Shown here: positions 1 through 64,000 of the stretch, piece by piece
Position numbering within the stretch: position 1 is the first letter of the stretch
How the letters are laid out: each line of letters begins with the position of its first letter
From: a virus
Virus record (IMG/VR): IMGVR_UViG_3300020034_000004
Span: 1 to 64,000 of that record
Length of the DNA: 64,000 nucleotides
Reading direction: 5' to 3' (one strand)
Notes under the pieces: generated by a model
Databases searched by the model: none
What the model saw: the letters and a program-made list of their open reading frames with translations, nothing else
Told to the model about the DNA's origin: nothing
Translations under genes and position numbers: made by a program

Positions 1-150
1 CTTGTTGGCCTGGCTGAAGACCTTAACGGCATCCGGATGAATGCGACCGCGCGCGCCCTGCGCAAGTGACTTCGCAGCGGACTCCGGTGCCTTGTCCGGA
101 TTGGAAGCGAAGAACTCACGGATAACCTTCGCGGAAACGAGCTTGGACAT
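1..150 (-). CDS. Lsr2-like DNA-binding protein (partial, runs off window start)
   Basis: Manual translation MSKLVSAKVIREFFASNPDKAPESAAKSLAQGARGRIHPDAVKVF...; IRE..A and RGRI AT-hook-like motif; AGGAG RBS upstream. Confidence 0.65.
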   Translation of the reverse strand, partial: MSKLVSAKVIREFFASNPDKAPESAAKSLAQGARGRIHPDAVKVFSQANK

Positions 151-195
151 TAGTTACTCCTAAGTGTTGGGATTGTTTTTCTTGCGTTAGGTAGA

Positions 196-224
196 ACATT
201 ACCGAGTTATCGAAAGCCTGTCAA
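196..224 (-). promoter_or_regulatory. sigma70/HrdB-type promoter
   Basis: TTGACA-N17-TAATGT; similar TTGACA promoters recur at about 1333-1361, 1930, 2565, 3482, 4073 and 4690-4717. Confidence 0.7.
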
Positions 225-365
225 GTCTTTAGAACAACTACTTTGTGTTACTTAACCTTACCGTCCGGCAGGACAATTCCTAAAGAATCGAGATGATGAT
301 AAATGGTAGTAGTAGGACAAAGAATCCCAATAGACCCAATGTGATAATGCCTAATACAAATTGCA

Positions 366-803
366 TTAGAACTTAGACTCAATTACTACCCGTACCGGCT
401 CGCCCATGCGGGTGTTGACAATAGTAGGCTGGCCACACCCACACTGCACCAGTGATACCTGACAGTTATAGCACACCTCACGCAAGCTGCGCTCAACGCG
501 CTTGTTTTTGATTAGTTCAAGCTCGAAGGCGGCGTGCGTGTGATGATTGTACCTGTACGGCGCAATCTCTTGAATCTCCTGTGCACCATAAGACTTTGGG
601 TCACGCTTGACCGTGGTGACAGTCTTGGTTTCGCCCTTGGCGTCTGTGCGCGTCTCGGTGGCAATCGTGCCCTTGGGCCAGTCCGAGAACTGCATGCCAC
701 CCTCGGCGGCAGTCTTGAGCCGCTCATGGTTGACCAAAGAGATTCGCCCTCGGCTGATGGCTTCAATATGACCGTTATCCAATAGCCATTGCTTGGCTTT
801 CAT
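366..803 (-). CDS. Hypothetical protein with N-terminal RGRI (Lsr2-like) motif and Cys-rich C-terminus
   Basis: MKAKQWLLDNGHIEAISRGRIS...CYNC...CGC; ATGA overlap with upstream gene. Confidence 0.6.
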   Translation of the reverse strand: MKAKQWLLDNGHIEAISRGRISLVNHERLKTAAEGGMQFSDWPKGTIATETRTDAKGETKTVTTVKRDPKSYGAQEIQEIAPYRYNHHTHAAFELELIKNKRVERSLREVCYNCQVSLVQCGCGQPTIVNTRMGEPVRVVIESKF

Positions 804-1153
804 CGCTTGGCCTCCGCTACATAGATAGTGGTGCCGCAAACATACACGGCGGGAAAATGGTGGCCCATCAGGGCCTCCATCTTGAATTTAGTATTTCCGT
901 TGGAAGTCTTGCCCGCTTTGCGAGCAATGAAGAATCGCTCACCAATTCGGGTAATCTTGGTCAGATATGGCTCAATAGCCTCAGCAGGCTCACGCTGTTC
1001 TGTGAACTCATCCTCCAATTCACCAGCAATGGAGTCATCGGAAAACGTCACGTCAGACAGAGTGCACGCACCCATGCTATAAGGCTGCGCTCCCTTGCGG
1101 TGACGTTTAATAGTGATGTCAGCCTCGCGCACCCGCACAGTGACCTTTTGCAT
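800..1153 (-). CDS. Hypothetical protein
   Basis: ORF with GGAGG RBS, coupled to next gene. Confidence 0.65.
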   Translation of the reverse strand: MQKVTVRVREADITIKRHRKGAQPYSMGACTLSDVTFSDDSIAGELEDEFTEQREPAEAIEPYLTKITRIGERFFIARKAGKTSNGNTKFKMEALMGHHFPAVYVCGTTIYVAEAKR

Positions 1154-1183
1154 TATCCCTCCAAAGGGAATTGTTGATTAGCG

Positions 1184-1232
1184 TGTGACAGCAGGAATTG
1201 AACCTGACTAGCCCCAATATCTGGCCTGTCAC
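1184..1232 (-). ncRNA. Mini tRNA-like element (acceptor stem and T-arm, no D-arm)
   Basis: GTGACAG...CAGG-TTCAATT-CCTG-CTGTCAC-A. Confidence 0.45.
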
Positions 1233-1332
1233 GATGGTGCGTTAAATGATTTCTGTCGACGGGAGAGTGTGTCAGTTAACCATTACTCACCTGACATATC
1301 GTTACCGCCTTGACTTACTCTCACTTAGAATA

Positions 1333-1361
1333 ACCTTACTGCCTACCGGCCAATCTGTCAA
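1333..1361 (-). promoter_or_regulatory. sigma70-type promoter with GCCGGTA in spacer
   Basis: TTGACA-N17-TAAGGT. Confidence 0.65.
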
Positions 1362-1498
1362 GCGTCTAGCAAGTTTCTATTTCAGGCATTACCTTACACA
1401 TATTATTATTGTCGGTTGGCGGGTCGTATTCAACAGTGCTCGCAAATACAAACCAGCCCACCAATAGAGTCAATGCGCTTATGCCTGCAATTTGTAAT

Positions 1499-1675
1499 TT
1501 AGTCATCGTATTTCACACGACGAACGTCCACCTTGTTTCCGCGTCGGTCTGTGCGGCTGTAACGCTTGCGGTTGGCAACTGGCTCAGTCGCGCTGCTACG
1601 ACGAATCTCTCGCATAGCAGCAGCGAATTCCAGATTGCGACCCTTCGGCGTCTGAACGGTGCGACGAGTAGTCAT
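1499..1675 (-). CDS. Small basic hypothetical protein (58 aa)
   Basis: Manual translation MTTRRTVQTPKGRN...KYDD; AAGGA RBS. Confidence 0.55.
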   Translation of the reverse strand: MTTRRTVQTPKGRNLEFAAAMREIRRSSATEPVANRKRYSRTDRRGNKVDVRRVKYDD

Positions 1676-1706
1676 TCCTTTATCCTTTACTTAGATTAAT
1701 ATTTAT

Positions 1707-1898
1707 TTAAACGGAAATGTAGCGATGATGCATGCCAACGTAACTGTGCTGCCATGTGGCGTAACCTTCGCACAAACCACACAGAGGAACGATTGCGGGG
1801 TCAAGCTGACGGGTGCCAACCTCCATCATTACTTCGTGCAGGTGAAGCTCACTCCACGGGCGAGTTCCTCCGCAGTCCGCACATTTCATCGTTTTCAT
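1707..1898 (-). CDS. Small Zn-finger-like protein
   Basis: CADC...CGLC; promoter directly upstream. Confidence 0.5.
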   Translation of the reverse strand: MKTMKCADCGGTRPWSELHLHEVMMEVGTRQLDPAIVPLCGLCEGYATWQHSYVGMHHRYISV

Positions 1899-1953
1899 AA
1901 CCAAATCCTCTCATACAGATTGGCTTGTGTCAAACCCTGTCTCAGTATGTGAA

Positions 1954-2175
1954 TTATTGAACCTTGAAGTAGAACTTATCGCCCGGGATTTCCCACGCAC
2001 CGGTGACGTCCATAAGCCCTAGCTTGACTGCCACGGCTGCGGCTGCCTCTGCATGGCTGCGAGTGGCATAACCGTCCACGTAAGGCACTGTGGCTTGCTT
2101 GCCACCACCCTTAGCGGTTACCTTGCCGCGTCCGGTGACATCTGAACGGTATTCAGTCTTAATGAGAATGGACAT
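1954..2175 (-). CDS. Hypothetical protein
   Basis: ORF with GGAG RBS. Confidence 0.65.
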   Translation of the reverse strand: MSILIKTEYRSDVTGRGKVTAKGGGKQATVPYVDGYATRSHAEAAAAVAVKLGLMDVTGAWEIPGDKFYFKVQ

Positions 2176-2183
2176 GTTGTCTC

Positions 2184-2534
2184 CTAGGCAGCGTATCGGC
2201 TGCGGTCGAGTGTGTGATGTGCGTCGTTCTTTTCGTTAATCCATACGGTTTTCGCCGTCCAGACCTCATCACCGGGAATCAACACGATGACAATATCTTG
2301 AGTCTTGTTAAGCCCACCGCGAAACACAATCTTTGACACCTTACCGTCGCGAGTGCCGACTTCAACCACGTCGTACCACTCAAGCGTCATCGTGTCTTGT
2401 ACGGGCACGTCACCGTAGCGGTCTGACTTGGCCGCGCGCAGCGCATGGCTTGTCCACCGCAACCGGACCCGGCCGGTGGGCTTAACGAAACCGGCAGGGA
2501 GCACGATGTCTGAGTGGTACAGGATTTCGCTCAT
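2184..2534 (-). CDS. Hypothetical protein
   Basis: Start trimmed to MSEILYH, downstream of a TTGACA promoter. Confidence 0.65.
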   Translation of the reverse strand: MSEILYHSDIVLPAGFVKPTGRVRLRWTSHALRAAKSDRYGDVPVQDTMTLEWYDVVEVGTRDGKVSKIVFRGGLNKTQDIVIVLIPGDEVWTAKTVWINEKNDAHHTLDRSRYAA

Positions 2535-2593
2535 GAGTACAGTTAACCTTAATTCGTACCCGGCTGTCAAGTCGATAGTCAAGAAATCTCAAA

Positions 2594-2809
2594 CTACTTT
2601 GAGTCACTCAGAACGGACGCGGCGTCACTGTCCATACCGCAAGCGGTGTAAAAACGCTCAGGGTCGAAATTGTCGTTTAAGTTTTCGAAGTCACTTGCCA
2701 AACCGCGTGCGAGCCAATCAATGGCGTGACGGCCATCCCCTGTCCACTGCTCACGCTCAGTCTTAATGGTCTCAGCGATTGATTCAAAGTGTTTGCGAGT
2801 CATGCTCAT
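2594..2809 (-). CDS. Hypothetical protein
   Basis: GGAGG RBS, ATGA overlap. Confidence 0.65.
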   Translation of the reverse strand: MSMTRKHFESIAETIKTEREQWTGDGRHAIDWLARGLASDFENLNDNFDPERFYTACGMDSDAASVLSDSK

Positions 2810-3183
2810 GACAAAACCTCCGCGATGTTGTCGTACATTTGAATTAGGTCAGCCTCTGCTTTGTGAAATGCACATTGACTTTTGCCTTTTCTTACCACCC
2901 GCGCCGGCACATCATATTTCGAAATGACGTATCCATGCTTAAAAGCAGCATTAATTCCTTTGTGACCAAACCATACATACAACTGGTCAAACTCCACAAA
3001 ACCATACTGGTAATGCTGATGTGAATTCTTTTCAAATTTGCTAGAGAACACGCCATCTACTACCGGGCCGGGGTGATGAGCATCTGATGTGCCCGACAAT
3101 CCCATTTCAACCCAAAGCAGCGGCGAGCTGGTGCAGTATGGACCGAAACCTGTTATCATGTGCTCTACCCGGTAGACAATCAC
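2806..3183 (-). CDS. Hypothetical phage protein
   Basis: GTG start; YRVEH...GPY...HPGP..DG...YGF pattern. Confidence 0.55.
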   Translation of the reverse strand: MIVYRVEHMITGFGPYCTSSPLLWVEMGLSGTSDAHHPGPVVDGVFSSKFEKNSHQHYQYGFVEFDQLYVWFGHKGINAAFKHGYVISKYDVPARVVRKGKSQCAFHKAEADLIQMYDNIAEVLS

Positions 3184-3259
3184 AATGACCCCTAAGTCAG
3201 TATTTGATGATGCCCTTTGTAAGGCTACCGGCCTTTGGCCGGTAGCCAAGCAAAAGAAA

Positions 3260-3451
3260 TCAGAACTCAAGTCCAAATTCGCGATGAGCTAAATCCGGGT
3301 CGTACTGCTCACCCATCCACTCGTCATACTCGTCGTAGTACTCGGACAAATCGTACTCGTAGTCATCAGCCGGGTACTCATAGAAGGGAAGCGTCTCCTC
3401 CATCTCAGAGACAGTCAGGTAGTCGGTCGGGTTGCTGTGGTCAATGTCCAT
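3260..3451 (-). CDS. Small acidic protein (probably leaderless)
   Basis: D/E/Y-rich; -10 element 6 nt upstream of ATG. Confidence 0.6.
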   Translation of the reverse strand: MDIDHSNPTDYLTVSEMEETLPFYEYPADDYEYDLSEYYDEYDEWMGEQYDPDLAHREFGLEF

Positions 3452-3460
3452 ATGAGTAAA

Positions 3461-3934
3461 CTACACCCGCACCTTGCGTGTGTCAACCCACTTGAGCACA
3501 TATCTTGCGTCGTAGTTGCGTGAGCACTGTCCGCAACTGGCTCCAGCCTTGATTCCCTTGGACATTTTGTGGCGACCCGACGTATGTCCGTTAGGACATG
3601 TTCCAACATAGCGATATGGAAGTGATGCCCGTGCCTCAGGCTTCAGGTCAGAATGTGTTTTCCCATCTCCACCCAAAGCAATGAATTTGCGTTGCCAGAC
3701 AGCATCATGTCGGTGTCGTGGTGTGAGCGCATGAGCAATCTCATGCAACACAGTGTTGTATACCTCAGCCTCGGTTCGAACAGCCGTGAGATAGCGTGAC
3801 AAAGAAATCTGTTTCGTGTCATGACAACACTGCCCATACCGTGCCTTAGCGTTGTCCAGCTTGACAGTCCAACCTTCAAGGCCATGCAAGTGCATGAGTG
3901 CACGTGCTTGCCTGAGTGCGTCGTCGGGATTCAC
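3461..3934 (-). CDS. SprT-like Zn metalloprotease
   Basis: LHEIAHA HExxH motif, HDAVW, C-terminal Cys motifs. Confidence 0.85.
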   Translation of the reverse strand: MNPDDALRQARALMHLHGLEGWTVKLDNAKARYGQCCHDTKQISLSRYLTAVRTEAEVYNTVLHEIAHALTPRHRHDAVWQRKFIALGGDGKTHSDLKPEARASLPYRYVGTCPNGHTSGRHKMSKGIKAGASCGQCSRNYDARYVLKWVDTRKVRV

Positions 3935-4208
3935 TAAGACTCCTTAAAGAAGGTGGTCCATCTCAATGACATCGTCGCTGTCGTCGTTCAGCAGCGCGAT
4001 GATTGCCAACATGTTGTCTACCTGCTCTGATGTGGTATCCATAAGAGAAATCTAGACTCCCTATCGGCGCGTGTCAACAGTTGCATCTGATTACTTTGTG
4101 TTATATTACTAAGGCAGTAGCGGTCCAGCGATGTTGGCAAAACCAACAAGCATCGCAATGATACCAATGATGCCACAGACGAGACCGAATCCCTTACCCC
4201 AGTTCATG

Positions 4209-4415
4209 TCAGTATCCAATCAGCTTGACGGGCTCATCATACAGAACAATGATTTCAACCGTGTCATCAGACATGTGTGACCGACCAGTGATTGTAACAA
4301 GGTAGCTGTCAGAATCATCTTTGCTTCGTACGGTGATTGCATCGTCACCATGCCAAATGAAATCACCGGATTCCAGCGTGTCGGCCGGTACCGTGTCGAT
4401 AACCTGGTAATCCAT
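4209..4415 (-). CDS. Hypothetical protein
   Basis: GGAG RBS before MDYQVID. Confidence 0.55.
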   Translation of the reverse strand: MDYQVIDTVPADTLESGDFIWHGDDAITVRSKDDSDSYLVTITGRSHMSDDTVEIIVLYDEPVKLIGY

Positions 4416-4683
4416 AATAATTTCTCCAAAGTCTCTTGACAAAATTAGCCATAGCCTTACAGTCACTAATCATTTGCTCAGTCAACAGGACTAGAGCGTA
4501 GATGAAAAGTCCGACGAATACAAGCGCTAGAACGAACCAAGTCCAAAAAGGCACGTAGACGGTTACAGAGTGCAGAAAGGATTCCCATCCGATACCGGCC
4601 GTAAGTCCGCTAAGAAAGCTGGACCCCGCCAGGAGAGCACGCACGGCGAGGCGTGCGGTGAGCCACTTCATTATCCTTTTCAT
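4363..4683 (-). CDS. Membrane protein
   Basis: Two hydrophobic segments; leaderless start 6 nt after -10. Confidence 0.55.
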   Translation of the reverse strand: MKRIMKWLTARLAVRALLAGSSFLSGLTAGIGWESFLHSVTVYVPFWTWFVLALVFVGLFIYALVLLTEQMISDCKAMANFVKRLWRNYYGLPGYRHGTGRHAGIR

Positions 4684-4721
4684 GTCTCCACATTACCTCA
4701 TACACAAGGCATGTCAAGCCG

Positions 4722-4855
4722 ATTTGTGTAACAAATTGGTAACGGTTTGTAACCAATTGATAACATTTGCGTATGCAAATATCGTTTGCAATTGCAAAGT
4801 TACCCGCGGGTAACTTACTGCTGGGTAAGTTACCGTTCGGTAACCGGACGTCCGG
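4722..4855. repeat. Cluster of tandem palindromes rich in GTAAC/GTTAC at a compositional boundary
   Basis: ATTTGCGTATGCAAAT, TTTGCAATTGCAAA, AAGTTACCCGCGGGTAACTT, GTTACCGTTCGGTAAC, CCGGACGTCCGG. Confidence 0.7.
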
Positions 4856-5016
4856 GTCGGGGCCCTCGGAACGAACATGCTCTTTACGAAAGGCGGTCGA
4901 AAGTTACGAGACTTTATTTTGTAAATATTCAATTGCAGATTGTAAAGATTCGATATCATCTTGAAACATTTTTCCGAAAAACCCAACTTACGAAAGCCTA
5001 CGCGATTACGATTGAA

Positions 5017-5325
5017 TTAAAAGGGATGAGGCTTTTGAGACAAATAGTCAAAATAATCCTTCGTCTTCCTGAATTCATTAAGCCGGTCGTCAGCCTCAGT
5101 ACCGGCTTTTTCTGCAAGGTTGGCCTTTAATTTTTCCTCAACCTGTAGAATAAAGCTTAGGATACCATCAGCAGCCGTGTCAGCATGTTCACCAACAAGC
5201 TCTGCTGCATCATTTGTGAAAAAACTTATCTTATCTGCGGTCTTACCAACGAAATCCCTCAACTTCTCAGAAGTCTCAAGAACCTTATTTATATACTGTG
5301 TGTACTGCTCATTCTTGGTAGTCAT
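5017..5325 (-). CDS. Hypothetical protein
   Basis: ORF with RBS. Confidence 0.6.
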   Translation of the reverse strand: MTTKNEQYTQYINKVLETSEKLRDFVGKTADKISFFTNDAAELVGEHADTAADGILSFILQVEEKLKANLAEKAGTEADDRLNEFRKTKDYFDYLSQKPHPF

Positions 5326-5410
5326 TATTTACTTCCCTTAGTTAATTTTATTATGATATTGTGGATAAATCATTGTAGAACATCAATCTTCTTTTTGTTA
5401 AAGACTAAAT

Positions 5411-5440
5411 TGATATACCGGCCCGAAAGCCGGTATATCA
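5411..5440. terminator. 12-bp inverted repeat built on TACCGGC
   Basis: TGATATACCGGC-CCGAAA-GCCGGTATATCA right after the 5447 stop. Confidence 0.55.
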
Positions 5441-5446
5441 ATAATT

Positions 5447-6100
5447 TCACGTACCCCATGGATATAGATTACGAAGCCGTGTCAAATCAAGCTGGCTTGC
5501 CCAGGTTGGAGTAACCAAGACGTTATTCATAATGCTATCAGTTCTGTCAACATGCTTCAGCCCAAGCAAATGTCCTACTTCATGACCCAACATATTGGCT
5601 TGCCAATCGTCTCTGCCTTGAGTACAGAAAGTACCATTGACTAGGCGAGTATTTAAGAACACCCTCATTTGCTTCACCCTTGCATTGGCATAAGGCACAT
5701 GAGCAAATCCACAATAGTCATAATAAGGATGTCCAGGAGCCGGGGTATATGGTTGAAACACAATTTTTTGTGATTCTGCTACTCCAGCACAACCATACCC
5801 ATCGTTATAGATATAGAAGTCATCCAGTAGGTCGTAACGCTCCATTACGTTAGTTACTAATTGCAACTGGAATCCCAAGTAAGCTACATTGGAAGTCCAA
5901 CAGATAACACCGTTATTGGTTCTCCATCCAGCATAAGGATAATTTCCATATGCTTCTGGTTCATACACTGTTCCTGTTTCTGGAACATTGTCTGTTGTGA
6001 CTACCGGCCCATCGTTTCTATGGTCGTCAACCGCATATGCATTCACCGGTACAAGCAATGCTGCAAGCAGCATGGCAATTATAATAAAATACCTTCTCAT
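5447..6100 (-). CDS. Secreted matrixin/M10-like Zn metallopeptidase
   Basis: Signal peptide; HEVGHLLGLKH (HExxHxxGxxH) and SIM Met-turn. Confidence 0.8.
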   Translation of the reverse strand: MRRYFIIIAMLLAALLVPVNAYAVDDHRNDGPVVTTDNVPETGTVYEPEAYGNYPYAGWRTNNGVICWTSNVAYLGFQLQLVTNVMERYDLLDDFYIYNDGYGCAGVAESQKIVFQPYTPAPGHPYYDYCGFAHVPYANARVKQMRVFLNTRLVNGTFCTQGRDDWQANMLGHEVGHLLGLKHVDRTDSIMNNVLVTPTWASQLDLTRLRNLYPWGT

Positions 6101-6312
6101 ATTTTATGCTCCATTCCCGTTACACCTTTAGTCGTTAACTTATTGATAATCTTTTCAATGGCACCCGGCTCAATTGCATCGTCAATGTTTATTATATAAC
6201 GAGGCCCGTTTCTCATCTCGACTATCTTCACCAACTCTGCGTTGATACTATCCAAAGACCTGTGAATACGTTGAAGTTCTTGAATTACTTGACCTTCATA
6301 AAATGCTGTCAT
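6097..6312 (-). CDS. Hypothetical protein
   Basis: GGAGG RBS. Confidence 0.6.
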   Translation of the reverse strand: MTAFYEGQVIQELQRIHRSLDSINAELVKIVEMRNGPRYIINIDDAIEPGAIEKIINKLTTKGVTGMEHKI

Positions 6313-7168
6313 CTTCCACCTCCAAACAATGTCTTAAGGAAGATGGCTACCTGACTGAATACATGAAGAAGTATATCCCAAGCAGACCTAATTAGTACGG
6401 CCAGTCCTGTGGGGTCATCCAATAACCAATAAAGTAACAATCCTATAACAATTATTCCTAATAAGAATCTTAGATTCAAGATATACTTTTCCTCCTGCGC
6501 TTACGTTTAAGTGTTGTATCTATTCCAAGCACCGGCCAAACGGTGGCCTCGCGTATCTTCCAATCTGGATGACAAGAACATGTGCATCTCAGCGATGGAC
6601 AAGGCTTTGAATACTGATATTCTATACCATCTATAGCACAATGTCCATCAATACACCATCCTGCTTTGCTCAAGATATATAGCCGCCCTTCTTAAAGTTT
6701 CGGGATTATAATCCTGAACTAGCCATTATGGATGTGGCCTATTTGGAAAATCAATGTTACGCCAGATTTCAAGTTCTGTATACAAATTTAAATTTAACAT
6801 ACCGTAAGCGTCATCTTCAGACCAAAATATATCATCAACGGTTATGCTATCTTTTGCTTCCCACCAGACATTCGACTTTTGATTAAAGATTTTATTAAAA
6901 ATTCTTCTCATTTCACTCCTCAATCACTGTAAATCTAGATACCGACTCAACCCTTGAAGTGACGCACTGTAATCTTGTCCTTCATAGAATTTTCTCCTTT
7001 ATTGCTTTCACTCTATGTCTAGGGATTTTAAGCAACTGAACATGGTCTTTTTGGGTCGGTAAGATTTGATAAATAACATAATCAGTACCACTCAGCATGT
7101 AATAAATCCAACCATGGAAGTTTTGATTACCGCCACCCCATGCTTCCTGATATTCGACGGTGATGGTT

Positions 7169-7753
7169 TTAAAATTCATCGGATGTCTCTCTGAGTACCG
7201 GCTTTTTGATATCTAACTCCAACTTGTCTGTTGCTTCTTTGATTGCAACCATACGCTTTTCGAAATCAGCATTTTTTTCTTCTCTGGACTGAACCATGGG
7301 TGGTTTTACAAAGAAACGCCAATCCGCACCCCTTGAGAGCGTGAACTTTTTAGCTCCATTATATCCACCCCAGACTACCCATAGTACAGGAAACAGTGTG
7401 TATGTCAAGAGTCCAACACCAAGCAATCTTAACCACTTGTCCCTGAATGAATAGCAACTGCAAACCTCTTTATATTTGGGCTTGCTATGGGCTTTGGAAC
7501 GCCCAAACAAATCGAAAGGACTTGAACTACAAGTGGCTACGTGATTAAGGACATTATGGTCTGTGTCGCCGAATCTTTTTCTTTCACCACACTCCATGCA
7601 TCTGAATCTATTTCTTTTGCATTCAAGTGAGTGATAAGTCTTGGCGCTCTCAACAGCATAAAAGCCGGTACGCTTAAAGGTAATCGTACCGGCTCCTAGC
7701 CAAATGGTGATACCCACTAACCAGATAAATAACTCAATCATATACTTCTCCAT
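7169..7753 (-). CDS. Membrane protein with Cys motifs
   Basis: Two TM segments, CMEC. Confidence 0.6.
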   Translation of the reverse strand: MEKYMIELFIWLVGITIWLGAGTITFKRTGFYAVESAKTYHSLECKRNRFRCMECGERKRFGDTDHNVLNHVATCSSSPFDLFGRSKAHSKPKYKEVCSCYSFRDKWLRLLGVGLLTYTLFPVLWVVWGGYNGAKKFTLSRGADWRFFVKPPMVQSREEKNADFEKRMVAIKEATDKLELDIKKPVLRETSDEF

Positions 7754-7845
7754 TGATTTCTAGTTTGTCCATACCAAAATAGGGGAAGTCGTGGCTTGTA
7801 TTTTCCTAATACAGGCCAACACTGTTAGAATAATATGAAATGTTA

Positions 7846-8565
7846 TCACCCTCGTCTTCTTTGCTTCATTGTTGCATCCAATGAAACTTTCCCCGAGAAG
7901 GTGGCGTCTCGCAGCTTCGGGTACATATCGAATACTCTCAGTGACCGGAGGGTATTAAAGCGAAACATTTTACTCAGTTCCATCTGAATACGTTCATCAG
8001 AAATGTTTTCACGGAGACTGTCAAGTACCGGCTTAAATTCTAGTGCATGACTCAGAGACTTCTCAATTTGGAATCCCTTGGTCACACAGAACCTAACGGC
8101 TCTCAACGCGCGCAGCGCGTCTTCTTCCAGACGCACTACCGGGTCATCCACAGCAGCAATAGTTCGATTGGCAATAGCCATCTGACCATTGAATGGGTCA
8201 ATAAATTCACCGGACTCACTCTTAGCTATCGCGTTGCAACTAAAATCCCTGCGAGACAAATCCATAATTAGAGTACCCGGTTTTACCCAATCAGGTCTAC
8301 GACCATCAGAATATGGCCCTTCTTCTCTAGCCAGGACAAAATCTGCATTATCACCATTTGGTGCCTTAGCTCGAATAGTGTAGTGTTCGGGACTCTCGAC
8401 ATAAATTTTATATCCGTCAGAAAGAAGTGCTGCGCGCATCGCTTCAAATGGGTCAGTGAATCCAATCATATCTTCATTGTCAAGAACTACGGTATAATCC
8501 AAATCTTTAGATGGTAATCCCAGAATCTCATCCCGACAAGCCCCACCTACTAGATATGTGTCCAC
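7846..8565 (-). CDS. cca: tRNA nucleotidyltransferase (CCA-adding/poly(A) polymerase family)
   Basis: VGGACRD..LG...KDLD, DLSRRDFSCNAIA, EDALRALRAVRF; GTG start after GGAGG. Confidence 0.9.
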   Translation of the reverse strand: MDTYLVGGACRDEILGLPSKDLDYTVVLDNEDMIGFTDPFEAMRAALLSDGYKIYVESPEHYTIRAKAPNGDNADFVLAREEGPYSDGRRPDWVKPGTLIMDLSRRDFSCNAIAKSESGEFIDPFNGQMAIANRTIAAVDDPVVRLEEDALRALRAVRFCVTKGFQIEKSLSHALEFKPVLDSLRENISDERIQMELSKMFRFNTLRSLRVFDMYPKLRDATFSGKVSLDATMKQRRRG

Positions 8566-8682
8566 TTCTTCCTCCGAACAATAAGGCTGATATTTGTTTG
8601 GTCCACACCATAATACGGCCATTAGCAACCGCAGTATTGTATTCTCTAATTAGTAGGTCAAATTCGCCATTCGTCACATCGT

Positions 8683-8892
8683 TCATATGACCTCCAGTAA
8701 AGTAATCGAGCCACCATCATCAATAGAAAAATCACCTTCATCAGGATTACCAGCGACCTCTAAGCCCATGTCTATAGCATCTTCCCAGGTACAGTTGTTA
8801 TCCTCGTCTTGCACAGCACGAGCCAACTGACGATGATTTTCGGCAAAAATCATAACTTCGCCATTACGACCTTCATAGACCCAAATTTTCAT
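8683..8892 (-). CDS. Hypothetical protein
   Basis: AGGTG RBS. Confidence 0.55.
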   Translation of the reverse strand: MKIWVYEGRNGEVMIFAENHRQLARAVQDEDNNCTWEDAIDMGLEVAGNPDEGDFSIDDGGSITLLEVI

Positions 8893-9032
8893 ATCAATTC
8901 ACCTTTTTCGGAGGTACATAGTTGAGTCCAATAATATCATTCGTCACATTCTAGCAGAAGTGCGGTATGAAGTCCAGAGCGTCTAAAACCAATGCTATAG
9001 ACATCCGATGTCTTACCACTTCAATCTATGCC

Positions 9033-9479
9033 TCATAGATTCCATACCTCAAATTCGAATCCGGGAACAACTTCCTCGATTAATAGTAAACACTTTTCAA
9101 CCTTATCCCACTCTAAACCACCGATTCCGCAGCCGATTTGAGGAAGAGCCATGGATTCATAACCCATATCATGCAATTTATTAGACGCGCGATATACAGA
9201 TTGAAATAACCAACCATAATCAGCATTTGGACCTGGGGAATCCTGCGTAGCTAAATTGACAATAGCTTTAGGCATATTGTTATATGTTTCATGATAAATC
9301 ATAAACATGCCTGGCGTTAGGATTTTGCAAGTACACATGTGACGGTATTGACCGTAATTATTAGGAAAATATTTCTTAAAACTCTTTGCAATACCGGCCT
9401 CCATCTGTCCGGAGCAATTCACGCCGTGCCCAATAGTTGATTCAGTTGTGCTAAATAAATCCCCATGTCGCTTAATCAT
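9033..9479 (-). CDS. Macrodomain (ADP-ribose-binding/hydrolase) protein
   Basis: GDLF...HGVNC.G.M.AGIA, ALPQIGCGIGGL.W. Confidence 0.88.
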   Translation of the reverse strand: MIKRHGDLFSTTESTIGHGVNCSGQMEAGIAKSFKKYFPNNYGQYRHMCTCKILTPGMFMIYHETYNNMPKAIVNLATQDSPGPNADYGWLFQSVYRASNKLHDMGYESMALPQIGCGIGGLEWDKVEKCLLLIEEVVPGFEFEVWNL

Positions 9480-10083
9480 TAATCCATCCCTTTTCTTCTT
9501 TTTCTTTCCATCGGGTATTTTTATTGTATATTTTAGCGCAAAGAATGCATCGAAGTCCGTTTGGATGCTGACGTAAATTCTTAGGAATCCAGGGGTGACC
9601 ATTTTTACATTCTATCTTCTTATGGTTTTTATATCCATAAGTTTCTGTCTGTGTGTGGCAATTTGGACAAAGCATTCTTAGATTTTCAGGATTATTATTC
9701 AATGGATTCCCATCAATATGGTCCAGTTGAAGAGTGAGTGGTAATCCATTCCATTCCGCTCCTTGTTCGCACAAGCATATATTTTGAATATATCCAAGAG
9801 CAAGAGCTCGGTCCTTTAGTTCTTTTGCATTACCTCGACTAAACGGACTGGGATTTGTAAATACTAATTCATCTGGGATTCGTCGTTTGTTTGCTCTTGG
9901 ATTTTCAAATAGAAGTGAAATTCCGAATAATTCACATTGTGTTTTTAACTTCAAATATCTTTTAGAGCTTGGCTCAATACCTAAATTAACCAACGTCTGC
10001 CGCATTGATTTGCTTTTGTCAACAGTCTCTCTAATGAGACTTGGATTATTCCATATATGGTCATGTCCTGATTGTCTGTTCAT
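9472..10083 (-). CDS. HNH homing endonuclease
   Basis: LQLDHIDGNPLNN..ENLRMLCPNCH; C-terminal CKNGH motif. Confidence 0.9.
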   Translation of the reverse strand: MNRQSGHDHIWNNPSLIRETVDKSKSMRQTLVNLGIEPSSKRYLKLKTQCELFGISLLFENPRANKRRIPDELVFTNPSPFSRGNAKELKDRALALGYIQNICLCEQGAEWNGLPLTLQLDHIDGNPLNNNPENLRMLCPNCHTQTETYGYKNHKKIECKNGHPWIPKNLRQHPNGLRCILCAKIYNKNTRWKEKEEKGWIND

Positions 10084-10777
10084 ACAATCATTATATCATG
10101 GAGTAATTTATAATACACCATGTCCGATAGCATCGATAGTGGTGGTGAATAGGTCACCCGACTTTTTAATCATCACTCAAATTCCTTTCGCACTCTGTCA
10201 CGCAACATACGCTCTTCTAAATAATGAGGGTCATATTTAGGCGCAACCTGCTTGCGTCTAAACCTCTTAAATTTTGGGTCAGTCAGCACCATCCCCAGGA
10301 GCATAACAGCTAAAAATACAAGAAATGCTATCCCGACCATAGCGACTCTCCTTACTTGTTGACCTTTTTGGCAATCTTACGTGCAAACTTCTTTGTCTTT
10401 AACTTCTTTTCATCTGACAATACATACCATACCGCCACAGCTACCCACGGTAGCATAGAAATAACCCATGCAATCCACATTAATCAACTACCTCCCATGA
10501 ACCACGGGGGCGACGAATCACAACAAATGAATGAGGCTTGTTGGACATCTCATTCAATTCAGCAATCCATAGCTCGGCCGCCTCTTTTGTTTTATTTTCA
10601 CGATGAACGTACATAAGTCCATCCGTACGGATTCCAATTCCGTATTCGTATTCGATATCCATCAATTAGTAGCCTCCATGCATTTCAATAAACTTCATTG
10701 CGTAGTACTGAAAAGGAATACTCAGTATCGCAGCAATCATAATCCAAGCGTACTTTTCAAAGTATTCTTTCATTTGA

Positions 10778-11401
10778 TTATCTTTCAGCCTTGATAATAC
10801 TCAGAATCTCATCCTCGGATACCGGGCGGTATCCCCAAGAATCTACACCAACATGGATTTGCAATGTGCCATTAGCGCTACGGCTAATCTTTTCAGATGA
10901 ATGAGTATGTCCATGAAGCAAAACCATCCCATTATCTACCGGCCGAATCTTATTATAACGTGACTTGTCATTAGAGTCGCCAGTATAGGGAAAATGAGAC
11001 AAACAAACCTCGAAGTCACCAACAGTCATATAAACTTTGGCAGCCTCGGATTCATCACCCTCGATAATATCATCAAAAACATCTTCATATGCGGGACGGA
11101 ATCTATCAACGTAACGCTTAGCCTTTTCAACGCTAGACTCGGGGTCAATAAACAGTCGGTCGTGATTGCCGACAATCAAAATCTTGATTCCGTTCAGTCG
11201 CTTCACCAAAGGCAGTGATTTGTCAAGAGTACCCAAGGCTATATCACCGAGTATGTAAACCGTATCGTCAGGAGCCACTATTGCATTATGATTATTAATT
11301 ATTGCTTCGTTCATATGATTGACATTCACGAAAAGTCTATTCGATAGAGAAAGAATTCTCTCGTGACCGAAATGATAATCAGAACTAAACCATGTTGTCA
11401 T
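10778..11401 (-). CDS. Metallophosphoesterase
   Basis: SDYHFGH, LGD, GNHD, HGHTH. Confidence 0.9.
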   Translation of the reverse strand: MTTWFSSDYHFGHERILSLSNRLFVNVNHMNEAIINNHNAIVAPDDTVYILGDIALGTLDKSLPLVKRLNGIKILIVGNHDRLFIDPESSVEKAKRYVDRFRPAYEDVFDDIIEGDESEAAKVYMTVGDFEVCLSHFPYTGDSNDKSRYNKIRPVDNGMVLLHGHTHSSEKISRSANGTLQIHVGVDSWGYRPVSEDEILSIIKAER

Positions 11402-11434
11402 ATGTGCCTCCAAGTTTTATTAGTTACAATTAGG

Positions 11435-11565
11435 TCAATGTTGCCTTGTATTTAGTTTATTTCCATCTTTATGTCTGGTTTCCATCCCAATGGGCAATGG
11501 ACCAATAAATGTCTCTAGCACTAATCTATGTGTATATTGTGTTTTAGAATGAGTAGCTCCACCTA
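11435..11565 (-). pseudogene. HNH endonuclease remnant
   Basis: Startless frame ...YTHRLVLETFIGPLPIGMETRHKDGNKLN...stop. Confidence 0.65.
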
Positions 11566-11762
11566 TGCGTTATTATTCTTACTCAGCCAGTTAAGAAATC
11601 TATCTATACGATAGATTTTCATTAATTCATGACCTAGTGCGCCCAGTGCCATCTTTAGATTATGCTTACTTTCTGTCATGGTTAGAAACTTCGGGTACCC
11701 GTAGTTTTTACGATAATATCTAAATTGTTCGCATTTATCACAACAACACATAGGCTTATCCA

Positions 11763-12137
11763 TTAATTAACCTCGATAGCTTCTGTAATGTTTGGAAATG
11801 ATGATGTAATACCAATTCGCCAACCATGAAACTTAAGGTTATATTTATGACCAATCTCAATTTGATTATACAAATCAGCGGACCTAAATTGTCCCTTCAA
11901 AACAGTATCAGTAACCTTGAACACACCACAATCTCTGGTGTACACACGCATATCAGATTCTGCCTGCCCGTCTCTGTACTTGGTTGTTCGGTCTTTATTA
12001 GTAATAGTACAAACTTTGGTTTCGCTGGTGTTATAGTCAACGATTAATACACCAATACCAATGACTACCAACAGTGAGATGACACCAATAATGATACCGG
12101 CCGGGCCGGTAATTGAAAAGCGATGTCTTGCTTTCAT
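11763..12137 (-). CDS. Membrane-anchored phage protein
   Basis: N-terminal TM; translational coupling. Confidence 0.7.
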   Translation of the reverse strand: MKARHRFSITGPAGIIIGVISLLVVIGIGVLIVDYNTSETKVCTITNKDRTTKYRDGQAESDMRVYTRDCGVFKVTDTVLKGQFRSADLYNQIEIGHKYNLKFHGWRIGITSSFPNITEAIEVN

Positions 12138-12146
12138 TTATTATCC

Positions 12147-12470
12147 TTATTGTACAATGTTGTTAATTTTGTCGCCAACACATTCATGGAATTCAACATA
12201 CTGTGTTCGAAGATAGAATTTAGAATTACAATCTGCCCAAGCAGCCATACCGCCCGGTAGAGAAAGTAATTTTGTACATTTCTTATTTGCTTCAATATCT
12301 ATAATATCCGTACATTCGTTTCCCATAGCGGGAGTTTGAATAGCAGTTACTCCCGACCTAGGAATTGGTAATAGACAAGTCTTGTCTGAACCAAGCCAAT
12401 ACATCATCGCGGAGAATAGCAGAATGCCAAAAATTACCCATTTGGAAGCAGTTAGGGCTCTGTCTTTCAC
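12147..12470 (-). CDS. Cys-rich membrane-anchored protein
   Basis: N-terminal TM. Confidence 0.5.
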   Translation of the reverse strand: MKDRALTASKWVIFGILLFSAMMYWLGSDKTCLLPIPRSGVTAIQTPAMGNECTDIIDIEANKKCTKLLSLPGGMAAWADCNSKFYLRTQYVEFHECVGDKINNIVQ

Positions 12471-12704
12471 TTCTTATCACCGAAGAAAAGTCCCTTGAAG
12501 TATGTCTTTCTATCACCAAGGACGAAGAAAATACTCCAACCTTCTATCATTGCCTTGCGTGCATCGTGGGGTAGATAACGAAATCCATTATCAGAACCAA
12601 TTTGCATCAGTGGAACAGAATTAATAAAAGCATCAATAATATAATTGATAATGCCCATCAGGCTAGTCTCCTAACAATAAATATTATTTATGATAATCAA
12701 ACAA

Positions 12705-13016
12705 CTATTCGGACAATAGGTCTTTCTTCAACGCAACAACTGTGCGTGCTTCAACATGGCGAATATATTCGCCGTCTTCAAAAAGCATTACTTGTGGTAC
12801 TGATTGAATTTTATATTTAGACCCTACTCTTGGGTCAACATCTACATCCACCTTTATTACAGCTAGGTTAGTATCTTCTGCAAACTTAGACAAATGCGGT
12901 AAGAATTTTCGGCAAGGTTGACACCATTCCGCCCCGAATTCTATCAGAACTCGGGGGTTGTTGTCTATGCTATGTTGAATCTCTTCAAGACTGTTCTTAT
13001 GTAATAATTCACTCAT
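12705..13016 (-). CDS. Thioredoxin
   Basis: F.AEWCQPCR, IQSVP cis-Pro loop. Confidence 0.92.
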   Translation of the reverse strand: MSELLHKNSLEEIQHSIDNNPRVLIEFGAEWCQPCRKFLPHLSKFAEDTNLAVIKVDVDVDPRVGSKYKIQSVPQVMLFEDGEYIRHVEARTVVALKKDLLSE

Positions 13017-13638
13017 CGTAATGAACGCTCACCAGCTTTACCTTGAATACAAGACCAAGTGTCTCACCAAGAGCATGCAGCTTCAAGAGTGCATTGTCAA
13101 TAGTTGTAGTCTGAGTCTCAAACAAATACTCCTGCTCATGACCAACTACAGAATATAGAACATCGTGCTTCTTGACACCAGAAAAGGTGTCAACCGTTGC
13201 AGCAAGAGGGTCGTTTACCTTTAGCGACAACTGCGGAGTAGGGACAGGGTTGGCGATTCTCGGCTGCTCAAGAATAGCAACCAAAGGAGTAGCATCTACA
13301 TAATTATCCCAATCATCATCATAAAATGCCTCATCTGATGAATACTCTTCGTCATCATCATAGTCATGATAGTCGGTTTCATCTTCGAAAAGAAGCTGCC
13401 CACGACTGCCTAGACGCTCAGCAGGACCAAAGGTCTGGATGGTCTCGTGGTAATACTTACCAGCAGAAGGTGCATTCAGAAGTCCCTGATAAACATCTAC
13501 AGGGACATTGTTGTAGCGATAGAATACGCCACCATAGAGAGCCAAGGTTAGAGTCTGGTTCTTTTCATCGTAAAATGCTTCATCGACGGCGGTAGAATCA
13601 AAAAAGCTGGTCTCAGTATATTTAACTGTATTAGTCAT
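13009..13638 (-). CDS. KTSC-domain protein with acidic linker
   Basis: S.AV..A.YD...L.L...G..Y.Y..VP..VY..L..A.S.G.YY. Confidence 0.8.
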   Translation of the reverse strand: MTNTVKYTETSFFDSTAVDEAFYDEKNQTLTLALYGGVFYRYNNVPVDVYQGLLNAPSAGKYYHETIQTFGPAERLGSRGQLLFEDETDYHDYDDDEEYSSDEAFYDDDWDNYVDATPLVAILEQPRIANPVPTPQLSLKVNDPLAATVDTFSGVKKHDVLYSVVGHEQEYLFETQTTTIDNALLKLHALGETLGLVFKVKLVSVHYDE

Positions 13639-13883
13639 TTCTCTCCCTTATTATAGGTACCGGCCAAAACATATACGTCAAAGCCTTTGGTTTGTTTAAT
13701 TATGACAAGTCGGCCAACCTCTAGGATTGTACCGACCTTCTCATCATACAGGACTTTTTGAGCCTCGTCAAGAGCATTCTTAAAGTCACTCTCAGTAGGC
13801 AATTGCTTACCCTTGCCCTTGAGTGACCATTTCCAGTTTCTTTCTTTAAAGTATTCAGCTAGAAACTTAATCAATGGTATCAA
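13635..13883 (-). CDS. Hypothetical protein
   Basis: Coupled ORF. Confidence 0.6.
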   Translation of the reverse strand: MIPLIKFLAEYFKERNWKWSLKGKGKQLPTESDFKNALDEAQKVLYDEKVGTILEVGRLVIIKQTKGFDVYVLAGTYNKGEK

Positions 13884-13966
13884 AATCAGACCATCCCAAT
13901 CGCAATCTTAGACACATCTTGCAAAGCAACTAATTCTGAAAATCTTTGCCCTGAATAGATGTACAT

Positions 13967-14548
13967 TTATTTTTCCACCATTAGTTCTCTAGTAAGCTTT
14001 GGTACCCCATTTAACCGTTCCAACATTTCACATCCGGGCCTCCCTTTTCTTTGAAGCCCGGCCGCGTCTGCAGCCGTCCATAACTCCTCTACTATACCAG
14101 CAGCGAATCTGAATGGCAAGAATCGACCTCCAAATTTGGATTCGAACTTTGCATAACGACGATGCTCGGCTACCGCCAAGCATTGAACAGCATATAGAAA
14201 AGTCTGAGCGTTTATACCTTCGGAGAAATGGGGAGGAGTCATTTTGGTTGGGTCTGCACCCTCAATTACTAATTTATATAATGCAATCAAGCTTACAGCA
14301 TCCGCTGAGTGTTCATCTATCTTAGATTGGACATCCTTAAATAAATCCGTATGCGTGAATTGATGCTTTGTCCAGTCCATATCTTCATCATCGACCATTA
14401 CAACAAAATCTCCACCAATTGGCTCAGTCTCCAAAGCGTGTCGGCCTGGTAATGCTAAAGTAATACCTGTATAGGGATGCATCTCTAATATCTTAGCTTT
14501 ACCGCCCTTGGCATAAGGTATCATTTCGTTCAATTTATTGAAATCCAT
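13967..14548 (-). CDS. Hypothetical protein
   Basis: 193-aa ORF with RBS. Confidence 0.75.
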   Translation of the reverse strand: MDFNKLNEMIPYAKGGKAKILEMHPYTGITLALPGRHALETEPIGGDFVVMVDDEDMDWTKHQFTHTDLFKDVQSKIDEHSADAVSLIALYKLVIEGADPTKMTPPHFSEGINAQTFLYAVQCLAVAEHRRYAKFESKFGGRFLPFRFAAGIVEELWTAADAAGLQRKGRPGCEMLERLNGVPKLTRELMVEK

Positions 14549-14562
14549 TATATCCTATTCTA

Positions 14563-14871
14563 TTAATTCAGACTACTAGTCCTGCATTGAATATCACATT
14601 TCATCCAATACACACATAGTCCTGCATGGGTAATTAAATTACCCACGCTATCAAACACTGGAAGACCACCAACAACAACAATTTGGCTCTCGCCAAACTG
14701 AGTCGCCCGGTATGCATTTATAATTGAAAATGTATCAGGTTCTGCAGTTTTTCCAAACATTTGATTACTCAGTCCTGCAAATTGTTGTATCGATTCTTCG
14801 TAATCTTCAAACTTCATTTCTCTAAGCGGAGGTCCATTAAGACACCCCATGTATAAATGATAGTGTGTCAT
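14563..14871 (-). CDS. Hypothetical protein
   Basis: ORF in operon. Confidence 0.6.
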   Translation of the reverse strand: MTHYHLYMGCLNGPPLREMKFEDYEESIQQFAGLSNQMFGKTAEPDTFSIINAYRATQFGESQIVVVGGLPVFDSVGNLITHAGLCVYWMKCDIQCRTSSLN

Positions 14872-14879
14872 TACTATAC

Positions 14880-15086
14880 CTACCCGACAGGAGCGTCTTG
14901 AGGGATGCCCATTTCTTGCAAGCCAGAAATATCGTTTTCAATTTCCCATCCAGTCATTAGCAACATATCATTATGGGCTTTCCCGTGATGGATGCAAAAC
15001 AGTAATTCATACTCACTCTTCGTGGCAGCATGATAAGCCTGCGCACCGCAACGGTCACAGCGGTCGGTAGCTTTAAAAATCTTCAT
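14880..15086 (-). CDS. Small Zn-binding protein
   Basis: DRCDRCGAQAY...LLFC.HH pattern. Confidence 0.7.
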   Translation of the reverse strand: MKIFKATDRCDRCGAQAYHAATKSEYELLFCIHHGKAHNDMLLMTGWEIENDISGLQEMGIPQDAPVG

Positions 15087-15175
15087 ATTCTTGCACCTCT
15101 CTTCGCTTCCATTATACACCTAGAATGTTACCGATGACGTACAACTAAATACTGGAACGTTGCTCAACTACATTA

Positions 15176-15505
15176 TCACTGCCCCGGCGGTACGTCAAGA
15201 TTAGTCTCCACTTTCTGCGAGCCTCTTTTAATCTGTTCTAAAGCCAATGTTAATTCTGTATGTTGTTTCATATACGAATCACGAAGGTCATAATACTTTG
15301 TACGCCATTCATCAATCTCTTCTTCTAGACGCCTAATTTCTTCTTTCTGAGACACGACCTGATTTCTCAGCTCTTCTCTGATTTGCTTAGCATCATCTAT
15401 ACTGGTTTTGTTTCTGTTAAGGAGATGTTCAGTTACTTTTAATCCTATAGCGCCGCAGAGGGTACCGATTCCGGCAATCCAGGCTGGGTCAAGCGGAAGA
15501 GCCAT
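15176..15505 (-). CDS. Single-TM coiled-coil protein (holin-like architecture)
   Basis: N-terminal TM then coiled coil. Confidence 0.55.
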   Translation of the reverse strand: MALPLDPAWIAGIGTLCGAIGLKVTEHLLNRNKTSIDDAKQIREELRNQVVSQKEEIRRLEEEIDEWRTKYYDLRDSYMKQHTELTLALEQIKRGSQKVETNLDVPPGQ

Positions 15506-15920
15506 TACTCTGCTCCCTCTTGATATGGAAGTATATAACTATCAGGATTGATAACAGAGTTGCACTCGCCAACCAAGATGGTGGCATAAACCCGTTTAGA
15601 GCCCACCCTCCAACTAAACCATATATTCTGACACATATGTTGATAAACAACCCCGTTGCTCTCCATTGCTTCTTTTCCCAAATAAGCCCTGCGGCGAGCA
15701 ATATAGCTGAGAACAAGAAGATACTTCCAAGAGCTAATATTCCGATTGGTGAAATTACGACTTGAGCAACAATAGATGGCTTTACAATCGTCATCGCCAA
15801 CTTCTCAACTAATGGGCTAAGAATGTAGAGCCCACCAAGGATGGTCTGGATAACAATTATCCACTCAATCATCCTTAGTGGGGTCTGCTTTAGCTTATTC
15901 CACCTAACCAATAGCTTCAT
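15489..15920 (-). CDS. 4-TM membrane protein (leaderless)
   Basis: Four hydrophobic helices; TATAAT-N6-ATG. Confidence 0.7.
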   Translation of the reverse strand: MKLLVRWNKLKQTPLRMIEWIIVIQTILGGLYILSPLVEKLAMTIVKPSIVAQVVISPIGILALGSIFLFSAILLAAGLIWEKKQWRATGLFINICVRIYGLVGGWALNGFMPPSWLASATLLSILIVIYFHIKREQSNGSSA

Positions 15921-16023
15921 ACTATGATTATACAATTTTGAACGTACAAATGCAAAACCGTCGATAACTACTCTACGTGACTGATGTCACACTGGTATCA
16001 ATATTTATAACAATTTGGTAATA

Positions 16024-16266
16024 TTATAAAAGTTCTGATACTTCTATTGGCTTTCCAACGTAACGATGCTTATTAATGTAATCCTTGATTGAATCAATGC
16101 CGTTTGTCCTACCGGCTAAAATGATAACAAAACGTGGCTCCCTCTTGGCATCGTTGCAGTCGCCACACAAGAACAAGTCTACGGCTGGCCACAACCTAGA
16201 CTTACGTGCATGCAGTTTGTTCTTTTGCTGTTTGCAAACCGTGCACAGCAATTCATTCTTGTTCAT
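16024..16266 (-). CDS. Zn-finger-like hypothetical protein
   Basis: CTVC...CGDC. Confidence 0.6.
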   Translation of the reverse strand: MNKNELLCTVCKQQKNKLHARKSRLWPAVDLFLCGDCNDAKREPRFVIILAGRTNGIDSIKDYINKHRYVGKPIEVSELL

Positions 16267-16413
16267 ATTCGTCAGGCTCCCACTCTTCCCATTCATCATT
16301 TTCTACGTACTCTTCATAATTATGCACTCCATCGGAATACTTGATTAGTGATACGTATGCGCCCCAGGACAACAAAAAACCGAACAGACGCTTTTCAGTC
16401 AACCTAACAATCG

Positions 16414-16671
16414 TTAAGTCTTCGGACATTCTGGAAGCACCTCCAAGAGACATGGACACCCCAATTTATTAATTTTTGAAAGTGCCTCGTTGATTACTTT
16501 CGCAACATATTCCATATCCACACCATCAAAAGTAATGAAATTATCACGGTACAATCTAAGAGAAATATGGTTTTGATATTCAACAACGTGAACTATTAAT
16601 CCCTTAGACCACTTATAGGAATGAAGAAGCTCTCGGACTTCGGCGGTATATAGGTCAACTGCCATTACCAA
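16414..16671 (-). CDS. Hypothetical protein
   Basis: Overlapping operon ORF. Confidence 0.6.
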   Translation of the reverse strand: MVMAVDLYTAEVRELLHSYKWSKGLIVHVVEYQNHISLRLYRDNFITFDGVDMEYVAKVINEALSKINKLGCPCLLEVLPECPKT

Positions 16672-16972
16672 TATGCTCTCTTATCTCATTCCAGATGTCT
16701 TCTGTTTTGTGTTTGTTTCTATTTTGGTCGGGAGTGCCACCGGCTAAGTAAATACCGCCCCACACACCCCATTCACCATTATCGACACCTTGTTGTAGAC
16801 ACTGTGCCATTACTGGACAGGAAAGACAAGCCTGGTCTACCATTTTAGCTACAGATTCACTCGACTCGTAATCGTCATAGAACAAATTTGTAGGCATTCC
16901 ATCACAGATAGCCAGGTCTTGCCATTCCAATTCTTCTAGGTCAATTCCTAATGCGTTTAATGCGTCTGACAT
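16655..16972 (-). CDS. whiB: WhiB-family Fe-S transcription factor
   Basis: W...A.C, C..CPV...C, GVWGG turn. Confidence 0.9.
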   Translation of the reverse strand: MSDALNALGIDLEELEWQDLAICDGMPTNLFYDDYESSESVAKMVDQACLSCPVMAQCLQQGVDNGEWGVWGGIYLAGGTPDQNRNKHKTEDIWNEIREHIGNGS

Positions 16973-17023
16973 TTTGTCGCTTCCCTCGTTCACGCTCATC
17001 ATTTCTTACTTCAAGGTCGCCAC

Positions 17024-17290
17024 TCAATTATTTTTTCCATTACGTGGCAATCTTTTTATATTGCGAAAATCAATGGACCATGTTCCTCGGTCACTCACTG
17101 GGACACGATTAATGTATCCCCAAACTCCATTTCGAAAGGCCCCGTCCTTCGAATACACAGCAGCGTCGGCCGGTCTAAAGAACAAAACATCCCATCCCTC
17201 AAACCAAACATCGTTACCAGCTTCTTTCTGCTTGCGCACAAATGCATCCACTTTCTTCAACCCCAGAGTGAGCATTTTGATTCCTTTCAT
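17024..17290 (-). CDS. Hypothetical protein
   Basis: ORF downstream of promoter. Confidence 0.6.
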   Translation of the reverse strand: MKGIKMLTLGLKKVDAFVRKQKEAGNDVWFEGWDVLFFRPADAAVYSKDGAFRNGVWGYINRVPVSDRGTWSIDFRNIKRLPRNGKNN

Positions 17291-17414
17291 TCGGTAAATT
17301 ATATTATAGCATGAAAAGGAGGGGAACGTCAATAGTTAACATTCCCCTCCTAGTGTCCCTCAAGCAGGATTGATTGATTTACCTGCGTCTGTGGGACAAA
17401 GCCTAATAGAATAA

Positions 17415-17603
17415 TTAGGCTGGTTCGTTGTCGCCTGTCTCGGCAACCGTCTCACCGGTTACACGGTCAACGTATTCACGTTCCCAACGCTTGTCACCGG
17501 TCGTTACGTCAACACCCTGCTGGTCGAATCCACGGACCTTGCGGTCATCGTTCAACTGCAACCAGTCACGGTCATAGCGTCCTTCCACTGTTTCAACAGC
17601 CAT
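17415..17603 (-). CDS. Small acidic protein
   Basis: GGAGG RBS. Confidence 0.6.
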   Translation of the reverse strand: MAVETVEGRYDRDWLQLNDDRKVRGFDQQGVDVTTGDKRWEREYVDRVTGETVAETGDNEPA

Positions 17604-17751
17604 AATTATCCCTCCAATGTTTGCTAATAGTTAGCATGATACATTCATTGTAACATAAGGGTAATTATGAAGACAAACGATTAGAGGGTACTAAGCTAAT
17701 TGAAGAAGCCCTGAAATGGCACTACAGGATTATTTTTATCCCCACTTTGGG

Positions 17752-18546
17752 TCATCCCAACTCATCTTCACCCCTCCATGTAAACTCATCGGTGGTGGTA
17801 TCTAGAATTCCCCAGGAGTACCAGTCTCCATCACACTCAAGACCATACGTTTGAGCACCATGTTCATGCCTAAAGGTATTAAGATTTATCCAATCATACC
17901 TCTCATGCATGTGTCCATGAAAATGTAGCTCTGGCTTGGTCGCTCTAAGAACACGGTCAATGCTTTGACGATGAATCTGGCTGTCCAGGTCAGGCTGTAA
18001 TCTATTCTTGAATGGTGTGTAGTTAGAGCAGTCGTGAGTAATCAGATAGTCTGCCTTCTTTTCCCAACTCTCTAGCGTAAACAAATCCTCTTCAGTCAAT
18101 GTTTCATTTGGCCAGGATAAAGTTTTGGGTGCATTATTTCTAGCTTCTTCTTGTAGACGCCACTCCTTATCAATGGATACCGCGCCACCGGCACTGACAA
18201 ATTGCTTATTATTCCATGTCCAATGATGTGCCTTTGGTGCAAGAGCAACGCGACTTCTAATCATTGCAAAGCCTTTACTCTTTGGCAAGTTTTCTACCGC
18301 CCAATTCCAATGGTCATGATTTTCATGATTTCCAGGAATTGCGTACACTGTAAGTTTATTGATGCCAGCAAGCTCTTGAACCTCATCCAAGAATACTTGT
18401 CCATCTAGAAAGTGAGTCGAAAGCCCGAAGTCACCAACAATCAGTACATGACTTAGCTTGCGCTTACCGGCCTCCATGAGCTTCCATTTCAGCGGTGTAA
18501 TATTTCCGTGGGTGTCTCCAACGACCATTAACTTAATCTGACTCAC
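17752..18546 (-). CDS. Metallophosphoesterase
   Basis: GDTHG, GDFG, GNHE, HGHMH. Confidence 0.9.
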   Translation of the reverse strand: MSQIKLMVVGDTHGNITPLKWKLMEAGKRKLSHVLIVGDFGLSTHFLDGQVFLDEVQELAGINKLTVYAIPGNHENHDHWNWAVENLPKSKGFAMIRSRVALAPKAHHWTWNNKQFVSAGGAVSIDKEWRLQEEARNNAPKTLSWPNETLTEEDLFTLESWEKKADYLITHDCSNYTPFKNRLQPDLDSQIHRQSIDRVLRATKPELHFHGHMHERYDWINLNTFRHEHGAQTYGLECDGDWYSWGILDTTTDEFTWRGEDELG

Positions 18547-18826
18547 CTTCCTTCTGCTTGTAGCAGCAGTCTAGCAGTACGCATATCGTACTGTCAAGGG
18601 AGTTTATCAACCAGGTTACGTAACTGTTTGGTTGCGTACACAAGTGCAAACCCTAGTGATGTAAGAGGCCACCACAAACCTGCAAAGAAACCGAAATCCT
18701 CAGCCTCAATTTTAGAATAGTGTTTCCTGAGAAAATAATTTTCAACCAGTCGCGCTAAGACTACGCCAATGAAATAATACCCGGCCGATGTTGTAATTAC
18801 TAAAAATATAATTAAATATGCATCCA

Positions 18827-19189
18827 TTACTCACACCGTCTATACTTGTCATGTATACGTATAATATCGTTAGTCTCTAAACTCCCAACCGCCACCTCTA
18901 CCACAGATATAGAGTGTTTTTGTGGATTCGTTATTCGGTGAATCACATTGGCCGGTAGACTGTATTGAAACCATGGCTTCATTTTAATGTTCGTTGCTCC
19001 GTTTACAGTCAAAATCAATCCACCCTCATAAGGCTTTAAATATTCATCTCTATTTTCATGATAGTGTAAACTAAGGCTCTCACCAGAATAAATAGTGAGA
19101 ATCTTAGTCCAATAGTTACTATCTCTAAAAATAGTTATTTCATATCCCCAAGGTTTATCAACTTTGGGTAAGTCAGTCCACATATTCAC
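18827..19189 (-). CDS. Cupin protein (mannose-6-phosphate isomerase C-terminal type)
   Basis: KPWG, SLHYH..RDE, HRI.N, DIIR..D.Y.R. Confidence 0.8.
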   Translation of the reverse strand: MNMWTDLPKVDKPWGYEITIFRDSNYWTKILTIYSGESLSLHYHENRDEYLKPYEGGLILTVNGATNIKMKPWFQYSLPANVIHRITNPQKHSISVVEVAVGSLETNDIIRIHDKYRRCE

Positions 19190-19727
19190 CTAAATCAAAC
19201 TTATCCAAGTATTTGTCTGCCATACTCCATTTGATTGCATCACGAGCGACAACAAAAAAGCCATCATCTTCCATTCGTTTCTCTAAATCAGGAATATCAC
19301 AATATTTCTTATAATGAGCGATATTGGTCTTGAAACCTCTTTCTTTCCAAGCTGATAGGCGCTGGATTTGCGTAGGGGTTGTCTCAAACGAAGCAGTTTG
19401 TCCATAATGGACCAAATGCTCACCCGCTCGGCCAATGTATCGAAACCCTGGCGTGCCCGTGACGGCTAACATAGAGCCAGCAGAAAATGCAACAGCCGGG
19501 ACAATGGTTCGCACAACAATCCCATCAGATTTCGCAATTTCTACATATTCAACTAACTGTTGCATAAGATGCACATGTCCACCAAAAGAATTAATATGCA
19601 AGTCAATACGACCATTAGACAGACGCCTTTGTTTCTGAATCTGACGAATAAGAGGAATTGCGACTTCTCTCTCTAGACTTTCATCAAAGTCTCCAATGAA
19701 GAACACATTTTCTTCATTATTAAACAT
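19173..19727 (-). CDS. ClpP-like serine protease
   Basis: LHINSFGG, AFSAGS nucleophile elbow, LVH. Confidence 0.82.
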   Translation of the reverse strand: MFNNEENVFFIGDFDESLEREVAIPLIRQIQKQRRLSNGRIDLHINSFGGHVHLMQQLVEYVEIAKSDGIVVRTIVPAVAFSAGSMLAVTGTPGFRYIGRAGEHLVHYGQTASFETTPTQIQRLSAWKERGFKTNIAHYKKYCDIPDLEKRMEDDGFFVVARDAIKWSMADKYLDKFDLGEYVD

Positions 19728-19738
19728 ACCTTGCCCCT

Positions 19739-19930
19739 TTACTTCTTATTGCTGCGATTGCGGTCCTTCATAATCTTCTGAACCTCAACCATGTCGTCTC
19801 CCTTGCGATTCTTGCCTTTGGAGTGAACGAGACAAGCTAACATCATTGCCTCATCATAATGTATCACATTTCCGTCGCGCATATACGCGCGGTGCATGAC
19901 CCGGTAAAATGGGTCGATATCTTTAGCCAT
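19739..19930 (-). CDS. Hypothetical protein (leaderless)
   Basis: TTGACT-N17-TACCAT-N6-ATG. Confidence 0.55.
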   Translation of the reverse strand: MAKDIDPFYRVMHRAYMRDGNVIHYDEAMMLACLVHSKGKNRKGDDMVEVQKIMKDRNRSNKK

Positions 19931-20031
19931 GTATTCATGGTAGCAGAAATGACCGCTGGAGTCAATAGTATGGAAGATACCATTAATAATCCGGCGGTCA
20001 TTTACTGTTATTAAATATATTGATGTATATC

Positions 20032-20877
20032 CTACGTCACCCGTGAATCTTCTATATAATCCTCGGCTGGGACAACCACAGCATTACTATAGTTTTCGTT
20101 TATTCTCTGTACCACTTTGTAACGACTCACACGCATCTTTCTGTCAGAACAATCCGTAGGGACAGACACAACATCGCGAGGATTGACGTGTACCTCAAGG
20201 ACAAGTCCTGCACTGAAAGAATGTGCATAATCCCATGTTCCCACGTGTAGACCAACATGGCAACCAACACGAGGGTCAGCAGTTACCTGACTACGAGGCA
20301 TGGTAATTACCGAGCCTGCATCGTTAGGTACATTTCCGTCCACCGGAGTGCCATCAACAATCGCTGGACCTGTATGGATGCTTTCAAAGCCAATCTTTCG
20401 TCCCTCATTATCGAAACGAGGCTGTACTCCCTTATAGCCAACAATGTCACCATCAAGAGTAATGGAGAATTCTGCTGCCTGTAACCAGCGATGAAGATTT
20501 TCACGACTGTGTTGTTCTGGATTCTGAGCAATCTTCTCCCAGAACAACACAAGAGGCTTATAGTCTTCTACACCTTGCTGAAGAAAGCGCTTGATTTGGT
20601 CAGCCAATGAAGAATGCACAACATCACCATCGAACAATACTTCGTCACCATTGAAACTAATACGCTCAGACAAAGCAACCAATTTCTTTTGCAGAGTACC
20701 GCGAATATTGAACAAATCGTAGACATTCTCGTTTCCTTCAAATAGACCACGTTTGATACTTTCCCAATTTGGATGGTCTGATGTAGCAGTTACAATCGGC
20801 TCATCATTGTCTGGGAAAAACGCAACTACGCTTTCGCCACGGTCGCTTCGTGTAACACGATAACTAATTTCACTCAT
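20032..20877 (-). CDS. rIIB-like protein
   Basis: NP......L..WL....F.IT.DG.IVGYK, CHVGLHVG..Y, V.VNPRDVVSVP.D. Confidence 0.85.
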   Translation of the reverse strand: MSEISYRVTRSDRGESVVAFFPDNDEPIVTATSDHPNWESIKRGLFEGNENVYDLFNIRGTLQKKLVALSERISFNGDEVLFDGDVVHSSLADQIKRFLQQGVEDYKPLVLFWEKIAQNPEQHSRENLHRWLQAAEFSITLDGDIVGYKGVQPRFDNEGRKIGFESIHTGPAIVDGTPVDGNVPNDAGSVITMPRSQVTADPRVGCHVGLHVGTWDYAHSFSAGLVLEVHVNPRDVVSVPTDCSDRKMRVSRYKVVQRINENYSNAVVVPAEDYIEDSRVT

Positions 20878-20934
20878 AGTTTACTTCCTTTCTTGCCGCC
20901 AACAATTGTGGCGAGTATTGTTCTAATATTAATA

Positions 20935-22896
20935 TCAAATAGATTTATTCACTCTGGCCTGATACGCAGCATTTATATAAATTACGATATCATCAATCAT
21001 ATCAGAAGACCTATAAAAACTAAGACCTTCTAATAATGTATAACTGTCGAACGGATTATACTGGTTATTAGAATCACCAGGGCCAAATCTTTTGAACTTA
21101 TACTTTCTACCGGTCATTCCTGCTAGCTGGTAATGGCGATTATATTCAGACAGGTGTGAATCTTTATTCTCTAGGGCGGCCTGGAGGCTCTTAATTTCCG
21201 GGTCATGAATTTTGCTATTCTTTAGTCTTTCTACCCACTGTGTAACTACTGATGTCAGCGACAAAATCTTCTTACCAGTAGGTGACAGAAGCTTTTTACC
21301 ATCCCAAGTAATATAGGACTCCATATAATCCATAAAGCTCTTAGCCTTCGGATTTTCCCTAAGAAATTTAGCCTTACGATTGGCCGGTAAGATTACAACA
21401 ACACCATCATCATCTATTAACTTAAGAATGTTTACAATCGACATAGAAGTTGGCAACCGATTCTTGGCAACAGTTTCAATGTAATACAGGATAGCATTGT
21501 TTGGAATAGTCTTCTCACCGTGGAACTGATGCTTATCGTAATAGTCCCAACTACCAGCGATTCGCCCTGGAACTGTTGTGGTAGTCTTCGCTGGCCTATT
21601 CTTCTTCGGAGCACGCTCCTTCAACTTCTCCCAGGTGATAACCCTATCGGCTGGTACCCAATCAACCTGAAGATTCTTTTCAGATGTAAGCAATACATAG
21701 CTTACATCTGTAGCAAAGGCGTTGATATAATCACGCACTTTTGACTTGGTGTAACTAGTCGGAACATCTGGAGCCTCAAGCACAAACAGTGATGTAGTAA
21801 TTTCATGCAAGCTCCACTGGTGAACGGGATATAGACTTGAACGATTATAGCCATCAACTAAAAACCGTCGACCAGTAACCGGAAAGACATCGATAAGCTT
21901 CTTACCGTCAAAAGACATTTCATGATAGTCGGTTTGGCCTAGCTTGCCAGACCACTTTCTGCGAGCCAACCAGGCATCGTAGTAAGTACTTGCTGACTCA
22001 ATATCCTTTTTAGATTGTTTACGTACTTTCTCCTGAAAGTCATCAATAATCTTTTCTAGAGCATCTTTTGTGCGGTCAGTGTATGCCAAGTCTTCACGGG
22101 TTTTAGAAAAATCAACCGCACCTATTGGAACATAAGCGACAAAGGAGACGCTGTTAATACCACGTGTACTGAATAGAGAGTTTGAATTATTGATTTTATA
22201 TGGAACATTACCCATAACAAGATAGGACGTTCCTTCGACAGTGGAATAATAAAGATTGTCATCAATCTTTTCACCTACCGCTCTATTGGGTACCACACCA
22301 TCGACTAAAACGGTACCAGGAAGCCAAAACCGATAAAAATCTTCGGCCTTTTGAGTAAATTCTTGATAATCTTTACTGACCGGGATGGTAATTTTTGTAC
22401 CGTTTTGTTTGTCAGTTTGCTTATGAGAAGCAATCGTCAAAGTGATTGCATAATCTTGTGCACGGCTGACAAGCCCGTGGGTTGTCCAACCATCTTTAGT
22501 CGAGGCCACTTCAAATTGGTCACTGTATGCAGCGGCGGCTTTGGAGCCGAACCCGAGCATACCATTTTGATTGTTGTCTCCACGTTTGGTTGAATCACCG
22601 AAACTAGTCCAAACGTCACGCAGAGTGTCCAATGACATACCGACACCAAAATCTTCTACCTCAAAATATGGATGATACAGAGTCGGAAGGGTGATTCTAA
22701 TGGGAACATCTGTCGTACCAGCTTCTACGTGAGCATCCCAGGCATTAGTACTATATTCACGAATACATGCTGTGATAATATCTGAATAAAGGTCTGACAG
22801 AGAATACATAATCCATCGCGGGTCACCAATTTTAAAATCTACAACTTCACCAGGAAGCTCGCCTGTCTGTATTAGCCTAAGTCCTTGCGGAATCAT
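20935..22896 (-). CDS. rIIA-like protein (GHKL/HATPase N-terminus)
   Basis: LYSD...ACIREYSTNA.DAH, D.GVGM, G.LGFGSK; adjacent to rIIB. Confidence 0.85.
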   Translation of the reverse strand: MIPQGLRLIQTGELPGEVVDFKIGDPRWIMYSLSDLYSDIITACIREYSTNAWDAHVEAGTTDVPIRITLPTLYHPYFEVEDFGVGMSLDTLRDVWTSFGDSTKRGDNNQNGMLGFGSKAAAAYSDQFEVASTKDGWTTHGLVSRAQDYAITLTIASHKQTDKQNGTKITIPVSKDYQEFTQKAEDFYRFWLPGTVLVDGVVPNRAVGEKIDDNLYYSTVEGTSYLVMGNVPYKINNSNSLFSTRGINSVSFVAYVPIGAVDFSKTREDLAYTDRTKDALEKIIDDFQEKVRKQSKKDIESASTYYDAWLARRKWSGKLGQTDYHEMSFDGKKLIDVFPVTGRRFLVDGYNRSSLYPVHQWSLHEITTSLFVLEAPDVPTSYTKSKVRDYINAFATDVSYVLLTSEKNLQVDWVPADRVITWEKLKERAPKKNRPAKTTTTVPGRIAGSWDYYDKHQFHGEKTIPNNAILYYIETVAKNRLPTSMSIVNILKLIDDDGVVVILPANRKAKFLRENPKAKSFMDYMESYITWDGKKLLSPTGKKILSLTSVVTQWVERLKNSKIHDPEIKSLQAALENKDSHLSEYNRHYQLAGMTGRKYKFKRFGPGDSNNQYNPFDSYTLLEGLSFYRSSDMIDDIVIYINAAYQARVNKSI

Positions 22897-22922
22897 TAGT
22901 TTCCCTTCATAATCGTATCAAA

Positions 22923-23318
22923 TCAGTCTAGTGTATCTTCATCATATTCATCAAGGAATCTCTGCAAATCTGGGTCTGGCAATTCTAGCTCATCATCGGG
23001 GACGGGAATATTCAAATCAATCTGTCCAGTAAGAGCACCACTTTGGGCCCAATCAAAAACGCTGGTCTCGTGGTCTTCCATAAATACCGTGAAGGTTATA
23101 ATGTTACGGGTCAATAGATATTCAATTTCTTCATCAAAACAAGACTTGCTCAGCACGAATCCGCCGGTACCCATTGATATGTTATCTTCTTCAGACCCAG
23201 ATAACACTGAAAACCATTCAGTTAAGTCTTGCGTTGCACCTTCAATTGTATAGATGTCCGGGCGGTCAGTAGCCATAAATAGTGCTCCTGCTCTAATGAA
23301 TTCTGACAAATTTACCAT
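22923..23318 (-). CDS. Acidic hypothetical protein
   Basis: Coupled ORF. Confidence 0.65.
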   Translation of the reverse strand: MVNLSEFIRAGALFMATDRPDIYTIEGATQDLTEWFSVLSGSEEDNISMGTGGFVLSKSCFDEEIEYLLTRNIITFTVFMEDHETSVFDWAQSGALTGQIDLNIPVPDDELELPDPDLQRFLDEYDEDTLD

Positions 23319-23611
23319 CAGTAGCTACTCCATCTCTTCTCAGTAAACTCTCTTAAGAACTGCTTTCGTATCATCAACTTTGACCCATGAGACGGGGTAT
23401 GCTGTTCAATCCATCTAGCGGCTTCCCTCTCATTATCAAAATATGGTGATACTTTATGTGTTTCAGGTGGCTCGTATCTACTGAATTCATCAGTAGATGC
23501 GTCTCTTATTTCTAATATATACCACCGCTCATCAAGAATAGGAAGAGAGCTAACTTTCTGTCTCTCTTCCATTATTTCATCTAATAGTGTTTTTACTTCG
23601 GTCATCTTCAC
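23318..23611 (-). CDS. Hypothetical protein
   Basis: Coupled ORF. Confidence 0.6.
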   Translation of the reverse strand: MKMTEVKTLLDEIMEERQKVSSLPILDERWYILEIRDASTDEFSRYEPPETHKVSPYFDNEREAARWIEQHTPSHGSKLMIRKQFLREFTEKRWSSY

Positions 23612-23713
23612 AATCCGGACATAGTTTTGATGACGACTCGGTGTCGTCTAAGAAAAGTCTACCACAATTAGTGCACCGTCGCAATAGACTTCCACCTTCA
23701 GATTCCCATTCCA

Positions 23714-24118
23714 TTATCTGTTTAGACATTTGTGTCTCAAATATATGAAGCCAGAAAGAATAGTCAGAGTCAAGCTGTCAACATATGCACTGAATCCCCA
23801 GCCGAAAATTAACATTTCTAAAATAAAAGCAAAGGTAGACATACAATAAACACCCATGAGAGCCCAACCATGCAATTTATTTTTCTCATTCACCTTCGCA
23901 TACACTAAAAGTGACCCCAAAGTCACGAAGAGTACACCAAATATGATAAACGACATTTGACTACCGAGTACAGCAGCTAACACAGTTTGCCCTGCGACGG
24001 CATCAGAAATTCCTGTTTGTACTCCCCCAAGAATGAAGATACCCGAGATAATATATTCAATAATGTCCACGGCTTTCTTCATGCCATCGCTGGCCAACCA
24101 AGGACGCAACGATTTCAT
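23714..24118 (-). CDS. 4-TM membrane protein (leaderless)
   Basis: Four hydrophobic helices; TATGAT-N6-ATG. Confidence 0.7.
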   Translation of the reverse strand: MKSLRPWLASDGMKKAVDIIEYIISGIFILGGVQTGISDAVAGQTVLAAVLGSQMSFIIFGVLFVTLGSLLVYAKVNEKNKLHGWALMGVYCMSTFAFILEMLIFGWGFSAYVDSLTLTILSGFIYLRHKCLNR

Positions 24119-24169
24119 GTCTTAATCATACCTCGCATCCCTAGCCAACGCAAATGATTTTCTAATAGT

Positions 24170-24203
24170 AAAACCCCGTGCTTGCCTGACGAAAGCACGG
24201 GGT
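24170..24203 (-). terminator. Intrinsic terminator closing the tRNA operon
   Basis: ACCCCGTGCTT-loop-AAGCACGGGGTTTT. Confidence 0.7.
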
Positions 24204-24215
24204 GATTTGTTAAAG

Positions 24216-24289
24216 TGCCCTCTGTGGGATTCGAACCCACACTGTTGACATTTTAAGTGTCTTGTCTCCTGCCGTTGGACTAAGAGGGC
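24216..24289 (-). tRNA. tRNA-Leu(UAA), short variable arm
   Basis: GCCCTCT acceptor; AGACA-CT-TAA-AA-TGTCA; GGTTCGAATCC. Confidence 0.92.
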
Positions 24290-24518
24290 GTGCTACTTTT
24301 TGATTCTTACCTCGATTAGTCTCATGGTAGGGCATACATGTGGTGTATGCCCTACCATGAGAGCAGAAGGCGGTAGAATTAACTACCGCCCGGGAGTGCA
24401 CTCCCTGTATCGCCACCAGATACCAAAGCCTTGGGTCGTCAACCTGCCCAAGAAGGCCGGTACTCAGATTCCGGAAATGAGTACCATCTTAAGTCTTATA
24501 GATTTACCCAAATGCTAT

Positions 24519-24614
24519 TCACTTGTCATCCTTGTCAGGCATTGGCATTTCAGGTCCCTCTTCAGGGTCCATTGGCTCAGTGTCTGGATTTGGGTAATCT
24601 GGAACTGTTGTCAT
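24519..24614 (-). CDS. 31-aa Pro/Asp/Glu-rich peptide
   Basis: MTTVPDYPNPDTEPMDPEEGPEMPMPDKDDK; GGAGGTG RBS. Confidence 0.55.
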   Translation of the reverse strand: MTTVPDYPNPDTEPMDPEEGPEMPMPDKDDK

Positions 24615-24664
24615 TTATATCACCTCCGGTTAAGGAGATAGAATGAACTGACTAGTTCATTACG

Positions 24665-24738
24665 TGGCTCCGGTGAGATTCGAACTCACACTGTACAGGG
24701 TTTGAATCTGTCGCCTCCTGCCGTTGGGCTACGAAGCC
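24665..24738 (-). tRNA. tRNA-Leu(CAA), short variable arm
   Basis: ACAGA-TT-CAA-AC-CCTGT. Confidence 0.92.
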
Positions 24739-24850
24739 ATGTGTCTTTACGCCCCCGGGCAGTGCCTCAGGGCCGGTAATAAGATAGTTTGGGCTATCTA
24801 CATCCCGCAAGCCGTTTCATCCCAAAATTACTTTAGCCTGTATTACAACG

Positions 24851-24923
24851 TAGCGATACTCGGATTCGAACCGAGAGCATAAGAAGGTCTAAGCTTCTTT
24901 GGTCTACCGTTGCCTATATCGCC
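24851..24923 (-). tRNA. tRNA-Leu(UAG), short variable arm
   Basis: AGAAG-CT-TAG-AC-CTTCT. Confidence 0.85.
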
Positions 24924-25429
24924 ATATTCAATTTATCAAAGAATTCTTTGTTTTTCCAACTTCTACTAGTTGGACATTGACTATGACAATTTGGACAAAG
25001 AAAACGTAAGTTCTCTAACAAATTGTTCAACCAATCTCCATCAATGTGGTCAACCTCTAAACACAATGGCTTTCCACACCATACCGGCTCAGGATTTGGA
25101 CACCCTTCCCCAATACATTTATGTGGCACTCCTGATTGCAACATGGCTCTACGAAGTTGTGCACCCTTGGGCCTCGCACTACCAATAGGCAACAAAATCA
25201 AAATATCTTCAGCTTTCTTTTGAAGTCTTGGAAATGTCATTCCCTTATTCCAATTTTGTCCAGTGAAGTGAGATGTGTTAATTTCAAATTTATCAATCAT
25301 ATTCTTGATATGAGTTTGGTTACCGCCCGCTTGTGGAATTTTCATATATCTCAAAACACCAGCAATAGATAAACTATTATTAACAGCTTCCTGAAGCCAT
25401 TCTTTTGTATATTTCCTTCTGGTAGTCAT
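24914..25429 (-). CDS. HNH homing endonuclease
   Basis: LEVDHIDGDWLNN..ENLRFLCPNCH; start MTTRRKY, leaderless. Confidence 0.9.
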   Translation of the reverse strand: MTTRRKYTKEWLQEAVNNSLSIAGVLRYMKIPQAGGNQTHIKNMIDKFEINTSHFTGQNWNKGMTFPRLQKKAEDILILLPIGSARPKGAQLRRAMLQSGVPHKCIGEGCPNPEPVWCGKPLCLEVDHIDGDWLNNLLENLRFLCPNCHSQCPTSRSWKNKEFFDKLNMAI

Positions 25430-25465
25430 ACTGTCATTGTAACATATTCGTCTACCAAAAGCAAG

Positions 25466-25546
25466 TACCGATGACAGGAGTCGAACCTGCAAACCTCGCG
25501 GCGATGCGGTCTAAGCGCATTGTGTTTACCGTTTCACCACATCGGC
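25466..25546 (-). tRNA. tRNA-Leu(UAG), long variable arm
   Basis: ATGCG-CT-TAG-AC-CGCAT. Confidence 0.92.
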
Positions 25547-25649
25547 ATAAAATAAAGGCTACCAAATACCTGTGGGAGCAGGCAAATGATACTTCAGGAC
25601 TCCCATCCAACTGCCGAGGGGATTGCTCCCGGCACGGCGACCTTTAACG

Positions 25650-25737
25650 CGGAAAATAAGGGATTCGAACCCTTGGTGGCCTTGCGACCACGCTTGATTA
25701 GCAATCAAGTACCTTAACCCAACTCAGTCAATTTTCC
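25650..25737 (-). tRNA. tRNA-Ser(GCU)
   Basis: CTTGA-TT-GCT-AA-TCAAG, long arm, G73. Confidence 0.93.
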
Positions 25738-25801
25738 TTAGATGATTGATGCGCTTCCCCGTTCCGAAGGTACCTTCGTGGAGCGTAGTCCATCAATCAA
25801 G

Positions 25802-25873
25802 TGGACAAGCCGGGATTCGAACCCGAAATAACACCGTGTCGAGGTGTCGTGATAACCGTTTCACTACCCGTCC
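25802..25873 (-). tRNA. tRNA-Val(GAC)
   Basis: ACACC-TC-GAC-AC-GGTGT. Confidence 0.88.
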
Positions 25874-26029
25874 ATAGGAGCGTGCGCACCAGCTACACCA
25901 CAAACCCACTTCTTTTCATTGATGCCGCATGCATACAGCCATCAACTACTAGGTAGCAGTAAGGACTCGAACCCTTCCTCTCCAACTAACTACTAGACTA
26001 CCAGAATCAAACTTTCTTGTCAAGTTCCA

Positions 26030-26569
26030 TTAGAAGGTTGCTTCAACAGTAATCTTGTCGTACTTCTTTGTAAAATCATCCGATGAATAACAACTAATAG
26101 CTTGCGTTTGTCCAGCTTCTAATGCATCAGTCGAACAATCAATATTTATGACAATCTCAGTGCCACTTAAGAATTTCACCGTAATAAACATTGTTGACTC
26201 TTCGTCTCCAACATTCTTAGCTTTGCCGGTCATTTCAACATCATCAATAAAATCAGCCTTAATTTTCCACCCTTTTAAAACTTGATGCTTACCAAGAACA
26301 AACGATTGTCCCAGCTTAATTTCACAGGGTTTATTCTTATCTTCATGATTTGCACATGCCACTGAGGATTCACTTGACTTAGCTGATGGCTTAGTGGTCG
26401 ATTTATTATTTTTCTTATCTGTTGGTGATGAAGCCGGTGTATCAACAACAAGGTTTGGAGTATCATCATCCTCTCCTTCAAGACTACTACTGACCAATGC
26501 AGTACAACCGACAGCCAGAACTACAAATGCCGTAATAATAGCAGCCACAATAATTAGAAACTTCTTCAC
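26030..26569 (-). CDS. Membrane-anchored protein or lipoprotein
   Basis: Signal/TM with AVGC, S/T/K linker. Confidence 0.75.
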   Translation of the reverse strand: MKKFLIIVAAIITAFVVLAVGCTALVSSSLEGEDDDTPNLVVDTPASSPTDKKNNKSTTKPSAKSSESSVACANHEDKNKPCEIKLGQSFVLGKHQVLKGWKIKADFIDDVEMTGKAKNVGDEESTMFITVKFLSGTEIVINIDCSTDALEAGQTQAISCYSSDDFTKKYDKITVEATF

Positions 26570-26809
26570 TTAGTTCTCTTTTCTATTAAATTCTTGATTT
26601 TAACTACCGCCCAAACAGGCGGTAGCAAGATGAATACTATCATATAGGAAACGATACGCCTAATCATAGTTTCTGTACCGGCCAGATGGTTTCGGCCTTC
26701 CACATCTTATACTTATGGTCGTACTTAATTGTCCAACGTGACTTAGACGCCCAAGCCATATAGTGCACTCGATGAATTAGTTCATTCCATTGAGGACTCC
26801 AGGTAAGCA

Positions 26810-27097
26810 TCAAACCCGCCGGTATTCAATAAATTCTTTGGTTTTTATAACCTTCTCAACTCGATTGAATTCGGCGTATTCCCATTCATAACCATAATCT
26901 CTATGCCAAGGAACATCGATTCTAAACATTTGATTTCCGGCGAATTCTAGAACCATCCAGACATCCTCGCCCCATGCCTCGTAAATAGCGATTACTTGCG
27001 CACACCCAAGTTCTGGAAACTCTACACTGTCCCTATTAGCAATCTCAGGTAGACCATAAGAATAGACTGCTTCTCTAAACTGTTGGAGGGTAATCAT
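26810..27097 (-). CDS. Hypothetical protein
   Basis: ORF; resembles 37222 and 50345 ORFs. Confidence 0.6.
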   Translation of the reverse strand: MITLQQFREAVYSYGLPEIANRDSVEFPELGCAQVIAIYEAWGEDVWMVLEFAGNQMFRIDVPWHRDYGYEWEYAEFNRVEKVIKTKEFIEYRRV

Positions 27098-27257
27098 TTT
27101 GAACTCTCAAAATATGCAATAAGTTTATCAATCTCTACCAAAGCTGCATCTATTCCTACATCGTAAAAATAACCAGAATCACCTTTATAACCATGATTAC
27201 TGGATTTTTCCTCAATTCGGGTACGTAAAGTTTCCAATGCTTCAATCCATTTATCCA

Positions 27258-27548
27258 TTATACCTCCGAAATTATTACTGCTTGTGAGAAATTAGCAAGA
27301 ATTCTATTAGCGACCTCATCTGTGAATTCCTCATTAAGGGTTAATTCGTTGATGGCGGCCAAAAGTAGATAAATAACGTTACTCATTGAAATTATGGCAC
27401 CCACGTCTGAGATATCAAATTCTTTACCCGGTGCATCCTCGATAGCACTAAGAATATCATCAATTGCTTCGTCTCGGCCGTTGATTGCTTCTCTGGCTAG
27501 TCTGTGTAATGCAACACCTTCTAGTAGTGCTTCAGCGCCGTTGACCAT
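27258..27548 (-). CDS. Hypothetical protein
   Basis: GAGG RBS. Confidence 0.6.
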   Translation of the reverse strand: MVNGAEALLEGVALHRLAREAINGRDEAIDDILSAIEDAPGKEFDISDVGAIISMSNVIYLLLAAINELTLNEEFTDEVANRILANFSQAVIISEV

Positions 27549-27753
27549 TATTTTTCCTCTCATGAAAACAAATAATACAAATATCTACTGTTGGAATTAT
27601 ACCGCCGTTTCGGCAAGATGGAATATAGTCATGTTTACCTATTTTACATAACAACTTTGTAACAATGTCTGACATTGAAAAGAGATTTCTAATCATAACA
27701 TTGCTCCTATCTATTTGAAAACCGGGCTCTAGAGTCATCAATATCAGGTCGCA

Positions 27754-28332
27754 TCAGAATTTTCCACTATACCGCAAAACCTTGCCATCCATTAGCTTCA
27801 TCAAATAACCGTAGCGAACAAGATTAAATCTAGCATCGTCTAGGGCGTTGTGCTTACCATCAGATTGCTGAGGCATATCTGGATTACCGGCCATTTTGAC
27901 TAACTGCTTCAGGTCACTCGTGAACATCGGGAACTTTGCAGGCAGGTCAACCATCGTACCAAATAGTTGACACAAGGCTACATGGTCGTATGCTCCATAC
28001 CATGCCCAGAAGTCGGGCTTAATGTCGTGGCAGAACTCCAAGATGCCTTGCCTGATTTGTCTCCGAGTCATCAATGCTGGGTCTCCCAATTCTAAATCTG
28101 GAACTGGTTGGCCGGTACCAGTGACATGACTCGTAATTATCTTATGACCAATACTGGTCATAACGTTATCCATTAACCAAGAATGCTTAGCAACTGCAAG
28201 AGTGTTGAATTCAGAAGATACGGCATAGAATTCCTTGCCGTCTTCACGAATCATGCCAATTGAAATAAGGTCGATTTCTTTATAGGTCTCTAGGAATTCT
28301 GTATCGTAAAATATTTTTTGTGTTTTAGGCAT
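27754..28332 (-). CDS. DEDD 3'-5' exoribonuclease (RNase AS/Rv2179c-like)
   Basis: FYDTEF.E, DLISIG, WAWYGAYDHV.L.QL.G.M..LP, HNAL.DAR. Confidence 0.88.
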   Translation of the reverse strand: MPKTQKIFYDTEFLETYKEIDLISIGMIREDGKEFYAVSSEFNTLAVAKHSWLMDNVMTSIGHKIITSHVTGTGQPVPDLELGDPALMTRRQIRQGILEFCHDIKPDFWAWYGAYDHVALCQLFGTMVDLPAKFPMFTSDLKQLVKMAGNPDMPQQSDGKHNALDDARFNLVRYGYLMKLMDGKVLRYSGKF

Positions 28333-28348
28333 ATTAATTCCTTCATTG

Positions 28349-28376
28349 AAAAAGCCGGTACACTAAGTACCGGCTT
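28349..28376 (-). terminator. Terminator hairpin built on TACCGGC
   Basis: AAGCCGGTAC-loop-GTACCGGCTTTTT on minus strand. Confidence 0.65.
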
Positions 28377-28518
28377 CTGCACAATCTGCACAAATCAATT
28401 CTACCCACTCAGCAAAACCATCTTCTAGTCTATCATCCATCACGATACCAGTAATCGTCTCAGCTACTGCTAACTCTCCACATCCATTAATACATTCTAC
28501 TGGATGACCCATAAATGA

Positions 28519-28827
28519 TTACTCATCTCTACCATGTGCACCATCACGTGCTTGACGTAAGACCCTAATCAAACGATTAACCTCTTGTCTGGTTAGGCTT
28601 TGTGTGTAATGCTGTCCTGTCTCATTATTCATAGCCAAACCTACCTTTGCCACTCCGATTTCCAAGTGACTGTTTCCTTTACCCCAACGAACAATTACCG
28701 CTCGTTGATAAGGAATACTAACTTCATTTCCTCTATCCAGGTGGCCTCTGGTTTCGGAAGCAAATTCCTCACCAATTCCTTTAATATCTACCAACTCTGG
28801 TCCTACAAATACAATTTCTTTTGGCAT
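28519..28827 (-). CDS. Hypothetical protein
   Basis: AGGAG RBS; L.R..VN.LI..LR.ARD.A.G.DE C-terminus. Confidence 0.65.
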   Translation of the reverse strand: MPKEIVFVGPELVDIKGIGEEFASETRGHLDRGNEVSIPYQRAVIVRWGKGNSHLEIGVAKVGLAMNNETGQHYTQSLTRQEVNRLIRVLRQARDGAHGRDE

Positions 28828-28940
28828 CACGCCGCTCCTTCTGGACATCGCGTCCTGGTATTTGAAAGTCGCTGCTTTCTGTAGACATTGCTGTCTACTC
28901 ACTATTCAATTGTATACCATTCGAGTCGATATGTCAAGAC

Positions 28941-29237
28941 TCAGGCGATACCGCGTGCACGAGCAGCGATAGCTGCCGCAGACAGTGCACAGGCAAGGTC
29001 ACCCTGACCCCAGCCAACAGTCTTTGTGGTTACACCACAGCCCTCACGAATAAGCTTTGACAGAGTAATTCCCTCAGTCATAACCTCAAGCTCAATCTCA
29101 GCCAACGTATTCTTAAGCTCGTCGGCCTTGACATCACGGTCCGAGGTAGTTATCGTCAAGGAATTTTTCTGTTCCGAATCCTTCATCGTGGATGTAACCG
29201 ATGTCTTTCCATCCACTAAGGAATTTATTGTCGTCAT
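28941..29237 (-). CDS. Hypothetical protein
   Basis: ORF with RBS. Confidence 0.65.
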   Translation of the reverse strand: MTTINSLVDGKTSVTSTMKDSEQKNSLTITTSDRDVKADELKNTLAEIELEVMTEGITLSKLIREGCGVTTKTVGWGQGDLACALSAAAIAARARGIA

Positions 29238-29982
29238 TTTGTTCTTCCTTTTCTTGGTACTCTAGATTTACATCCAACGTCTCCAACCAGTCCGCAATGT
29301 CTTCTCGCGTCCAGTCTTTGTCATTCTTCTTGTTTATATGACCTAATTCAAAATCATTCAAATGAATGATAATATCGTAAATATGTCCAGGGGCCATTTT
29401 TGTACACTTGCACGGATAAGATGCATACTTAGTCAGACCCGGAAAAGCTTTTCTCAAAAGAGTTAGCGAGTCCCAATACTTACCAGGTTTCACCGTCTCG
29501 TCCAGGAACGCGTCATCGTGCTTGGAGTTGGAGCCAGCACTATGCACCGCCCAGGCCGGTAGAGAATATTTTTCACCAAGAGTGTTGCTGGTTGTTATAA
29601 ACCCACCATATGCATATTTTTCCAACACTATATAGTCATAACAACTATCTTTCTCATTATAGATATCCGTTAGAGACTTAAGTTGTGAAATACTCCCCTG
29701 CCAACTCCAAGGGTTTTCTAGGGGAGGTTTCAACTGTTTGCGAATTCCTCTATCAATAAACGGTACCAGACTGGTCATTATAAAATTGACTAAATCTTTA
29801 CAATCAATCAGTAATTTTTCAGACAGACTCATTCTAATTATAATAGAATCCATTAAGAACGGACTCATTAGTATGAACTGAAGAGTGTAGGCATCTTGAT
29901 GGTTCGTAATTTCTTTAATGACAACTGTAGGGAACAGTTTCTTCAAACACCTAAATACTTCATTAATTACTAGATTAGGCAT
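29134..29982 (-). CDS. Hypothetical protein
   Basis: IIHLND...WTRE.IADWLE motif. Confidence 0.6.
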   Translation of the reverse strand: MPNLVINEVFRCLKKLFPTVVIKEITNHQDAYTLQFILMSPFLMDSIIIRMSLSEKLLIDCKDLVNFIMTSLVPFIDRGIRKQLKPPLENPWSWQGSISQLKSLTDIYNEKDSCYDYIVLEKYAYGGFITTSNTLGEKYSLPAWAVHSAGSNSKHDDAFLDETVKPGKYWDSLTLLRKAFPGLTKYASYPCKCTKMAPGHIYDIIIHLNDFELGHINKKNDKDWTREDIADWLETLDVNLEYQEKEEQNDDNKFLSGWKDIGYIHDEGFGTEKFLDDNYLGP

Positions 29983-30006
29983 ACATTCCTTCCCTAAGAA
30001 AATTTG

Positions 30007-30091
30007 CTGGACAGGTAGGAATCGAACCTACGTTCCCTTTCGAGTTCCTTGGTTCAAAGCCAAGGTGCCAATGCCAACATAGCGCTGCCCA
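30007..30091 (-). tRNA. tRNA-Gln(UUG) with long variable arm
   Basis: CTTGG-CT-TTG-AA-CCAAG; 16-nt variable arm with GAAA loop. Confidence 0.85.
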
Positions 30092-30154
30092 AAGTGGCGG
30101 TTGTGTGACTCACATTTCTTTTCCTGATAATAACTTTTTGCTTCTACCGGCGCG

Positions 30155-30226
30155 GGCCCCAACGGAGAGTCGAACTCCGCACTCCTTTTTACGAGAAAGG
30201 TGTTATACCGATTAAACTATTGAGGC
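30155..30226 (-). tRNA. tRNA-Thr(CGU)
   Basis: CCTTT-CT-CGT-AA-AAAGG. Confidence 0.9.
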
Positions 30227-30573
30227 ATACACAACTTCAGAGAAATCTCACACCGATTGAGCGAGCTATAAGGGTTGCAACTCATAGCGCTTCGGGGCCA
30301 TAGTGCATTTCCAACACACCTGCTAACCAATCGCTTATAACGTCATTTTTATTTAATGACAATTGAGTTAATGCTTATGTCAACTCTATCAATACTACCA
30401 TTCTACATTACGTATTGTAATTATAGCTATCAAAAAAGCGGTAGAGGAACATAGTCCTATAAATATAGCTATTATCCAAAACTTGAATATCGCCATACCT
30501 ACCGCCGAAATCAATAATAAAAAACTTAGTAATAACCAAATCACTGTGTAATACCTATAATTATAATCTCACG

Positions 30574-30645
30574 AGCCCTCTAGGAATTACGATATCCTGG
30601 CCTCATCTTTACAAGAGATGCGCTCTGCCTCTGAGCTAAGAGGGC
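30574..30645 (-). tRNA. tRNA-Thr(UGU), atypical T-arm
   Basis: CATCT-CT-TGT-AA-AGATG; AGGATATCGTAATTCCT. Confidence 0.85.
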
Positions 30646-30782
30646 GTAGTAAGATAGTTTACAGTAAATTCCGATTAGGGCACCACTCACTATCTTACAT
30701 TGTTGACATCCACGAGTGTATATTCTCTGATATCAGTAGGAGAATTCTATACATACCGGCGTGTCCTCTTCATCCCACCTTG

Positions 30783-30853
30783 CTCCCCATCGAGGTACCG
30801 ACCCTCGTCCAAATCGTTAACAGCGATACATGCAACCTTTACACCTATGGGGA
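30783..30853 (-). tRNA. tRNA-Asn(GUU), atypical T-loop
   Basis: TCCCCAT acceptor; TATCG-CT-GTT-AA-CGATT; T-loop GTCGGTA. Confidence 0.82.
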
Positions 30854-31124
30854 ATAGCAACCTTACGATTGTTTTACTTCTAATAAGCTAGTCTTTCCTA
30901 GCAGTCAAAGGCTGTGTAGTAGTATTTACTAACACATTTGAGTCTCTCACTGACACCTTATTTGCTGAATACCCCTCCGAGATTCAGCATAAGCCATAAG
31001 CGTCTTATTGGACTGTACAGTTGTCCAGGTCAGTAACTACTTATCTGTACCGGCTTGTTGTAGACATCACCACACCCTACCCATCACGGTTTACGCTCAA
31101 CTACGGTCCGTGTGTCTAGCTACT

Positions 31125-31153
31125 ATTCTACACTACCGCTATTCACCTGTCAA
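31125..31153 (-). promoter_or_regulatory. sigma70-type promoter heading an ncRNA/tRNA transcript
   Basis: TTGACA-N17-TAGAAT. Confidence 0.75.
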
Positions 31154-31205
31154 GTCTATAATCAAAGCCACAATATCAATTCGCTCTCAAGATTATTGTT
31201 ATCTA

Positions 31206-31421
31206 TCAATCATCCTTATGTTTTTCAGCACGCTTATTCCTTGTTGACCCCACGGTTAGTGCAGCTTGAGACTTCGACTTTTTAAGCTTCCTATCAACAG
31301 CATACACTGTTACGACACCTGGCGCGATGTCTACATCCCTACCCATGAAAACAAAATCTTCGTAAATACGCTCAAGCAATAGCTGGTCGTCGTTATAAAT
31401 TCTCTGATTGCGAGACTTCAT
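31206..31421 (-). CDS. Hypothetical protein
   Basis: AGGAG RBS. Confidence 0.6.
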   Translation of the reverse strand: MKSRNQRIYNDDQLLLERIYEDFVFMGRDVDIAPGVVTVYAVDRKLKKSKSQAALTVGSTRNKRAEKHKDD

Positions 31422-31533
31422 AGTTTTCTCCTTTGCTTCATAATGATTTAGTTGTTACGGTGGTATTACGTTTTCTTAAGAAACAATTACGTTTCTTCGA
31501 AACGTCGAACTTATTTTTCTAAGGAGGTGTGCA

Positions 31534-32133
31534 ATGAACAAAGTTTTATCAACGGTCGTTGTTCTAGCTATGACCCTATCGGGTTGTGGAACAGCGGTAG
31601 ACAATAAAGAATCGTCTGCCACTCCTGAGGAACCTCCCTTATCTAAAGTTACATCCAGCGTGTCATCTAGAGATGTCAACAATAGGTCTGCGGACTTTCC
31701 TGTTTCACGAAGTGATAATAGACCGAGTCTTAGTTCTATTAAGTCAATTACAGCTAAACCAAAGCAAGTTAAGCTTAAGTCAACGAAGCCAGTTGTTAGG
31801 TCTAAGACACAAAAGTCAAAATATGTCGTTAAAACAAGGACCAAGACCAAATATCGTACCGTGAAAAAGCCAGTTAGGAGTTTTCGTCCTGTGCCGGTCG
31901 GAGGTATCGCAAGATGCATAGGCAAATATGAGTCAGGAAATAATCCCAAGGCTCAAAACCCTAGTAGCTCTGCTAGCGGTTACTTCCAGTTCACAGATGG
32001 TACTTGGAATAACTTCAAAGGATATGCTAGAGCTAAGTATGCTCCATTATCCGTTCAATTGAAGAAGTTCTATATCGTTTGGAATGGAGGCAAGGGAGCC
32101 TCTAATTGGACTGTATATCGCAAATGTATCTAA
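31534..32133 (+). CDS. Lipoprotein with Rpf/transglycosylase-like lysozyme domain
   Basis: Lipobox LSGC; basic linker; C...ESG.N....N..S.ASG.FQF...TW; AGGAGG RBS. Confidence 0.82.
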   Translation: MNKVLSTVVVLAMTLSGCGTAVDNKESSATPEEPPLSKVTSSVSSRDVNNRSADFPVSRSDNRPSLSSIKSITAKPKQVKLKSTKPVVRSKTQKSKYVVKTRTKTKYRTVKKPVRSFRPVPVGGIARCIGKYESGNNPKAQNPSSSASGYFQFTDGTWNNFKGYARAKYAPLSVQLKKFYIVWNGGKGASNWTVYRKCI

Positions 32134-32169
32134 TTTGACATAGTATGCGGTCCAATATATACTGTGGTT

Positions 32170-32697
32170 ATGGAAACTAAAATCACTAAATGTATACGAA
32201 TTGCATATTTGAAAGGCTATCGAGTTACTGATGATGGGACGCTTCTTGGAATACGTGGGCGTCCCATCACAACTATTTTAAAAAAGGGCTATCCTTTCTT
32301 TGCTCTACAGGTCGGAACAGAATACTCAAAGGATGGGTATTATAAAATTCCTGCTCATAGATTTGCTGCCTATTGTTTCTATGGTGAAGAGATTTTTAAT
32401 CATAGACTGGTTAGACATTTGAATGCAAATAAAAATGATTACAGTCGACAAAATCTAGCTCTTGGAAATCACAGTCAAAATTCATTCGATAGGCCAGCAG
32501 TAGAACGTAGTAATCATGCAAAAGCAAGTCATACAGTAACCAGAATATATCCATCAAAACAAAAAGTTTGTAAAATTGCCTATTGTAAATATTCACCTTG
32601 CGGTAAGGTTTTTGATATAACTAGAGATAATAGAAAAAATAGACCACGCAAACATTGTTCTTATAGCTGTGCTGCTAAGAACAGGAAGAAATCTTAG
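32170..32697 (+). CDS. HNH endonuclease (leaderless)
   Basis: AHRF...VRHLNANKND....NL..G..SQN; TTGACA-N17-TATACT-N6-ATG. Confidence 0.85.
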   Translation: METKITKCIRIAYLKGYRVTDDGTLLGIRGRPITTILKKGYPFFALQVGTEYSKDGYYKIPAHRFAAYCFYGEEIFNHRLVRHLNANKNDYSRQNLALGNHSQNSFDRPAVERSNHAKASHTVTRIYPSKQKVCKIAYCKYSPCGKVFDITRDNRKNRPRKHCSYSCAAKNRKKS

Positions 32698-32930
32698 GCA
32701 TCGGTGTGGGTTTTAATTCTCGCCTTGGTACTCACGATATAAATCTTGGGCTAAATTGTAACCATCCCAATTATCTACCCCGGCGTTCTCCAATGCTTGA
32801 AGCAAAATAGAACGTTTTTGAAGATTCTTATAATCATCAGTAGTAATTGTGATTGTATCATTTTTGTCTGACATAATATTCCTTTCAGTAAGAGAGCCGG
32901 TAGATTTAATTATCTACCAGCTTTTCCTTG

Positions 32931-33089
32931 TAGGGGTACTGGGAGTCGAACCCAGACAGACTATGCTCAATGGTCCTGCAGGAATCAAAGGTCAAATTCA
33001 AAGCGTGTTAACCCACTTCGATTGACAAGGTCCATAGCCCTTCTCTGACTTATCGGGGTCAGCGACTTTACCATTTTGTCCATACCCCC
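32931..33089 (-). ncRNA. tRNA-like RNA with 89-nt variable arm and 8-nt anticodon loop
   Basis: Intact acceptor GGGGGTA/TACCCCT, D-arm, CTGAC-CCCGATAA-GTCAG, T-arm CTGGG-TTCGACT-CCCAG. Confidence 0.8.
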
Positions 33090-33727
33090 AAGTGTAAGAC
33101 TTAACGAATCTTACATGAAGACTTATCGGTTGTCAATACCTCATCTGTACCCGACTATCTTTGGCGTCAACACGTTTGACTTTATCACTCTACCCAGAAA
33201 GCATGTAGCTGACCTGTACTACCTTGGTGGATACCAGTTAGTCGGCCCACAATCCTCACAACCTCTACAATATCGCAAAGGAATAACAATTTGGCCGATG
33301 ATAGACCAACCAATTACTAATGTTCTTCGACACCACTCATCGCCACCCAACCATGTTGGTGACCAGCGATGGAAATACCATTGTGGTTTATAAAACCATG
33401 GATGATTCTTTGGTTTAGTACCTTTCCAACATCCACAAGGTGCTTGCCACCATCTACTCATACTTAAACAGACTCTCAAATCCGTCTACCCACTTATGAT
33501 ACAACATTCCTGCGAAGAAATCAACACTTACGTTTGAACTAATGGCAAAGAGCGGGTAAGAATTTAAAGCATACACTTCATGCTCTAAAAGATAATCCTG
33601 AGCCATCAAATATGAAATTCTATAGATATTGCTTTCTGTCTTGTTATGAATAACGGAATACTTTCCAATACCGTCGCTCCATGCTTTATCGATGTGCTCT
33701 TCAAGCGTCATTACTTACCTTTCTGTG

Positions 33728-34102
33728 TGGAGTCGGGCGGATTCGAACCGCCGTGCTTCATTCTTCTAAATAAATCATTATACAGTCATTACTATTCATT
33801 GAGACTTTACAATTTGAAGGTGTCTGTGGAATAGCTCCCGCTACCTATAGCATTTTCTCCTGTGCCTTCAGGTTCAATTGTTATTAAATTGTAACTATTT
33901 TGGATTCGGACGGTATAGTTACCGTCCTAGCTAGTCTTTTATCAGACAGTTGCTAGGGAAGCAGAGCGTAGAATAGCCTCTGCCTCTGCGACAATGTTAT
34001 AATTATCTGCATTTATAGTTTGTTAGCTGTTTTAAGACTCTGCCAACTAAGTCTGACTGCGTATCTATTCTTCCAAACAAAGTCGAAACCAATTACGACC
34101 CC
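33728..34102 (-). ncRNA. ssrA: tmRNA
   Basis: GGGGTCGTAATTGGTTTCGAC 5' end, G3.U70, T-arm 3' end; tag ORF ADNYNIVAEAEAILRSASLATV then TGA TAA (34010-33942). Confidence 0.95.
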
Positions 34103-34223
34103 TTAAACAAGTTTTCTTTAAATCTATTTATTGCATTAACGGCATCTTCATACCTGTTGAATCTACCAAGATGTTTAGCTTTGCCATCTATAATTGTTTT
34201 CGCTCTCCAACATTGCCCACAAG
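34093..34223 (-). pseudogene. AP2-domain remnant of an HNH-AP2 endonuclease
   Basis: Startless frame WRAKTIIDGKAKHLGRFNRYEDAVNA. Confidence 0.6.
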
Positions 34224-34295
34224 TGCCCCTGCTGGGATTCGAACCCAGAATGCGAGTTTAGGAAACTCGAAGTTTATCCCTTAGCTTACAAAGGC
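34224..34295 (-). tRNA. tRNA-Arg(CCU)
   Basis: CGAGT-TT-CCT-AA-ACTCG. Confidence 0.92.
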
Positions 34296-34371
34296 TTACC
34301 GCCAGCATGTTGCTACCTGCACCGATTCGAACGGCCATGCTGACTGGGAGAGCGTATACACTCTCCGTAGC

Positions 34372-34668
34372 TCAAGAAGGAGTTACTAGACCAAACACAT
34401 TGGCTTTGTTAGTCCATCCATTTACATGTCCATGATTATTACTAATCTGAACTCTATCACCATCTACCGCCGAAATCAAGTGCAAATAAAATCTGCGGCC
34501 AATCTTGGCAAAGACAATGTCACCTTTAGATAGTACCCTGTCAACTGGTCTGATATCAACCGGCTGCCGACTATAAATGAGTGGTACCATTGAGTTACCG
34601 CCCTCTTTGTATTCTTTAATGGTTTCTCCTGCTAGGAGCCTCTGTACCATTAGTTCTTTGACGTTCAC
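34372..34668 (-). CDS. Peptidase S24/S26-like protein
   Basis: GNSM.P, GDIV, LH motif. Confidence 0.75.
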   Translation of the reverse strand: MNVKELMVQRLLAGETIKEYKEGGNSMVPLIYSRQPVDIRPVDRVLSKGDIVFAKIGRRFYLHLISAVDGDRVQISNNHGHVNGWTNKANVFGLVTPS

Positions 34669-34669
34669 G

Positions 34670-34744
34670 TGCCCTTGAAGGGATTCGAACCCTCATCATC
34701 CAATTACGGTCAAACTACTTAGGAGGTAGCGCCGGTACTCAGGT
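34670..34744 (-). tRNA. Atypical tRNA-Arg(CCU): no D-arm, D-like hairpin in variable region, degenerate acceptor
   Basis: GCTAC-CT-CCT-AA-GTAGT; CGT-AATTGG-ATG; canonical T-arm. Confidence 0.6.
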
Positions 34745-34875
34745 AAATTGGTGGACGGATAAGTTGGTAATTACTCCAACTAAGATTCTAGTTACCTATT
34801 ACACACGTTACTCCGGAGTGCCGCGTGCACTTACTTCCCCAATATCCTCACCTTTTACAGTTATTGGCCGTCCCG

Positions 34876-34942
34876 TGCCCCTAAGCGGAATTGCACCGCT
34901 AACTGTCGGATTCGGATTCTGACGGTCAATCTTTCTAAGGGC
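34876..34942 (-). tRNA. D-armless tRNA-Arg(CCG)-like
   Basis: GCCCTTA/TAGGGGC acceptor; TCAGA-AT-CCG-AA-TCCGA; AGCGG-TGCAATT-CCGCT. Confidence 0.6.
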
Positions 34943-34959
34943 AATTATTCTGTTATATC

Positions 34960-35424
34960 CTAATCTTTACGATGATATTCTTCTATGATTTCTTCATCTA
35001 TTGCATCTTCACGTCTGAATTGACTTAAAGAGAAATACTGCCAAATCCAGAATATTAGATTCGGTACCGCCACCGACAGTAGAACCAGCCACTCACCAGT
35101 AGCAATATAGCACGATGAAGCAAACAACCACAAGCAAGCACCGGCAAGACCAGATGCCTTACCAACGGGCGGTATATTGAACATCAAAAAAGTCAATCCA
35201 CATAGAATGGTAATAATTGCTATCGCTCCCCAAATAATTGGAAGAGAATTACCTAAACTACTCATAGCATTGAATAACGAAGAAGTACCCGCTATTTTAG
35301 TGAATGGTAGAATGAAAGCAAATCCAATACCATACGAAAAGGTAGATAACAAAAAGGGCCACATTAATGGATTAAATGTTTCACCTCTGGAGCTACTGGT
35401 TACTCTACTAAAGTACTTGTTCAT
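34960..35424 (-). CDS. 4-TM membrane protein (leaderless)
   Basis: Four hydrophobic helices; TGnTATAAT-N5-ATG. Confidence 0.72.
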   Translation of the reverse strand: MNKYFSRVTSSSRGETFNPLMWPFLLSTFSYGIGFAFILPFTKIAGTSSLFNAMSSLGNSLPIIWGAIAIITILCGLTFLMFNIPPVGKASGLAGACLWLFASSCYIATGEWLVLLSVAVPNLIFWIWQYFSLSQFRREDAIDEEIIEEYHRKD

Positions 35425-35575
35425 ACTTAATTATAACATAGCACTTGTTAAGACACGGTGCACCACAGGGTCCTGACGGGTCAATACGTCTACCGCCCGT
35501 TTCCGCCAAGCGTACTTTAGGAGACGTAACATGTAAATTAACCGTATCGGAGTTGGTTACCGAACTTCCGCTTTG

Positions 35576-35648
35576 AGGCCCCTGAGAGAATTGAACTCTC
35601 GTCTATGGGGTTGCAACCCATCGCCTAGAACCACTCAGCCAAGGGACC
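35576..35648 (-). tRNA. tRNA-Cys(GCA)
   Basis: ATGGG-TT-GCA-AC-CCCAT; U73. Confidence 0.93.
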
Positions 35649-35977
35649 ATAATGCCACATAGACCTTGCTTATATAACATTTTGATTATTTTACTCTATA
35701 ATGTGGAGCATGGCACAATCGAACCATGAGTGGAGAATATGGAAATCGAATCCATCGGACAGGTATCTTGCAAAGATTCCTCGCTTATCCCAGAGCATTC
35801 CCCAAGAAATAATATTGTAATAATTATAGCACGAACTTGCATGAATGTCAAGAAGAATACGACGTAAGAAATAATGAGATAGATAATAAGCTTTGAGGTC
35901 TTTTAGTTTTACAAGGAGCATACCAACTTCCTTGGGGCGTTGTCATCACCCGGACTAGTATTTAGTCTAACAGATGC

Positions 35978-36370
35978 TTAGTGGTCTGTCAAACCTTCTT
36001 GTGCACTTTGAACTAGACTTCGTTCTCCGTCTATTAAATCGTTAACGGATAAACTACCAGCCTTATAGAAGTTAATCGGAGCATCTTCTGCTACTATCTC
36101 TTCTGTTACATCTGGCTGTAGACCTTCTTCTAGATTAGAGAGGACTTCTTCGAGGGATTCATTTACAATACCCTCGTTTTCGTTGTACTGGTCGTAGAAG
36201 TCACATAGCATTGCGTCACGCTCAGCAACCGCTTCTTCATGGGCAATTCGTGCTGCTTGCAACGCACCCTCAGCAACAAGTAAATTATCTTCAGTTACTG
36301 TCAATTTATCTAAAGTTGGCGCAAATCGTCTACGCTTCTTCTCAAACTCCAAAAACTCTTCTGCGTTCAT
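35978..36370 (-). CDS. Acidic coiled-coil protein
   Basis: ORF with RBS. Confidence 0.65.
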   Translation of the reverse strand: MNAEEFLEFEKKRRRFAPTLDKLTVTEDNLLVAEGALQAARIAHEEAVAERDAMLCDFYDQYNENEGIVNESLEEVLSNLEEGLQPDVTEEIVAEDAPINFYKAGSLSVNDLIDGERSLVQSAQEGLTDH

Positions 36371-36375
36371 TTTTC

Positions 36376-37215
36376 CTACTTACATGCTGTTTTAATAGTG
36401 TTGATGTAACCCCAGACATCTCGACCCTTGGTAGCGCCAGGTGGATAGTATAATGCTGGACGACCCTGAGAAATCCAGCGTCTAGCTCCGCCTACGCCCA
36501 AATTGTAGGACGCAATGGCGTCCTCAATGGTGTTGATTTGATTGTCGTTTACAGCCATCTTCAAATAATCAAACACAAACTTGAAGGATAATTCTGGAAC
36601 CAACCGCTGCTCTTCAGTCCATTCAGGATGAGCCTCGCCATTGATTTGAGCTAGACCTACGTCTCTTTCGTCGGCAAAACCGACGGCTCCTGCATCCCAA
36701 CCAGACTCTTGAGTTATAACACCACAAACAATAACTGGTGTGATTGCCCCAAGTGCCGGGTATTTAAGTAATTCAGCTTTAACAATTCTATCTAAGTCTG
36801 GAAATAACAAAGCCTTAGAAGTTTTAGGACCAATAGCTCCATCTGCTGATTCTCCAACCTTTTGCTGAAATGCAACCACTTTACTCTTGGTTACCGGGCC
36901 GAACACACCATCAGCAGCGATGTTGGTTCCTAGTCTTCTGTTCAAGGCCGTTTGATACGCCTTGACTGCGCCAACAACTGCCCTCTCATTTGCGTTAGCT
37001 GGTGCCTTTTTACCGATGTAATTTGTACCTACAATAGGTAACTTATAATATGGTCCTGGCTTATCGGTTTTATACGCTAATGTACCGCCGATGCTTGACC
37101 ATGAGCCTCTACCTGTCATTTTGTTTTTAACTACCTTTCCAGATGTATTTGTATTATCTGGAAATAGTATATCACGAAATATATACAAAATGATAACTAA
37201 GACTAACGTCAGCAC
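36376..37215 (-). CDS. Peptidoglycan-binding and SLT lytic transglycosylase (endolysin-like)
   Basis: DGVFGPVT..V..FQ...G..ADG.IGP.T; QES, GLAQI, ASYNLG; N-terminal hydrophobic segment. Confidence 0.85.
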   Translation of the reverse strand: MLTLVLVIILYIFRDILFPDNTNTSGKVVKNKMTGRGSWSSIGGTLAYKTDKPGPYYKLPIVGTNYIGKKAPANANERAVVGAVKAYQTALNRRLGTNIAADGVFGPVTKSKVVAFQQKVGESADGAIGPKTSKALLFPDLDRIVKAELLKYPALGAITPVIVCGVITQESGWDAGAVGFADERDVGLAQINGEAHPEWTEEQRLVPELSFKFVFDYLKMAVNDNQINTIEDAIASYNLGVGGARRWISQGRPALYYPPGATKGRDVWGYINTIKTACK

Positions 37216-37221
37216 AAGATA

Positions 37222-37506
37222 CTACTGTCTTACATATTTGATAGTGATAACTTGATGAGCTTCTACCGGATAAAATTCTACACGCATATTAGAAGAATCT
37301 AATTCACCATCAAGAGAATCTCGATAGGAAAGCCCAACGAAATGGTTTGGCTGGTCGATATAAACGTTTTCATAAACATTTCCCCAACGCCACTCTTCAA
37401 CAATTTCAGATTGAACCTGACTGTAACCGAGACTACGAATAAAATCATTTGGGTCGGCATAAGAGTCTTCTTTGATATACTCTAGCCATTGTTCATTTAA
37501 ATTCAC
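37222..37506 (-). CDS. Hypothetical protein
   Basis: GGAG RBS. Confidence 0.6.
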   Translation of the reverse strand: MNLNEQWLEYIKEDSYADPNDFIRSLGYSQVQSEIVEEWRWGNVYENVYIDQPNHFVGLSYRDSLDGELDSSNMRVEFYPVEAHQVITIKYVRQ

Positions 37507-37523
37507 TTTAGCTCCTTAGATTG

Positions 37524-37554
37524 AAAATAGGCCGGTATATAATATACCGGCCTA
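37524..37554 (-). terminator. Perfect palindrome or terminator after tRNA-Tyr
   Basis: TAGGCCGGTATAT-A-ATATACCGGCCTA then T-run on minus. Confidence 0.6.
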
Positions 37555-37557
37555 CCG

Positions 37558-37639
37558 TGCGCCTGGACGGATTCGAACCGCCTCACCCTAAAGAATGGCT
37601 TTACAGGCCACCGCAACTCTCCAACTTTGCCGCAGACGC
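37558..37639 (-). tRNA. tRNA-Tyr(GUA)
   Basis: GTGGC-CT-GTA-AA-GCCAT. Confidence 0.92.
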
Positions 37640-37729
37640 ATAACCTCTTTGCTAGTTTTCCATATAAACCGCCTGGGTAACTAGCTAACCAACCGGATGG
37701 TATTGACAGGATGAGGTACCTTGTCAAGT

Positions 37730-38044
37730 TTAGACTCTTTCAAGTCTACGCTTACGTAGTCTACGAGAAATCAATATTGTGGGTCTCTGATTACGTAAGT
37801 AGTTTTTCTTGTCCTGATGAGTAGTTAAGACTTCACCCTGTTGCACCTCTGTACGAGATGCCTGCCAGGAACTAAAACTACCTAAGAACAAAGCTATCAT
37901 AGAAACTAAAGAAACGAAAATAACGCTTTCCAACCAACCGAGGAAGAAAGATAATACTGTGAACGGTAACCAAAAACATGTTGACCATCCATGGAACCCC
38001 TTTAGTATATATGGGTCACCAATGATTTCCATTAGTTTCTTCAA
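37730..38044 (-). CDS. 2-TM membrane protein
   Basis: Two TM segments, basic tail. Confidence 0.6.
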   Translation of the reverse strand: MKKLMEIIGDPYILKGFHGWSTCFWLPFTVLSFFLGWLESVIFVSLVSMIALFLGSFSSWQASRTEVQQGEVLTTHQDKKNYLRNQRPTILISRRLRKRRLERV

Positions 38045-38045
38045 G

Positions 38046-38123
38046 TAGCGGGATACTGGAATTGAACCAGCTTATTGCTGAAGCTTATGAGGCTTGCCGA
38101 GATTTACCAACCTCCCACCCGCA
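38046..38123 (-). tRNA. tRNA-Met(CAU), irregular acceptor (initiator-like?)
   Basis: CAAGC-CT-CAT-AA-GCTTC; GCTGG-TTCAATT-CCAGT. Confidence 0.72.
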
Positions 38124-38233
38124 TGACTTTTTCAAGTAGTTCTACTTTATCATACTACAATGGCTCTGTCAACTCAATCGCACAGTTATGCAAAAATCAT
38201 CATTGGGAATTCGACAATGGTCATTTATTCTTG

Positions 38234-38302
38234 TAGCGCGTGAGGGTGATGCACCCTCCTATCAGTCCTTATGAGAGACTGCTGTTCACTGGAACCCGCG
38301 CC
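38234..38302 (-). tRNA. Atypical tRNA (CAU anticodon) with reduced D-arm and non-canonical T-loop
   Basis: AGTCT-CT-CAT-AA-GGACT; GAGGG-TGCATCA-CCCTC. Confidence 0.62.
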
Positions 38303-38472
38303 AGGCCAGCCTATTATTTATACTCTTGTACTGGAACAGAGTGAGTTGGTGGGGGCGTCTGTCAGCTTTGGATTATGCAGGAAACACGCCCCTTCAAACC
38401 TGCGTTATCGGTACATAGATATGCATCTCGTCTCCGACCTTCACATACAAGACTTCGAAATCTTGCAGCTTG

Positions 38473-38544
38473 TACTCCCAGAGGGAATCAAACCCTCTCC
38501 TAATGCCTGAGAAACATTTATACTTGTCGTTATACTATGGGAGC
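38473..38544 (-). tRNA. tRNA-Glu(CUC)
   Basis: AATGT-TT-CTC-AG-GCATT. Confidence 0.85.
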
Positions 38545-38634
38545 TTATTAAATTATTACATAGTTCTTCAATTAACCATTGCGCTACATACGCCTCTCTA
38601 TCCAATAGATAATCTAGTTCTATTCGAAAACAAG

Positions 38635-38715
38635 TATCGCAGACGGGAATCGAACCCGCAAGCCGAAGCATCTGATTGAAAGTCAGACCACCGTAACCAA
38701 TACAGTACCTGCGAT
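38635..38715 (-). tRNA. tRNA-Glu(UUC) with long variable arm
   Basis: TCTGA-CT-TTC-AA-TCAGA; GC-TTCG-GC arm. Confidence 0.87.
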
Positions 38716-38867
38716 ATAATGCCAAGCAGTTACAAAAGGCTGCAACGCTTGGCAGCATTATTTCAAAAACTAGATAATTCCGGAGAACATCTAGTAACAA
38801 TTGTGCAAACAAGCTGCACTGCCTTATCGGCGTAATAAGTCTATCTTACCATACCGACGAATGCCTG

Positions 38868-39134
38868 TCAAGCTATTTTGGCCGGTGCTAGTTTATTGTT
38901 CTTAACTACAACTAGTACTGTCTTATCCTGATACCATTCATTAATGTCTATACCATTATCTAATGCCAAAGAGAATGGACATTCTCTTAAGTCTTGATAA
39001 TCTTCTAAACAATTCTTGCTATGAAGAATGTAGACCGTTTCTTCTTTACTTACCGCCTTCGCAAAATGTGCACGAACGTGCCTTTTTATTCCAACAATTT
39101 TTTCAATTATTGATGCATCTACAATTTCAGTCAT
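38868..39134 (-). CDS. Hypothetical protein
   Basis: Coupled ORF. Confidence 0.65.
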   Translation of the reverse strand: MTEIVDASIIEKIVGIKRHVRAHFAKAVSKEETVYILHSKNCLEDYQDLRECPFSLALDNGIDINEWYQDKTVLVVVKNNKLAPAKIA

Positions 39135-39342
39135 TATTCGTTATCAAGTCTCTTTAGATTAGGATTTTGACCTTGCATAATTCCAACCTTACCAAGACGA
39201 ACCTTGATTTGACCGGGTAATGAATTATGCCACTGAAGCATATGTTCCTTTACTGTTCGATTCACGTCTTCATCTGTAGAATATGAACTCAGTACATAGT
39301 CAACAACAATTCCATCTTCATAAATGAACATTATGCTCCTTG

Positions 39343-39426
39343 TACGCCAGGTGAGGTTCGAACTCACGTCGGGCTTTCGCCATCAGTTTAAAAGACTGTT
39401 CCCATCGGCCACTAGGGGACTGGCGC
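39343..39426 (-). tRNA. tRNA-Lys(UUU) with long variable arm
   Basis: ACAGT-CT-TTT-AA-ACTGA; GGC-GAAA-GCC arm. Confidence 0.87.
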
Positions 39427-39463
39427 ATATTTTGTTTCAATTCACACTTATTACAAAGTTAAG

Positions 39464-39534
39464 TACCCCCGGTTGGAATCGAACCAACGTCTGCAAAGTA
39501 AGAGTTTGCGGCTAATCCCCTCAGCTACGGAGGC
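39464..39534 (-). tRNA. tRNA-Lys(CUU)
   Basis: GCAAA-CT-CTT-AC-TTTGC. Confidence 0.92.
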
Positions 39535-39633
39535 AGAGAATGAGCTAAACCATAGATTTAGCTCACCCATCAACCTATTCAGTTTCGGAGTGCTGTCACG
39601 CATTTATTCTCCTAGATGGTAAGTCATCACCGT

Positions 39634-39707
39634 GGGTGCTAGACGGGTACTGCCCCCGCTAAAACTTGAGTCACAGTCAAGCACCTCGCTTCTTGGCCTC
39701 TAGCACC
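39634..39707 (-). tRNA. tRNA-His(GUG), atypical T-loop
   Basis: 8-bp acceptor; CTTGA-CT-GTG-AC-TCAAG; T-loop GGCAGTA. Confidence 0.82.
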
Positions 39708-39867
39708 ATGTTGTCAATAGACAAATTATTGCAAGTGCTGGTCTGACTACCTCATTGGGTCATACAGACCGTACGGATTGGTTACCTTAGCAACACTTGA
39801 TACCCTGATATAACTACTTTAACACCATACCGGCCGTTTGTCAAGACCTCACATTATGTGGTTTGAT

Positions 39868-40500
39868 TCAGGCGCAGTTCACAGCGTCGTATCTACGATG
39901 CATTGCTGAATCACAAGCTGTCTTATCGTGATACTGTGCCCACCTCAGGTCCCATCTATTCTGATTGAAGATAGAAACACTAGAGCCACCAGACCAAATC
40001 TTACCACCCAAATGTTGACCCATCAATCTAGTGATGTATGTGGCAATTGCATTAGTACCGGCATAAATGACATCCGGCTGACAAGAGTACCTGTAATAAT
40101 TGTAAAAGATTGTCGGGCCAGTCTCATGCCTTGAACCATCACTTGTCAAGTTTTGATAACCCTGAGCACACCACGGATAATCGTTGGCTTGATATGCCTG
40201 CACTAGCCAGGTTCGTATAATCTGTCTATCTAGATAACCATAATCACCACAAGTAACACCAGTGGCTGGTACATTTGTATAAATAACACTAATTGCTGGT
40301 GATTCATTCCAGCTATTAGCTGCGGTATGAAAATATGATGGATAGAACGAACCAGTTGAATGGTCTTCTACACATACATATGGACTATAGAATCTATGAT
40401 TGTCAATCGGTACCGCCGCGTTTGCTGCTAGAGCGCCTGCCATCCAAAAAGCCATAACTAAACAGGCAAAAACGGTAAGTCTATTAAAAATTTTCTTCAA
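39868..40500 (-). CDS. Secreted protein resembling a catalytically degenerate matrixin paralog
   Basis: Signal peptide; layout like 5447..6100 but RLMGQHLGGKI in place of HExxHxxGxxH. Confidence 0.6.
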   Translation of the reverse strand: MKKIFNRLTVFACLVMAFWMAGALAANAAVPIDNHRFYSPYVCVEDHSTGSFYPSYFHTAANSWNESPAISVIYTNVPATGVTCGDYGYLDRQIIRTWLVQAYQANDYPWCAQGYQNLTSDGSRHETGPTIFYNYYRYSCQPDVIYAGTNAIATYITRLMGQHLGGKIWSGGSSVSIFNQNRWDLRWAQYHDKTACDSAMHRRYDAVNCA

Positions 40501-40544
40501 TTTTCGCTCTCCATATATGAATGTGGGGCCGAAGACCCACCTTG

Positions 40545-40615
40545 AGGGCTGAACGGGTACTGACCCCGCTTCTTCACGTTGGCAACGTGAGACATTACCT
40601 TTATGCTACCAGCCC
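40545..40615 (-). tRNA. tRNA-Gly(GCC), atypical T-loop
   Basis: TCACG-TT-GCC-AA-CGTGA; T-loop GTCAGTA. Confidence 0.85.
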
Positions 40616-40837
40616 GGAGTAACGAAATTTCCTTCCACTACCCTTATTTAAAGCCCCATATGTTTCGGTCAATGAATCTAACTGCTTAAGCTGCCGGTAT
40701 TAATTATAAAATCCAAATCAATAATGCTATGATAAGAAGAACACCAACAATAGTCCAAATCATATTATTCCCCCACCCACTTTAATCACCACCTAATACT
40801 TATAATAGAATAACATATAAGAATCTTAGTGTCAATG

Positions 40838-40910
40838 CGCCCCTGACTGGATTCGAACCAGCATTTTTCAGCTTAGAAGGCTGTTGAGTTATCCCTTACT
40901 CTACAGAGGC
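40838..40910 (-). tRNA. tRNA-Arg(UCU)
   Basis: ACAGC-CT-TCT-AA-GCTGA. Confidence 0.92.
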
Positions 40911-41347
40911 AGATGTAGCTGGATGGTCTTCGGATGCACTTAGGTCCTACTGGTCTGAATAACTGTGGTTCTTATGTTTCACAGCACTGACATTTCTGGC
41001 GAATACGCCTGCTCCTAAGGTCCAGCTACATGGTCCGGTATGTATTTTATCTCTCACTTTCCATACCGGCTCTCTATCGGGGGTTTAATACGAAGAGAGC
41101 CCCGATGTTAATATCTACTTAGTGCTTTATACAGTCTTTCGAATTGTGACTTGCCGTTACGTTGACAAGACGGTGAACAATAGATTTTACCGCCCACAAT
41201 CCATAAATGAGTCTTAATCTGTGTACCGCATTTTGAACAGTTCAATGTTTTATCTAGTTTTTATGGTCTAGCGACCCCGAGAGTGACAGCCTCTTGCTTG
41301 TCACGATTATATATCTATAGTATCACGTGACAGTCGTCACGTCAAGA

Positions 41348-41581
41348 TTATCGAGCAAGATATCTTACTCTGCGCTCAGCTTGTCTTGACTCATATGGAG
41401 TAGGCAAGCCTTGTGCGCGATATACATCATTTGCTGCTTTACGCTCAGCAGCGTCAGCAATATTTGCTTTCTTTTCAAGCTGTCGCTTTGCCCATGAGCG
41501 GGCGCGGCGGGCTTTAAGATTAACATTGCTCATACGCTTGTGGGCAGGATTGCCCTTGTTGCTTCGTTGTTGGTCGGCCAT
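41348..41581 (-). CDS. Small basic protein
   Basis: AGGAGGTG RBS. Confidence 0.7.
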   Translation of the reverse strand: MADQQRSNKGNPAHKRMSNVNLKARRARSWAKRQLEKKANIADAAERKAANDVYRAQGLPTPYESRQAERRVRYLAR

Positions 41582-41692
41582 CTATTAGACACCTCCTTTT
41601 CAGGTAGTTACCTAATCATGACCGTACCTCCAAAAGTTCATTTATATTTACCCTCCGATTTTTATCAGTGATTATGTTCAGTGATGATATTA

Positions 41693-42073
41693 TCAGTCCC
41701 ACAGATGGGAAAAGTATTGTACAAAAAGCTGCAGCGCTTTGTTACGCTTTTCCTCAAGTGCTCGTGACCAAGCGTAATAATTATTATCACTAAACTTGTA
41801 GGTATCCATGCTTTGCAGTTCAGCGTGAGCTTTGAAGCCGTCAATCATCTCGTCAAGAACAACAATCCACTCATCCATATTGACAAACCCGCCAGGAAAA
41901 CCAGCGCCAGTCTTAAAACGTTCAAGACCACCGACAATCACAAAAGCGAGGTAGTCATTGAAATTCCAAAAATCATATTCGGAAAATCCATTCTCACCAC
42001 GCTGTTTTAGATGCTCTTTGCGCTCACTTGGCTCAACAAAATCACTTGGGTCTTTGAGACTCATCAACTTCAC
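41693..42073 (-). CDS. Hypothetical phage protein
   Basis: W...LDEMI.GF...LF..YF..LWD. Confidence 0.7.
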   Translation of the reverse strand: MKLMSLKDPSDFVEPSERKEHLKQRGENGFSEYDFWNFNDYLAFVIVGGLERFKTGAGFPGGFVNMDEWIVVLDEMIDGFKAHAELQSMDTYKFSDNNYYAWSRALEEKRNKALQLFVQYFSHLWD

Positions 42074-42415
42074 TCCAATCTAGACCCTGGGCGCACTCAA
42101 GGCACGCCGGTATTTGAGTAGTGTTGTCTCCATCGAAACCTTTAATGGTCAACCGCCCGGTTGCAGGCACGTTGTTACATAATGAACAGAACTCAACACG
42201 CTCAATTGCGTTTTGGTCCAAGGTCTCTATACTCACAATCAACTACCTTTACTCCGAGGTTATCTCCAACACTAAACGTGTCTTGGACTGCATCCCATGC
42301 GTCACCTTCATCGAAGGCATCGATTTCGAGCTTCATTATTACTTCATAAATAAACTTCTTCATGGAGCTTAGTATAGCACTAAAGGATATCTAATGCCAT
42401 ACCGGTTTTTCAATG

Positions 42416-42463
42416 AAAAGACCTAAGAGAACTCAAAGCCTTACCCTATTCTCTTAGGTCTTT
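42416..42463 (-). terminator. Long inverted repeat after tRNA-Arg(ACG)
   Basis: AAAGACCTAAGAGAA...TTCTCTTAGGTCTTT. Confidence 0.6.
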
Positions 42464-42464
42464 G

Positions 42465-42541
42465 CGCGAGTGAAGGGATTCGAACCCCCATTTTCATTCC
42501 GTTATGCACTAATGGTTCGTAGCCACCGCCATTACACCCGC
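42465..42541 (-). tRNA. Atypical tRNA-Arg(ACG): 7-nt linker instead of D-arm, D-like hairpin in variable region
   Basis: GCGGGTG/CACTCGC; TAATGGC; GGTGG-CT-ACG-AA-CCATT; CAT-AACGGA-ATG; GGGGG-TTCGAAT-CCCTT. Confidence 0.75.
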
Positions 42542-42572
42542 ATTGTAATCGAAACTGTGATATGATGTAGTC

Positions 42573-43094
42573 ATGAATAATAACAGTTCGAAACATACAT
42601 GTTTGCAGTGTTTCAACGAAACAATGAATCCTAAATTCTGTTCACGTTCTTGCTCTGCAACCTATAATAATACTATCATGCCCAAGAGGCAGCGTCAAGT
42701 CTGGGTTTTCAATTGTTCTCGATGCAATAAGCCTCAAAAGAAAAAATCTTTATCTGGATTATGTTCAATTTGTTGGAATGATGAACAAGATAAAATTGCT
42801 GGAGAAATGACTCTTGGAGAATCCATAAAAGAATTTGCAAATCCCAGAAGTCGATACAATACTGTTAGACATCATGGACGAAAACTTTCCAAAATTTATA
42901 ATCAATGCCAAGTTTGTGGATATGATAAAGTTCTTCAAGTTTGCCACATCAGACCAGTCTCTTCATTTCCTCTTGATACCCAAATAAAAGAAATAAACGC
43001 ACCTGATAATATTGCAATATTATGTCCCAATCATCATTGTGAACTTGACCGAGGATTACTCGCACCCTCTGAGATACCAAATCGAGCGGCATGA
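42573..43094 (+). CDS. HNH endonuclease (leaderless)
   Basis: FCSRSC, CQVCG, HI.P, N...LCPNHH; TGaTATGAT-N6-ATG. Confidence 0.88.
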   Translation: MNNNSSKHTCLQCFNETMNPKFCSRSCSATYNNTIMPKRQRQVWVFNCSRCNKPQKKKSLSGLCSICWNDEQDKIAGEMTLGESIKEFANPRSRYNTVRHHGRKLSKIYNQCQVCGYDKVLQVCHIRPVSSFPLDTQIKEINAPDNIAILCPNHHCELDRGLLAPSEIPNRAA

Positions 43095-43095
43095 G

Positions 43096-43200
43096 ATTGT
43101 CTGGTACTCGCCAGAAGCTCTACCATTGAGACTTACTCTGCACTTACCTAGGATGGAGAGCCCGGATTCGAACCGACAACCTCCGGGTTTCCCAGACAAT
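43096..43200 (-). ncRNA. Circularly permuted tRNA-elbow RNA (YrlA-like module without Ro-binding stem)
   Basis: T-arm, then CTCT/AGAG stem, then D-arm CTC-AATGGTA-GAG, closed by CCGGAG/TTCTGG and ATTGTCTGG/CCAGACAAT. Confidence 0.7.
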
Positions 43201-43204
43201 AACG

Positions 43205-43275
43205 AGCGGATAACAGGACTCGAACCTGCTTCTCAAGATTGGAAATCTTGGGCACAACCTATATACCATATCCGC
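43205..43275 (-). tRNA. tRNA-Gly(UCC)
   Basis: CAAGA-TT-TCC-AA-TCTTG. Confidence 0.92.
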
Positions 43276-43333
43276 ATTTGGTTCCGTTGTTTTGTTAACA
43301 GTATGGCGGCTCAACGGTTTCCATAAATTCCGG

Positions 43334-43405
43334 TGCCAGCACAGAGACTTGAACTCTGTTCCTTGGGACTTCACTCCAAAGCATATCCATACATGCTCTG
43401 CTGAC
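43334..43405 (-). tRNA. tRNA-Phe(GAA), unusual anticodon loop
   Basis: TTGGA-GT-GAA-GT-CCCAA. Confidence 0.75.
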
Positions 43406-43495
43406 AGGCACCAGCGGGTACCGACGCTTCGGTATACGTTCCCTAACTGGTACTAACTACTATAACATGTTTAAGAAGGCTTGTCAAGTATCAAT

Positions 43496-44020
43496 TTATG
43501 TACCGTCGTACCAAGCAATTCCAAGAGCTAAATTGTATACCTGCTCCGAAGTCATATCATTAGCACTTTGTGTTATAGCCAAAACATCATCTTCAACCAA
43601 AGTAGGATTGAATCTACCCCATCTTCGAATATCTTGAAAGTTACAAGCTAAACGAAGAGCGTGTCTTTTTCTTTTGAAGTCGTTACCCTCGGTTAGTGCA
43701 AATGATTTAATTGTCCTCAAATACCTTTCCCATACACCTGTACCAAGAACATAATTATTTCTAAATGCAGAAATCTTATCCCTTACCGGCATTTGACTCA
43801 TCATAGCTTCACAGGCTTGTGGTACCCCAGACTCTACCTGCATCAGCCAAGTTCCAAAATCTACCACAACGGAATCAACTCCGTCAACAATGCTTTGCTT
43901 AGCATATTTTGCTCTGGCAGTCTTGACCTTTGAAACGACGGTATAGTAGTCATAATCACTATTGTCATGGTGTAAACCATACAATCTACTTCCATGAATT
44001 GTTTTGAACAATATTTCCAT
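43496..44020 (-). CDS. Pol-beta-type nucleotidyltransferase (RlaP-like)
   Basis: HGSRLYGL....SDYD; K..HALRL. Confidence 0.82.
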   Translation of the reverse strand: MEILFKTIHGSRLYGLHHDNSDYDYYTVVSKVKTARAKYAKQSIVDGVDSVVVDFGTWLMQVESGVPQACEAMMSQMPVRDKISAFRNNYVLGTGVWERYLRTIKSFALTEGNDFKRKRHALRLACNFQDIRRWGRFNPTLVEDDVLAITQSANDMTSEQVYNLALGIAWYDGT

Positions 44021-44030
44021 ACCGGCCCCC

Positions 44031-44888
44031 CTATCTCTTAGCCAACTTTCCATACTGTCCGTTAGCAGTTGCACACACACCGGTAGTTGCATAGAATGGG
44101 TTACTGGCCGGTACATTAACTAAACTTGGGTAATAATAATGCATATAATACTGCCAAACATATGCCATACGTAAATGTCCACAAGAACTAGCATGAATCT
44201 TATCAGTATTTAGGTCTTTGACTTCATCACCAATAATATTCATAGGAACATACTTAACATATGAAGGATTCGCATTCGCTACCGCCAAAATCTTGCTGTT
44301 CAATTCAGCCCACTTAGCGTGAGGAGACTTAATCAGACTTGCCAAAAAGACAATGGTGTCTGGACTAGCCAAATGAATACGAGTAACTAATAGCTGGATT
44401 CTATTCTGTACGTTAGGAATATCATAGTTCTGGGCCAAATCATTCGTACCGGCGTGAATCAAAACATACTTTGGCTTATAAAGAATGACTCGATTAGCAA
44501 CAACGGTACTCAATTCGTCAATTCGCCAACCAGAATGTCCTTCATGATTGTTGTCACCCATTACCTGGAAAGCAGTCTTATGACACTTATATGGGAGCCA
44601 TGGACTAATTGGACATTGACCAACCATATTTGGCTTCTGCATACCGCCCGCGTTGAGTCCCTGAACCAATGGTCCTCGGTAACCGTCAGTAGCATCTACA
44701 TACTGGCCGGTAGAATTGGTATGAGGATTATAACCCCATGTGTTTGAATCGCCCAAGGGCATAATATTTGTGTATTCATCAATAAGAGTCGTCTTGAGTG
44801 TAAATGGTCGAGGAGATACCTTCGCTTCGGCTGGTGCAGTTAACACGAACGACATCAACATCAACATAATCGAGAATAGCGTCTTCAT
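44031..44888 (-). CDS. Secreted SGNH/GDSL esterase
   Basis: Signal peptide; PLGDSNT, HEGHSG, GTND, DKIH. Confidence 0.88.
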   Translation of the reverse strand: MKTLFSIMLMLMSFVLTAPAEAKVSPRPFTLKTTLIDEYTNIMPLGDSNTWGYNPHTNSTGQYVDATDGYRGPLVQGLNAGGMQKPNMVGQCPISPWLPYKCHKTAFQVMGDNNHEGHSGWRIDELSTVVANRVILYKPKYVLIHAGTNDLAQNYDIPNVQNRIQLLVTRIHLASPDTIVFLASLIKSPHAKWAELNSKILAVANANPSYVKYVPMNIIGDEVKDLNTDKIHASSCGHLRMAYVWQYYMHYYYPSLVNVPASNPFYATTGVCATANGQYGKLAKR

Positions 44889-45085
44889 GATTCCCCTATC
44901 TAAGTATAACTCATTATTGAATGACGTAGAATTCTCCCGCTTTATACGGAGTACTCCAAATTGCAGTTTCAAAGCGTCCAAGATTTTCAATGTTAAATCT
45001 CTCCAAGGTGACGCCTTTCTAACGACCTAATACAAGCATACAGGTGGGAGCGGTACCTGTCAAGGCCCTACTCCCACCTATATTA

Positions 45086-46174
45086 TCAGATTCTACCGGC
45101 TGAGAAATCCGCTAGGACTCTTGGAGCCGCTGCATCAAATCCAACGAAGTCCATCATGATTCCTGGCATCGTTGGGTCCGCAATTGTGAACTCAGTACCA
45201 GCAAAAGCAACTACAGCTAGTCTTGAGTCGCGACCAGAAGTCTGACGATACTTAACTAGGGACTGTGCTGGCTTCTCTGGCCCGGCCCAAGTTTCGTTAT
45301 CGGTAAATACCATGAATGTATCAATGTTCTTGTTCTTCTCACGTGCGTGACGCATTGGCGCAGAACAATCAGTACCGCCTCCACTAAAGCGGCTAATTTT
45401 TTCCTTCACTGTTTCCAAAGAGTCGCGGTCAGAGACATTGACTGTCTTGACTTTCTCCACGTAAGTGCCAAAAGCATTGATTTCAACATATGGCTCTGTA
45501 CGCAGAGTAACCATTGCCATTACTGCAGCAGCCCCGGCGTAGTCCATACCAACCAGACCAGCAGGAGCACCCCACGTCATGGACGCGGAAGTGTCAATGC
45601 TAATCATTGTGCGCTTGTTGGCAGGTTCAATTGTCTGGAAGGCGCTATAGAAACCATCTTCCAAGGCACCCAGAACTTTAGCGTTAACTGCCCATTCGCG
45701 ATGACGAACTCCATAACCTCCCTGCGCGAGCGGACCTTTACCATAAATACCCAATGCGTTTGCGTAGGCAACTGGATGAACTCGACCATTGATAATTCTC
45801 TCTTCGTTGGCCAGAGCCTGAGCCACATCGCCAGCGAACTTCAAATCATCAAACGCACCAATCTTAGCGAAACGAGTTACATTTCGTAAAAGTGCAGTTT
45901 GTCCCAATGCTCCATCGTAGAATAGAGTCTTCCAGACCTCTGCTTCTTTTAGGAACTGAGTTGGAACTGCTTCCCATGGAAGGTTCTTATGAATCCTCAA
46001 TGCATTCAGAACTTCTGACACATTCTGCGCAGACTGAACCATCTGAAATCCATGCAAAATCTCAGGAGCATCTTTAGAAATCTCTCCCTTAAGGATAAAG
46101 TCTCCCACCCTTGGGTTTATACCCTTCGGATGAGCTAGTCTAAACAAATCGGCGTGTCGCCATGTGTTACTCAT
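45086..46174 (-). CDS. Ro60/TROVE protein, C-terminal part (rest of TROVE and vWA domain)
   Basis: W.H.DLFRLAHPK, ALLRN, DTSASM MIDAS, GGTDC, FTDNETW, GFDAAAP. Confidence 0.92.
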   Translation of the reverse strand: MSNTWRHADLFRLAHPKGINPRVGDFILKGEISKDAPEILHGFQMVQSAQNVSEVLNALRIHKNLPWEAVPTQFLKEAEVWKTLFYDGALGQTALLRNVTRFAKIGAFDDLKFAGDVAQALANEERIINGRVHPVAYANALGIYGKGPLAQGGYGVRHREWAVNAKVLGALEDGFYSAFQTIEPANKRTMISIDTSASMTWGAPAGLVGMDYAGAAAVMAMVTLRTEPYVEINAFGTYVEKVKTVNVSDRDSLETVKEKISRFSGGGTDCSAPMRHAREKNKNIDTFMVFTDNETWAGPEKPAQSLVKYRQTSGRDSRLAVVAFAGTEFTIADPTMPGIMMDFVGFDAAAPRVLADFSAGRI

Positions 46175-46205
46175 ATTTTTCCTTTCGGCTCACTATCAGT
46201 GAGCA
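46175..46205 (-). promoter_or_regulatory. Hairpin and RBS leader, copy 2
   Basis: TGCTCA-CTGATAG-TGAGC-CGAAAGGAAAAAT-ATG. Confidence 0.7.
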
Positions 46206-46333
46206 TAATATAATAAATTCTTCACCAGAAATATGCATGTATCCCCATCGGGTAGAGCCATACTTTGATGATTTTGAACAGCAATGCGTAGATTGGGTAC
46301 CTAACAATATCTGAATATTGTGAAATCCAATTG

Positions 46334-46885
46334 TTAGACAGTGCGTGACCTATACTTCACGGCTTGATAAGCCAACTGCTCAGGAGTCTTTGATTCATAC
46401 CATCCTGCTACCGCTGCCCTCTTGGAACGACCCCAGCCACCAAATGCCTTGACGTAAGATGCGAACTCGAATAGATGAGTAGAAGTACGAACTACCTTAT
46501 TTACCGCCGCGCGAGCGTATGCCTTGTCCTGACCTTCAAAGAAGACCAATGCAAGAGTAAAGATAGTAGGTGACTGCTTCGCTGCGCGGTTGTTGACTGA
46601 TACGTCAACAACGGTATCGACAACCTCACGCTCATTGATTTTAATCATTTCCTTAACAAAGTCAACATTCTGCTTCGTTAGGTCTGATTCACCAACGTAA
46701 TAGGTGCCTGAATCGGTACCCAGAATAAGAAATCGTTCCAACCTGTCCTTATCTGATACCTTGAACACAAACCCACCGGCACTGTTTAAGACTTCGTCAG
46801 TCCTGCCTGGTGTGCGCTCGCTCTGTGGTGTAGAACCCTTACGGTTACGCTGAGTAGCGGCGGTACGTGTTAATGCGTTTGACAT
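46334..46885 (-). CDS. Ro60/TROVE protein, N-terminal part
   Basis: NSAGGFVF, RFLILGT..GTYY, RT.THLF.F, GWGR, LAYQAVKYR. Confidence 0.92.
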   Translation of the reverse strand: MSNALTRTAATQRNRKGSTPQSERTPGRTDEVLNSAGGFVFKVSDKDRLERFLILGTDSGTYYVGESDLTKQNVDFVKEMIKINEREVVDTVVDVSVNNRAAKQSPTIFTLALVFFEGQDKAYARAAVNKVVRTSTHLFEFASYVKAFGGWGRSKRAAVAGWYESKTPEQLAYQAVKYRSRTV

Positions 46886-46920
46886 AATATTTCCCTTTCG
46901 GCTCATTCGCTATATGAGCA
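46886..46920 (-). promoter_or_regulatory. Hairpin and RBS leader, copy 1
   Basis: TGCTCA-TATAGCGAA-TGAGC-CGAAAGGGAAATATT-ATG. Confidence 0.7.
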
Positions 46921-47082
46921 TTAGATAGGTGAGCTAACTATTCATCCAGACTGGCATGAATTACGTTTCTTATATCTTCCTGAAGTTGATTGGTTCTCTC
47001 ATGAGTCCAATACCCGTCGCCTCTTGCGAACGCCTCGACGAATGCGAATCCCAGGGCAACTTCTAAATTTTCTTTGTTCACG

Positions 47083-47155
47083 TGCGCCAGGTCGGGGTCG
47101 AACCGACATCAACCTGTATATAAGACAGGGACACTTACCTTTGTGCTACCGGCGC
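47083..47155 (-). tRNA. tRNA-Ile(UAU)
   Basis: CCTGT-CT-TAT-AT-ACAGG. Confidence 0.88.
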
Positions 47156-47549
47156 GCTTGAGATATGCCAATGCTTTCTCAAGACCCTCGATGTTATCAC
47201 CAAGCATCCCAATTCCAACATTGCAATTCCCACAAAGACCACCACGAAACAATCCAGTCTTATGGTTATGGTCGATTACAATTGCAGGTCTAAGTTCACA
47301 TGAGTAGCATAGACCACTCAACGCTTCTTGAACCTGCTCAAGAGGTATGTTGTACTTCTGGGCCTTGTGCTTACCTGTTGCCTTGTAAGCACTGACTCTA
47401 TCACGTTGCTTCTGGCGATTGCTACCCTTTGAGTAGTACTCTCGCTGATAAGCATTGTGACACACTTTGCACTTGCCAGTCAACTTACCTCGCTTGGTAG
47501 CGAATTCAGATTCTGGCTTCTCTTTATTACACTCAATACAAATCTTCAT
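47109..47549 (-). CDS. Endonuclease VII-type HNH nuclease (leaderless)
   Basis: IDHNH.TG.FRG.LC..CN..IG...DN...L..A..YL. Confidence 0.88.
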   Translation of the reverse strand: MKICIECNKEKPESEFATKRGKLTGKCKVCHNAYQREYYSKGSNRQKQRDRVSAYKATGKHKAQKYNIPLEQVQEALSGLCYSCELRPAIVIDHNHKTGLFRGGLCGNCNVGIGMLGDNIEGLEKALAYLKRAGSTKVSVPVLYTG

Positions 47550-47660
47550 ATTTGGATTATATCAAGGATTATATCCTAAAACCAAAACTAAAGACCCGAT
47601 ACCGTAGAGTGAGGTTATCACTTATTCGTATCGAGTCCTGTGCACTTTTTACAGTGCCAG

Positions 47661-47751
47661 CGGAAGCGGGGTGGTTTCGAACCCCCAAGGGCCATAAGCC
47701 TCGCTCGCTTTCAAGGCGAGTGCCGTCGTCCAAAATTCGGCTTGCGCTTCC
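47661..47751 (-). tRNA. tRNA-Ser(UGA)
   Basis: CTCGC-CT-TGA-AA-GCGAG, long arm, G73. Confidence 0.88.
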
Positions 47752-47754
47752 ATG

Positions 47755-47819
47755 ACCAGATATGTTGATTGAGAACGTGTTTATTTGTTTGAAAGATAAA
47801 CGTACTCATTCGACCCGGT
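47755..47819 (-). ncRNA. Minimal Y RNA (Ro-binding stem only)
   Basis: GGGTCGAATG...TTATCT...AACATATC consensus shared with the two larger copies. Confidence 0.75.
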
Positions 47820-47895
47820 TGGTGGGCGTGGGGAATTTCGAAATCCCGACCTCTTCGGTGTAAACGAAGCGCTCTTCCTCTGAGACTACACGCCC
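47820..47895 (-). tRNA. tRNA-Val(UAC), encoded CCA, atypical T-arm
   Basis: CTTCG-TT-TAC-AC-CGAAG. Confidence 0.87.
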
Positions 47896-47926
47896 AAGAT
47901 ATTTAATTGTTATCGAATTGTTATTA

Positions 47927-48051
47927 TTGAGGATATGTTATAGAAATCGAGTTTTTAACGCTCTTCCATTAAGCTACAGACCGAAGTCCAGTGGGATTCG
48001 AACCCACATCTCTCTTTTGACATAAGATAATCGAATTCATTCGACCCTCAA
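47927..48051 (-). ncRNA. yrlA: Y RNA, YrlA type
   Basis: GAGGGTCGAATG...GATTATCT; T-arm GTGGG-TTCGAAT-CCCAC, TGGAC-TTCG-GTCTG, D-arm GCTT-AATGGAA-GAGC; AACATATCCTC. Confidence 0.9.
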
Positions 48052-48071
48052 ACTTATGGTATCTCTAACGG

Positions 48072-48143
48072 CGGCCCCGACGAGAGTTGAACTCGCTCTA
48101 ACACCTTGACAGGGTGACGTGCGCACCGGTACACTACGGAACC
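48072..48143 (-). tRNA. tRNA-Asp(GUC)
   Basis: TCACC-CT-GTC-AA-GGTGT. Confidence 0.92.
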
Positions 48144-48149
48144 ATTTCA

Positions 48150-48290
48150 TCATTCAGAACATTTATTACCATAATGGTTAAGCACATCCATCTTAACAGA
48201 CAATCTTCGAACTTTCAAATAGTCTCGTTGCTTTTGCCTATTATTTTGTCTATACTTTGCTTGGGACACTTTACGTTTCTCTTCATCCAT
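48150..48290 (-). pseudogene. Truncated N-terminus of an HNH-type endonuclease
   Basis: MDEEKRK...VLNHYGNKCSE then stop; leaderless TGaTACTAT-N6-ATG like the intact HNH genes. Confidence 0.5.
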
Positions 48291-48416
48291 AGTAATATAG
48301 TATCATTATATATAATCTCCATCACAGGCCAAATTTGGTGGGACATTATAAAGGGCTGTCCCGGTTACCCTGTTATATCATACCACGTTTCGAACCGCAA
48401 TACAATACCTACGTTA

Positions 48417-48538
48417 TGATGGACATGTTATGGTTTCGGAGATTGTCCCGGCTTCCCGTGGGACTATAAAGGACTCGAACCTTCTGCCGTTTATATACCA
48501 TTTATATGTGAGATAACCGAAAATCCTTCGGCCCATCA
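48417..48538 (-). ncRNA. Y RNA with variant effector domain
   Basis: GATGGGCCGAAGG...GGTTATCT; ATATA-AATGG-TATAT hairpin, T-arm GAAGG-TTCGAGT-CCTTT, GTCCC/GGGAC; AACATGTCCATC. Confidence 0.82.
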
Positions 48539-48561
48539 AGCTTGTTGGTTTTTAGACCAAG

Positions 48562-48636
48562 TGGGAAAGGTCGGATTCGAACCGACGCCCTTTCGCGTAT
48601 CAGACGATTGCTCCAACCAGACTGAGCTACTCTCCC
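48562..48636 (-). tRNA. tRNA-Ile(GAU)
   Basis: ATCGT-CT-GAT-AC-GCGAA. Confidence 0.9.
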
Positions 48637-48671
48637 ATTGGGTTGGTTTGAGAAACCATTTCCTAAAACAG

Positions 48672-48745
48672 TGCGGATGGTGGGATTCGAACCGACGCGC
48701 TCTTGTATCCAAAACAAGCAGGCTGCCCTACACCCACAATTCCAT
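48672..48745 (-). tRNA. Degenerate tRNA-Pro(UGG)
   Basis: CTTGT-TT-TGG-AT-ACAAG; poor acceptor and D pairing. Confidence 0.5.
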
Positions 48746-48756
48746 ATTACCTCAAG

Positions 48757-48828
48757 TCGGGTACCCCAGGGTCGAACTGGGTTTCTTCTGTTCCCAAAAC
48801 AGACGGATTACCGTCTTCCTCGTACCCG
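48757..48828 (-). tRNA. tRNA-Pro(UGG)
   Basis: CGGGTAC/GTACCCG; TCTGT-TT-TGG-GA-ACAGA. Confidence 0.9.
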
Positions 48829-48844
48829 AAACCGTTTATTTTTA

Positions 48845-49280
48845 TAGTGGCTAACGTCTTAACGGCTTTCACCGCTCCATCCACTGTTGTGAGCAACCTA
48901 CGCTATTGATAAATTTAGAATAAATCATCTACGTTGGCGATTAATCTGCTCTGAACTCACAAGTCACAAAGTAGAATCTGATTCCAAGGATTGGCTACCT
49001 CGTCGGCTACACGGTACCGTCAGACTATTAACTTTTCTCATCTACTAAGAATAAAGTGAGAGGAAGGGTGCTACCTTCACGCGGGGGGAGACCTTAGCAT
49101 GTAAGATTACCCCACGACCATTCGTTTGCCGCTAAGCACAGATTCAACAAGTCGCTAAACTTGCCTCCTAGTCTCACCGCATTAGCCTAACTAGGGTACT
49201 TCTGCCGAACGTGCATTACGAGCTACGTCTCCGACACTCGCATTTCTGCCACTCTCAGACGAAGGTGCTACCTTCGTCTT
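48845..49280 (-). ncRNA. Large structured ncRNA candidate between tRNA-Trp and tRNA-Pro
   Basis: No credible ORF; many helices; repeated GAAGG-TAGCA-C hairpins; tRNA-like 5' domain. Confidence 0.6.
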
Positions 49281-49282
49281 TG

Positions 49283-49353
49283 CACCCGACGAGAGATTCG
49301 AACTCTCACGCTAGAGTTTTGGAGGCTCTGCGACTCAACCTACGCTGTCGGAT
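49283..49353 (-). tRNA. tRNA-Trp(CCA)
   Basis: AGAGC-CT-CCA-AA-ACTCT. Confidence 0.85.
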
Positions 49354-49515
49354 ATAGGTCTTTCGACCACATTTACTACTCTATCACATCTTCATGCATC
49401 ATGTCAAGATTCATATCTTCCATAATCTCTTGGTATTCTTCTGTCCATACCCCGGAAATCAGATTCTCACCAAGAACCATTACTACGTCTATATTAGCAT
49501 CTGCTGTTGGCATTG

Positions 49516-49824
49516 TCAAGACCCTTCAAGCAAGTCAATCAAATCTGACGTAGAATAATCGTTACCTAATTGTGATTCTAAATTATTTTTAATGTCTGTT
49601 TCATCCATATCACCGGGTACTTCAATTTCATATTCATACCCAGTTGAATTGGACGGAGGGGTGGAATGTTTTCCATTGTGGTTACACTCGTGGTTGAAGT
49701 ATACAACGACACGAGCAAATCCGTCAACAACTTCTGTCACTTCAAATTCAGGACGACTCGTATGAGTCGTAGATTTGGCTATGTCAGCCTTTCTGACATA
49801 AGGTGAAAGCGTACCTTTCCACAT
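49516..49824 (-). CDS. Hypothetical protein
   Basis: ORF. Confidence 0.55.
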   Translation of the reverse strand: MWKGTLSPYVRKADIAKSTTHTSRPEFEVTEVVDGFARVVVYFNHECNHNGKHSTPPSNSTGYEYEIEVPGDMDETDIKNNLESQLGNDYSTSDLIDLLEGS

Positions 49825-49825
49825 G

Positions 49826-49899
49826 CTGCTCGCCTAGGATTCGAACCTAGAAAACCTTGGGTCAGAGCCAAGTGGGTCTACCAATTCCCCCAACAAGCA
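49826..49899 (-). tRNA. tRNA-Gln(CUG)
   Basis: CTTGG-CT-CTG-AC-CCAAG. Confidence 0.92.
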
Positions 49900-49902
49900 A
49901 GG

Positions 49903-49975
49903 AGGTCTCATAACGGTTTTCATATCGTCACCACCCAGCCAAATGGAAGGATGTGCTAATTACACCGATGAAACC
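49903..49975 (-). ncRNA. Degenerate tRNA-like element
   Basis: GGTTTCA/TGAGACC acceptor, GTG-TAATTAG-CAC D-arm, aberrant anticodon and T arms. Confidence 0.4.
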
Positions 49976-50066
49976 AAAGCACGGTGGCCTGCTGTCTTCC
50001 GACCCTGAACCTTTTCCGTACTTTTATATCTTAGCACATCACTCAAGCGATGTCAACTTCAATATT

Positions 50067-50348
50067 CTAGATAAACTCCGTATTTTCAGCTTCTGCCCAA
50101 GCAATACTATCTTGATTGTATTGTCTTGCATAAGTAGATAACATGTTCTTCAATATACCGGCTCGGTGCGAGTTAAATTCAACACACCAACATGCGTTTT
50201 GAAATTCACTACTTGGCTCACTAAGCCAGCACCCATGTATCTCATCTACACCAGTACGCACTAATTGGTCGATTACCTTCCAAAAATTAGACCACTTCTT
50301 CTGTGATAGCTTATCATCACTATTATCAATACTGATATATACAATCAT
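50067..50348 (-). CDS. Hypothetical protein
   Basis: Coupled ORF; NSDDKLSQ..W, QNACW, QDSIAW. Confidence 0.7.
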   Translation of the reverse strand: MIVYISIDNSDDKLSQKKWSNFWKVIDQLVRTGVDEIHGCWLSEPSSEFQNACWCVEFNSHRAGILKNMLSTYARQYNQDSIAWAEAENTEFI

Positions 50349-50734
50349 CCTTGGGCCTTATGTTTAAAAGCTTTGATTGGATATTCTTCAACAGGTGTAA
50401 ATACATACCGGTCAATCCAGGATTCCTCATTGACCCAATCTTGGTCAAAATATTCATCACCATTGGACTCAATATAAGAATCACCATTCTTTGAGATGTC
50501 ATCCCACCAGGAATATCCAAATAATTTACCGTCACTCTTACGCTTGATGATAGTAATCATATTTAAGCCTTGGTAGAAAGCATCATTTTCTAGAAAATGA
50601 CCAACATATTCATATTTTCTACCATCGCGGTCTGTGCGGTCTTCACCTTCATAAACCGCAAGATATGATGTATTTTCTTCTTCTTCATAAGGTTTAAATT
50701 CGAATACCGGCCAATCTGGGTCTAATTTACTCAC
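50345..50734 (-). CDS. Hypothetical protein
   Basis: Coupled ORF. Confidence 0.65.
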   Translation of the reverse strand: MSKLDPDWPVFEFKPYEEEENTSYLAVYEGEDRTDRDGRKYEYVGHFLENDAFYQGLNMITIIKRKSDGKLFGYSWWDDISKNGDSYIESNGDEYFDQDWVNEESWIDRYVFTPVEEYPIKAFKHKAQG

Positions 50735-51354
50735 TTGAAATCCCTTCTTTTTATTTTGGTTATAATACGTTCGCCTTTACGATTAAATAGTTGTACCTCT
50801 GAACGAGCTACAATACCTTCAGCCTCAAAGTTACCCCATTCGGACTTTAGGCCGGATTCAACGATATCAATTGCGTCATACAATGTACCGCGACCAATCT
50901 GCGGTACATAATCAATATCTAACTTATTAGCAATGTCTTCAACATTATTACGCTCAAGCCACCATTCATCAATTCTGACATCAAATAGAACAAAAGCTTG
51001 GTCTTCTCTATAGACACCACCTTTTTGAATACCCGGACCATACCCCTCGCCATAAAGTGTTAGAGCCGGGAGTTCGGCCTCGTAGAAATTCTCTGGCTGA
51101 AACTTTTCCTGCAAATGCTTTAGAAGTTTAGTTGGTATCAAGGCATTACCCGTGCGCCCACCAAATTCAACACCAAGGCCAAGACCAGCAAAATCAACAC
51201 GAATATTAGTACCGTCTACTTTTTCAGTGAACTCCCATTGATTGAGTGCTAAATATTCTAGCTCAGGAGTAGTCCAGTTACCACGAATCATTGGCTTATT
51301 TGGTGCGTCTAAGTCACGCTTAAAAATACTATTTATCTTATGATACTCTTCCAT
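50731..51354 (-). CDS. RNA ligase (Rnl2-like adenylyltransferase domain)
   Basis: TEKVDGTN, LYGEGYG, FD, EGIV, K.K motif V. Confidence 0.88.
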   Translation of the reverse strand: MEEYHKINSIFKRDLDAPNKPMIRGNWTTPELEYLALNQWEFTEKVDGTNIRVDFAGLGLGVEFGGRTGNALIPTKLLKHLQEKFQPENFYEAELPALTLYGEGYGPGIQKGGVYREDQAFVLFDVRIDEWWLERNNVEDIANKLDIDYVPQIGRGTLYDAIDIVESGLKSEWGNFEAEGIVARSEVQLFNRKGERIITKIKRRDFK

Positions 51355-52062
51355 CTGTACCGGCTCCCTTCTCAAATCTCTTATCTCTATATGGGTTGCC
51401 CATATACCACCAAGTGTATGTTTTACGCTTGGTAATTAACTTTAAATATCCTACATCATTGATATGTCGAGTTGGCTTCGAACAATAGCGTCCATCATAA
51501 CCTTCACCGAAGTCTTCATCTCGCCCTCTGCACTTATAGAATGTTGGAAAGTGTCCATACATTCCACTTGTGCGCACCCATGGTCTTTTGGTTTTATCGT
51601 ATCTCGAAAACAGTGACATTACTTACCCCAGATTCTTGTTTTGGTTGTTATACCCCAAACAGAATAGCTGATACCCGCCTTCTTTTCAAAATCATCTCTA
51701 TTGAAATTAAGTGCTCTTGCCATTAATTTCGCAGACCATAACCATTTGGCGGTATAGATAGGAATGTTTTCCTTACCCATCTGTTCCTCTACTATTTCAA
51801 ACATCGAATAACTCCAATTGTCCAAGCACTTGTGATGGGGTTGAGTCACCTTGTCTATACTTAGTACAAACTATTCCATCATTACCAACATCTTCTAATT
51901 CCTCTACCGGCATTTCTGTGACGATAGAACCAGCAATTTCATGAAACATTGGCATCTCCGGGTCATCATTTCTAAATACACAATCAAAGCATTGACCGGC
52001 CTCAATGAATTCAATTACTTCGTGAGCATATTGAAATCTGTGGTTTCTATGTGCAGTATATG

Positions 52063-52398
52063 TCATTGAATTACCCACTCACCATCTATTAGATACTCTA
52101 CTCTTAGCTTAGGTGGAATCATTTCTTGTTCTACCGCGACTTGGACCAAAGTGTCTTGATTCGACATTTGATTTACCCATAGCTTAAACTTCACAGAAGT
52201 AGCCATTTTCTTCCAAGCCTTCTTCTTATTCTGAAGTTGACTTCTTTCTTCACGGCTCTCACCTACTGCACCAGATGGTGGGTGAATGATTCTAACTCCA
52301 GTGTCGCGTTTATCTTGATTTTGTCCACCTTTACCACCTGAACGAAAGGTCTGAACTTCACAGTCATGAACTGTGACTGTCAGTATTTTCTTCCTCAT
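52063..52398 (-). CDS. GGQ peptidyl-tRNA hydrolase (RF-1 domain, ArfB/PrfH-like)
   Basis: FRSGGKGGQNQ.K.DTGVRI.H.PSG....SREERSQLQNK. Confidence 0.9.
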   Translation of the reverse strand: MRKKILTVTVHDCEVQTFRSGGKGGQNQDKRDTGVRIIHPPSGAVGESREERSQLQNKKKAWKKMATSVKFKLWVNQMSNQDTLVQVAVEQEMIPPKLRVEYLIDGEWVIQ

Positions 52399-52701
52399 TT
52401 ACGCTTCCTCGGTTTTCTGGGTACCGACCGATTCATGACGACCTCTTGCCGGAAACCTGCGGGGGTAGTCGGAATTGGAACTATACGTGAACAACCGCAA
52501 GTATTGTATGAGCCACCTGACTGCAAAAATTGCTTGACCGCGTGCCATCCAGCATCATCTCTTTTCCGTGGTGCCTTGAAATCGAATCCAACCATGATTA
52601 ACTTTTCTCTATCAATTGGACAACGTGGCTCAATCCAATCTTGAAATTGAGCCACGTGCCTATGTTCAATACAGATAAACGTTGCTTTATAGTTATTCAT
52701 T
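52395..52701 (-). CDS. Cys-rich hypothetical protein
   Basis: C..C motifs, G.DFKAP.K.D...W. Confidence 0.55.
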
Positions 52702-52939
52702 AATGAGGAGTTGCGACACATGATTCCTCCTAAATTGACATACCGACCAAGCGTAACAACGTGCATGACCACAGAGACTATGCTTTAGAGATTCTTGAAT
52801 TCTTTGAAATTTTGGATGTTTTCTAATAACCATCTCATTCTCTCCAGTGTACTATTTTTCTTTTTGTATATTTATATAATAAAGAGCACGACGGTACTTA
52901 TCACATTCTTTATATGTATTTTAATCCGTCGTGTCTACC

Positions 52940-53545
52940 TTAGTCTGTATCTCCACCTTCGCCGCCCAATAGGATTGTCTCGATAGCTGGCCGCATAGGA
53001 ACCACACCAGAACCACAAGCCCAGCACCAAAAGGTGCCGTCGTGCAAACAATCCTTGCTTGCAACCTTTGCCCAACGAGGCCATCTTAATGGCTGAGGGC
53101 CGCTACCACATGCAGCACAAATTTCGTCAGGCCCCAAATCCCTACCAGCAGTACAAGCGGTGCAAATCTCTGGTCGCTGTGCTCTGGTGTCACGACGGTA
53201 TCTAAAAGTTCTAACTGACTTAGCTGGAAGCGTACCATCTTCATTTGGAATCAAGTTGCCTTTAGCTGCATTACACTTTTTATGAAAAAGCCTAAGATTA
53301 TTCAAATCCCAAACTTGTTCATATGTCCAACCAGCTTCATATGCCTTGGATTGTGGATAGTGATGGTCTTCAGTAACTTCCCATGGACCCTGCTTAATAT
53401 CGAAGTCCAATAATTTACCACAGTCAGGATGCATACAATTATCACCATCACGAGCACGCATAACGGCAATACGCTCACCACGGGCTAGCCTATTACACTC
53501 TAGTTGATTAGACTCTAGTTCGCTAAGCTTTCTAGTTAATGTCAT
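52940..53545 (-). CDS. HNH nuclease adjacent to terminase
   Basis: RDG.NC, DH..P, NL...H..CN..KG; C-terminal Cys motifs. Confidence 0.8.
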   Translation of the reverse strand: MTLTRKLSELESNQLECNRLARGERIAVMRARDGDNCMHPDCGKLLDFDIKQGPWEVTEDHHYPQSKAYEAGWTYEQVWDLNNLRLFHKKCNAAKGNLIPNEDGTLPAKSVRTFRYRRDTRAQRPEICTACTAGRDLGPDEICAACGSGPQPLRWPRWAKVASKDCLHDGTFWCWACGSGVVPMRPAIETILLGGEGGDTD

Positions 53546-53608
53546 GTACTTCTCCTTTCTGTAATTTACTGACACTATCTTACCATACCGGCCAGTCTCA
53601 GTCAAGAC

Positions 53609-56600
53609 TCAGATAATAGTTGCTCGTTGTAGGTAATCAGCTAATTCAGAAGGCATTTTACGTTTAGGAGGAGTAATTACTTTGCCTGGTCTTTGCTGCT
53701 CAACCTTTTCAGCCTCTTCTTGACGCATCTTACGTCTCAAGTCTGCATACGTCAAAACTTCAACTTCCATGTTCACTGGCTTAGGAGTCAACGACACAGC
53801 GTTGAAGATGGCACCACACACTGCATCGGATAAATCCTTGCTGTTGTGAACAAACACCCCGCCTGAAATGGCAAAGTTCTCATATTCCTCAACCTCAAGG
53901 TCATAAACAGGAACATCAATCGCCAAATGAACCGGAACTACTGTGCGAATTTTGTGATTGTCACCAGCTTGAGAATTGATTGGCATCAACCTATCAATTC
54001 CCGGTCTCAAATCCTTGGCATCTTTGTACTCTCCATTTCTAAGCATCCATCGGTGGTCAGGCGTACAACGAGTAACAGAACCGTTGTCCAGAATTACATC
54101 AACAAATTCATTAGTGTATTTACTTAGACGCCCTCGCGCCCTGCCTGGAACAATTCTTCCATCAGGGGTTGAGGAGTAAACCCACACCTCAGAACCGGCT
54201 AACTCTGAAATCATTGGCCTTGTTCCATCTAATAGAGGAATTCTAGTCTCTCCTACGAAACATCCTTTTCGAGGGTGGTCAACTTTTTTCTTAACAAGCT
54301 TAAGCTGTCCAAGTTCATCAACAAGTAGCTGGACCTTCGGTCCAGCTAGGCGATGGTCATACATAACAGACAAGAAGTCGTCATAATGCTTTAATGCTAC
54401 TGACAAAACATCTGTTTTGATACCGTGCTCATTTTCTAGAATATTCATAGTGTCGTGACTATTATGGGTCACAAATCCGTCAGCAATAAACTCTTCGTAT
54501 TCTGGCACGCTAATGTCGAAAGTTTGTTCGTTTCCAATGGACTGGATATTTTTGATTTTCACCCACATTTGACCATTGTCAAAGACCCATCTTTCTTTGT
54601 ATTCTCGACTCTCCACAAGACTCAATGTGTTCTTTCTATCAATAGAGGGCTTGATAATGGCTAGAACCCTTTCCGCTTTTTTACCTTCGAAAGTCAATCT
54701 GTGAACCTCTCTTTCGGGAGAGTGACGCTTCTGACGCAACCTCGTTGGTTCTAGTTCAAGCGATAGAGAAATCCATACCAACTCCTTGACAAGTTCTTCA
54801 CTTATAGTATCAACAGTCAGGCGGTACCGCGTCTGACCTGACTTATCAATATAAGTCTGGATACCACCATCTCCATCAATATACCCGGCCATAAAGGCCG
54901 CACGGATTGAGGCTGAACCATTCAGTACAGAATGAGGTACTGTTTTATTTGCAGACTTGGCTGGAGTCAGCCCAGCGATTCTCATTCTTTCAATCATGTC
55001 TTTGTCCCAATAAGTGTAAGAGTAAGTGTCAACCTTTGAGCCAACGGTCTTGTCTTGAATCTTTCGTTGTACCGTATTCTTGAATCCCCACCCATCAACC
55101 ATTGCATCATGCATTCTGATTCGGAACTGCTCATCAGCAGTGGTAAAGTTGATTTGCTGATTTTTCCTATCATTAATCCAGCCGTCTGCAATCAAGCCAC
55201 CCAAAGCATAAGCTTGGCTCTCGGTAATGGTGTCTACCCCGGACCACTCGTGAGTATTGTCAAGGAGCATTTCGTCTTCAATTGTCAGTTCTCCCATAGT
55301 TACCCAGCCCCTCTTCGTTAACACTCTATGATTTACCGTTGCCTCAAACTCATACCCCAACCTCGTAGTTACCCTGAATACCTCCTGAATACCGGAATCT
55401 ATTTTGGCTTCTACCTTTGCTATTCCATGTCTGGTACTTACTTCATCACCAACCTGAATATCCCTCATTCTTACCGGGCCGGACGGTGTGGACACAATAG
55501 CATTACCCTTTACGCAGTTCCATCGGTCGAAGGTAGTTAATTTAATATCGAAACCTCGCCTACGAAGAGCAATGATGTAGTCTCTAACGTCAGCAAAGTC
55601 AACAGATTTAGATTTAGTAGGTGTCCACCATCTAACTGCGTCTACGACTACGAACGGATGAATTTCTTTATAGAAATCTGAACCGATACTAATCTCTACC
55701 CACTTTTCCACGTGAGCAATAGCTACAGCACAATGGTCATGCTTTTGTGCAAGGTCAACGTGAATAAAATATCTCACGCCTTCTTTTGGCTGAAACTTAT
55801 CCAAGAAGATTCCATCTTCGTCTACACCATTTTGTAAAATGAATGCATCTTCGATTGCTTGCTTGTTCTTAAAGAATCCGTCAGACAAGTTGGATGGCAT
55901 ACACGCAAAACGACCCAATGCGTCTCCAGGGTCATCTGCGAAGTCTCTTGTATAGTCTTGAATCTTTCTATTTGGATTAACTTCCCAAGACGGACGACGC
56001 AGGGCAAATGTCTTACGATGACTGTATCTAAGGATATGGTCTTCTTCCCAAGATACATCAACATAATTACCTTCGATTTCTCCAAGGTCAGGGTCTAGGT
56101 AAAGACGCTCTGTCCTAGTAATAACTTCTTTCTCAGCAATTTGTGCGTTGTAACGCTGCTGAATAAAGTCATCCTTGTAACGAGGGAATGAAAGCAATAC
56201 TAGTTTACCAAAATCAGGGAACCTAGATGTAATCGAACCCCTATACATCTTATAAATACCTGGGGCTGTCTTTTTCATTGCTTCTTCGTCATCGGTCATG
56301 CCTTCGCTTGGCATGGCAAATCCAGAAATCTCGTCCAAGATAACAACTAATGTGTTATATCCTTCGAACGCCTCTCGTTCAGAGTGACCAGAATAAACGG
56401 TTACGTTCTTATCGAATTCGATATAATTTGCCTTGGGGTCATATTTACCAGCGAACCATGGACAATTCTCAATCTTAGTCTTAAAGTTCTTAAAGAAAAC
56501 TCGGAACGCCTGGTCGGCGTTAATAGCAATATTCAAAATGTCAATAGTGTCTCCGGTCTCATTTCCATAATATCGAGCCGGGTCTTTAAGGCAAAGCAAT

Positions 56601-58015
56601 AGATAAACAATATACGCCACAGCGATGGTAGAGGTGAAGTCTTTACCAGAGTTATTTGTAATAATACCACCAGCATTCAGGACACCCTCAACGGCCACAG
56701 TTGTACACACCGTGTTCTCTTCAAAGCCTATATATTCCACACTTTCAATTCTATCAAAACGGTTATTTGGATACATTCCTTTAACATCAATATTTAGAAG
56801 ACGTTCAACTTTATCATTCTTGCCGGGAATATCCTTGATATTCTTTATAAGAAATTTAGCAATGGATGTGTCAGTAATACAAACCCTATAGTTTGCATTA
56901 TGTTTACCATCACTACGTTCTTGTCTATGTTTCTTAAATTTACTAATATATCCAGTTTTAAGCAATGCAAGATGTATGCCTTTAATGCATGACTCGGAAG
57001 TCATTTCAATACCAATTTGAGCTTGAGTTAATTTTGTTGTGCCATTTCCTATTTTCTTACCCGGAGCAGTGAATGAAATCCAGCCATCAGTAGCAATAAC
57101 ACCTTTAATTAATTCATGCATATTATCGTTAGTCATAGATAGCCATTGGTCATTCCATTGCTTTTGAATATTATATTCTTGAATTAAACCATGCTTTATA
57201 AACCATGACATCATGGCATTGATTCTGATTTGCCAGCATCCTTTACCAGAGGTTAGATACGCAACATTACCTCCCAATGATTCTACAATTCTGACTATAT
57301 CAGATTGCACTTCAGGAGTATTATTTGTAAACATTGGATTTTTATACCCTGATTTTCCCCTTTTAGCCCAGCTACCGTCTCCAATCATATATCCAATTAA
57401 TCGTGCCTCATCAGAAGTTATCTCGTATGGAGTTTCTTGCTCACTCCAACCGACCTTAAGTTCAATCAAGTCTCCCTTTTCTAATTGAGTAGCAGCAACA
57501 TCTTGTGACTGCTTCTTAAGAGAATATGCCTTAGTGTGTTTTGTATTTTTCCATGTCGGAGTTTTATGATTTGGCCCACAATCAAAAGAATATCCATGTT
57601 TTGTTGTAACTCGATAAATCTCATCTGCCCCTTCATCAAAAAAGGGATAGGCAGGCTGGACCTCATCACGAGAGTCACACATCCAACCATCTTTACCCAA
57701 AGCATAAGAATCTACATAACCCTTATCAACTGAGTAGAATTTTTGTTTTGGAGAAAAATTTCCCTTGCCTAACTGCATAACAACTTCGTTGCATGTTTGC
57801 TTAAATCGCTTATGACCTTCCTCTTCACCATACAGAGATACCAAGGTGTCTTCTCTATAGATTTGAGACATAGCCTTTACCAGAGAGTACTGATGCTTAG
57901 ATAGTCTTCTAATATTAAGGAATCTATCAGAGGTTACAAATTCTTCAATATCTACCGGCACCTCATCCCATTCATCCTCTGACAAAGCATTAAAAAAGTC
58001 TAGAAACTCAGTCAT
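53609..58015 (-). CDS. terL: Terminase large subunit with three inteins
   Basis: Walker A LGKG|SGKD, Walker B VILDE, HVDLA nuclease Asp, KDLSDA; spliced product about 606 aa. Confidence 0.93.
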   Translation of the reverse strand: MTEFLDFFNALSEDEWDEVPVDIEEFVTSDRFLNIRRLSKHQYSLVKAMSQIYREDTLVSLYGEEEGHKRFKQTCNEVVMQLGKGNFSPKQKFYSVDKGYVDSYALGKDGWMCDSRDEVQPAYPFFDEGADEIYRVTTKHGYSFDCGPNHKTPTWKNTKHTKAYSLKKQSQDVAATQLEKGDLIELKVGWSEQETPYEITSDEARLIGYMIGDGSWAKRGKSGYKNPMFTNNTPEVQSDIVRIVESLGGNVAYLTSGKGCWQIRINAMMSWFIKHGLIQEYNIQKQWNDQWLSMTNDNMHELIKGVIATDGWISFTAPGKKIGNGTTKLTQAQIGIEMTSESCIKGIHLALLKTGYISKFKKHRQERSDGKHNANYRVCITDTSIAKFLIKNIKDIPGKNDKVERLLNIDVKGMYPNNRFDRIESVEYIGFEENTVCTTVAVEGVLNAGGIITNNSGKDFTSTIAVAYIVYLLLCLKDPARYYGNETGDTIDILNIAINADQAFRVFFKNFKTKIENCPWFAGKYDPKANYIEFDKNVTVYSGHSEREAFEGYNTLVVILDEISGFAMPSEGMTDDEEAMKKTAPGIYKMYRGSITSRFPDFGKLVLLSFPRYKDDFIQQRYNAQIAEKEVITRTERLYLDPDLGEIEGNYVDVSWEEDHILRYSHRKTFALRRPSWEVNPNRKIQDYTRDFADDPGDALGRFACMPSNLSDGFFKNKQAIEDAFILQNGVDEDGIFLDKFQPKEGVRYFIHVDLAQKHDHCAVAIAHVEKWVEISIGSDFYKEIHPFVVVDAVRWWTPTKSKSVDFADVRDYIIALRRRGFDIKLTTFDRWNCVKGNAIVSTPSGPVRMRDIQVGDEVSTRHGIAKVEAKIDSGIQEVFRVTTRLGYEFEATVNHRVLTKRGWVTMGELTIEDEMLLDNTHEWSGVDTITESQAYALGGLIADGWINDRKNQQINFTTADEQFRIRMHDAMVDGWGFKNTVQRKIQDKTVGSKVDTYSYTYWDKDMIERMRIAGLTPAKSANKTVPHSVLNGSASIRAAFMAGYIDGDGGIQTYIDKSGQTRYRLTVDTISEELVKELVWISLSLELEPTRLRQKRHSPEREVHRLTFEGKKAERVLAIIKPSIDRKNTLSLVESREYKERWVFDNGQMWVKIKNIQSIGNEQTFDISVPEYEEFIADGFVTHNSHDTMNILENEHGIKTDVLSVALKHYDDFLSVMYDHRLAGPKVQLLVDELGQLKLVKKKVDHPRKGCFVGETRIPLLDGTRPMISELAGSEVWVYSSTPDGRIVPGRARGRLSKYTNEFVDVILDNGSVTRCTPDHRWMLRNGEYKDAKDLRPGIDRLMPINSQAGDNHKIRTVVPVHLAIDVPVYDLEVEEYENFAISGGVFVHNSKDLSDAVCGAIFNAVSLTPKPVNMEVEVLTYADLRRKMRQEEAEKVEQQRPGKVITPPKRKMPSELADYLQRATII
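53843..54262 (-). mobile_element. Mini-intein (140 aa, no endonuclease)
   Basis: CFVGET...CTPDH...VYDLEV...FVHN|S. Confidence 0.92.
54461..55516 (-). mobile_element. Intein with LAGLIDADG endonuclease (352 aa)
   Basis: CVKGNA...ATVNH...LGGLIADG...AGYIDGDG...VTHN|S. Confidence 0.93.
56651..57760 (-). mobile_element. Atypical intein with LAGLIDADG endonuclease (370 aa) in Walker A
   Basis: Starts NFSPKQ, GPNH, IGYMIGDG, GVIATDG, TVCTTV, ITNN|S. Confidence 0.87.
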
Positions 58016-58559
58016 TGTATACAACTACCGCTTCAACCGTTTCGGTTACCTTGCTTAACTTATGACCAACGTTTTTCCTGCAATCAGGACATAGGTCGTT
58101 TCTTAAAATCTCAATCAAAATGTGCTGCTTTTCTTCCATTTCAGCAACCTGGTCACCCATATCGGCGGCGTCTAGAAGACCAGCTTTTTGCAAAGCATCC
58201 AAACGGTTCTTCTCTAACTCAGCAACTAGCTTAATTGCATTAAGCTTTTGTTGTACCTTTTGAGAAGTAGTTCCGTTAGCAGTTAAATCATTTTCAATTT
58301 GTTCCAATGTCTCATATGACTTTTTAATCAAATCATCATAATGAATGTCCATGTTGTTGAGTGCTTCTAATGCTCTATCAGTACCGACTTTCGAGACGGT
58401 TACTGTTTGATTGAACTCTTCTAGTAATTCAACGACTCTTTTTCTCTGAATACCTGTCGCCTTGGCGATGACAGTTGGTGTATTGCCTTGCATACGCAGA
58501 GTAGCCACACGTTCCATATCCTGGAAGTGTGGCGCGTCTGCTAATACTAAATCGGTCAT
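58008..58559 (-). CDS. HTH protein upstream of terL (probable terminase small subunit)
   Basis: N-terminal HTH, coiled coil, position. Confidence 0.6.
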   Translation of the reverse strand: MTDLVLADAPHFQDMERVATLRMQGNTPTVIAKATGIQRKRVVELLEEFNQTVTVSKVGTDRALEALNNMDIHYDDLIKKSYETLEQIENDLTANGTTSQKVQQKLNAIKLVAELEKNRLDALQKAGLLDAADMGDQVAEMEEKQHILIEILRNDLCPDCRKNVGHKLSKVTETVEAVVVYND

Positions 58560-58729
58560 AGAGAATGCCCTCCGTTGCGGGTGGGACTCCAAACAAGACC
58601 TCTAAAGTTTAGTTCTCTAGTAAGCTTGTTTCCACATTTTGTGCAGTTCTGATTGTCACGGTCGTCAATTGGGACGTTGTGTTCGAACTGTACTTCACAT
58701 TCTCTACAGTCATAATCATAGTTTGGCAT
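58556..58729 (-). CDS. FmdB-like zinc-ribbon protein (57 aa)
   Basis: MPNYDYDCRECEVQFE...CTKCG. Confidence 0.8.
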   Translation of the reverse strand: MPNYDYDCRECEVQFEHNVPIDDRDNQNCTKCGNKLTRELNFRGLVWSPTRNGGHSL

Positions 58730-58752
58730 AATTCAGTATACCACGTTTTCAA

Positions 58753-59301
58753 TCATTTAGGCATAGCGAGTACTCTGCGTGAGAATTCGCCAATGCTTCT
58801 TACTCTGCGTTCAACTTTAACGCCTTCATTCCATGGTCTGGTAATCAGAAATGCTTTTGTACCAACTGCGTTTAGTGCTTCATAGTTCTTAAGGTTATCT
58901 TCTACGAAGACATCTGTCTTGACGACAGTCTTATCTTCTGAGAATGTTAGAGAATGATATCTATACCCTCGCGTGTCCAGCCACTTCTCGGTAAGCTGTT
59001 CAGCTAGTCCTGGTCGGTCGGCAAATCCTCTATGCGTGATAATGTGAATTTCGTGACCAGCATCATGTAGATTGTTCAATGCTTCTACCGCGCCGACGAA
59101 CGGAGCATTATTGAAAATGACACCTGCCTCGACACCTTCTTTCCAAAACTCCATCCACTTCTCATCTGACCATCCCCAGTCTCGCCAGAAGTTGTAATTG
59201 TAGATGTCGCATTTTAAGTCATGGCCTTTGAGCCTAAGATACATATTAACTCCAACCTGAAACATCAAATTGCAACCATCTAGGTCGACACCTATACGCA
59301 T
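58753..59301 (-). CDS. HAD 5'(3')-nucleotidase-like
   Basis: GVDLDG, ITHR, VEDN, PWN. Confidence 0.85.
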   Translation of the reverse strand: MRIGVDLDGCNLMFQVGVNMYLRLKGHDLKCDIYNYNFWRDWGWSDEKWMEFWKEGVEAGVIFNNAPFVGAVEALNNLHDAGHEIHIITHRGFADRPGLAEQLTEKWLDTRGYRYHSLTFSEDKTVVKTDVFVEDNLKNYEALNAVGTKAFLITRPWNEGVKVERRVRSIGEFSRRVLAMPK

Positions 59302-59858
59302 TACTTAATCCTTTCTAGACCGAGACCTTCGAACCATGAGATTAAAACTGCGCGAAGATAATCCAAATCTCTGTGATTATCAATATATTCATCAAATTTC
59401 CAGGCATCCAGCGCGGTCTCTGAAATGTGATTATTGATTGGAACAACGCCTGGACGCTCAACTCGATATATCATACCTTCACGTAACTTAATAGCAAATG
59501 CTTCATTTGGGAATCTAACGTCTGTAACTACGACATTCGGACCGGTAAAGTTGAGGGTCGAATCTACCCAAATATTCTCACCTAAGATTTCTCTACCTAC
59601 TTCAGTACCCAGATTTTGCAGTAGTCTTCGAATCTCATCCTTGTATATTGTTTCTTTATATCCATCCCATCCAAATGTATCAATAACTTCTTGAAGATAT
59701 TGAGTGGTATTATATTTATCTACAATTGGATTCAAGGCATAAAGACATTCACGAAGCTTATCTGCAAATGCCACCTCCTCAAATCCAAATTCTTCAATCA
59801 AAATCTTAGCTACTTCATTCTTTCCTGCGCGAGCGTAACCACTAAGTCCTATTAGCAT
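59301..59858 (-). CDS. Deoxynucleoside monophosphate kinase
   Basis: GLSGYARAGK, FAD.L, R.LLQ.LGTE, TDVRF.NE, H.SE. Confidence 0.9.
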   Translation of the reverse strand: MLIGLSGYARAGKNEVAKILIEEFGFEEVAFADKLRECLYALNPIVDKYNTTQYLQEVIDTFGWDGYKETIYKDEIRRLLQNLGTEVGREILGENIWVDSTLNFTGPNVVVTDVRFPNEAFAIKLREGMIYRVERPGVVPINNHISETALDAWKFDEYIDNHRDLDYLRAVLISWFEGLGLERIK

Positions 59859-60526
59859 TCTAACACCCTCTGTCCTCTTTGATTGGTTCGATGTAGCCAC
59901 TCGTGTACGGCTACTGTTTCTTCTGGATATTCCCGGTCAATATTTACTTCCGTACCAGCTTCGACATCAGACCAATGAAGCGGATTGAAAACATTTCGAT
60001 GGAATGTCTGTACTGGTCCGTATTCACGAATTGCATGCTCTAACAACTGTACACCAGTTGTTGCGTTCATGAAAGCCCCCGGCATCTCAAAGTAACGTTT
60101 TGGTAACAACTCAATTACTTTCTTGAAAAACGGATGCCCTGGTGGCGAATACATTGTCATATTAACTGGATGGATATCGTCTTCCATTGCCAAAGCGGGC
60201 TGGTCTTTATCAAATTCCAATGTGTCCAAGGACTTCAATGGCTTCATATCTGTATTGAAGTAAAACCCACCATTGTTGTAAAGTAATTCATAATCTACTA
60301 CATCTGCGACATGAGTATAAAATGCAACCATATCTGCATTTGGAAGGCGGGACTGCTTGTACATCTCATCTAATACCGCCTGGTTCTCCCAGCGAGTGTC
60401 ATAAATTTCATCTTCCAGCCAATCGTATAGCTCGTAACCAGGATTTAATTCTTCCCACTGCTTACCATATTCAATATACCTCTCAGGCATCTTGCTGCCT
60501 AACCAAATTCTATGAATTATTGTCAT
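59852..60526 (-). CDS. Glycosyltransferase family 32-like
   Basis: IHRIWLG, AD...YE.LY..GG.Y..TD, TG..L. Confidence 0.85.
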   Translation of the reverse strand: MTIIHRIWLGSKMPERYIEYGKQWEELNPGYELYDWLEDEIYDTRWENQAVLDEMYKQSRLPNADMVAFYTHVADVVDYELLYNNGGFYFNTDMKPLKSLDTLEFDKDQPALAMEDDIHPVNMTMYSPPGHPFFKKVIELLPKRYFEMPGAFMNATTGVQLLEHAIREYGPVQTFHRNVFNPLHWSDVEAGTEVNIDREYPEETVAVHEWLHRTNQRGQRVLEC

Positions 60527-61358
60527 TTGCTAACTCCCTGTATTTATCCAATATATTTGTTTCACTTAACAGATAATCCCTCTGATGATAAAATGAAAAA
60601 TGACTGATTAAGCTATTCGGAACAATTATATTTGGCCTTTGCAGTTCGTAGGGCTTATTAATTGTGTGCCAACCTTCTTCTTCTCCACCCAGTTGCCCCT
60701 CGACCTTCTTATACTCGCTACCAAACTGAGCAAAGCAAGACACGCTGAATTGCTGACCAACAGCTAATTGAATGCTATGGTGCATGAATAATTTATCAAC
60801 TTGTTCAGTTTTAATCATCTTTAATAAATGATTATGAATATTCTCAGCAAAATGAGCATCCGCCCAACCTACCGGGTCCATACAATGATTACCAACGAAG
60901 CCCCACCAAGATGGCATCTGTTGCCCCTGTTGTAGATAATATGAACATACTGCATTATTCCAAATAATTGGAAATACAACAAATGGAAAAGGATTGTCTA
61001 TTCTCTGCTCTACTAATCTTTGAATGGCATTCTTTTCAATCCAAACAATATCGTCATCCATTCTTACATAGATAGTGTCTGATTCTTGAGTATACTGATA
61101 AAAACGACCGGTATTCATTTGTTTAGGAAACAATACTTCTCCTACCGGCCTTTCGAACGTTTTAATCCAGTCATGCTTTTTCTCTAGGTCATATCCATAT
61201 TGCCTATCTGATTCTTGATTTGAGTCTGTATTTATCCATAGGTGCCATTCATCTATAACACCAGCAATCTTATCGCGAGCCAGATATTTATAAAGAATGC
61301 TTGCAGTTAATTCTCTGCCCCATGGTGTGAAGACTACTACTTTTTTGTTTCTAATCAC
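60510..61358 (-). CDS. GT-A-fold glycosyltransferase-like
   Basis: TPWGR, YVRMDDDIV DxD motif. Confidence 0.7.
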   Translation of the reverse strand: MIRNKKVVVFTPWGRELTASILYKYLARDKIAGVIDEWHLWINTDSNQESDRQYGYDLEKKHDWIKTFERPVGEVLFPKQMNTGRFYQYTQESDTIYVRMDDDIVWIEKNAIQRLVEQRIDNPFPFVVFPIIWNNAVCSYYLQQGQQMPSWWGFVGNHCMDPVGWADAHFAENIHNHLLKMIKTEQVDKLFMHHSIQLAVGQQFSVSCFAQFGSEYKKVEGQLGGEEEGWHTINKPYELQRPNIIVPNSLISHFSFYHQRDYLLSETNILDKYRELANDNNS

Positions 61359-62254
61359 AAGAATTTCCTGTAGTATTCAATGGTCTTTTTCATTCCATCC
61401 TCCAGAGATACGAATGATTCTTTGGAAATACCAAGTGACTTAAGGGCGCTCGGGTCAGCAAGAACCACTCCATGCTCTTCCTCTCCGGGACGCATTGGCC
61501 AATGCTCCAAAACAGAGCTAGAGTTGGCAACCCTAATTACAGTTTTAGCAACTTCATTGACAGTGATTGGTTCGCCATACCCAACCTCGAATGCATTTTC
61601 ATAAACCTTGCCTTGGTCAGCATGTTTCATGGCGGCAACCAACACGCGAGCAACATCCTCAACATAAATCATATCAGAAACCTGCGTTCCATCACCATAA
61701 ATTCCAATGGGCAAATTTCTGATTGCAGCATTGACAAACGCTGGCGCAATCTTTTTGACCTTTGATGGACCATATGGTGGATAAGACACTTGGCGAGGTC
61801 CAAAACAGTTGGTAGGCCGGACCACATTAATCTTGGTGCCTGACTCCTTATTGAACATCTTTACGAACCGCTCCATTGTGGACTTTGTAATGGAATATGT
61901 ATTATTCATCCAATGATTTCCCACAGCAATATTAACGCCAGGAACGTTGTACTGTGCAGCAGCCTTGAATACATTCAGCCCACCAAGAATGTTAGTGTGC
62001 GCTGCTGGATTGGGATTTTTTATAGTCTCTTGCGTCCCCAATACACCTGCCAAATGAATAAAATTATCGGCGTGAGCGAATGCTTCTGTAACCCTAACAT
62101 CATCTACAATATCTCCAAGAAAGAATTCTGCTCCATCAGGACGAACTCCCTTATCATAGGAATCAAAAACAATCGGTGTGTATCCCTGCTTAATTAATTC
62201 CTCAACGACATATTGACCAATGAATCCTTGGCCTCCAGTTACTAAAACCTTCAT
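61355..62254 (-). CDS. NAD-dependent epimerase/dehydratase
   Basis: VTGGQGFIG, HLA, YSITK, N.FGP. Confidence 0.92.
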   Translation of the reverse strand: MKVLVTGGQGFIGQYVVEELIKQGYTPIVFDSYDKGVRPDGAEFFLGDIVDDVRVTEAFAHADNFIHLAGVLGTQETIKNPNPAAHTNILGGLNVFKAAAQYNVPGVNIAVGNHWMNNTYSITKSTMERFVKMFNKESGTKINVVRPTNCFGPRQVSYPPYGPSKVKKIAPAFVNAAIRNLPIGIYGDGTQVSDMIYVEDVARVLVAAMKHADQGKVYENAFEVGYGEPITVNEVAKTVIRVANSSSVLEHWPMRPGEEEHGVVLADPSALKSLGISKESFVSLEDGMKKTIEYYRKFL

Positions 62255-62961
62255 AAACTTATTTTCTCCGTATTGTGTATTTGGGTCTTCGGCCAGTCGT
62301 AGTCTACGAAAACCTTATCTGGCTTAGGAGCATATCCGTTTAATGCTCCCTTATGCGCCTCTTGATAAATAAAACAATCTACTGGATTACGTAATCCATG
62401 CTTCTTGGCTAATTGGACTAGCTTCGTACCGCCCGCTGGACTATACATCATTGCAACCATGCCATATCCCTGATAAACTTTAGCGAGGTCATCAATATTA
62501 CAATCAAAGTAACTCGGAAACCCATCGGGACGAGTGCCGTAAATCTCTGGGTCACCATAACTGTTATAGCTCAGATTATATCTATAGTCGATACGCTGAT
62601 TGTCTGGTACCCAAAGAGCTATAAAATCCCAGTCGACTGGAAGCTGCGGTATTATGGTATTCATATGCACACTAAATTGTTCATCAATGATTGCGTCATC
62701 TTCAAATACTACCAATGGTTCATTCATTTGAGATACTTTTTCCCAATTTAGAAAGTTGGACATCCATACCCCGATTTCTCCCAGTTGTAACCGGTCCGGA
62801 GATGTGATTGCTAATCCTAACTCGGCAAGTATCTGTCTGATATCTTTGCAGTGTGCACCATCAACAGACACAACAAATTGCTCATCTAGGCCGACATGAT
62901 TTCTGATGTTCTGTTTGTATGACATTCTTTTGTCACTAATACTGATAATATTATATTTCAT
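62251..62961 (-). CDS. Glycosyltransferase family 25-like
   Basis: VDG, GEIG..MS...W, VFEDD, PVD. Confidence 0.82.
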   Translation of the reverse strand: MKYNIISISDKRMSYKQNIRNHVGLDEQFVVSVDGAHCKDIRQILAELGLAITSPDRLQLGEIGVWMSNFLNWEKVSQMNEPLVVFEDDAIIDEQFSVHMNTIIPQLPVDWDFIALWVPDNQRIDYRYNLSYNSYGDPEIYGTRPDGFPSYFDCNIDDLAKVYQGYGMVAMMYSPAGGTKLVQLAKKHGLRNPVDCFIYQEAHKGALNGYAPKPDKVFVDYDWPKTQIHNTEKISL

Positions 62962-63101
62962 CGTTTTAAATTAAACTTTCTCAGCCATTTATTAATTGTA
63001 ACCTGTGTTGTACCACAAATTTCAGCGATTTTCGTTTCTGTCAATCTTTCTGTGATGTATTTACGGGTGAGCCATTTCTTAGATTTATAATAAGCGGGCA
63101 T
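62958..63101 (-). CDS. Small HTH DNA-binding protein (47 aa)
   Basis: MPAYYKSKKWL..KY....T...IAE.CG....TI.KWL.KF. Confidence 0.75.
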   Translation of the reverse strand: MPAYYKSKKWLTRKYITERLTETKIAEICGTTQVTINKWLRKFNLKR

Positions 63102-63154
63102 GAACATTTCCAATCCATTCCAAGAATTCATCCATTGTTTGGTTTGATTTTGCT

Positions 63155-63736
63155 CTATTCCTTGGTCGTGCCATATTTTTCCAATCCATAATAAGCTATA
63201 GCAATTGCATCTGAAATATTATTAGATTCAGTATTAATATCATAATTTACTTTAACCCAATTCATAGTTCTTTGCTTTCTTATTTCCCTGCTTTTGTTAG
63301 AGTACCAGGATGCCGACTTGCCTGGGAAGTCTATCTTAATTTGTTCTTTCTCTACTTTTGTGAGGGTTTTATTCGAAATAAAGTTTTGCCAAGTCACAGG
63401 CGGCACTTCTTCAACAGATTTTCCATCTTGCATAATAGACGCGATAAGGGCACCAAAAGAATATGCCAATAAGACCACAGTCTTTTTGTTTTGAACAAAT
63501 ATAGCAGATTCAAATACAATCAGGTCAAAATCAAATTTTCCTCTTAGGGCAGCAACTTCTGCTTGCCCATGAGCTAATCGCTCCCATACAGTCTTCCCAG
63601 TGAATTTAATCTCTCCCCATTCGATAGGACCATCCGCACCATACCAACAATACGCAAACGAGTTGGTTGATGCATCAACACCCAACACTGAATCAACTCT
63701 CCGTGCCTTTACTTTAGTCAATGTTCCTATTCCCAT
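63155..63736 (-). CDS. RuvC-like Holliday junction resolvase
   Basis: LGVDAS, VFE, PP..W, N.SDAIAI. Confidence 0.85.
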   Translation of the reverse strand: MGIGTLTKVKARRVDSVLGVDASTNSFAYCWYGADGPIEWGEIKFTGKTVWERLAHGQAEVAALRGKFDFDLIVFESAIFVQNKKTVVLLAYSFGALIASIMQDGKSVEEVPPVTWQNFISNKTLTKVEKEQIKIDFPGKSASWYSNKSREIRKQRTMNWVKVNYDINTESNNISDAIAIAYYGLEKYGTTKE

Positions 63737-63779
63737 ATGTATATGTTATCATAATGTAACATATTATGCACAATAAAGA

Positions 63780-64000
63780 TTATTGCCAATTAACGGCTAG
63801 CATCATGTTTATAACAGACCTATTGGTTTGAATCTGTTGCTTAGTGGCGCAGCTATTGCAATCAACACCATCGTTGTAACGAGACAATTTCGTTGTCTGG
63901 CATGTTCTGCAATATCTAGTCATTCCATTACGTTGGTCGCGTCTGGCGTAGTACTTTTCCATGATTCTTCGGTTGGTCGCGATTCGACAGCACTCAGCAG
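63780..64000 (-). CDS. Cys-rich hypothetical protein (5' end outside window)
   Basis: CRTC...LSRYN...CNSC. Confidence 0.6.
   Translation of the reverse strand, partial: AECCRIATNRRIMEKYYARRDQRNGMTRYCRTCQTTKLSRYNDGVDCNSCATKQQIQTNRSVINMMLAVNWQ

Follow-up and report, generated by a model that had tools for sequence, protein, structure and literature searches.

The word TACCGSC (TACCGGC or TACCGCC) is a genome-wide DNA signal under positive selection, and not a codon artefact, in IMGVR_UViG_3300020034_000004, an uncultured soil relative of the Stanwilliamsviridae, the large Streptomyces phages. Its reader is encoded by the phages themselves, and the arrangement of the sites points to strand-by-strand reading of the word; a phage DnaG-type primase may be that reader. 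The window analyzed here is the first 64,000 nt of a record of 97,489 bp (G000 in the genome comparisons). The record is 74% complete, so a gene for the reader might also lie outside the known part.

The over-representation of TACCG(G/C)C was confirmed. TACCGGC has 60 matches in the window over both strands, in the number and at the positions that the original prediction had claimed, compared to a mean of 3.6 and a maximum of 8 in dinucleotide shuffles, while TACCGCC, which had been put at roughly 30, has 38 (shuffle mean 3.45). The whole record contains 81 copies of TACCGGC and 59 of TACCGCC, 140 in all, and these are its two most enriched 7-mers (11.8-fold and 8.6-fold). In the 7-mer counts of the whole record every single-base variant of the word was at background, and TACCGSC stands isolated rather than as one among many favoured GC-rich words. 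The selected length is 7-8 nt, with TACCGSC often extending to TACCGSCC.

The enrichment persisted when codon usage was corrected for: the 113 copies within genes compare with ~21 expected under synonymous-codon shuffling and ~15 under codon shuffling. Over synonymous shuffles, the two orientations of the word in G000 were in excess by 5.0-5.6x, and the figure for four relatives was 3.1-9.4x. These relatives form a single DnaE clade with GC contents of 42-52% and carry TACCGSC at 1.8-2.7 copies per kb. TACCGSC is the top 7-mer in all five of these genomes (GC 42-52%), and in the word-bearing genomes 20-37% of the protein-compatible positions bear it, compared to 2.5-6% in cultured relatives. 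The excess over synonymous shuffles, together with the retention of the same word across 42-52% GC, indicates that the word is selected and not compositional. That composition, mutation bias or codon habits produced the pattern without any reader is therefore scarcely credible; coding constraints alone do account for a large part of the ~2:1 strand bias, but they leave an excess of at least 5x over synonymous shuffles, a single favoured word whose one-base variants are at background, and same-strand neighbours that repel each other.

Counts and shuffle tests placed 98 dispersed copies in the window (393..62433), 68 on the plus and 30 on the minus strand; since the genes are nearly all on the minus strand, the sense strand mostly reads GSCGGTA. 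Copies had been noted in genes, promoter spacers and the arms of palindromes, and all three settings were found (e.g. 39828, 5416, 26605, 28354 and 37531). The 113 copies inside genes, out of 140, occupy all reading frames and both orientations, and there are intergenic copies too. A sigma-70-like promoter on the minus strand (TTGACA-17-TAAAGT, 39816..39844) has the word in its spacer (39828-39834), and a second promoter at position 1344 has the same layout.

True palindromes of the word begin at 3226, 5416, 12095, 24369, 26605, 28354 and 37531. Four of the first five, which have no assigned strand, are a hairpin TACCGGC-N5-GCCGGTA in which both arms are the word and the stem extends to ggcTACCGGC/GCCGGTAgcc (3226..3244), the palindrome TACCGGCC-g-GGCCGGTA (12095..12111), the divergent pair GGCGGTA-N8-TACCGCC (24369..24390), and an intergenic hairpin TACCGCC-N6-GGCGGTA located 39-52 nt past a stop codon (26605..26624). 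The fifth, also without a strand, is a hairpin with a 13-bp stem, ttgataTACCGGC ... GCCGGTAtatcaa (5416..5435), whose position 11-24 nt past a stop codon and ahead of U-rich sequence in the sense strand makes it terminator-like. On the minus strand, GCCGGUA-N7-UACCGGC followed by UUUUU in the sense strand (28354..28374) lies 2 nt past a stop codon and 28 nt ahead of the next start, and this tail and position make it look like an intrinsic terminator made of the word. The output of a simple scan did not contain this element. Also on the minus strand, a hairpin with an 8-bp stem, GGCCGGUA-N7-UACCGGCC (37531..37551), is directly downstream of tRNA-Tyr (37557-37639).

Related phages carry different forms of the word. 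The forms TACCGSC, YACCGGCC, CACCGGSC and wACCCGCC all open with a variable base, continue with A-C-C and end in G or C alone: CACCGGSC is the dialect of a complete 133-kb genome of the family, TACCGGCC that of Samistivirus and ACCCGCC that of Loccivirinae. In three dialects, positions -9 to -4 form a pyrimidine flank that is poor in G. Phages of a single host strain, S. griseus ATCC 10137, differ in dialect, with 24 and 23 copies of TACCGGCC in Samistivirus phages (control 2 and 6) and 51-65 copies of ACCCGCC in Loccivirinae phages (control 12-17). No enrichment of the word was found in 5 + 301 Actinomycetota genomes, in which the word/control ratio was 0.2-2.6 with at most 0.9 sites per kb. 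Different dialects on one host strain and the absence of enrichment in these 306 genomes show that the reader is phage-encoded. A host factor, whether a host Chi system or a host defence that spares word-bearing DNA, is accordingly a very remote prospect; the true host of this clade may lie outside the 306 genomes, but those genomes stay at or below 2.6 in word/control and phages of one strain carry different words. A host Chi site in particular is disfavoured on these two grounds and because the phage has recombination genes of its own.

The dialects also bear on DNA modification. Modification enzymes typically use asymmetric words of 6-8 bp, and the word is asymmetric; the phage encodes MazG and, on the minus strand at 58753..62961, a 5′-nucleotidase, a dNMP kinase, three glycosyltransferases and a sugar epimerase. 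A target of sequence-specific methylation, glycosylation or other hypermodification would nevertheless give no reason for the enrichment or the even spacing. No match to an N6/N4 methylase (PF01555), a C5 methylase (PF00145) or a ThyA-type hydroxymethylase (PF00303) was found in the 97 kb, or 74% of the genome, and the glycosyltransferase stretch is itself poor in the word. The suggested link to the glycosyltransferases is weakened, since these do not track the dialects: Annadreamy has glycosyltransferases yet a different word, and Mildred21 has a methyltransferase at the glycosyltransferase locus together with a weak form of TACCGSC. We thus consider modification highly improbable as the function of the word.

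Same-strand pairs of sites 25-300 bp apart were depleted (88 vs 127 expected, P<0.001), whereas opposite-strand pairs at that distance were not (83 vs 86 expected). Sites were also spaced more evenly along each strand than random ones (mean CV 0.80 vs 0.94, P=0.002), including when G000 was left out (0.75 vs 0.93), although G000 alone was no evener than random (CV ~1.0). The depletion on the same strand only, together with the even per-strand spacing, is what points to strand-specific reading. Enrichment in 5/5 genomes was greater for the G-rich form when it lay on the sense strand (5.6-9.4x vs 3.1-5.0x antisense), and in G005, which is complete, the orientation switches where gene direction and GC skew do. 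Almost all genes of G000 share one direction, and because genes point one way in this manner, the directions of transcription, replication and coding are confounded in these genomes.

A phage protein that binds the word in double-stranded DNA, such as a nucleoid or counter-silencing protein, a stoperator-type regulator or a self/non-self marker, would find neighbours on either strand equally redundant, whereas only those on the same strand are depleted. Such a binder would fit the copies in promoter spacers and gene-adjacent hairpins, and also the weak flank preferences, which give a footprint of ~20 bp in both coding orientations. It would likewise fit the G-or-C degeneracy, a feature typical of double-strand readers that counts against a primase. 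On the other hand, 113 of the 140 copies are inside genes, no clade-specific DNA-binding gene was found within comparable regions, the sites do not have the properties of a stoperator or repressor array, and no repressor was identified in the 97 kb; we regard this explanation as quite improbable.

The preference of the G-rich form for the sense, non-template strand in five genomes, and its flipping with the genes in G005, would also be expected of a transcription-coupled signal such as ops, which recruits RfaH. The opening 8 bases of the E. coli ops read GGCGGTAG, and the base that follows GSCGGTA is most often G (~35%). However, the match to the 12-nt GGCGGTAGnnTG covers only its first 7-8 nt with no nnTG continuation, the antisense orientation is likewise 3-5x enriched, the other dialects are unlike ops, and a single site per operon would be sufficient. 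The 97 kb yielded no NusG/RfaH-like gene, and a signal of this kind is very unlikely.

Another direction-sensitive enzyme of the phage would fit the strand-specific reading, the phage-encoded reader and the dialects: a Chi-like signal for a phage or phage-modified nuclease or helicase, a T5-like nicking enzyme, or a packaging motor. Known Chi words are G-rich, and the G-rich form of the word is Chi-like in composition. The phage encodes a recombination set (a UvsX-like recombinase, a Cas4/RecB-like exonuclease and RuvC), and relatives have T5-like long terminal repeats, with direct terminal repeats present in G005. Against a Chi-like role, no helicase-nuclease was found, the exonuclease being a small PD-(D/E)XK protein split by inteins. 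Moreover, Chi-rich phages, in which Chi is the commonest octamer at ~1 per 1.9 kb, lack recombination genes of their own (PMC12315714), unlike this phage with its UvsX-like recombinase, Cas4/RecB-like exonuclease, RuvC and SSB. T5-type nicks need sites on one strand while the sites here are on both, and nicking at all of them would break the DNA at the ~18 opposite-strand pairs that lie <25 bp apart across the five genomes. For a packaging motor, one or few sites would be enough. We consider such an enzyme unlikely. Guidance of an FtsK/SpoIIIE motor (KOPS/SRS) was unsupported, with no PF01580 match in the 97 kb and both orientations enriched 3-9x.

The original prediction had offered a menu of readers. 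Its selected genome-wide signal stood and, among the readers named, a primase fits best because the reading is strand-specific and the reader phage-encoded, while Chi, an orientation-blind nucleoid or packaging binder, modification and glycosyltransferase targets were all weakened. We therefore put forward, as a tentative reading that falls somewhat short of an even chance, that the word marks where the DnaG-type primase of the phage starts its primers, with 5′-GSCGGTA-3′ as template and pppACCGSC as primer; both the primase as reader and the primer sequence are what we infer from the distribution of the word. The primase (379 aa; G000 74640-75779, minus strand, outside the window) has Zn_ribbon_DnaG (CHC2 zinc ribbon), DNAG_N and Toprim domains. 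Its gene adjoins that of a DnaB-type helicase, and SSB and DnaE are also encoded. Moving with the helicase along the lagging-strand template, the primase would read the G-rich form as its template site, recognizing the 3′ A as a cryptic base that is not copied and beginning the primer with pppA-C-C-G-S-C. If forks move with transcription, the site favoured on the sense strand would lie on the lagging-strand template. A primase needing so long a word would lead selection to write it genome-wide, through codon and amino-acid choices wherever the protein permits, at intervals of ~0.5-1 kb on the main strand and 1.3-2.5 kb on the opposite one; relatives with a drifted primase would carry drifted words.

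Several observations bear on this primase reading. The same-strand repulsion, the per-strand evenness in the relatives and the mean gaps of 0.46-1.0 kb on the main strand are compatible with priming at roughly the spacing of Okazaki fragments, although they are not specific to it. The primers of T7 primase, pppACCC and pppACCA, are made on 5′-(G/T)GGTC-3′, whose 3′ base is cryptic; what the word has in common with this known pattern of primase sites is confined to its layout, ACC behind a variable first base. The word is also sparse in inteins, which are recent invaders, and we counted this in favour of a primase. The terminase large-subunit gene (53609..58024, minus strand) has three inteins (aa 90-452, 850-1168 and 1255-1394; 2.5 kb) that contain no TACCGGC, as had been claimed, and a single TACCGCC, at 54820; the five inteins of the record have 2 sites in 4.4 kb vs 6.3 expected (P ~0.05). 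Known DnaG-type primases need just a trinucleotide (3-5 nt in T7), and to our knowledge a need for 7-8 nt is unprecedented among them; the selected word of 7-8 nt departs from that trinucleotide core. A literature search found neither 10-fold genome-wide enrichment nor lineage dialects for DnaG-type primase sites. At once per 4-6 kb, the Samistivirus word is too sparse to be a sole priming site. The primase zinc-ribbon strand reads AFAV(D/N)K, SFSVSK or SFSVSR according to dialect group, differences that are confounded with phylogeny and accompanied by only 4 clade-specific alignment columns; overall, the G000 primase is closer to that of Annadreamy (49.6%) than to that of G004 (43.8%). We hold a little more tentatively still that a DnaG-type primase evolved a requirement for 7-8 nt, giving a "priming code" with a site every 0.5-1 kb, and that the dialect of each Stanwilliamsviridae lineage co-evolves with its primase.

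Few words are selected genome-wide; Chi, uptake sequences and KOPS are examples, and each has exposed a DNA-handling machine. The one described here concerns a large actinophage family with many cultured, laboratory-tractable Streptomyces phages. Should the reader be the primase, a long and evolvable specificity would be a new finding in the DnaG family; it would explain codon and amino-acid choice at ~1/5 to 1/3 of compatible positions, and would allow the specificity of priming, and perhaps replication direction too, to be predicted from sequence alone. A priming code could also form a barrier at the level of replication between related phages co-infecting one host. Should the reader be something else, the dialects would still be a direct handle for finding it, and swap experiments are feasible since cultured phages of the same host carry different words.

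Compared with known systems, the word resembles KOPS/SRS and DNA uptake sequences as a short word whose genome-wide excess is selected for a DNA-handling machine, but it differs from KOPS/SRS in its modest skew and in having no link to the host genome. Like the stoperators of cluster A mycobacteriophages (L5 gp71), it forms many asymmetric, phage-specific sites that are oriented with transcription and vary in specificity among relatives. Stoperators, however, are 13-14 bp long, number 20-35 copies, are mostly intergenic and occur in temperate, repressor-encoding phages, whereas the word has 7-8 bp and ~140 copies in 97 kb, mostly intragenic. Chi in the phages P1 and LLS is similarly the most frequent word of the genome, at ~1 per 1-2 kb (Zheng et al. 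2025, PMC12315714), and is G-rich, orientation-biased and written against codon expectation; unlike the word, Chi has the host RecBCD as its reader, is also over-represented in the host genome and does not vary among the phages of one host. The sites of the NrS-1 and T7 primases would share with the word a phage-encoded reader, direction-dependent reading of a single strand and a need that recurs along the genome. As with T7 gp4, the proposed primer would start pppACC after a variable cryptic base, and the precedent for length is the NrS-1 primase-polymerase, an enzyme of the AEP family and not of the DnaG type, which recognizes the 8-nt 5′-TTTGGTTA-3′ (PMC8718748).

As claimed in the original prediction, the word TACCGSC (TACCGGC plus TACCGCC, with the complementary G-rich form GSCGGTA) is over-represented in the window: counting both strands, there are 60 copies of TACCGGC, where dinucleotide shuffles average 3.6 and never exceed 8, and 38 of TACCGCC, where the average is 3.45. 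The window spans the first 64 kb of a 97,489-bp record (G000), which was judged 74% complete and contains 81 and 59 copies respectively, 140 in total. No other 7-mer of the record comes close to the enrichment of these two (11.8-fold and 8.6-fold), all one-base variants are at background (1-27 copies), and the 8-mers TACCGGCC and TACCGCCC are enriched 24-fold and 14.5-fold. The CC variant (in its GGCGGTA form, on the minus strand between 393 and 62433 of the window) is most often extended to the 8-mer GGCGGTAG.

Copies are found between genes as well as in all three frames and both orientations. When codons were shuffled synonymously gene by gene, preserving every protein and the codon usage of simple ORF calls, about 21 in-gene copies were expected, compared to 113 observed. 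About 20% of the protein-compatible positions in G000 bear the word, and 36% do so where (A/G)-G precedes a codon that begins with A. These data rule out a codon or dipeptide artefact, so the original prediction withstands correction for such usage. The codon-corrected enrichment is approximately 5-fold in each orientation, and coding alone predicts much of the strand bias (roughly 2:1). A repeat or mobile mini-element was also ruled out, since the flanks are unrelated and the sites lie in frame within conserved proteins. The five inteins of the record, whose boundaries were set by aligning to intein-free relatives, are poor in the word (2 sites compared to 6.3 expected), as would fit the word building up slowly in resident DNA. 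Three of them lie in the terminase large subunit (window 53609-58024; residues 90-452, 850-1168 and 1255-1394) and two in a Cas4/RecB-like exonuclease just beyond the window (G000 64235-66991; residues ~74-405 and 530-831).

The copies anticipated in promoter spacers and palindrome arms were likewise present. Two lie within the spacer of TTGACA-17-TAnnnT promoters, and seven inverted pairs form hairpins with stems made of the word. Several of these hairpins look like terminators because they directly follow stop codons or a tRNA and have U-rich tails, a resemblance drawn from the sequence only, since none of the word-built hairpins was picked up by a simple terminator scan.

The virus comes from soil metagenomes and has the gene order of Streptomyces phages of the family Stanwilliamsviridae, with a DnaE about 60% identical to that of the family. 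Its minus strand bears nearly all genes, and there are 29 tRNAs and one tmRNA. The genes include rIIA/rIIB, Ro60, an RNA ligase, the intein-bearing terminase, glycosyltransferases, DnaE, SSB, a UvsX-like recombinase, a DnaG-type primase, a DnaB-type helicase and siphovirus tail genes. A cluster at window positions 58753-62961 encodes a 5'-nucleotidase, a dNMP kinase, a nucleotide-sugar epimerase and three glycosyltransferases (DXD type, family 25 and one other).

Searches of IMG/VR with rIIA or single-protein DnaE patterns found no close relatives, and an alignment-based search retrieved four (G001-G004), with DnaE identities of 70, 70, 70 and 58%. Together with G000 they form a single DnaE clade (support 82/89), although their GC content is 49-52% compared to 42% in G000. 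TACCGGC and TACCGCC are the top 7-mers in all four, whose sequences of 19-45 kb contain 51, 35, 76 and 105 copies; the reversed control word occurs 0-8 times. The word occupies 24-37% of compatible positions in these relatives but only 2.5-6% in cultured family members, where it is not enriched (approximately 1.0-fold over synonymous shuffles). Within the DnaE gene, some sites are common to up to five of the five genomes, such as A-G-M encoded as GCC GGT ATG, and others are lineage-specific, a pattern that looks like turnover under continuing selection. Many further metagenomic relatives, with 65-73% DnaE identity, exist in Logan/ENA. A strain about 0.7% diverged, represented by contigs of a second soil study, was compared over 24001-44000, where only about 2 differences within sites are expected. 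Its contigs skip 467-616 bp, 580 bp and 310 bp of a tRNA-rich region (window 24245-25468, 32113-32694 and 33176-33487), which points to polymorphic indels around the tRNA-Leu genes and beside the tmRNA.

Other members of the family carry different words, or dialects, that are dispersed, lie in genes and survive the synonymous shuffle. CACCGGSC is found in G005, a complete 133-kb genome (73 copies, 6-8-fold), TACCGGCC in the Samistivirus phages Bmoc, Mildred21, NootNoot and Daubenski (23-29 copies, 3-7-fold), and ACCCGCC in the Loccivirinae Annadreamy, Blueeyedbeauty and Comrade (51-65 copies, 5.6-7.3-fold) and, more weakly, BillNye. All begin with a variable base, followed by ACC and then only G or C; the G-rich forms are 5'-GGCGGGT-3' in Annadreamy, 5'-GGCCGGTA-3' in NootNoot and Bmoc, and 5'-GSCGGTA-3' in G000. 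A G-poor, pyrimidine-rich flank lies 4-9 bases upstream of TACCGSC, where it is present in both coding orientations, and of the Bmoc and G005 words. This common layout and, in three dialects, the common flank point to one kind of reader, the putative machine recognising the word, with drifting specificity. A low-GC sister clade has a weaker excess of TCCGCC (approximately 3-fold).

In the IMG/VR relatives L028-L102 (about 36% GC, DnaE 52-54% identical), GGCGGA lies 9:1 on the sense strand and is about 3-fold over synonymous shuffles. CCGG is nearly missing from these genomes, with 12 copies on both strands of 1.42 Mb compared to the thousands expected from base composition, and this extreme avoidance is probably restriction avoidance. 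The terminal-repeat regions of G005 (1-11.3 kb and 122.5-133 kb) and Bmoc (0.8-10.4 kb and 122.6-128 kb) carry, every ~400-600 bp, a GC-rich hairpin (for instance, GGCCCCTTCGGGGGCC) followed after a few bases by the fixed 9-mer CCGCCCCGG, an arrangement resembling a recurrent regulatory unit of the early genes. GAACCAA is about 10-fold over-represented (24-26 copies in 20 kb) in three unrelated rIIA-bearing phages (L014, L016 and L018).

The reader is phage-encoded, since 306 Actinomycetota genomes lack the enrichment and phages isolated on the same host strain carry different words. In the 5 + 301 genomes screened, which included 11 unpublished ones used as aggregate counts only (G130, G011, G184, G236, G058, G249, G028, G158, G092, G278 and G098), the word reached at most 2.6 times the control and was usually rarer. 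These ratios rule out a host signature for the sampled Actinomycetota. The same-strain contrast is more telling: among phages isolated on S. griseus ATCC 10137, Samistivirus carry TACCGGCC and Loccivirinae carry ACCCGCC, and each lineage is poor in the other's word. ACCCGCC occurs 0, 4 and 4 times per ~132 kb in Bmoc, NootNoot and Daubenski, where composition predicts about 15 and a control word has 8-11 copies; thus, related phages of one host enrich and avoid the same word. The screen and the dialect contrast also disfavour Chi sites of the host. Furthermore, Chi-rich phages are those without recombination genes of their own (PMC12315714), whereas G000 does have such genes.

A search for a clade-specific reader gene, comparing G000 and G001-G004 with BillNye, Bmoc, G005, Mildred21 and Annadreamy, turned up nothing but frame artefacts or small ORFs without a known function. 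The genes common to dialect-bearing relatives and missing in Loccivirinae (RlaP-like, Ro60, endonuclease VII, HNH, DUF3307, MazG, DUF7455 and KTSC) were rejected as candidates, none being an obvious DNA reader and Loccivirinae also having a dialect.

In the five genomes pooled, same-strand site pairs at 25-300 bp were depleted (88 compared to 127 expected, P<0.001), whereas opposite-strand pairs were not (83 compared to 86 expected). An orientation-blind reader would be expected to render close neighbours redundant whichever strand they are on; the word thus seems to act on each strand separately, and a protein binding double-stranded DNA is disfavoured. Spacing per strand was also evener than random (mean CV 0.80 compared to 0.94, P=0.002; 0.75 compared to 0.93 without G000), although not in G000 alone. 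Once codon use was corrected for, the enrichment in each of the five genomes was higher for sense-strand copies of the G-rich form than for the other orientation, and in G005 the word's orientation flips together with gene direction and GC skew. These strand data would also suit another phage-encoded directional enzyme, one for Chi-like control, nicking or packaging, but no matching gene was found in the 97-kb record, and nicking would turn close opposite-strand site pairs into DNA breaks. Guidance of FtsK was rejected, as no gene for it was found in the same record. GGCGGTAG is identical to the opening 8 bases of ops in E. coli; however, the ops continuation is missing, antisense copies are enriched as well, and no NusG/RfaH-like gene was found in the 97-kb record. 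Similarly, a DNA modification target is opposed by the failure to find methylases or a hydroxymethylase (including ThyA-like) in this 74% complete record, and the suggested targeting by glycosyltransferases gained no support, as these enzymes fail to track the dialects.

Among the readers originally listed, host Chi, an orientation-blind nucleoid or packaging binder and modification have lost ground, and a primase now fits best. We tentatively propose, at somewhat less than an even chance, that the word marks priming sites of the phage primase-helicase pair on the lagging-strand template. Such a pair would be a phage-encoded machine reading one strand repeatedly along the genome, and the sense strand would be the lagging-strand template if forks travel with transcription. 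The template site would be 5'-GSCGGTA-3', with the primer starting pppACCGSC after a cryptic 3' base, which would be the very position that varies among dialects. A CHC2 zinc ribbon and a Toprim domain are present in the G000 primase, and the zinc-ribbon strand varies among dialect groups, differences that phylogeny alone could explain. Our literature searches found neither words of this kind described for Stanwilliamsviridae nor reports of primase sites in excess, and motifs and modification go unmentioned in a preprint on family members. An 8-nt site has been documented for the primase of phage NrS-1 (PMC8718748). That enzyme, however, belongs to a different family from the DnaG-type primase of G000. 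The T7 primase recognises 5'-(G/T)GGTC-3' and makes the primers pppACCC and pppACCA, the same layout as that proposed here for the word and its primer.

Follow-up and report, generated by a model that had tools for sequence, protein, structure and literature searches.

The locus described here raises the question of why a phage should carry a gene that folds as a complete tRNA, has no readable anticodon, and holds 89 nt in the place of a variable arm. The gene, 159 nt in length, lies in the window that we analyzed, namely the first 64 kb (64,000 nucleotides) of a 97-kb IMG/VR soil-virus contig. The original prediction had placed a tRNA scaffold at 32931–33089 and had interpreted it as a noncoding RNA built on a tRNA chassis, possibly a frameshift-type tRNA, or as a tRNA with an excisable insert. 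In our assessment, there is about an even chance that the gene encodes a non-decoding, structured RNA that was derived from a tRNA-Leu and is processed like a tRNA.

Using cmscan on a 1.25-kb segment (32500–33750), we found that these coordinates are exact and that the gene lies on the minus strand. The match to the Rfam tRNA model (RF00005) scored 34.8 bits (E 3.1e-5) over model positions 1–71, against a gathering score of 29 bits, so that the cloverleaf exceeds the curated score for membership of this family when the 1.25 kb is scanned. The alignment contained a single long insertion (~89 bases) in the interval between the anticodon stem and the T stem, which is the variable-arm site. The gene was not called by ARAGORN in the window scan, and was missed by the filtered whole-window Rfam scan at the gathering threshold. 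In a relaxed Rfam scan of 32500–33750, the tmRNA model gave no match at E up to 10. The parts of the RNA are as follows.

32931–33089, minus strand: whole tRNA-shaped RNA gene, 159 nt (RF00005, 34.8 bits, model positions 1–71)
33083–33089, minus strand: 5′ strand of the acceptor stem, GGGGGUA (direct reading and RF00005 match)
33064–33080, minus strand: D arm, a 3-bp stem GAC/GUC with an 11-nt loop (direct reading and RF00005 match)
33045–33062, minus strand: anticodon-like arm, stem CUGAC/GUCAG with loop CCCGAUAA (direct reading)
32956–33044, minus strand: variable region (giant arm), 89 nt (cmscan insertion state and nested fold)
33033–33040, minus strand: 5′ strand of the arm-closing helix, GGGCUAUG, pairing with 32958–32965, CAUAGUCU
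32991–33026, minus strand: 13-bp hairpin inside the arm, with a 2-nt bulge (nested fold and reading)
32974–32983, minus strand: small hairpin UCC-UGCA-GGA in the arm (fold; weak support)
32939–32955, minus strand: T arm, CUGGG-UUCGACU-CCCAG (RF00005 match)
32931–32938, minus strand: 3′ strand of the acceptor stem, UACCCCU, and discriminator A (direct reading and RF00005 match)

Each helix that had been named beforehand, i.e., the acceptor stem, the Leu/Ser-like D arm, the anticodon stem, and the T arm, was present and intact on reading. The acceptor stem (GGGGGUA/UACCCCU) has 7 bp, including a G1·U72 pair, and is followed by a discriminator A; CCA is not encoded at the 3′ end. The D loop, AAAAUGGUAAA, contains the GG pair, and A14, A15, G18, G19, and A21 are present. 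The layout of this arm is that of a class II, Leu-type tRNA, and its loop closely resembles the D loops of phage tRNA-Leu. By reading, the positions of the tRNA core are canonical (U8, A14, G18–G19, A21, G26/A44, and the T loop UUCGACU), an A15:U48 pair is possible, and all 20 of the 20 chassis base pairs are intact. The thermodynamic support for the fold in the window strain is modest and its z-scores are unremarkable: the full 159-nt RNA gave a z-score of −1.92, and 8 of 200 shuffled sequences folded equally well.

The anticodon-like loop is CCCGAUAA, the 8-nt loop without U33 that had been predicted; its second position is not U, and no register supplies U33. In a sister strain, L024, the loop reads CCCGAUGG, which closes into a 7-bp stem with a CGAU tetraloop. 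The 7-nt loop, U33, and purine at position 37 of a functional decoder were found together in neither strain, and a Leu anticodon is absent from the RNA. When ARAGORN was run in intron mode at a lowered threshold, it proposed a tRNA-Ser(tga) with a 69-nt intron, which we rejected because its anticodon stem has U·U and A·C mismatches. We also observed a 10-nt direct repeat, CCGATAAGTC, on the minus strand, one copy of which is in the promoter spacer (33120–33129) and the other across the anticodon-like loop (33047–33056). The AA version of the loop equals the spacer copy 73 nt upstream, and L024 has GG for AA in the loop copy only; this double change may be a single templated event, in which case the closed hairpin would be the older state.

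The variable region occupies RNA positions 46–134 and departs from the body where class II arms emerge; as predicted, it is closed by a helix and contains a nested GTCAA/TTGAC hairpin. Variable regions have 4–5 nt in class I tRNAs and roughly 10–25 nt in class II tRNAs, and at 89 nt this one lies outside the range known for functional decoders. The closing helix (GGGCUAUG/CAUAGUCU) has 8 bp, two of which are G·U pairs. In the inner hairpin, GUCAA and UCGAAGUG pair with CGCUUUGA and UUGAC, with a 2-nt bulge, and the 8-nt loop, GGUUAACA, holds the palindrome GUUAAC. Loop–loop dimerization through GUUAAC was set aside as an idea only, given that a six-base palindrome occurs in an 8-nt loop ~5% of the time by chance. 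Folded alone, the arm of the window strain gave a z-score of −1.24. No second copy of the 89-nt insert was present in the 97-kb contig, and a repeated or mobile origin of this single-copy insert was therefore dropped.

To trace the body of the RNA, we combined both known copies and the proposed structure into a covariance model (R2), which scores 198 bits against itself. Over 24 other phage genomes or records, it detected ordinary tRNAs and other tRNA-like RNAs and no long homologue, and its best matches were annotated 82-nt class II tRNA-Leu(GAG) genes of Streptomyces BE-cluster phages: NootNoot, 39 bits (E 2.6e-8); Mildred21, 36.1 bits; and Birchlyn, 29.7 bits. These scores were reached despite the cost of deleting the entire arm. 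In its own genome, the best match was a tRNA-Leu(UAG), at 23.9 bits. The 3-bp D stem, the layout of the D loop, the position of the arm, and the discriminator A73 are those of a class II tRNA-Leu chassis. Like the tRNA-Leu(GAG) of Mildred21 and NootNoot, the RNA combines stems of 7 bp (acceptor), 3 bp (D), and 5 bp (anticodon) with U8-G9, a discriminator A, and an extra arm in the same place; the T loop UUCGACU is identical to theirs, and the D loop nearly so. In contrast, its arm is 89 nt and branched, whereas that of the phage tRNA-Leu(GAG) is ~14 nt, and the anticodon is replaced by an 8-nt loop without U33 or, in L024, by a tetraloop. Among cultured phages, the BE and BK phages are closest to this one, with rIIA ~31% identical; published abstracts give them genomes of ~130 kb with 39–48 tRNAs and one tmRNA. 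The gene order in Mildred21 is tmRNA, tRNA-Leu(GAG), Val(GAC)/Leu(CAA)/Ser(GCU), and rIIA, and the order here is tmRNA, the 159-nt RNA, Val(GAC)/Ser(GCU)/Leu genes, and rIIA. Based on the R2 scores, the agreement of the loops, U8-G9, and the discriminator, and the matching gene order, we infer that the RNA is plausibly a remodeled tRNA-Leu.

The RNA is flanked by a promoter on its 5′ side, and by a hairpin and a short protein-coding gene on its 3′ side.

33108–33136, minus strand: sigma-70-type promoter, TTGACA-17 nt-TAAGAT (promoter scan, 10 of 12 matches)
32897–32920, minus strand: 9-bp hairpin, 10 nt beyond the RNA; contains the over-represented genome word TACCGGC
32713–32874, minus strand: 53-aa gene for a T7 gp5.9-like RecBCD inhibitor (PF25708, E 9e-17; PHROG 6234)

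The RNA begins 19 nt beyond the end of the −10 element, and the candidate promoter is unchanged in L024. Across the contig, we counted 19 TTGACA-N17-TAnnnT sites on the minus strand against two on the plus strand, and the pattern also precedes the tRNA-Met with a similar short leader; this strand bias and the placement before bona fide tRNAs indicate a real promoter class. After the RNA come the 9-bp hairpin, a ribosome-binding site, and the gp5.9-like gene. The hairpin has no U tract on the minus strand, and one of its pairs, U·G here, is C-G in L024. The promoter scan showed no promoter-like site between the RNA and the gp5.9-like gene, and thus the two probably share a transcript. All the tRNA genes of the window are on the minus strand, at 24–50 kb, and the tmRNA is at 33727–34102.

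The sole relative that we found is the sister strain, which is 98–99% identical and comes from another soil sample (its contigs and the JGI contig L024). L024 retains all 159 bases, including the whole insert, and differs by four transitions. U90C converts the G71·U90 pair of the inner hairpin into G-C, C61U falls in a junction, and A39G and A40G add two C-G pairs to the anticodon-like stem. Three of the four substitutions therefore strengthen proposed helices (one G·U to G-C and two C·A to C-G), and none of the four breaks a proposed pair. The unconstrained minimum-energy fold of L024 is approximately the whole cloverleaf with the nested arm (z-score −2.48). Among random sets of four transitions, 1.2% stabilized the fold equally; in the opposite direction, with L024 as the ancestral state, the changes amount to a mild destabilization, which was equaled in 17.6% of the random sets. 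The region 32694–34019 diverges by ~2.5% throughout, the tmRNA included, and the four changes in the RNA correspond to this local background rate. The L024 changes thus appear to lend weak support to the structure, short of proving selection. The interpretation of the gene as a noncoding RNA on a tRNA chassis is strengthened by the intact core and four arms, by the class II insertion site, by the gene's own promoter, and by the retention of the RNA, with helix-compatible changes, in its sole relative. The homologue search with covariation that had been proposed as a check yielded one relative that keeps the arm; the covariation part fell short, the whole known set being two near-identical strains, a pair that permits no real covariation test of the arm.

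Searches for more distant relatives covered several databases. A blastn search of 32600–33750 against GenBank phages gave no match, and exact or gapped patterns for the arm, the T arm with the acceptor stem, the anticodon-like arm, and the D and T loops gave zero or chance matches in IMG/VR. A degenerate pattern of the D loop and the anticodon-like loop returned L024 plus 16 chance matches in JGI metagenomes, and 15 chance matches, in coding DNA, in representative genomes. When neighboring proteins served as anchors, the 154-aa protein had no relatives, and the 85-aa protein matched only itself among 5.8 billion protein clusters. The gp5.9-like protein led to two loci, one of which had a tRNA, only a tRNA-Tyr, and rIIA led to ten IMG/VR contigs (≤ 45% identity over the best segment) with no tRNAs nearby.

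Oversized tRNA-shaped RNAs of other kinds were found in the BE phages. In Mildred21, a 129-nt “tRNA-OTHER” (L036:11595–11723) lies downstream of the tmRNA and has its own TTGACA-N17 promoter. This RNA matched 61 BE-phage records (including Mildred21) at 80–100% identity, is unannotated under the match in all the listed records but two Mildred21 ones, and belongs to no Rfam family. Its consensus has 41 pairs, eight of them with compensatory changes, and consists of an acceptor stem, a T arm, and three inner helices. An 8-nt hairpin loop of this RNA contains a six-base palindrome whose sequence shifts between subgroups, from AUGCAU to AGCGCU, yet stays palindromic. A second type, of ~137 nt, occurs in Tomas (L050:436–572), Naboo (L049:437–573), and the NootNoot group (L043:7–142), and a 128-nt example in Bmoc (L072:1501–1628) has the same tRNA-like ends. 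In this type, the acceptor, D, and T arms surround a multi-helix center, one hairpin of which covaries and has a UGCA cap; in phages of the NootNoot type, this RNA lies directly upstream of the 129-nt RNA. Like the 159-nt RNA, the BE-phage RNAs have their own TTGACA-N17 promoter, a site downstream of the tmRNA, and a tRNA acceptor stem and T arm enclosing a large multi-helix interior, and they share with it a CUAUG/CAUAG-containing helix directly 5′ of the T arm and UGCA-capped hairpins. However, a covariance model (R1) that we built from 13 members of the 129-nt family gave the 159-nt RNA 5.7 bits with the filters off, confined to the T arm, which places it outside that family, and motifs that had seemed shared by eye (GACCUU after a helix, UUGAG...CAUAG before the T arm, and the UGCA hairpins) were not supported by this comparison. 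Moreover, unlike the 159-nt RNA, the 129-nt type lacks canonical D and anticodon arms, and reading of the ~137-nt type suggests that its extra domain stands in place of the anticodon loop, whereas that of the 159-nt RNA takes the place of the variable loop. These RNAs show that structural selection acts on oversized tRNA-shaped RNAs in the BE-phage group; by the same comparisons, they are analogues of the 159-nt RNA with no detectable homology to it.

If the RNA is a non-decoding derivative of tRNA-Leu, the following sequence of events can be proposed. Its own host-type promoter would drive the RNA, probably together with the gp5.9-like early gene. RNase P and the 3′ processing enzymes should then release a 159-nt L-shaped RNA, as expected from the intact acceptor stem, D arm, T arm, and core nucleotides. 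CCA would be added, as is needed by the other tRNA genes of this phage, which likewise do not encode it. The anticodon arm would be a plain hairpin, closed in L024 and loosened by two C·A mismatches in the window strain, and a plain hairpin makes codon reading impossible. The 89-nt arm would form a closed, branched domain able to serve as a separate binding surface, and our guess is that it carries a specific partner or function. As a tRNA mimic, the RNA may occupy or recruit a factor that recognizes the tRNA body and not the anticodon. The candidates are leucyl-tRNA synthetase, which in Escherichia coli does not need the anticodon, or a host defense enzyme that targets tRNAs. In favor of a non-decoding RNA, the conserved 129–137-nt RNAs that the BE relatives carry next to their tmRNA, with their compensatory changes, indicate that this phage group makes use of oversized tRNA-shaped RNAs.

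The same features could be left by a tRNA-Leu gene that is dying, having lost its anticodon and gained or expanded sequence in its variable-arm loop. In such a gene, the promoter and the tRNA-like processing sites would still serve the gp5.9-like gene, and the arm would have no function; we consider this explanation possible without being probable. The phage has four other Leu tRNAs (ARAGORN), so this copy would be dispensable for decoding, and since no other promoter-like site precedes the gp5.9-like gene, selection could act on the promoter alone. Nevertheless, the core nucleotides and every chassis pair have survived the loss of the anticodon. An insertion into an existing variable-arm loop is automatically closed by a helix, but the 8-bp closing helix and the 13-bp hairpin exceed the remnant of a variable-arm stem. 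The evidence from the sister strain is also divided: the substitution rate equals that of the neighborhood, and the changes fit random drift if L024 is ancestral, yet not one of the four differences disrupts a proposed pair. Finally, our searches of IMG/VR, GenBank phages, JGI metagenomes, and representative genomes turned up no distant homologue, while related phages keep oversized tRNA-shaped RNAs under clear structural selection.

The remaining explanations retain a role for the gene as a tRNA or assign it a different partner. The 89 nt might be removed and the halves rejoined, for example by the RNA ligase family protein that the phage encodes (PF09414), giving a tRNA of ~70 nt. Although the insert is cleanly closed by a helix, and although oversized tRNAs of Lak megaphages have been described as carrying “enigmatic introns” (Devoto et al., 2019; PMC6784885), we consider this very unlikely. 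Removal would still leave an 8-nt or closed loop without U33, and ARAGORN called the form trimmed of its arm in silico a tRNA-??? with a four-base anticodon, “cgat.” The insert is in the variable region, outside the anticodon loop, is present in the DNA of both strains, and is far shorter than group I introns. Furthermore, no intron or self-cleaving ribozyme family matched 32500–33750 at E up to 10 in the relaxed Rfam scan, no bulge–helix–bulge motif was seen at the insert junctions by reading, and neither a core or splice motif nor an intron-less allele was found, which leaves the excisable insert of the original prediction unsupported. The four-base call on the trimmed form and the 8-nt loop, CCCGAUAA, of the window strain would suit a quadruplet-decoding (+1 frameshift) tRNA. 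This we regard as the least credible explanation, because in L024 GG replaces AA and, by pairing with the two C residues on the 5′ side, shrinks the loop to 4 nt, no register offers U33, and a ribosomal substrate with a giant arm would be without precedent. A conserved 8-nt loop with a four-base anticodon after U33 was thus not found, and the comparison of the strains indicates that a loop that closes at 98–99% genome identity is not a four-base anticodon, whichever state is older; the frameshift-type tRNA is accordingly abandoned. It is also unlikely, if slightly less so than the excised insert, that the RNA is a Y-RNA-type partner of a phage Ro60, with the giant arm as the Ro-binding module. 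The genome does encode, ~12–15 kb upstream, both a (split) Ro60 (PHROG 850) and YrlA-like RNAs (RF02553, 28.9 bits at 47941–48037), but the 159-nt RNA gave no YrlA match (RF02553) at E up to 10, and where a Y RNA would pair its ends into a Ro-binding stem, this RNA has an acceptor stem. The Y RNAs of this phage share a GGGUCGAAUGAG...AACAUAUC motif that we did not see on reading the arm, and with neither this motif nor a YrlA match, a Ro60-binding site in the arm was dropped.

Returning to the non-decoding RNA derived from tRNA-Leu, we tentatively consider whether it represents a wide class of phage RNAs, so far undescribed, in which an intact tRNA chassis bears a giant functional arm and acts off the ribosome. 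In this class, which is possible and less than probable, the Leu body would be processed, CCA-tailed, and perhaps leucylated, and the RNA would act as a decoy for a tRNA-directed defense enzyme or synthetase, or as a carrier docked by its arm to a protein.

The RNA also differs from the other known systems with which we compared it. In 2017, Mukai et al. reportedly described allo-tRNAs and novel cloverleaf tRNAs with unusually long variable arms in bacteria and phages; these are said to have simple arms of ~20 nt or less, an 8/4 or 9/3 acceptor/T geometry, and functional anticodons. In contrast to these reported features, the 159-nt RNA has 7/5 geometry, a branched arm of 89 nt, and no anticodon. 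The tRNA-like domain of tmRNA and the YrlA-type Y RNAs, both encoded by this phage, are likewise non-decoding and reuse the tRNA elbow and/or the acceptor stem, and helix 2 of tmRNA projects from its tRNA-like domain the way that the variable arm of a class II tRNA does from the tRNA body. However, the 159-nt RNA keeps the complete cloverleaf, including the D stem and the anticodon-like arm, has neither a tag reading frame nor a Ro-binding stem, and matches neither family. Like the Lak megaphage tRNAs, it is larger than expected and has conserved extra sequence of obscure role, whereas the Lak inserts are predicted introns in the anticodon loop (tRNAscan with eukaryote settings), with assignable anticodons (PMC6784885). 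In the 159-nt RNA, the extra sequence forms the variable arm and there is no anticodon; the two are set apart here by description only.

If the RNA is made and stable, a complete cloverleaf can tolerate an arm several times longer than natural variable arms, and the phage has turned a leucine tRNA into a non-decoder. We know of no natural variable arm that approaches 89 nt. Such an RNA would be a natural example of a tRNA scaffold that presents a folded RNA domain, and it would bear on the role of large phage tRNA islands beyond codon supply and on phage counters to tRNA-directed host defenses. That ARAGORN and the filtered Rfam scan both missed the gene bears on the number of such genes that annotation may have overlooked.

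Several other features of the locus were observed. An HNH endonuclease gene (32114–32693, plus strand; ORF 32164–32697), with its own TTGACA-17-TATACT promoter, lies ~240 nt from the tRNA-like gene. It is cleanly missing in the 98–99% identical strain, in which 32113 is joined to 32694, and such a presence/absence polymorphism is typical of homing endonucleases of the free-standing kind. L024 also lacks 310 nt (33177–33486) that here separate the 85-aa ORF from the promoter of the 159-nt RNA, with 33176 joined to 33487, and their loss takes the last codons of the 85-aa ORF; neither an ORF nor an Rfam match in this stretch is convincing, and its fold gave a z-score of −1.94. The tmRNA (33727–34102, minus strand) differs between the strains at 10 of 376 positions, a rate like that of the surrounding non-coding DNA, and 34020–35080 has zero differences between the two strains, which suggests a recombination patch around the two indels. 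Elsewhere in the window, an 89-nt class II tRNA at 47662–47751 (minus strand), with the loop CUUGAAA (anticodon UGA, serine), is absent from the ARAGORN list; it scored 27 bits with RF00005 and, in the relaxed scan, 34.4 bits with the tRNA-Sec model. At 49053–49278 (minus strand), there is a sub-threshold match to the manA RNA motif (RF01745), which scored 42.1 bits (E 7e-9; cut-off, 55.2 bits).

What the first reader, a model, noticed from the sequence alone, without database searches (positions are those of the whole stretch)
45086..46920. Ro60/TROVE split into two genes, each with a near-identical hairpin-RBS leader
Seen: the N-part ends ...LAYQAVKYRSRTV* and the C-part begins MSNTWRHADLFRLAHPK. 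Joined, they rebuild the Ro60 segment KYRxRxxWxHxDLxRLxHPK with no residues missing. A 159-nt in-frame spacer containing stop codons separates them. Both ORFs are preceded by the same element, a TGCTCA-loop-TGAGC hairpin then CGAAAGG(G)AAA..T-ATG, and both start Met-Ser-Asn. Established: Ro60 is normally one ring-shaped polypeptide that binds Y RNA and misfolded RNA. Inference: the second leader is a copy of the first, so this looks like a deliberate two-subunit Ro60 with matched (perhaps Ro-autoregulated) translation rather than a decaying pseudogene. A ring assembled from two chains could open to load RNA or exchange Y RNAs.
Basis: partly seen in the sequence, partly recalled or inferred. 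Interest (0 to 1): 0.88.

Follow-up and report, generated by a model that had tools for sequence, protein, structure and literature searches.

The report
Ro60 gene split by homing endonuclease
A soil phage's ring-shaped RNA-binding protein Ro60 is encoded as two separate genes because a selfish nuclease gene, now decayed to a 159-base stub, once landed in it. Both halves carry the same short leader, which looks like the Ro-binding stem of the phage's own Y RNAs.

Summary
Ro60 lies on the minus strand as an N half (46334-46885) and a C half (45086-46174). A 159-nt spacer in the same frame, with stop codons, separates them. Each half follows the same hairpin and ribosome-binding element, which occurs nowhere else in the 97-kb record. 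Contigs from two soil samples and two studies span the gap without indels.

The split is not a purpose-built two-subunit design. The spacer is the stub of a free-standing HNH/EndoVII-type homing endonuclease gene. A relative (L093) holds the intact 186-aa gene at the same codon. The window keeps only its residues about 61-83 and 166-183.

About 50 diverged metagenomic N halves end at the same residue (KYRSR[ST][VIAF]). At least 8 C halves start just before the conserved Trp. Split forms are scattered among unsplit ones (AU p = 1.5e-31). This fits repeated homing or loss. Both halves remain under purifying selection (omega about 0.2).

The leader is specific to Ro genes and is also present before unsplit Ro genes. 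It is a circular permutation of the Y-RNA terminal stem and includes the published Rsr motif GNCGAAN0-1G. Ro feedback on both halves is plausible but untested.

The scan had already noted this same stretch in another window.

The parts
46886..46927 (-). Leader of the N half. 5' flank TATCTAAT (46927-46920); hairpin GCTCA (46919-46915), 9-nt loop, TGAGC (46905-46901); then CGAAAGGG (SD) and 7 nt to the ATG at 46885. Contains GCCGAAAG, which fits GNCGAAN0-1G.
   Evidence: The same architecture stands before unsplit Ro genes in about 30 relatives, with compensatory stem changes.
46334..46885 (-). Ro60 N half, 183 aa. It holds the TROVE/HEAT repeats up to KYRSR-TV and the stop codon.
   Evidence: Pfam TROVE E 2.9e-12. 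About 50 diverged homologues of 174-186 aa end at the same residue. Against L092 there are 4 synonymous and 2 non-synonymous changes.
46175..46333 (-). 159-nt spacer, the remnant of a free-standing HNH/EndoVII-type homing endonuclease gene. Four stop codons lie in the Ro frame.
46167..46307 (-). 46-codon remnant ORF of the endonuclease. Its residues 6-28 match HEG residues 61-83 and its residues 29-46 match HEG residues 166-183. The nuclease core (about residues 84-165) and the first 60 or so residues are deleted. Its last codons encode the C-half leader and overlap the C-half ATG.
   Evidence: BLASTP to P0218: 78% over 23 aa, E 1e-12, and 56% over 18 aa, E 7e-5. To the L093 HEG: E 5e-9 and 1e-5. 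The L093 HEG matches PHROG endonuclease families at E 1.6e-21 to 4e-15.
46175..46212 (-). Leader of the C half. 5' flank TATATTAT (46212-46205); hairpin GCTCAC (46204-46199), loop TGATA, GTGAGC (46193-46188); then CGAAAGGAA (SD) and AAAT to the ATG at 46174.
   Evidence: In L092 the only change in it is C to T at 46199, which turns a C-G pair into U-G. The L093 C leader reads GTTCG/CGAGC followed by CGAAGGAG.
45086..46174 (-). Ro60 C half, 362 aa. It holds the rest of the HEAT ring from W-x-H-x-D-L and RLAHP, plus the vWA domain with the MIDAS motif D-T-S-A-S.
   Evidence: Pfam TROVE 7e-16 and vWA_Ro60 1.5e-48. Split C halves of 359-368 aa exist in other lineages. Against L092 there are 5 synonymous and 4 non-synonymous changes.

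Best explanation
A free-standing HNH/EndoVII-type homing endonuclease gene (HEG) inserted into the phage Ro60 gene. In cultured relatives, members of this HEG family sit immediately downstream of an unsplit Ro gene. The insertion point is the tip of a short beta-turn between two HEAT helices. In Xenopus numbering this lies between R174 and W177, in the most conserved stretch of the gene.

The cassette supplies a stop codon for the upstream half. Inside its own last codons it supplies a hairpin, SD and ATG for the downstream half. Ro60 is therefore made as two polypeptides of 183 and 362 aa. These presumably assemble non-covalently into the usual ring with its vWA domain.

The cassette has moved into, or been lost from, many related phage lineages. 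It drags the flanking KYRSR codons with it. In this phage two deletions have killed the HEG, leaving a 159-nt stub. The two-gene arrangement remains, and selection keeps both halves intact.

Both halves carry the same Ro-specific leader, a circularly permuted copy of the Y-RNA terminal stem with the Rsr motif abutting the SD. This most likely puts both halves under one common post-transcriptional control.

Shown: the split, its HEG origin, its spread, purifying selection, and the leader's specificity and likeness to Y RNA.

Inferred: assembly of the two chains, homing as the mechanism of spread, and any function of the leader.
For: - Intact HEG at the same codon. In L093 the N half ends KYRSRSV with a stop. 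A 186-aa ORF with PHROG endonuclease, EndoVII and HNH matches (E 1.6e-21 to 4e-15) follows. The C half then starts at an ATG overlapping that ORF's end.
- The window spacer ORF matches the two ends of that family, with the core missing.
- The same HEG family lies just 3' of unsplit Ro in L028 and L020. It does so too in Streptomyces phages Anedea, LukeCage, Limpid, Jada, Kenrey and Patelgo.
- 52 short N halves at 47-73% identity all end KYRSR plus two residues. Seven other C halves, plus that of L093, start 2-9 residues before the conserved Trp. Three N/C pairs share contig sizes.
- The split state needs at least 18 changes on the N-region tree, and at least 9 are forced by starred branches. 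The AU test rejects one clade, delta lnL 396, p 1.5e-31. The window's N half is 80% identical to unsplit P0097.
- Window against L092: 9 synonymous and 6 non-synonymous changes, omega about 0.2, binomial P 0.0026.
- AlphaFold model of unsplit P0097 (pLDDT 86): the junction is the turn D182-G183 between helices 168-177 and 186-193. L028-type proteins carry a 4-residue insertion exactly there.
- Leader: unique in this genome and in a Gilson-like genome. It is conserved, with covarying stems, before unsplit Ro genes.
Against: - No protein or RNA data show that either half is made or that the halves associate.
The state of the spacer in the other 50 or so lineages is therefore unknown.
- Omega rests on only 15 substitutions.
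- Polyphyly of the split could reflect general phage mosaicism or repeated precise loss rather than homing.
- No split form was found in IMG/VR, in cultured phages or in GTDB genomes.
- The first 50 nt of the spacer has no recognisable counterpart in L093.
Confidence: 0.78

Rival explanations
1. Adaptive, purpose-built two-subunit Ro60. The gene was divided and the leader duplicated because a two-chain ring is advantageous, for instance by opening to load RNA. The endonuclease is incidental.
For: The split persists after the HEG has decayed, and both halves are under purifying selection. The split is widespread. Both halves carry the same Ro-specific leader.
Against: An intact HEG occupies the gap in L093, and remnants of it fill the gap here. 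All cultured relatives and the 80 best IMG/VR relatives are unsplit. Closest relatives of split forms are often unsplit, as expected for a selfish element and not for a fixed adaptation. Persistence needs only neutrality: once split, precise re-fusion is improbable.
Confidence: 0.08
2. Inactivated gene. The insertion killed Ro60 and the two ORFs are decaying leftovers.
For: Five in-frame stops between the last N-half residue and the C-half ATG. The HEG itself is clearly decaying.
Against: Both ORFs are intact in two strains, with omega about 0.2, P 0.0026. About 50 diverged N halves keep the invariant TROVE residues and end at one codon. The C halves keep the full vWA domain and MIDAS motif. 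The C half has a good SD and ATG.
Confidence: 0.07
3. The gap is removed or skipped to give one chain, by a small intron, by translational bypass as in T4 gene 60, or by read-through.
For: The spacer is exactly in frame, and the joined sequence is collinear with unsplit relatives. Hairpins lie at the stop codon.
Against: No Rfam intron or other family at E up to 1. 159 nt is smaller than known self-splicing introns (my own knowledge). Five stops rule out read-through and an intein. No matching take-off and landing codons flank the gap. In L093 the gap is about 590 nt, is not in frame, and is filled by a complete ORF. C halves in other lineages each start with their own Met and have tails of variable length.
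Confidence: 0.04
4. For the leader only. The Y-RNA likeness is an evolutionary relic, a collapsed junction between tandem Y-RNA genes. The hairpin acts merely as an mRNA 5' stabiliser or processing signal and is not bound by Ro.
For: Apart from the leaders themselves, most of the next-best hits of the leader model are junctions between tandem Y RNAs upstream of Ro. Ro lies at the end of a tRNA and Y-RNA array on the same strand. The hairpins are thermodynamically unremarkable, z -0.4 to -1.4.
Against: A relic would not be expected to be rebuilt inside the coding 3' end of the HEG in front of the C half. The CG after the stem is invariant and the T before it nearly so, while the stem covaries.
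Confidence: 0.4

Closest known systems
Phage Aeh1 nrdA split by the free-standing endonuclease mobE ('genes in pieces'; Crona et al. 2011, PMC3045599)
   Same: A free-standing homing endonuclease gene sits inside a conserved phage gene. This yields two ORFs whose products must assemble. Short cassette-derived tails lie at the new C- and N-termini, here TV and MS. No RNA or protein splicing is involved.
   Different: The target is Ro60, not ribonucleotide reductase. Here the endonuclease has since decayed to a 159-nt stub while the split persists. The cassette's 3' end carries a copy of the host gene's own specific leader. Assembly and activity have not been tested.
Single-chain Ro60/Rsr with adjacent Y RNAs: Deinococcus Rsr (2NVO), Xenopus Ro60 (1YVP), Thermus phage phiLo Ro60 (PMC12135203), Streptomyces BE-cluster phage 'Ro-like RNA binding protein'
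   Same: TROVE plus vWA architecture. P0097, 80% identical to the N half in the N region and 67% to the C half, matches 2NVO at E 5.6e-109. Y-like RNAs carrying the CGAA motif lie upstream on the same strand.
   Different: Two polypeptides instead of one. The break falls between the residues corresponding to Xenopus R174 and W177. This is just before H187, whose mutation abolishes Y-RNA binding (PMC11277228).
Bacterial Y RNAs (YrlA/YrlB) and their GNCGAAN0-1G Rsr motif (Chen et al. 2014, PMC4201824)
   Same: The leader holds GCCGAAAG directly 3' of a GRGC/GYYC helix, with an A.AT flank 5' of it. These are the same three elements as the terminal stem of this phage's Y RNAs.
   Different: The helix is capped by a 5-9 nt loop, a circular permutation, instead of being closed by the RNA ends. 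There is no tRNA-like domain. It lies in an mRNA leader, with its 3' flank serving as the SD. No Rfam Y-RNA model matches.
Autoregulation by molecular mimicry, as in ribosomal-protein operons and E. coli thrS (from my own knowledge)
   Same: An RNA-binding protein's mRNA leader carries a copy of the protein's normal RNA ligand next to the ribosome-binding site.
   Different: This has not been described for Ro60, as far as my searches and knowledge go. It is purely inferred here.

Membership tests
Ro60 / TROVE (Rsr) | TROVE (HEAT-repeat) domain | tested here: met
   PF05731 positions 2-158 in the N half (E 2.9e-12) and 272-350 in the C half (E 7e-16).
Ro60 / TROVE (Rsr) | C-terminal vWA domain with MIDAS motif DxSxS | tested here: met
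   PF25045 vWA_Ro60 E 1.5e-48. D-T-S-A-S can be read in the C half.
Ro60 / TROVE (Rsr) | Ring formed by a single polypeptide | tested here: not met
   Two ORFs separated by 159 nt; five in-frame stops before the C-half ATG.
Ro60 / TROVE (Rsr) | Y RNA genes near the gene on the same strand | tested here: inconclusive
   Three stem RNAs with GRGY-CGAA...ACAT-RTYC ends lie at 47755-48532. No Rfam Y-RNA model reaches threshold.
Gene fragmented by a free-standing homing endonuclease ('genes in pieces') | Endonuclease ORF lies between the two halves | tested here: met
   Intact 186-aa HEG in L093. Remnant of the same family in the window.
Gene fragmented by a free-standing homing endonuclease ('genes in pieces') | Uninterrupted homologues are collinear across the junction | tested here: met
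   The closest relatives found in IMG/VR, wherever the junction could be read, and the cultured Streptomyces phages are unsplit. KYRSRTFGGNTW matches KYRSRTV+MSNTW.
Gene fragmented by a free-standing homing endonuclease ('genes in pieces') | Downstream half has its own translation start | tested here: met
   AAAGGA, 5 nt, ATG in the window; GAAGGAG, 8 nt, ATG in L093. Sequence evidence only.
Gene fragmented by a free-standing homing endonuclease ('genes in pieces') | Halves assemble into an active protein | not testable with these tools
   Only indirect evidence: omega about 0.2, and a break at a surface turn that tolerates insertions.
Gene fragmented by a free-standing homing endonuclease ('genes in pieces') | Endonuclease cleaves the HEG-less allele and homes | not testable with these tools
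   Indirect evidence: polyphyletic distribution, and junction codons tied to the split state.
HNH/EndoVII nuclease (spacer ORF of the window) | Catalytic core present | tested here: not met
   HEG residues about 84-165 are absent. No Pfam match, and only one weak PHROG match of unknown function at E 0.057.
Self-splicing intron or intein | Ribozyme core, or an uninterrupted in-frame insert | tested here: not met
   No Rfam hit at E up to 1. Five in-frame stops before the C-half ATG.
Programmed translational bypass (T4 gene 60 type) | Matching take-off and landing codons around a short gap, with no independent start | tested here: not met
   No matching codons flank the gap. The C half has an SD and ATG. 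In L093 the gap is about 590 nt and out of frame.
Y RNA (YrlA-like), for the leader | GNCGAAN0-1G motif next to the terminal helix | tested here: met
   GCCGAAAG in both leaders. The motif background is 3.6e-4 per nt.
Y RNA (YrlA-like), for the leader | Stem closed by the RNA's 5' and 3' ends, large internal loop or tRNA-like domain | tested here: not met
   The helix is capped by a 5-9 nt loop and there is no further domain. The leader mimics the Rsr site but is not a Y RNA.

The most novel reading that the evidence does not exclude
The Ro mRNA leader is an operator that mimics the Rsr-binding stem of Y RNA. Ro60 binds it and occludes the adjoining Shine-Dalgarno sequence, in competition with free Y RNA. 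After the endonuclease split the gene, the same operator was installed in front of the C half. Both chains of the two-piece Ro60 are therefore titrated together. This would be the first autoregulatory circuit described for any Ro60.
Probability: 0.33. Interest if true: 0.8.

Novelty: new variant of a known kind. Interest (0 to 1): 0.6.

Why it matters
In every organism described so far, Ro60 is a closed ring made of one chain. A natural two-chain form, present in dozens of phage lineages, gives structural biologists a ready-made system. It can be used to ask how the ring folds and whether it can open.

The break falls between the residues aligned with Xenopus K170/R174 and H187. H187 is needed for Y-RNA binding (PMC11277228). 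From memory, K170 and R174 are residues of the central cavity.

The case also shows a gene fragmentation outliving the homing endonuclease that caused it.

The Ro-specific leader copies the Y-RNA Rsr site next to the ribosome-binding site. This offers a simple, testable handle on how Ro levels are set relative to Y RNA, a question with no known answer in bacteria or phages. An unsplit version of the leader exists in cultured Streptomyces phages, so the test can be done with isolates.

Tried and rejected
DNA of the roughly 50 other split loci could therefore not be fetched, and their spacers, HEG states and C leaders remain unseen.
- A split-specific DNA pattern found nothing in IMG/VR or in GTDB genomes. 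In JGI metagenomes it found two true hits, L092 and L093, and two chance hits, L094 and L095.
- Megablast of the locus against the phage collection found no match.
- Rfam found no family in 44900-47200 except a tRNA, and no Y-RNA hit anywhere in the window.
- The sigma-70 promoter and terminator scan found nothing in front of either half and nothing above the shuffled background.
- I first thought the leader might be a genome-wide expression signal. I rejected this because it is unique to Ro in this genome and in a Gilson-like genome.
- I considered reading the conserved A.AT flank as a -10 box. I rejected this because the transcript would then lack the 5' arm of a hairpin that shows U-G pairs only in the sense orientation.
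- Folding energies of the leaders are not significant on their own.
- No RNA holder is listed among the public runs, so nothing can be said about expression.
- The shared Met-Ser-Asn start cannot be shown to be a copy. The Ser codons differ at all three bases, and other split C halves start MTN, MSS, MTK or MG.
- Linking P0218 (HEG) with P0127 (C half) rests only on equal contig length.
Full report
**What is there**

The window is part of a 97,489-base IMG/VR viral record. It is about 42% G+C and carries 30 tRNA genes and a tmRNA. Most genes lie on the minus strand.

On that strand a Ro60 gene is in two pieces.
- The N half, 46334-46885, is 183 aa from the SD-preceded ATG and ends KYRSRTV.
- The C half, 45086-46174, is 362 aa and begins MSNTWRHADLFRLAHPK.
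- Pfam puts TROVE positions 2-158 in the N half. It puts TROVE 272-350 plus the Ro60 vWA domain in the C half.
- The 159-nt spacer is in the Ro frame. Five stop codons lie between the last N-half residue and the C-half ATG, counting the N half's own TAA.

Each half is preceded by AT, a GCTCA(C)/(G)TGAGC hairpin, CGAAAGG and an ATG. The 11-mer GAGCCGAAAGG occurs only at these two places in the whole record. A generic scan for a hairpin followed by CGRAA finds no other site with an SD and start codon.

**It is not an artefact**

An independent Logan contig of the probable source sample spans 45800-47000 with no difference. Contigs from a second soil sample and study carry a 99%-identical strain, and a 678-nt piece crosses the entire spacer without indels. 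JGI contig L092 is that second strain. It is 99.24% identical over window 41622-46904 and has the same 159-nt spacer.

**What the spacer is**

A split-specific DNA pattern recovered a second, diverged split locus, L093.
- Its N half ends KYRSRSV with a stop.
- An intact 186-aa ORF follows. It matches PHROG endonuclease, endonuclease VII and HNH families at E 1.6e-21 to 4e-15.
- The C half (MTNKTVSRWSHRDLF...) starts at an ATG that overlaps the end of that ORF.

The window's spacer contains a 46-codon ORF, 46167-46307.
- Its residues 6-28 are 78% identical to residues 61-83 of a relative of that endonuclease, P0218 (E 1e-12).
- Its residues 29-46 match residues 166-183 of P0218 (E 7e-5). Matches to the L093 protein give E 5e-9 and 1e-5.

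The spacer is therefore a homing endonuclease gene that has lost its nuclease core and its first 60 or so codons.

Members of the same family lie immediately downstream of unsplit Ro genes in L028 and L020. They do so too in cultured Streptomyces phages such as LukeCage, Limpid, Jada, Kenrey, Patelgo and Anedea. This is a Ro-associated family of free-standing endonucleases.

**How widespread the split is**

- In the 5.8-billion-protein collection, 52 short proteins of 174-201 aa, at 47-73% identity to the N half, all end KYRSR plus two residues ([ST][VIAF]).
- Seven other C halves of 359-368 aa begin with Met plus 2-9 residues before the conserved Trp. Three N/C pairs share contig sizes.
- All cultured phages and the best IMG/VR relatives whose junction could be read are unsplit. 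They read KYRQR(N/D/E)GW or, in the L028 group, KYRSRTFGGNTW. The latter is exactly collinear with KYRSRTV+MSNTW.
- On a tree of the N regions, with junction residues removed, the split state needs at least 18 changes, and at least 9 are forced by well-supported branches.
- The window's N half sits in a supported clade with twelve unsplit proteins and is 80% identical to P0097.
- An AU test on 43 rows rejects a single split clade, delta lnL 396, p 1.5e-31. I chose those rows after seeing the first tree.

This is the pattern expected from a homing cassette that enters, or is lost from, related genomes by recombination and co-converts the flanking codons. It does not prove homing.

**The halves are maintained**

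Between the window and L092 the two halves differ by 9 synonymous and 6 non-synonymous changes. This gives omega of about 0.2. The binomial probability of so few non-synonymous changes under neutrality is 0.0026.

The spacer has 2 changes in 159 nt. One of them converts a C-G pair of the C-leader hairpin into U-G.

An AlphaFold model of unsplit P0097 has mean pLDDT 86. It places the junction at a tight turn (D182-G183) between helix 168-177 and helix 186-193. L028-type proteins tolerate four extra residues at exactly this spot.

By alignment to Xenopus Ro60 (1YVP), the break lies between R174 and W177. H187, in the following helix, is needed for Y-RNA binding (PMC11277228). That K170 and R174 line the central cavity is from my memory of Fuchs et al. 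2006, and I did not check it here.

**The leader**

The same architecture stands in front of unsplit Ro genes in about 30 relatives: A.AT, a 5-7 bp G+C-rich hairpin, CG(A/G)AA and the SD.
- The stems change in a compensatory way: G-C, A-U or U-A at one pair, and C-G or U-A at another.
- U-G pairs appear only in the sense orientation.
- Caveat: I picked the hairpins by requiring perfect stems. The 100% pairing is therefore circular, and only the covariation and the conserved flanks count as evidence.

In a complete Gilson-like genome the motif is again unique to the Ro leader.

The element matches the Y RNAs of these phages. The three Y-like RNAs upstream in the window (47755-47814, 47928-48045, 48418-48532) and those of relatives begin N3-4-GRGY-CGAA and end ACAT-RTYC-N3-4. 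The leader has the same three parts with the helix capped by a small loop, which is a circular permutation.

Both window leaders contain GCCGAAAG. This fits GNCGAAN0-1G, the motif proposed as the Rsr recognition site of bacterial Y RNAs (Chen et al. 2014, PMC4201824). Its background frequency here is 3.6e-4 per nt.

A covariance model built from the leaders alone finds nothing else strong in 457 kb of window and loci. Most of its next-best hits (E 0.006-0.4) are junctions between tandem Y-RNA genes, that is, a Y 3' strand followed by a Y 5' strand.

**The C-half leader sits inside the endonuclease gene**

In the window and in L093 the C leader is encoded by the last codons of the endonuclease (LCSLI-V/A-SR...). 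Family members outside Ro end F.xLCxxVSRN without any hairpin or CGAAAGG.

The leader was therefore built into, or grafted onto, the 3' end of the cassette. The Val-Ser-Arg codons are homologous to the family's own C-terminus. It is not a plain tandem duplicate of the first leader.

In L092 the N leader has GCTCG/CGAGC instead of GCTCA/TGAGC. Homology with the window ends inside the hairpin, and a different EndoVII-type gene lies upstream.

**Verdict**

This is a maintained two-gene Ro60 with matched leaders, but the split was created by a selfish endonuclease and not as a designed two-subunit protein.

The closest known case is nrdA of phage Aeh1, split by mobE (PMC3045599). I found no paper on a split Ro60.

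Whether Ro binds its own leaders is untested. I put it at about one in three.

An earlier first-stage note on this same stretch, read from another window, already proposed a Y-RNA-mimic hairpin. I tested that idea here by sequence comparison only.

Noticed in passing
window 46905-47581 against L092 5284-5860: Two strains that are 99.2% identical across the Ro locus differ completely just upstream of the Ro leader. Each has a different EndoVII-type endonuclease gene there (window 47109-47549; L092 5345-5818). The breakpoint lies inside the leader hairpin, whose two arms differ in a compensatory way (GCTCA/TGAGC against GCTCG/CGAGC).
   Followed up: partly
window 47082-47155 and 47109-47549 (minus strand): The 146-aa Endonuclease_7 ORF (Pfam E 1.3e-16) overlaps the tRNA-Ile(TAT) gene by about 47 nt at its 3' end.
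   Followed up: no
window 47755-47814, 47928-48045, 48418-48532 (minus); also L012 about 1662-1800, and L030, L044 and L021 upstream of Ro: Tandem Y-like RNAs with ends GRGY-CGAA...ACAT-RTYC lie upstream of Ro in many relatives. The helix next to the CGAA covaries (GGGT/ATCC, GGGC/GTCC, GAGT/ATTC, GAGC/GTTC). Rfam models do not detect them.
   Followed up: partly
window 49278 and 49367 (minus strand): Two further GNCGAAN0-1G motifs. They extend a cluster of eight such motifs in 46189-49367, where about one would be expected.
   Followed up: no
L028 5130-5699, L020 5161-5724; Streptomyces phages LukeCage gp130, Limpid gp101, Jada gp107, Kenrey gp108, Anedea gp128: A specific family of free-standing HNH-type endonuclease genes sits directly 3' of the Ro gene in cultured BE-cluster Streptomyces phages. 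Several are annotated only as hypothetical proteins.
   Followed up: partly
L028, L029, L033, L034, L037, L038, L040, L043, L047, L052 (Ro junction): A subgroup of unsplit phage Ro60 proteins carries a four-residue insertion (KYRSR-x-F-G-x-x-TW) at the turn where the split occurs in other lineages.
   Followed up: no
window 46188-46198 (minus strand): The loop and 3' arm of the C-leader hairpin spell three consecutive stop codons (TGA TAG TGA) in the Ro frame, immediately before the C-half SD.
   Followed up: no

Follow-up and report, generated by a model that had tools for sequence, protein, structure and literature searches.

The tRNA array of a soil phage

The window, i.e., the whole stretch of 64,000 nucleotides analysed here, was taken from an IMG/VR virus record of 97.5 kb with an estimated completeness of 74%, and DNA of this phage has been found again in soil metagenomes. 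The cultured phages closest to it, judged by RIIA similarity (approximately 31%), are Streptomyces phages from the family Stanwilliamsviridae. ARAGORN predicted 29 tRNA genes and a tmRNA in the window, all on the minus strand, as are the RNA elements, the Ro60 ORFs and the promoter-like site at 49378-49407 described below. The RNA stretch studied here is the entire spacer between two of these genes. Directly 5' of it lies tRNA-Trp(CCA) (49282-49353), found by ARAGORN and given a weak score of 21.9 bits by the Rfam tRNA model, and the next gene 3' of it is tRNA-Pro(UGG) (48756-48828), recognized by both ARAGORN and the Rfam model. This normal tRNA-Pro gene adjoins a second tRNA-Pro(UGG) (48671-48737; Rfam tRNA score 38.7 bits), which is unusually short (67 nt) and has its anticodon at position 27.

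A promoter-like site, TTGACA-N18-TAGAGT (49378-49407), is located in front of tRNA-Trp. The window has 30 copies of the more general motif TTGACA-N16-19-TANNNT, compared with 4.3 ± 1.9 in shuffled sequences, and 24 of the 30 are on the gene strand, mainly the minus strand; none is found inside the spacer between tRNA-Trp and tRNA-Pro. The surroundings include a split Ro60 gene made up of two ORFs approximately 160 nt apart (45086-46174 and 46334-46906), one of them covering the N-terminal part of the TROVE domain and the other the rest of TROVE together with the vWA domain. The same neighbourhood also encodes an RNA ligase together with an RlaP-type nucleotidyltransferase. Between the tRNA genes upstream of the split Ro60 gene there are two weak matches, a YrlA-like RNA (47941-48037; 28.9 bits over the full model) and a tRNA-Sec-like one (47662-47751; 34.4 bits), and the same weak pair is present in the phages Blueeyedbeauty and Annadreamy. 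In addition, the region just upstream of tRNA-Gln (49947-50040) matches the full model of the bacterial small SRP RNA (RF00169) with a score of 36.4 bits (E 7.9e-5; cut-off 40 bits), and is possibly a phage-encoded 4.5S-like RNA.

In a preliminary description the spacer had been portrayed as an ornate non-coding RNA of about 435 nt in a phage tRNA cluster, with a tRNA-like 5' domain and a helical 3' domain, and an Rfam scan and an alignment had been suggested as checks. The RNA is genuine by its fold, homology and covariation: positions 49053-49281 are a real, conserved folded RNA gene in a tRNA operon of a soil phage. All the helices listed in that description are present in the sequence where they were placed, and it was right in seeing no ORF, the longest ones on the RNA strand of the stretch being 25 and 27 amino acids. 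The size of about 435 nt is not supported, because there is no evidence of conserved structure in the 3' half. In the following, 49053-49281 (229 nt) is called the core and the 224 nt between the core and tRNA-Pro (48829-49052) the tail.

The core fold and its relation to manA

The core reaches a minimum free energy of -84.2 kcal/mol, a stability not attained by any of 200 dinucleotide shuffles (z -2.82). The GC fraction amounts to 0.515 for the core and 0.402 for the tail, compared with 0.422 for the window and approximately 0.56 for the flanking tRNAs. The unconstrained minimum free energy structure of the core has the layout of manA RNA. Indeed, the Rfam scan proved to be the decisive check, since the whole manA model (RF01745, positions 1-192) matched 49053-49278 with 42.1 bits and an E-value of 2.2e-9 (3.2e-8 in an 11-kb scan). 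This score is below the curated gathering cut-off of 55.2 bits, and manA was not returned for the window in an Rfam scan at the gathering threshold.

The cmscan alignment covers the complete manA consensus architecture, a P1 hairpin and a closing stem with four enclosed elements in the same order. The P1 hairpin is followed by the closing stem with its GAGUG...GAA junction, a hairpin with UAAUG, the multi-stem domain, a long hairpin interrupted by an internal loop and a final hairpin that begins with GGUA. The conserved letters of manA, which are GGGAGUGaCUGAA..., UAAgG, GGUA in the last loop and CCuCCCaC at the 3' end, have their counterparts in GAGAGUGGCAGAA, GUAAUG, GGUAGCAC and CCUCUCAC of the window. 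Both RNAs are phage-borne, but the P4 interior of the window RNA is enlarged (81 nt compared with 27-46 nt), its P1 hairpin has the loop UAGCA in place of the GAcg type that is usual in manA, and it comes from a soil phage of the Streptomyces type related to Stanwilliamsviridae, whereas manA is found in marine cyanophages or Photobacterium. For 15 years manA has been catalogued as a candidate riboswitch of marine origin, with no ligand known. The new element is thus a sub-threshold, enlarged manA variant inside a tRNA operon of a soil phage related to Streptomyces phages, which extends the manA fold to soil phages of this type.

Relatives of the core were obtained by searching viral contigs with the motif GAGTGGCRGAA...GTAAYGCAC, derived from the conserved junction. 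A second motif gave 11 matches in metagenome contigs, of which L021 alone is real. With R1, a covariance model for which the window sequence was the only input, the RNAs of two uncultured phages, L012 (IMGVR_UViG_3300032227_001426) and L021 (Ga0114970_10068796), scored 78 bits, and the RNA of L010, which corresponds to Streptomyces phage Annadreamy, scored 27.5 bits (E 1.5e-7). By blastn the L010 RNA is 100% identical to the records of both Annadreamy and Blueeyedbeauty (L001). The Annadreamy RNA as the query gave identical sequences in Limpid and Beuffert and 86-92% identical ones in Faust, Sham and TunaTartare, the last three scoring 80-93 bits with the later model R2 (80-95 bits for the Streptomyces phage RNAs). 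The RNA is unannotated in all seven of these phages, i.e., Annadreamy, Blueeyedbeauty, Limpid, Beuffert, Faust, Sham and TunaTartare. Its helices are those of the window RNA, with compensatory changes, and its neighbourhood likewise contains tRNA genes, YrlA and Ro60, but it is a compact RNA of 162 nt with a small P4 (27 nt inside, compared with 81 nt in the window). It is also located upstream of tRNA-Trp, between tRNA-Gln(CUG) and tRNA-Trp (e.g., NC_048719, 65456-65617), whereas the window RNA is downstream of tRNA-Trp. L012 and L021 are the closest to the window in sequence and share its enlarged three-way P4 as well as the conserved junction GUGGCAGAAAUGC...UGUCG....CGUAGC...UAAUGCAC. Two forms of the family can be distinguished, a compact one of 162 nt in the Streptomyces phages and an enlarged one of 217-229 nt in the window, L012 and L021.

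In a small scan against Rfam, the Annadreamy RNA also matched manA (45.2 bits, E 1.5e-9), and the L021 RNA gave no manA match. Because the scores are below the cut-off and L021 is unmatched, the link to manA is made by two sub-threshold matches and by transitive homology. A 63-kb Rfam scan of L001-L003 missed manA because of the search filters, although the same RNA reaches approximately 45 bits in the small scan, and the same filter effect is seen in the RF01745 search of the full record of the window, which returned 0 candidates. With the homology and the fold considered together, the core is very probably an enlarged, sub-threshold relative of manA.

Other searches delimit the family. No match to GenBank phages was found by blastn or megablast with the stretch and its surrounding 10 kb, and none by nhmmer with 446 nt against nine Ro60-bearing phage loci. 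A first look at Mildred21, Bmoc, MeganTheeKilla and five Ro60 phages, with a filter that may miss weak copies, showed no copy of the RNA. Prokaryote genomes were scanned twice, first without a match and then with 40, nearly all of the latter being chance matches in coding DNA, with L062 (13.5 bits) and L045 as the only related-looking ones. The motif GAGUGGCRGAA...GUAAYGCAC is also found in L013, L014, L015, L045 and L062, all uncultured phage or MAG contigs. The four of these compared with model R2 (L013, L014, L015 and L062) do not fit it, and L014 also displays loop-to-distal complementarity; the five may be further manA-like variants.

For the covariation test, seven sequences of three lineages were aligned with model R2; the alignment is fitted to the model structure, and the model was seeded from the fold of the window itself. 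Standard pairs are formed in 98.0% of the alignment cells, compared with 39-46% when the 3' partners are slid by 1-3 columns, and 39 of the 61 pairs change on both sides, compared with 3-9 in the slid controls. The observed values were reached in none of 500 shuffles, and compensatory changes are present in every core helix.

The enlarged manA-type fold (49053-49281) comprises a P1 hairpin, the closing stem P2, P3/P3b, the three-way P4 domain, P5 and P6. The P1 hairpin GACGAAGG-UAGCA-CCUUCGUC (49258-49278), as well as the outer stem P2, had been recognized from the window sequence and both are supported by covariation. In P1, seven of the eight pairs change on both sides and all sequences are 100% paired, and in P2, where UGAGAG (49252-49257) pairs with CUCUCA (49057-49062) and closes the fold, G-C and A-U pairs are exchanged among the homologues. 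The 5' strand of P2 is followed by the junction UGGCAGAAAUG (49241-49251), nearly invariant in the seven sequences, and by the P3b hairpin GCGAG...CUCGU (49218-49241; 3/5 pairs changing on both sides), which has a 14-nt loop. The P4 domain (49119-49211) has the stem CGUUCG/CGAAUG, helix 5 of the alignment, with five of six pairs changing on both sides, and encloses the enlarged three-way junction of P4a, P4b and P4c; helices 6-8 are common to the window, L012 and L021. In the P5 hairpin CGUGGGG...CCCCGCG (49080-49116) the double changes affect six of the seven pairs. P6, GAAGG-UAGCAC-CCUUC (49063-49078), is likewise a true hairpin with three of its five pairs changing on both sides, and the tips of P1 and P6 are the same 12-mer, GAAGGUAGCACC. 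The earlier designation of P6 as a T-like arm has to be abandoned, the loop varying from 6 to 10 nt among the homologues and being variable in sequence, without T-loop letters.

The tRNA-like 5' domain was not borne out as a whole. The corresponding explanation, a tRNA-derived or tRNA-mimicking RNA with a large insert in the anticodon position and possibly a Ro60 partner like YrlA, would agree with the location of the RNA in an island of tRNA, Ro60, YrlA and RNA ligase genes, with the several arms inside the outer stem and with the resemblance of CGUAGCUCG to a segment of the tRNA D-arm. However, the domain received no score from ARAGORN or from the Rfam tRNA model (RF00005), and YrlA (RF02553) was likewise unmatched at E <= 10 in 49053-49281. 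A separate YrlA-like RNA is present at 47941-48037, the P6 loop is not of the T-loop type, and no copy of the RNA was seen in the first look at the five other Ro60 phages mentioned above. The D-like arm GGCA/UGUC does exist as a complementarity, but it competes with P3/P3b, which is backed by covariation and by the Rfam consensus and displaces it. A tRNA mimic is therefore considered highly improbable.

GOLLD and ROOL are large RNAs of phages or prophages, often found beside tRNA genes and reported to form RNA-only multimers. The window RNA had been proposed to be either a compact relative of these or a member of a wholly new class, and it does share with them the context (a phage, beside tRNAs) and a similarly ornate fold. 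Neither model matched at E <= 10 in the Rfam scan of 48700-49450, which was also devoid of tRNA and YrlA matches in the RNA stretch, and there is no similarity in sequence or structure to these much larger, unrelated families. The full-length manA match (42.1 bits) and the reciprocal homology explain the fold instead; homology to GOLLD or ROOL is ruled out by the manA match, and the alternative as a whole, including a new class, has hardly any probability left. A functional analogy, i.e., assembly of RNA only, may nevertheless hold for the window RNA.

Loop contact, gene context and proposed release of the RNA

The loop of P3b contains GGAGAC (49227-49232), which is complementary to GUCUCC (49087-49092) in the 3' internal segment of P5, with 134 nt enclosed. 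This pairing, previously drawn as a stem around 134 nt, is real and covarying as far as the aligned sequences tell: it is GGAGAC:GUCUCC in the window, GCAAUC:GAUUGC in L012 and CUAUG:CAUAG in the compact RNAs of the Streptomyces phages, with only 4 bp kept in L021. The partner invariably occupies the 3' end of the interior of P5, and the probability of such a match by chance in shuffled loops is approximately 0.03 for each lineage. The nested stem itself did not survive. Because GGAGAC is in the loop of the covarying P3b, the contact would be either a pseudoknot or an intermolecular kissing interaction, for which the covariation is the same. A "pseudoknot?" was drawn for manA by Weinberg (PMC2864571), and the covarying pairing of 5-6 bp between the P3b loop and P5 of the window may correspond to it. 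In a cryo-EM study of 2026, RNAs of the manA family were reported to form pentamer-based decamers and a 60-mer cage via kissing loops in vitro (bioRxiv 10.64898/2026.07.01.735769). By analogy, the covarying contact could be a self-association interface of the manA kissing-loop kind.

The gene context of the RNA is of three kinds. tRNA genes border the RNA on both sides in the window and in five Streptomyces phages, where its start follows the same AAAG linker after the 3' end of a tRNA. The Streptomyces phage RNA constitutes the exact spacer between tRNA-Gln and tRNA-Trp, ending at the first base of the latter. L012 and L021 differ in being outside a tRNA array and in having their own transcription signals: a promoter-like TTGACA-N18-TAGGTT site approximately 7 nt before P1 sets the same 5' end, and the RNA ends at an intrinsic terminator, beyond which there is a convergent ORF. 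The 5' end is consequently at the same place in all three contexts, and their agreement indicates a free-standing RNA.

These observations bear on the possibility of a cis-regulatory, riboswitch-like element controlling downstream expression. Rfam types manA in this way, and the known manA RNAs are mostly located in potential 5' UTRs (Weinberg et al., 2010; PMC2864571). In the window, by contrast, tRNA-Trp and tRNA-Pro enclose the RNA, which is not followed by any ORF that has a ribosome-binding site. tRNA genes come next on the same strand both here and in the five Streptomyces phages, and the RNA of L012 and L021 ends in the terminator, with the convergent ORF beyond it. An RNA bounded by tRNA genes or by its own promoter and terminator argues against a role as a gene switch, and this explanation is regarded as very unlikely, slightly less so than a tRNA mimic.

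The reading considered likely is that of a stand-alone manA-type RNA gene, released by tRNA processing and possibly self-associating. In this scheme the promoter-like site at 49378-49407 would give rise to a joint transcript of the tRNAs and the RNA. Maturation of the 3' end of tRNA-Trp would generate the 5' end of the RNA three bases before P1. The 3' end would arise from a cut by RNase P at tRNA-Pro, after which exonucleases would trim away the weakly structured tail as far as P2. The product would be a free RNA particle instead of a gene switch, associating with itself via the covarying loop contact. The separate parts of the scheme differ in strength: release by tRNA processing, deduced from established tRNA biology, is rather probable, and oligomerization of this particular RNA, argued from analogy, is a tentative proposal.

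Homologues are carried by SEA-PHAGES isolates that are in culture and amenable to genetics (Annadreamy, Blueeyedbeauty, Faust, Sham and TunaTartare, growing on Streptomyces griseus, S. lividans and S. mirabilis), and for that reason deletion, Northern blots and purification of native particles are ordinary experiments.

The 3' tail

The tail is outside the conserved fold. The helices described for a 3' domain are present as complementarities, but the fold of the 228-nt 3' stretch is no better than that of shuffled sequences (z -0.61; 50 of 200 shuffles as good), and its pieces have z values of -0.3, -1.2, -2.0 and -0.8, with the value of -2.0 belonging to the last small hairpin. No Rfam family matched the tail at E <= 10, a decayed tRNA in it thus being without a model match, and no homologue of the tail was found by blastn, nhmmer or Rfam. 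A second manA core was sought in the tail with R1 and the filters off and was not found. A small protein was also discarded, the only ORF being one of 25 amino acids with no Shine-Dalgarno motif seen before it. The tail is absent from the Streptomyces phage homologues, in which the RNA ends 4 nt after P2. It is probably a spacer that is not conserved, or an appendage specific to this lineage, and would be transcribed along with the core.

The tetranucleotide UAGC occurs nine times in the 453 nt of 48829-49281, compared with 2.45 ± 1.42 times in dinucleotide shuffles, none of 2000 reaching nine. Four of the motifs are in the tail, a number reached in 22 of 2000 shuffles. The complementary GCUA(A) is found in two other loops of the same 453 nt. 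In this one sequence, the UAGC motifs and the GCUA(A) loops may represent a set of loop-loop contacts.

The whole 453-nt transcript between the tRNAs could therefore be imagined as one RNA of two domains, the tail adding loops of the GGUAGC type and hence valency or regulation. Such an accessory role is conceivable because of the UAGC excess with its four copies in the tail, because the tail hairpin GAGG-UAGCCAAU-CCUU resembles P1 and P6, and because L012 and L021 carry 3' extensions of approximately 130 nt with a conserved loop. The z value of the last tail hairpin and the lack of a promoter-type motif or terminator between the core and the tail point in the same direction. On the other hand, the tail as a whole folds like its shuffles and has a background GC fraction of 0.40, it has no homologue, the L012 and L021 extensions are unlike it, and the Streptomyces phage RNAs stop at the next tRNA. 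A further argument comes from a near-identical phage of a second soil sample. When its contig (X3) is compared with 48751-49356, the flanks diverge by just a few per cent, and 49243-49285 and 49050-49075 are retained. The core interior of X3 (162 nt, compared with 167 nt in the window) is less than 80% alike, as is its tRNA-Trp, which is of the same length, and 544 unlike nucleotides replace the tail and tRNA-Pro (298 nt in the window). The difference looks like a cassette-type replacement inside the tRNA array. The two-domain RNA is accordingly rated as unlikely, and so is a functional domain in the tail.

A broader view would be that manA-type RNAs are produced by soil actinophages (Stanwilliamsviridae and relatives) in the form of free particles, which RNase P and the maturation of tRNA 3' ends cut out of tRNA operons, and that in the window the enlarged core and the 3' appendage studded with GGUAGC loops build a higher-valency RNA-only assembly working with the adjacent genes for RNA repair and quality control (Ro60/YrlA, RNA ligase and tmRNA). 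This view is more doubtful still than the two-domain RNA.

The 3' extensions of L012 (approximately 7790-7671, minus strand) and L021 (approximately 615-496, minus strand) each contain a hairpin, followed by the intrinsic terminator, in which the stems are entirely different and the loop UUACCUCCUU is kept. This loop resembles the anti-Shine-Dalgarno end of 16S rRNA.
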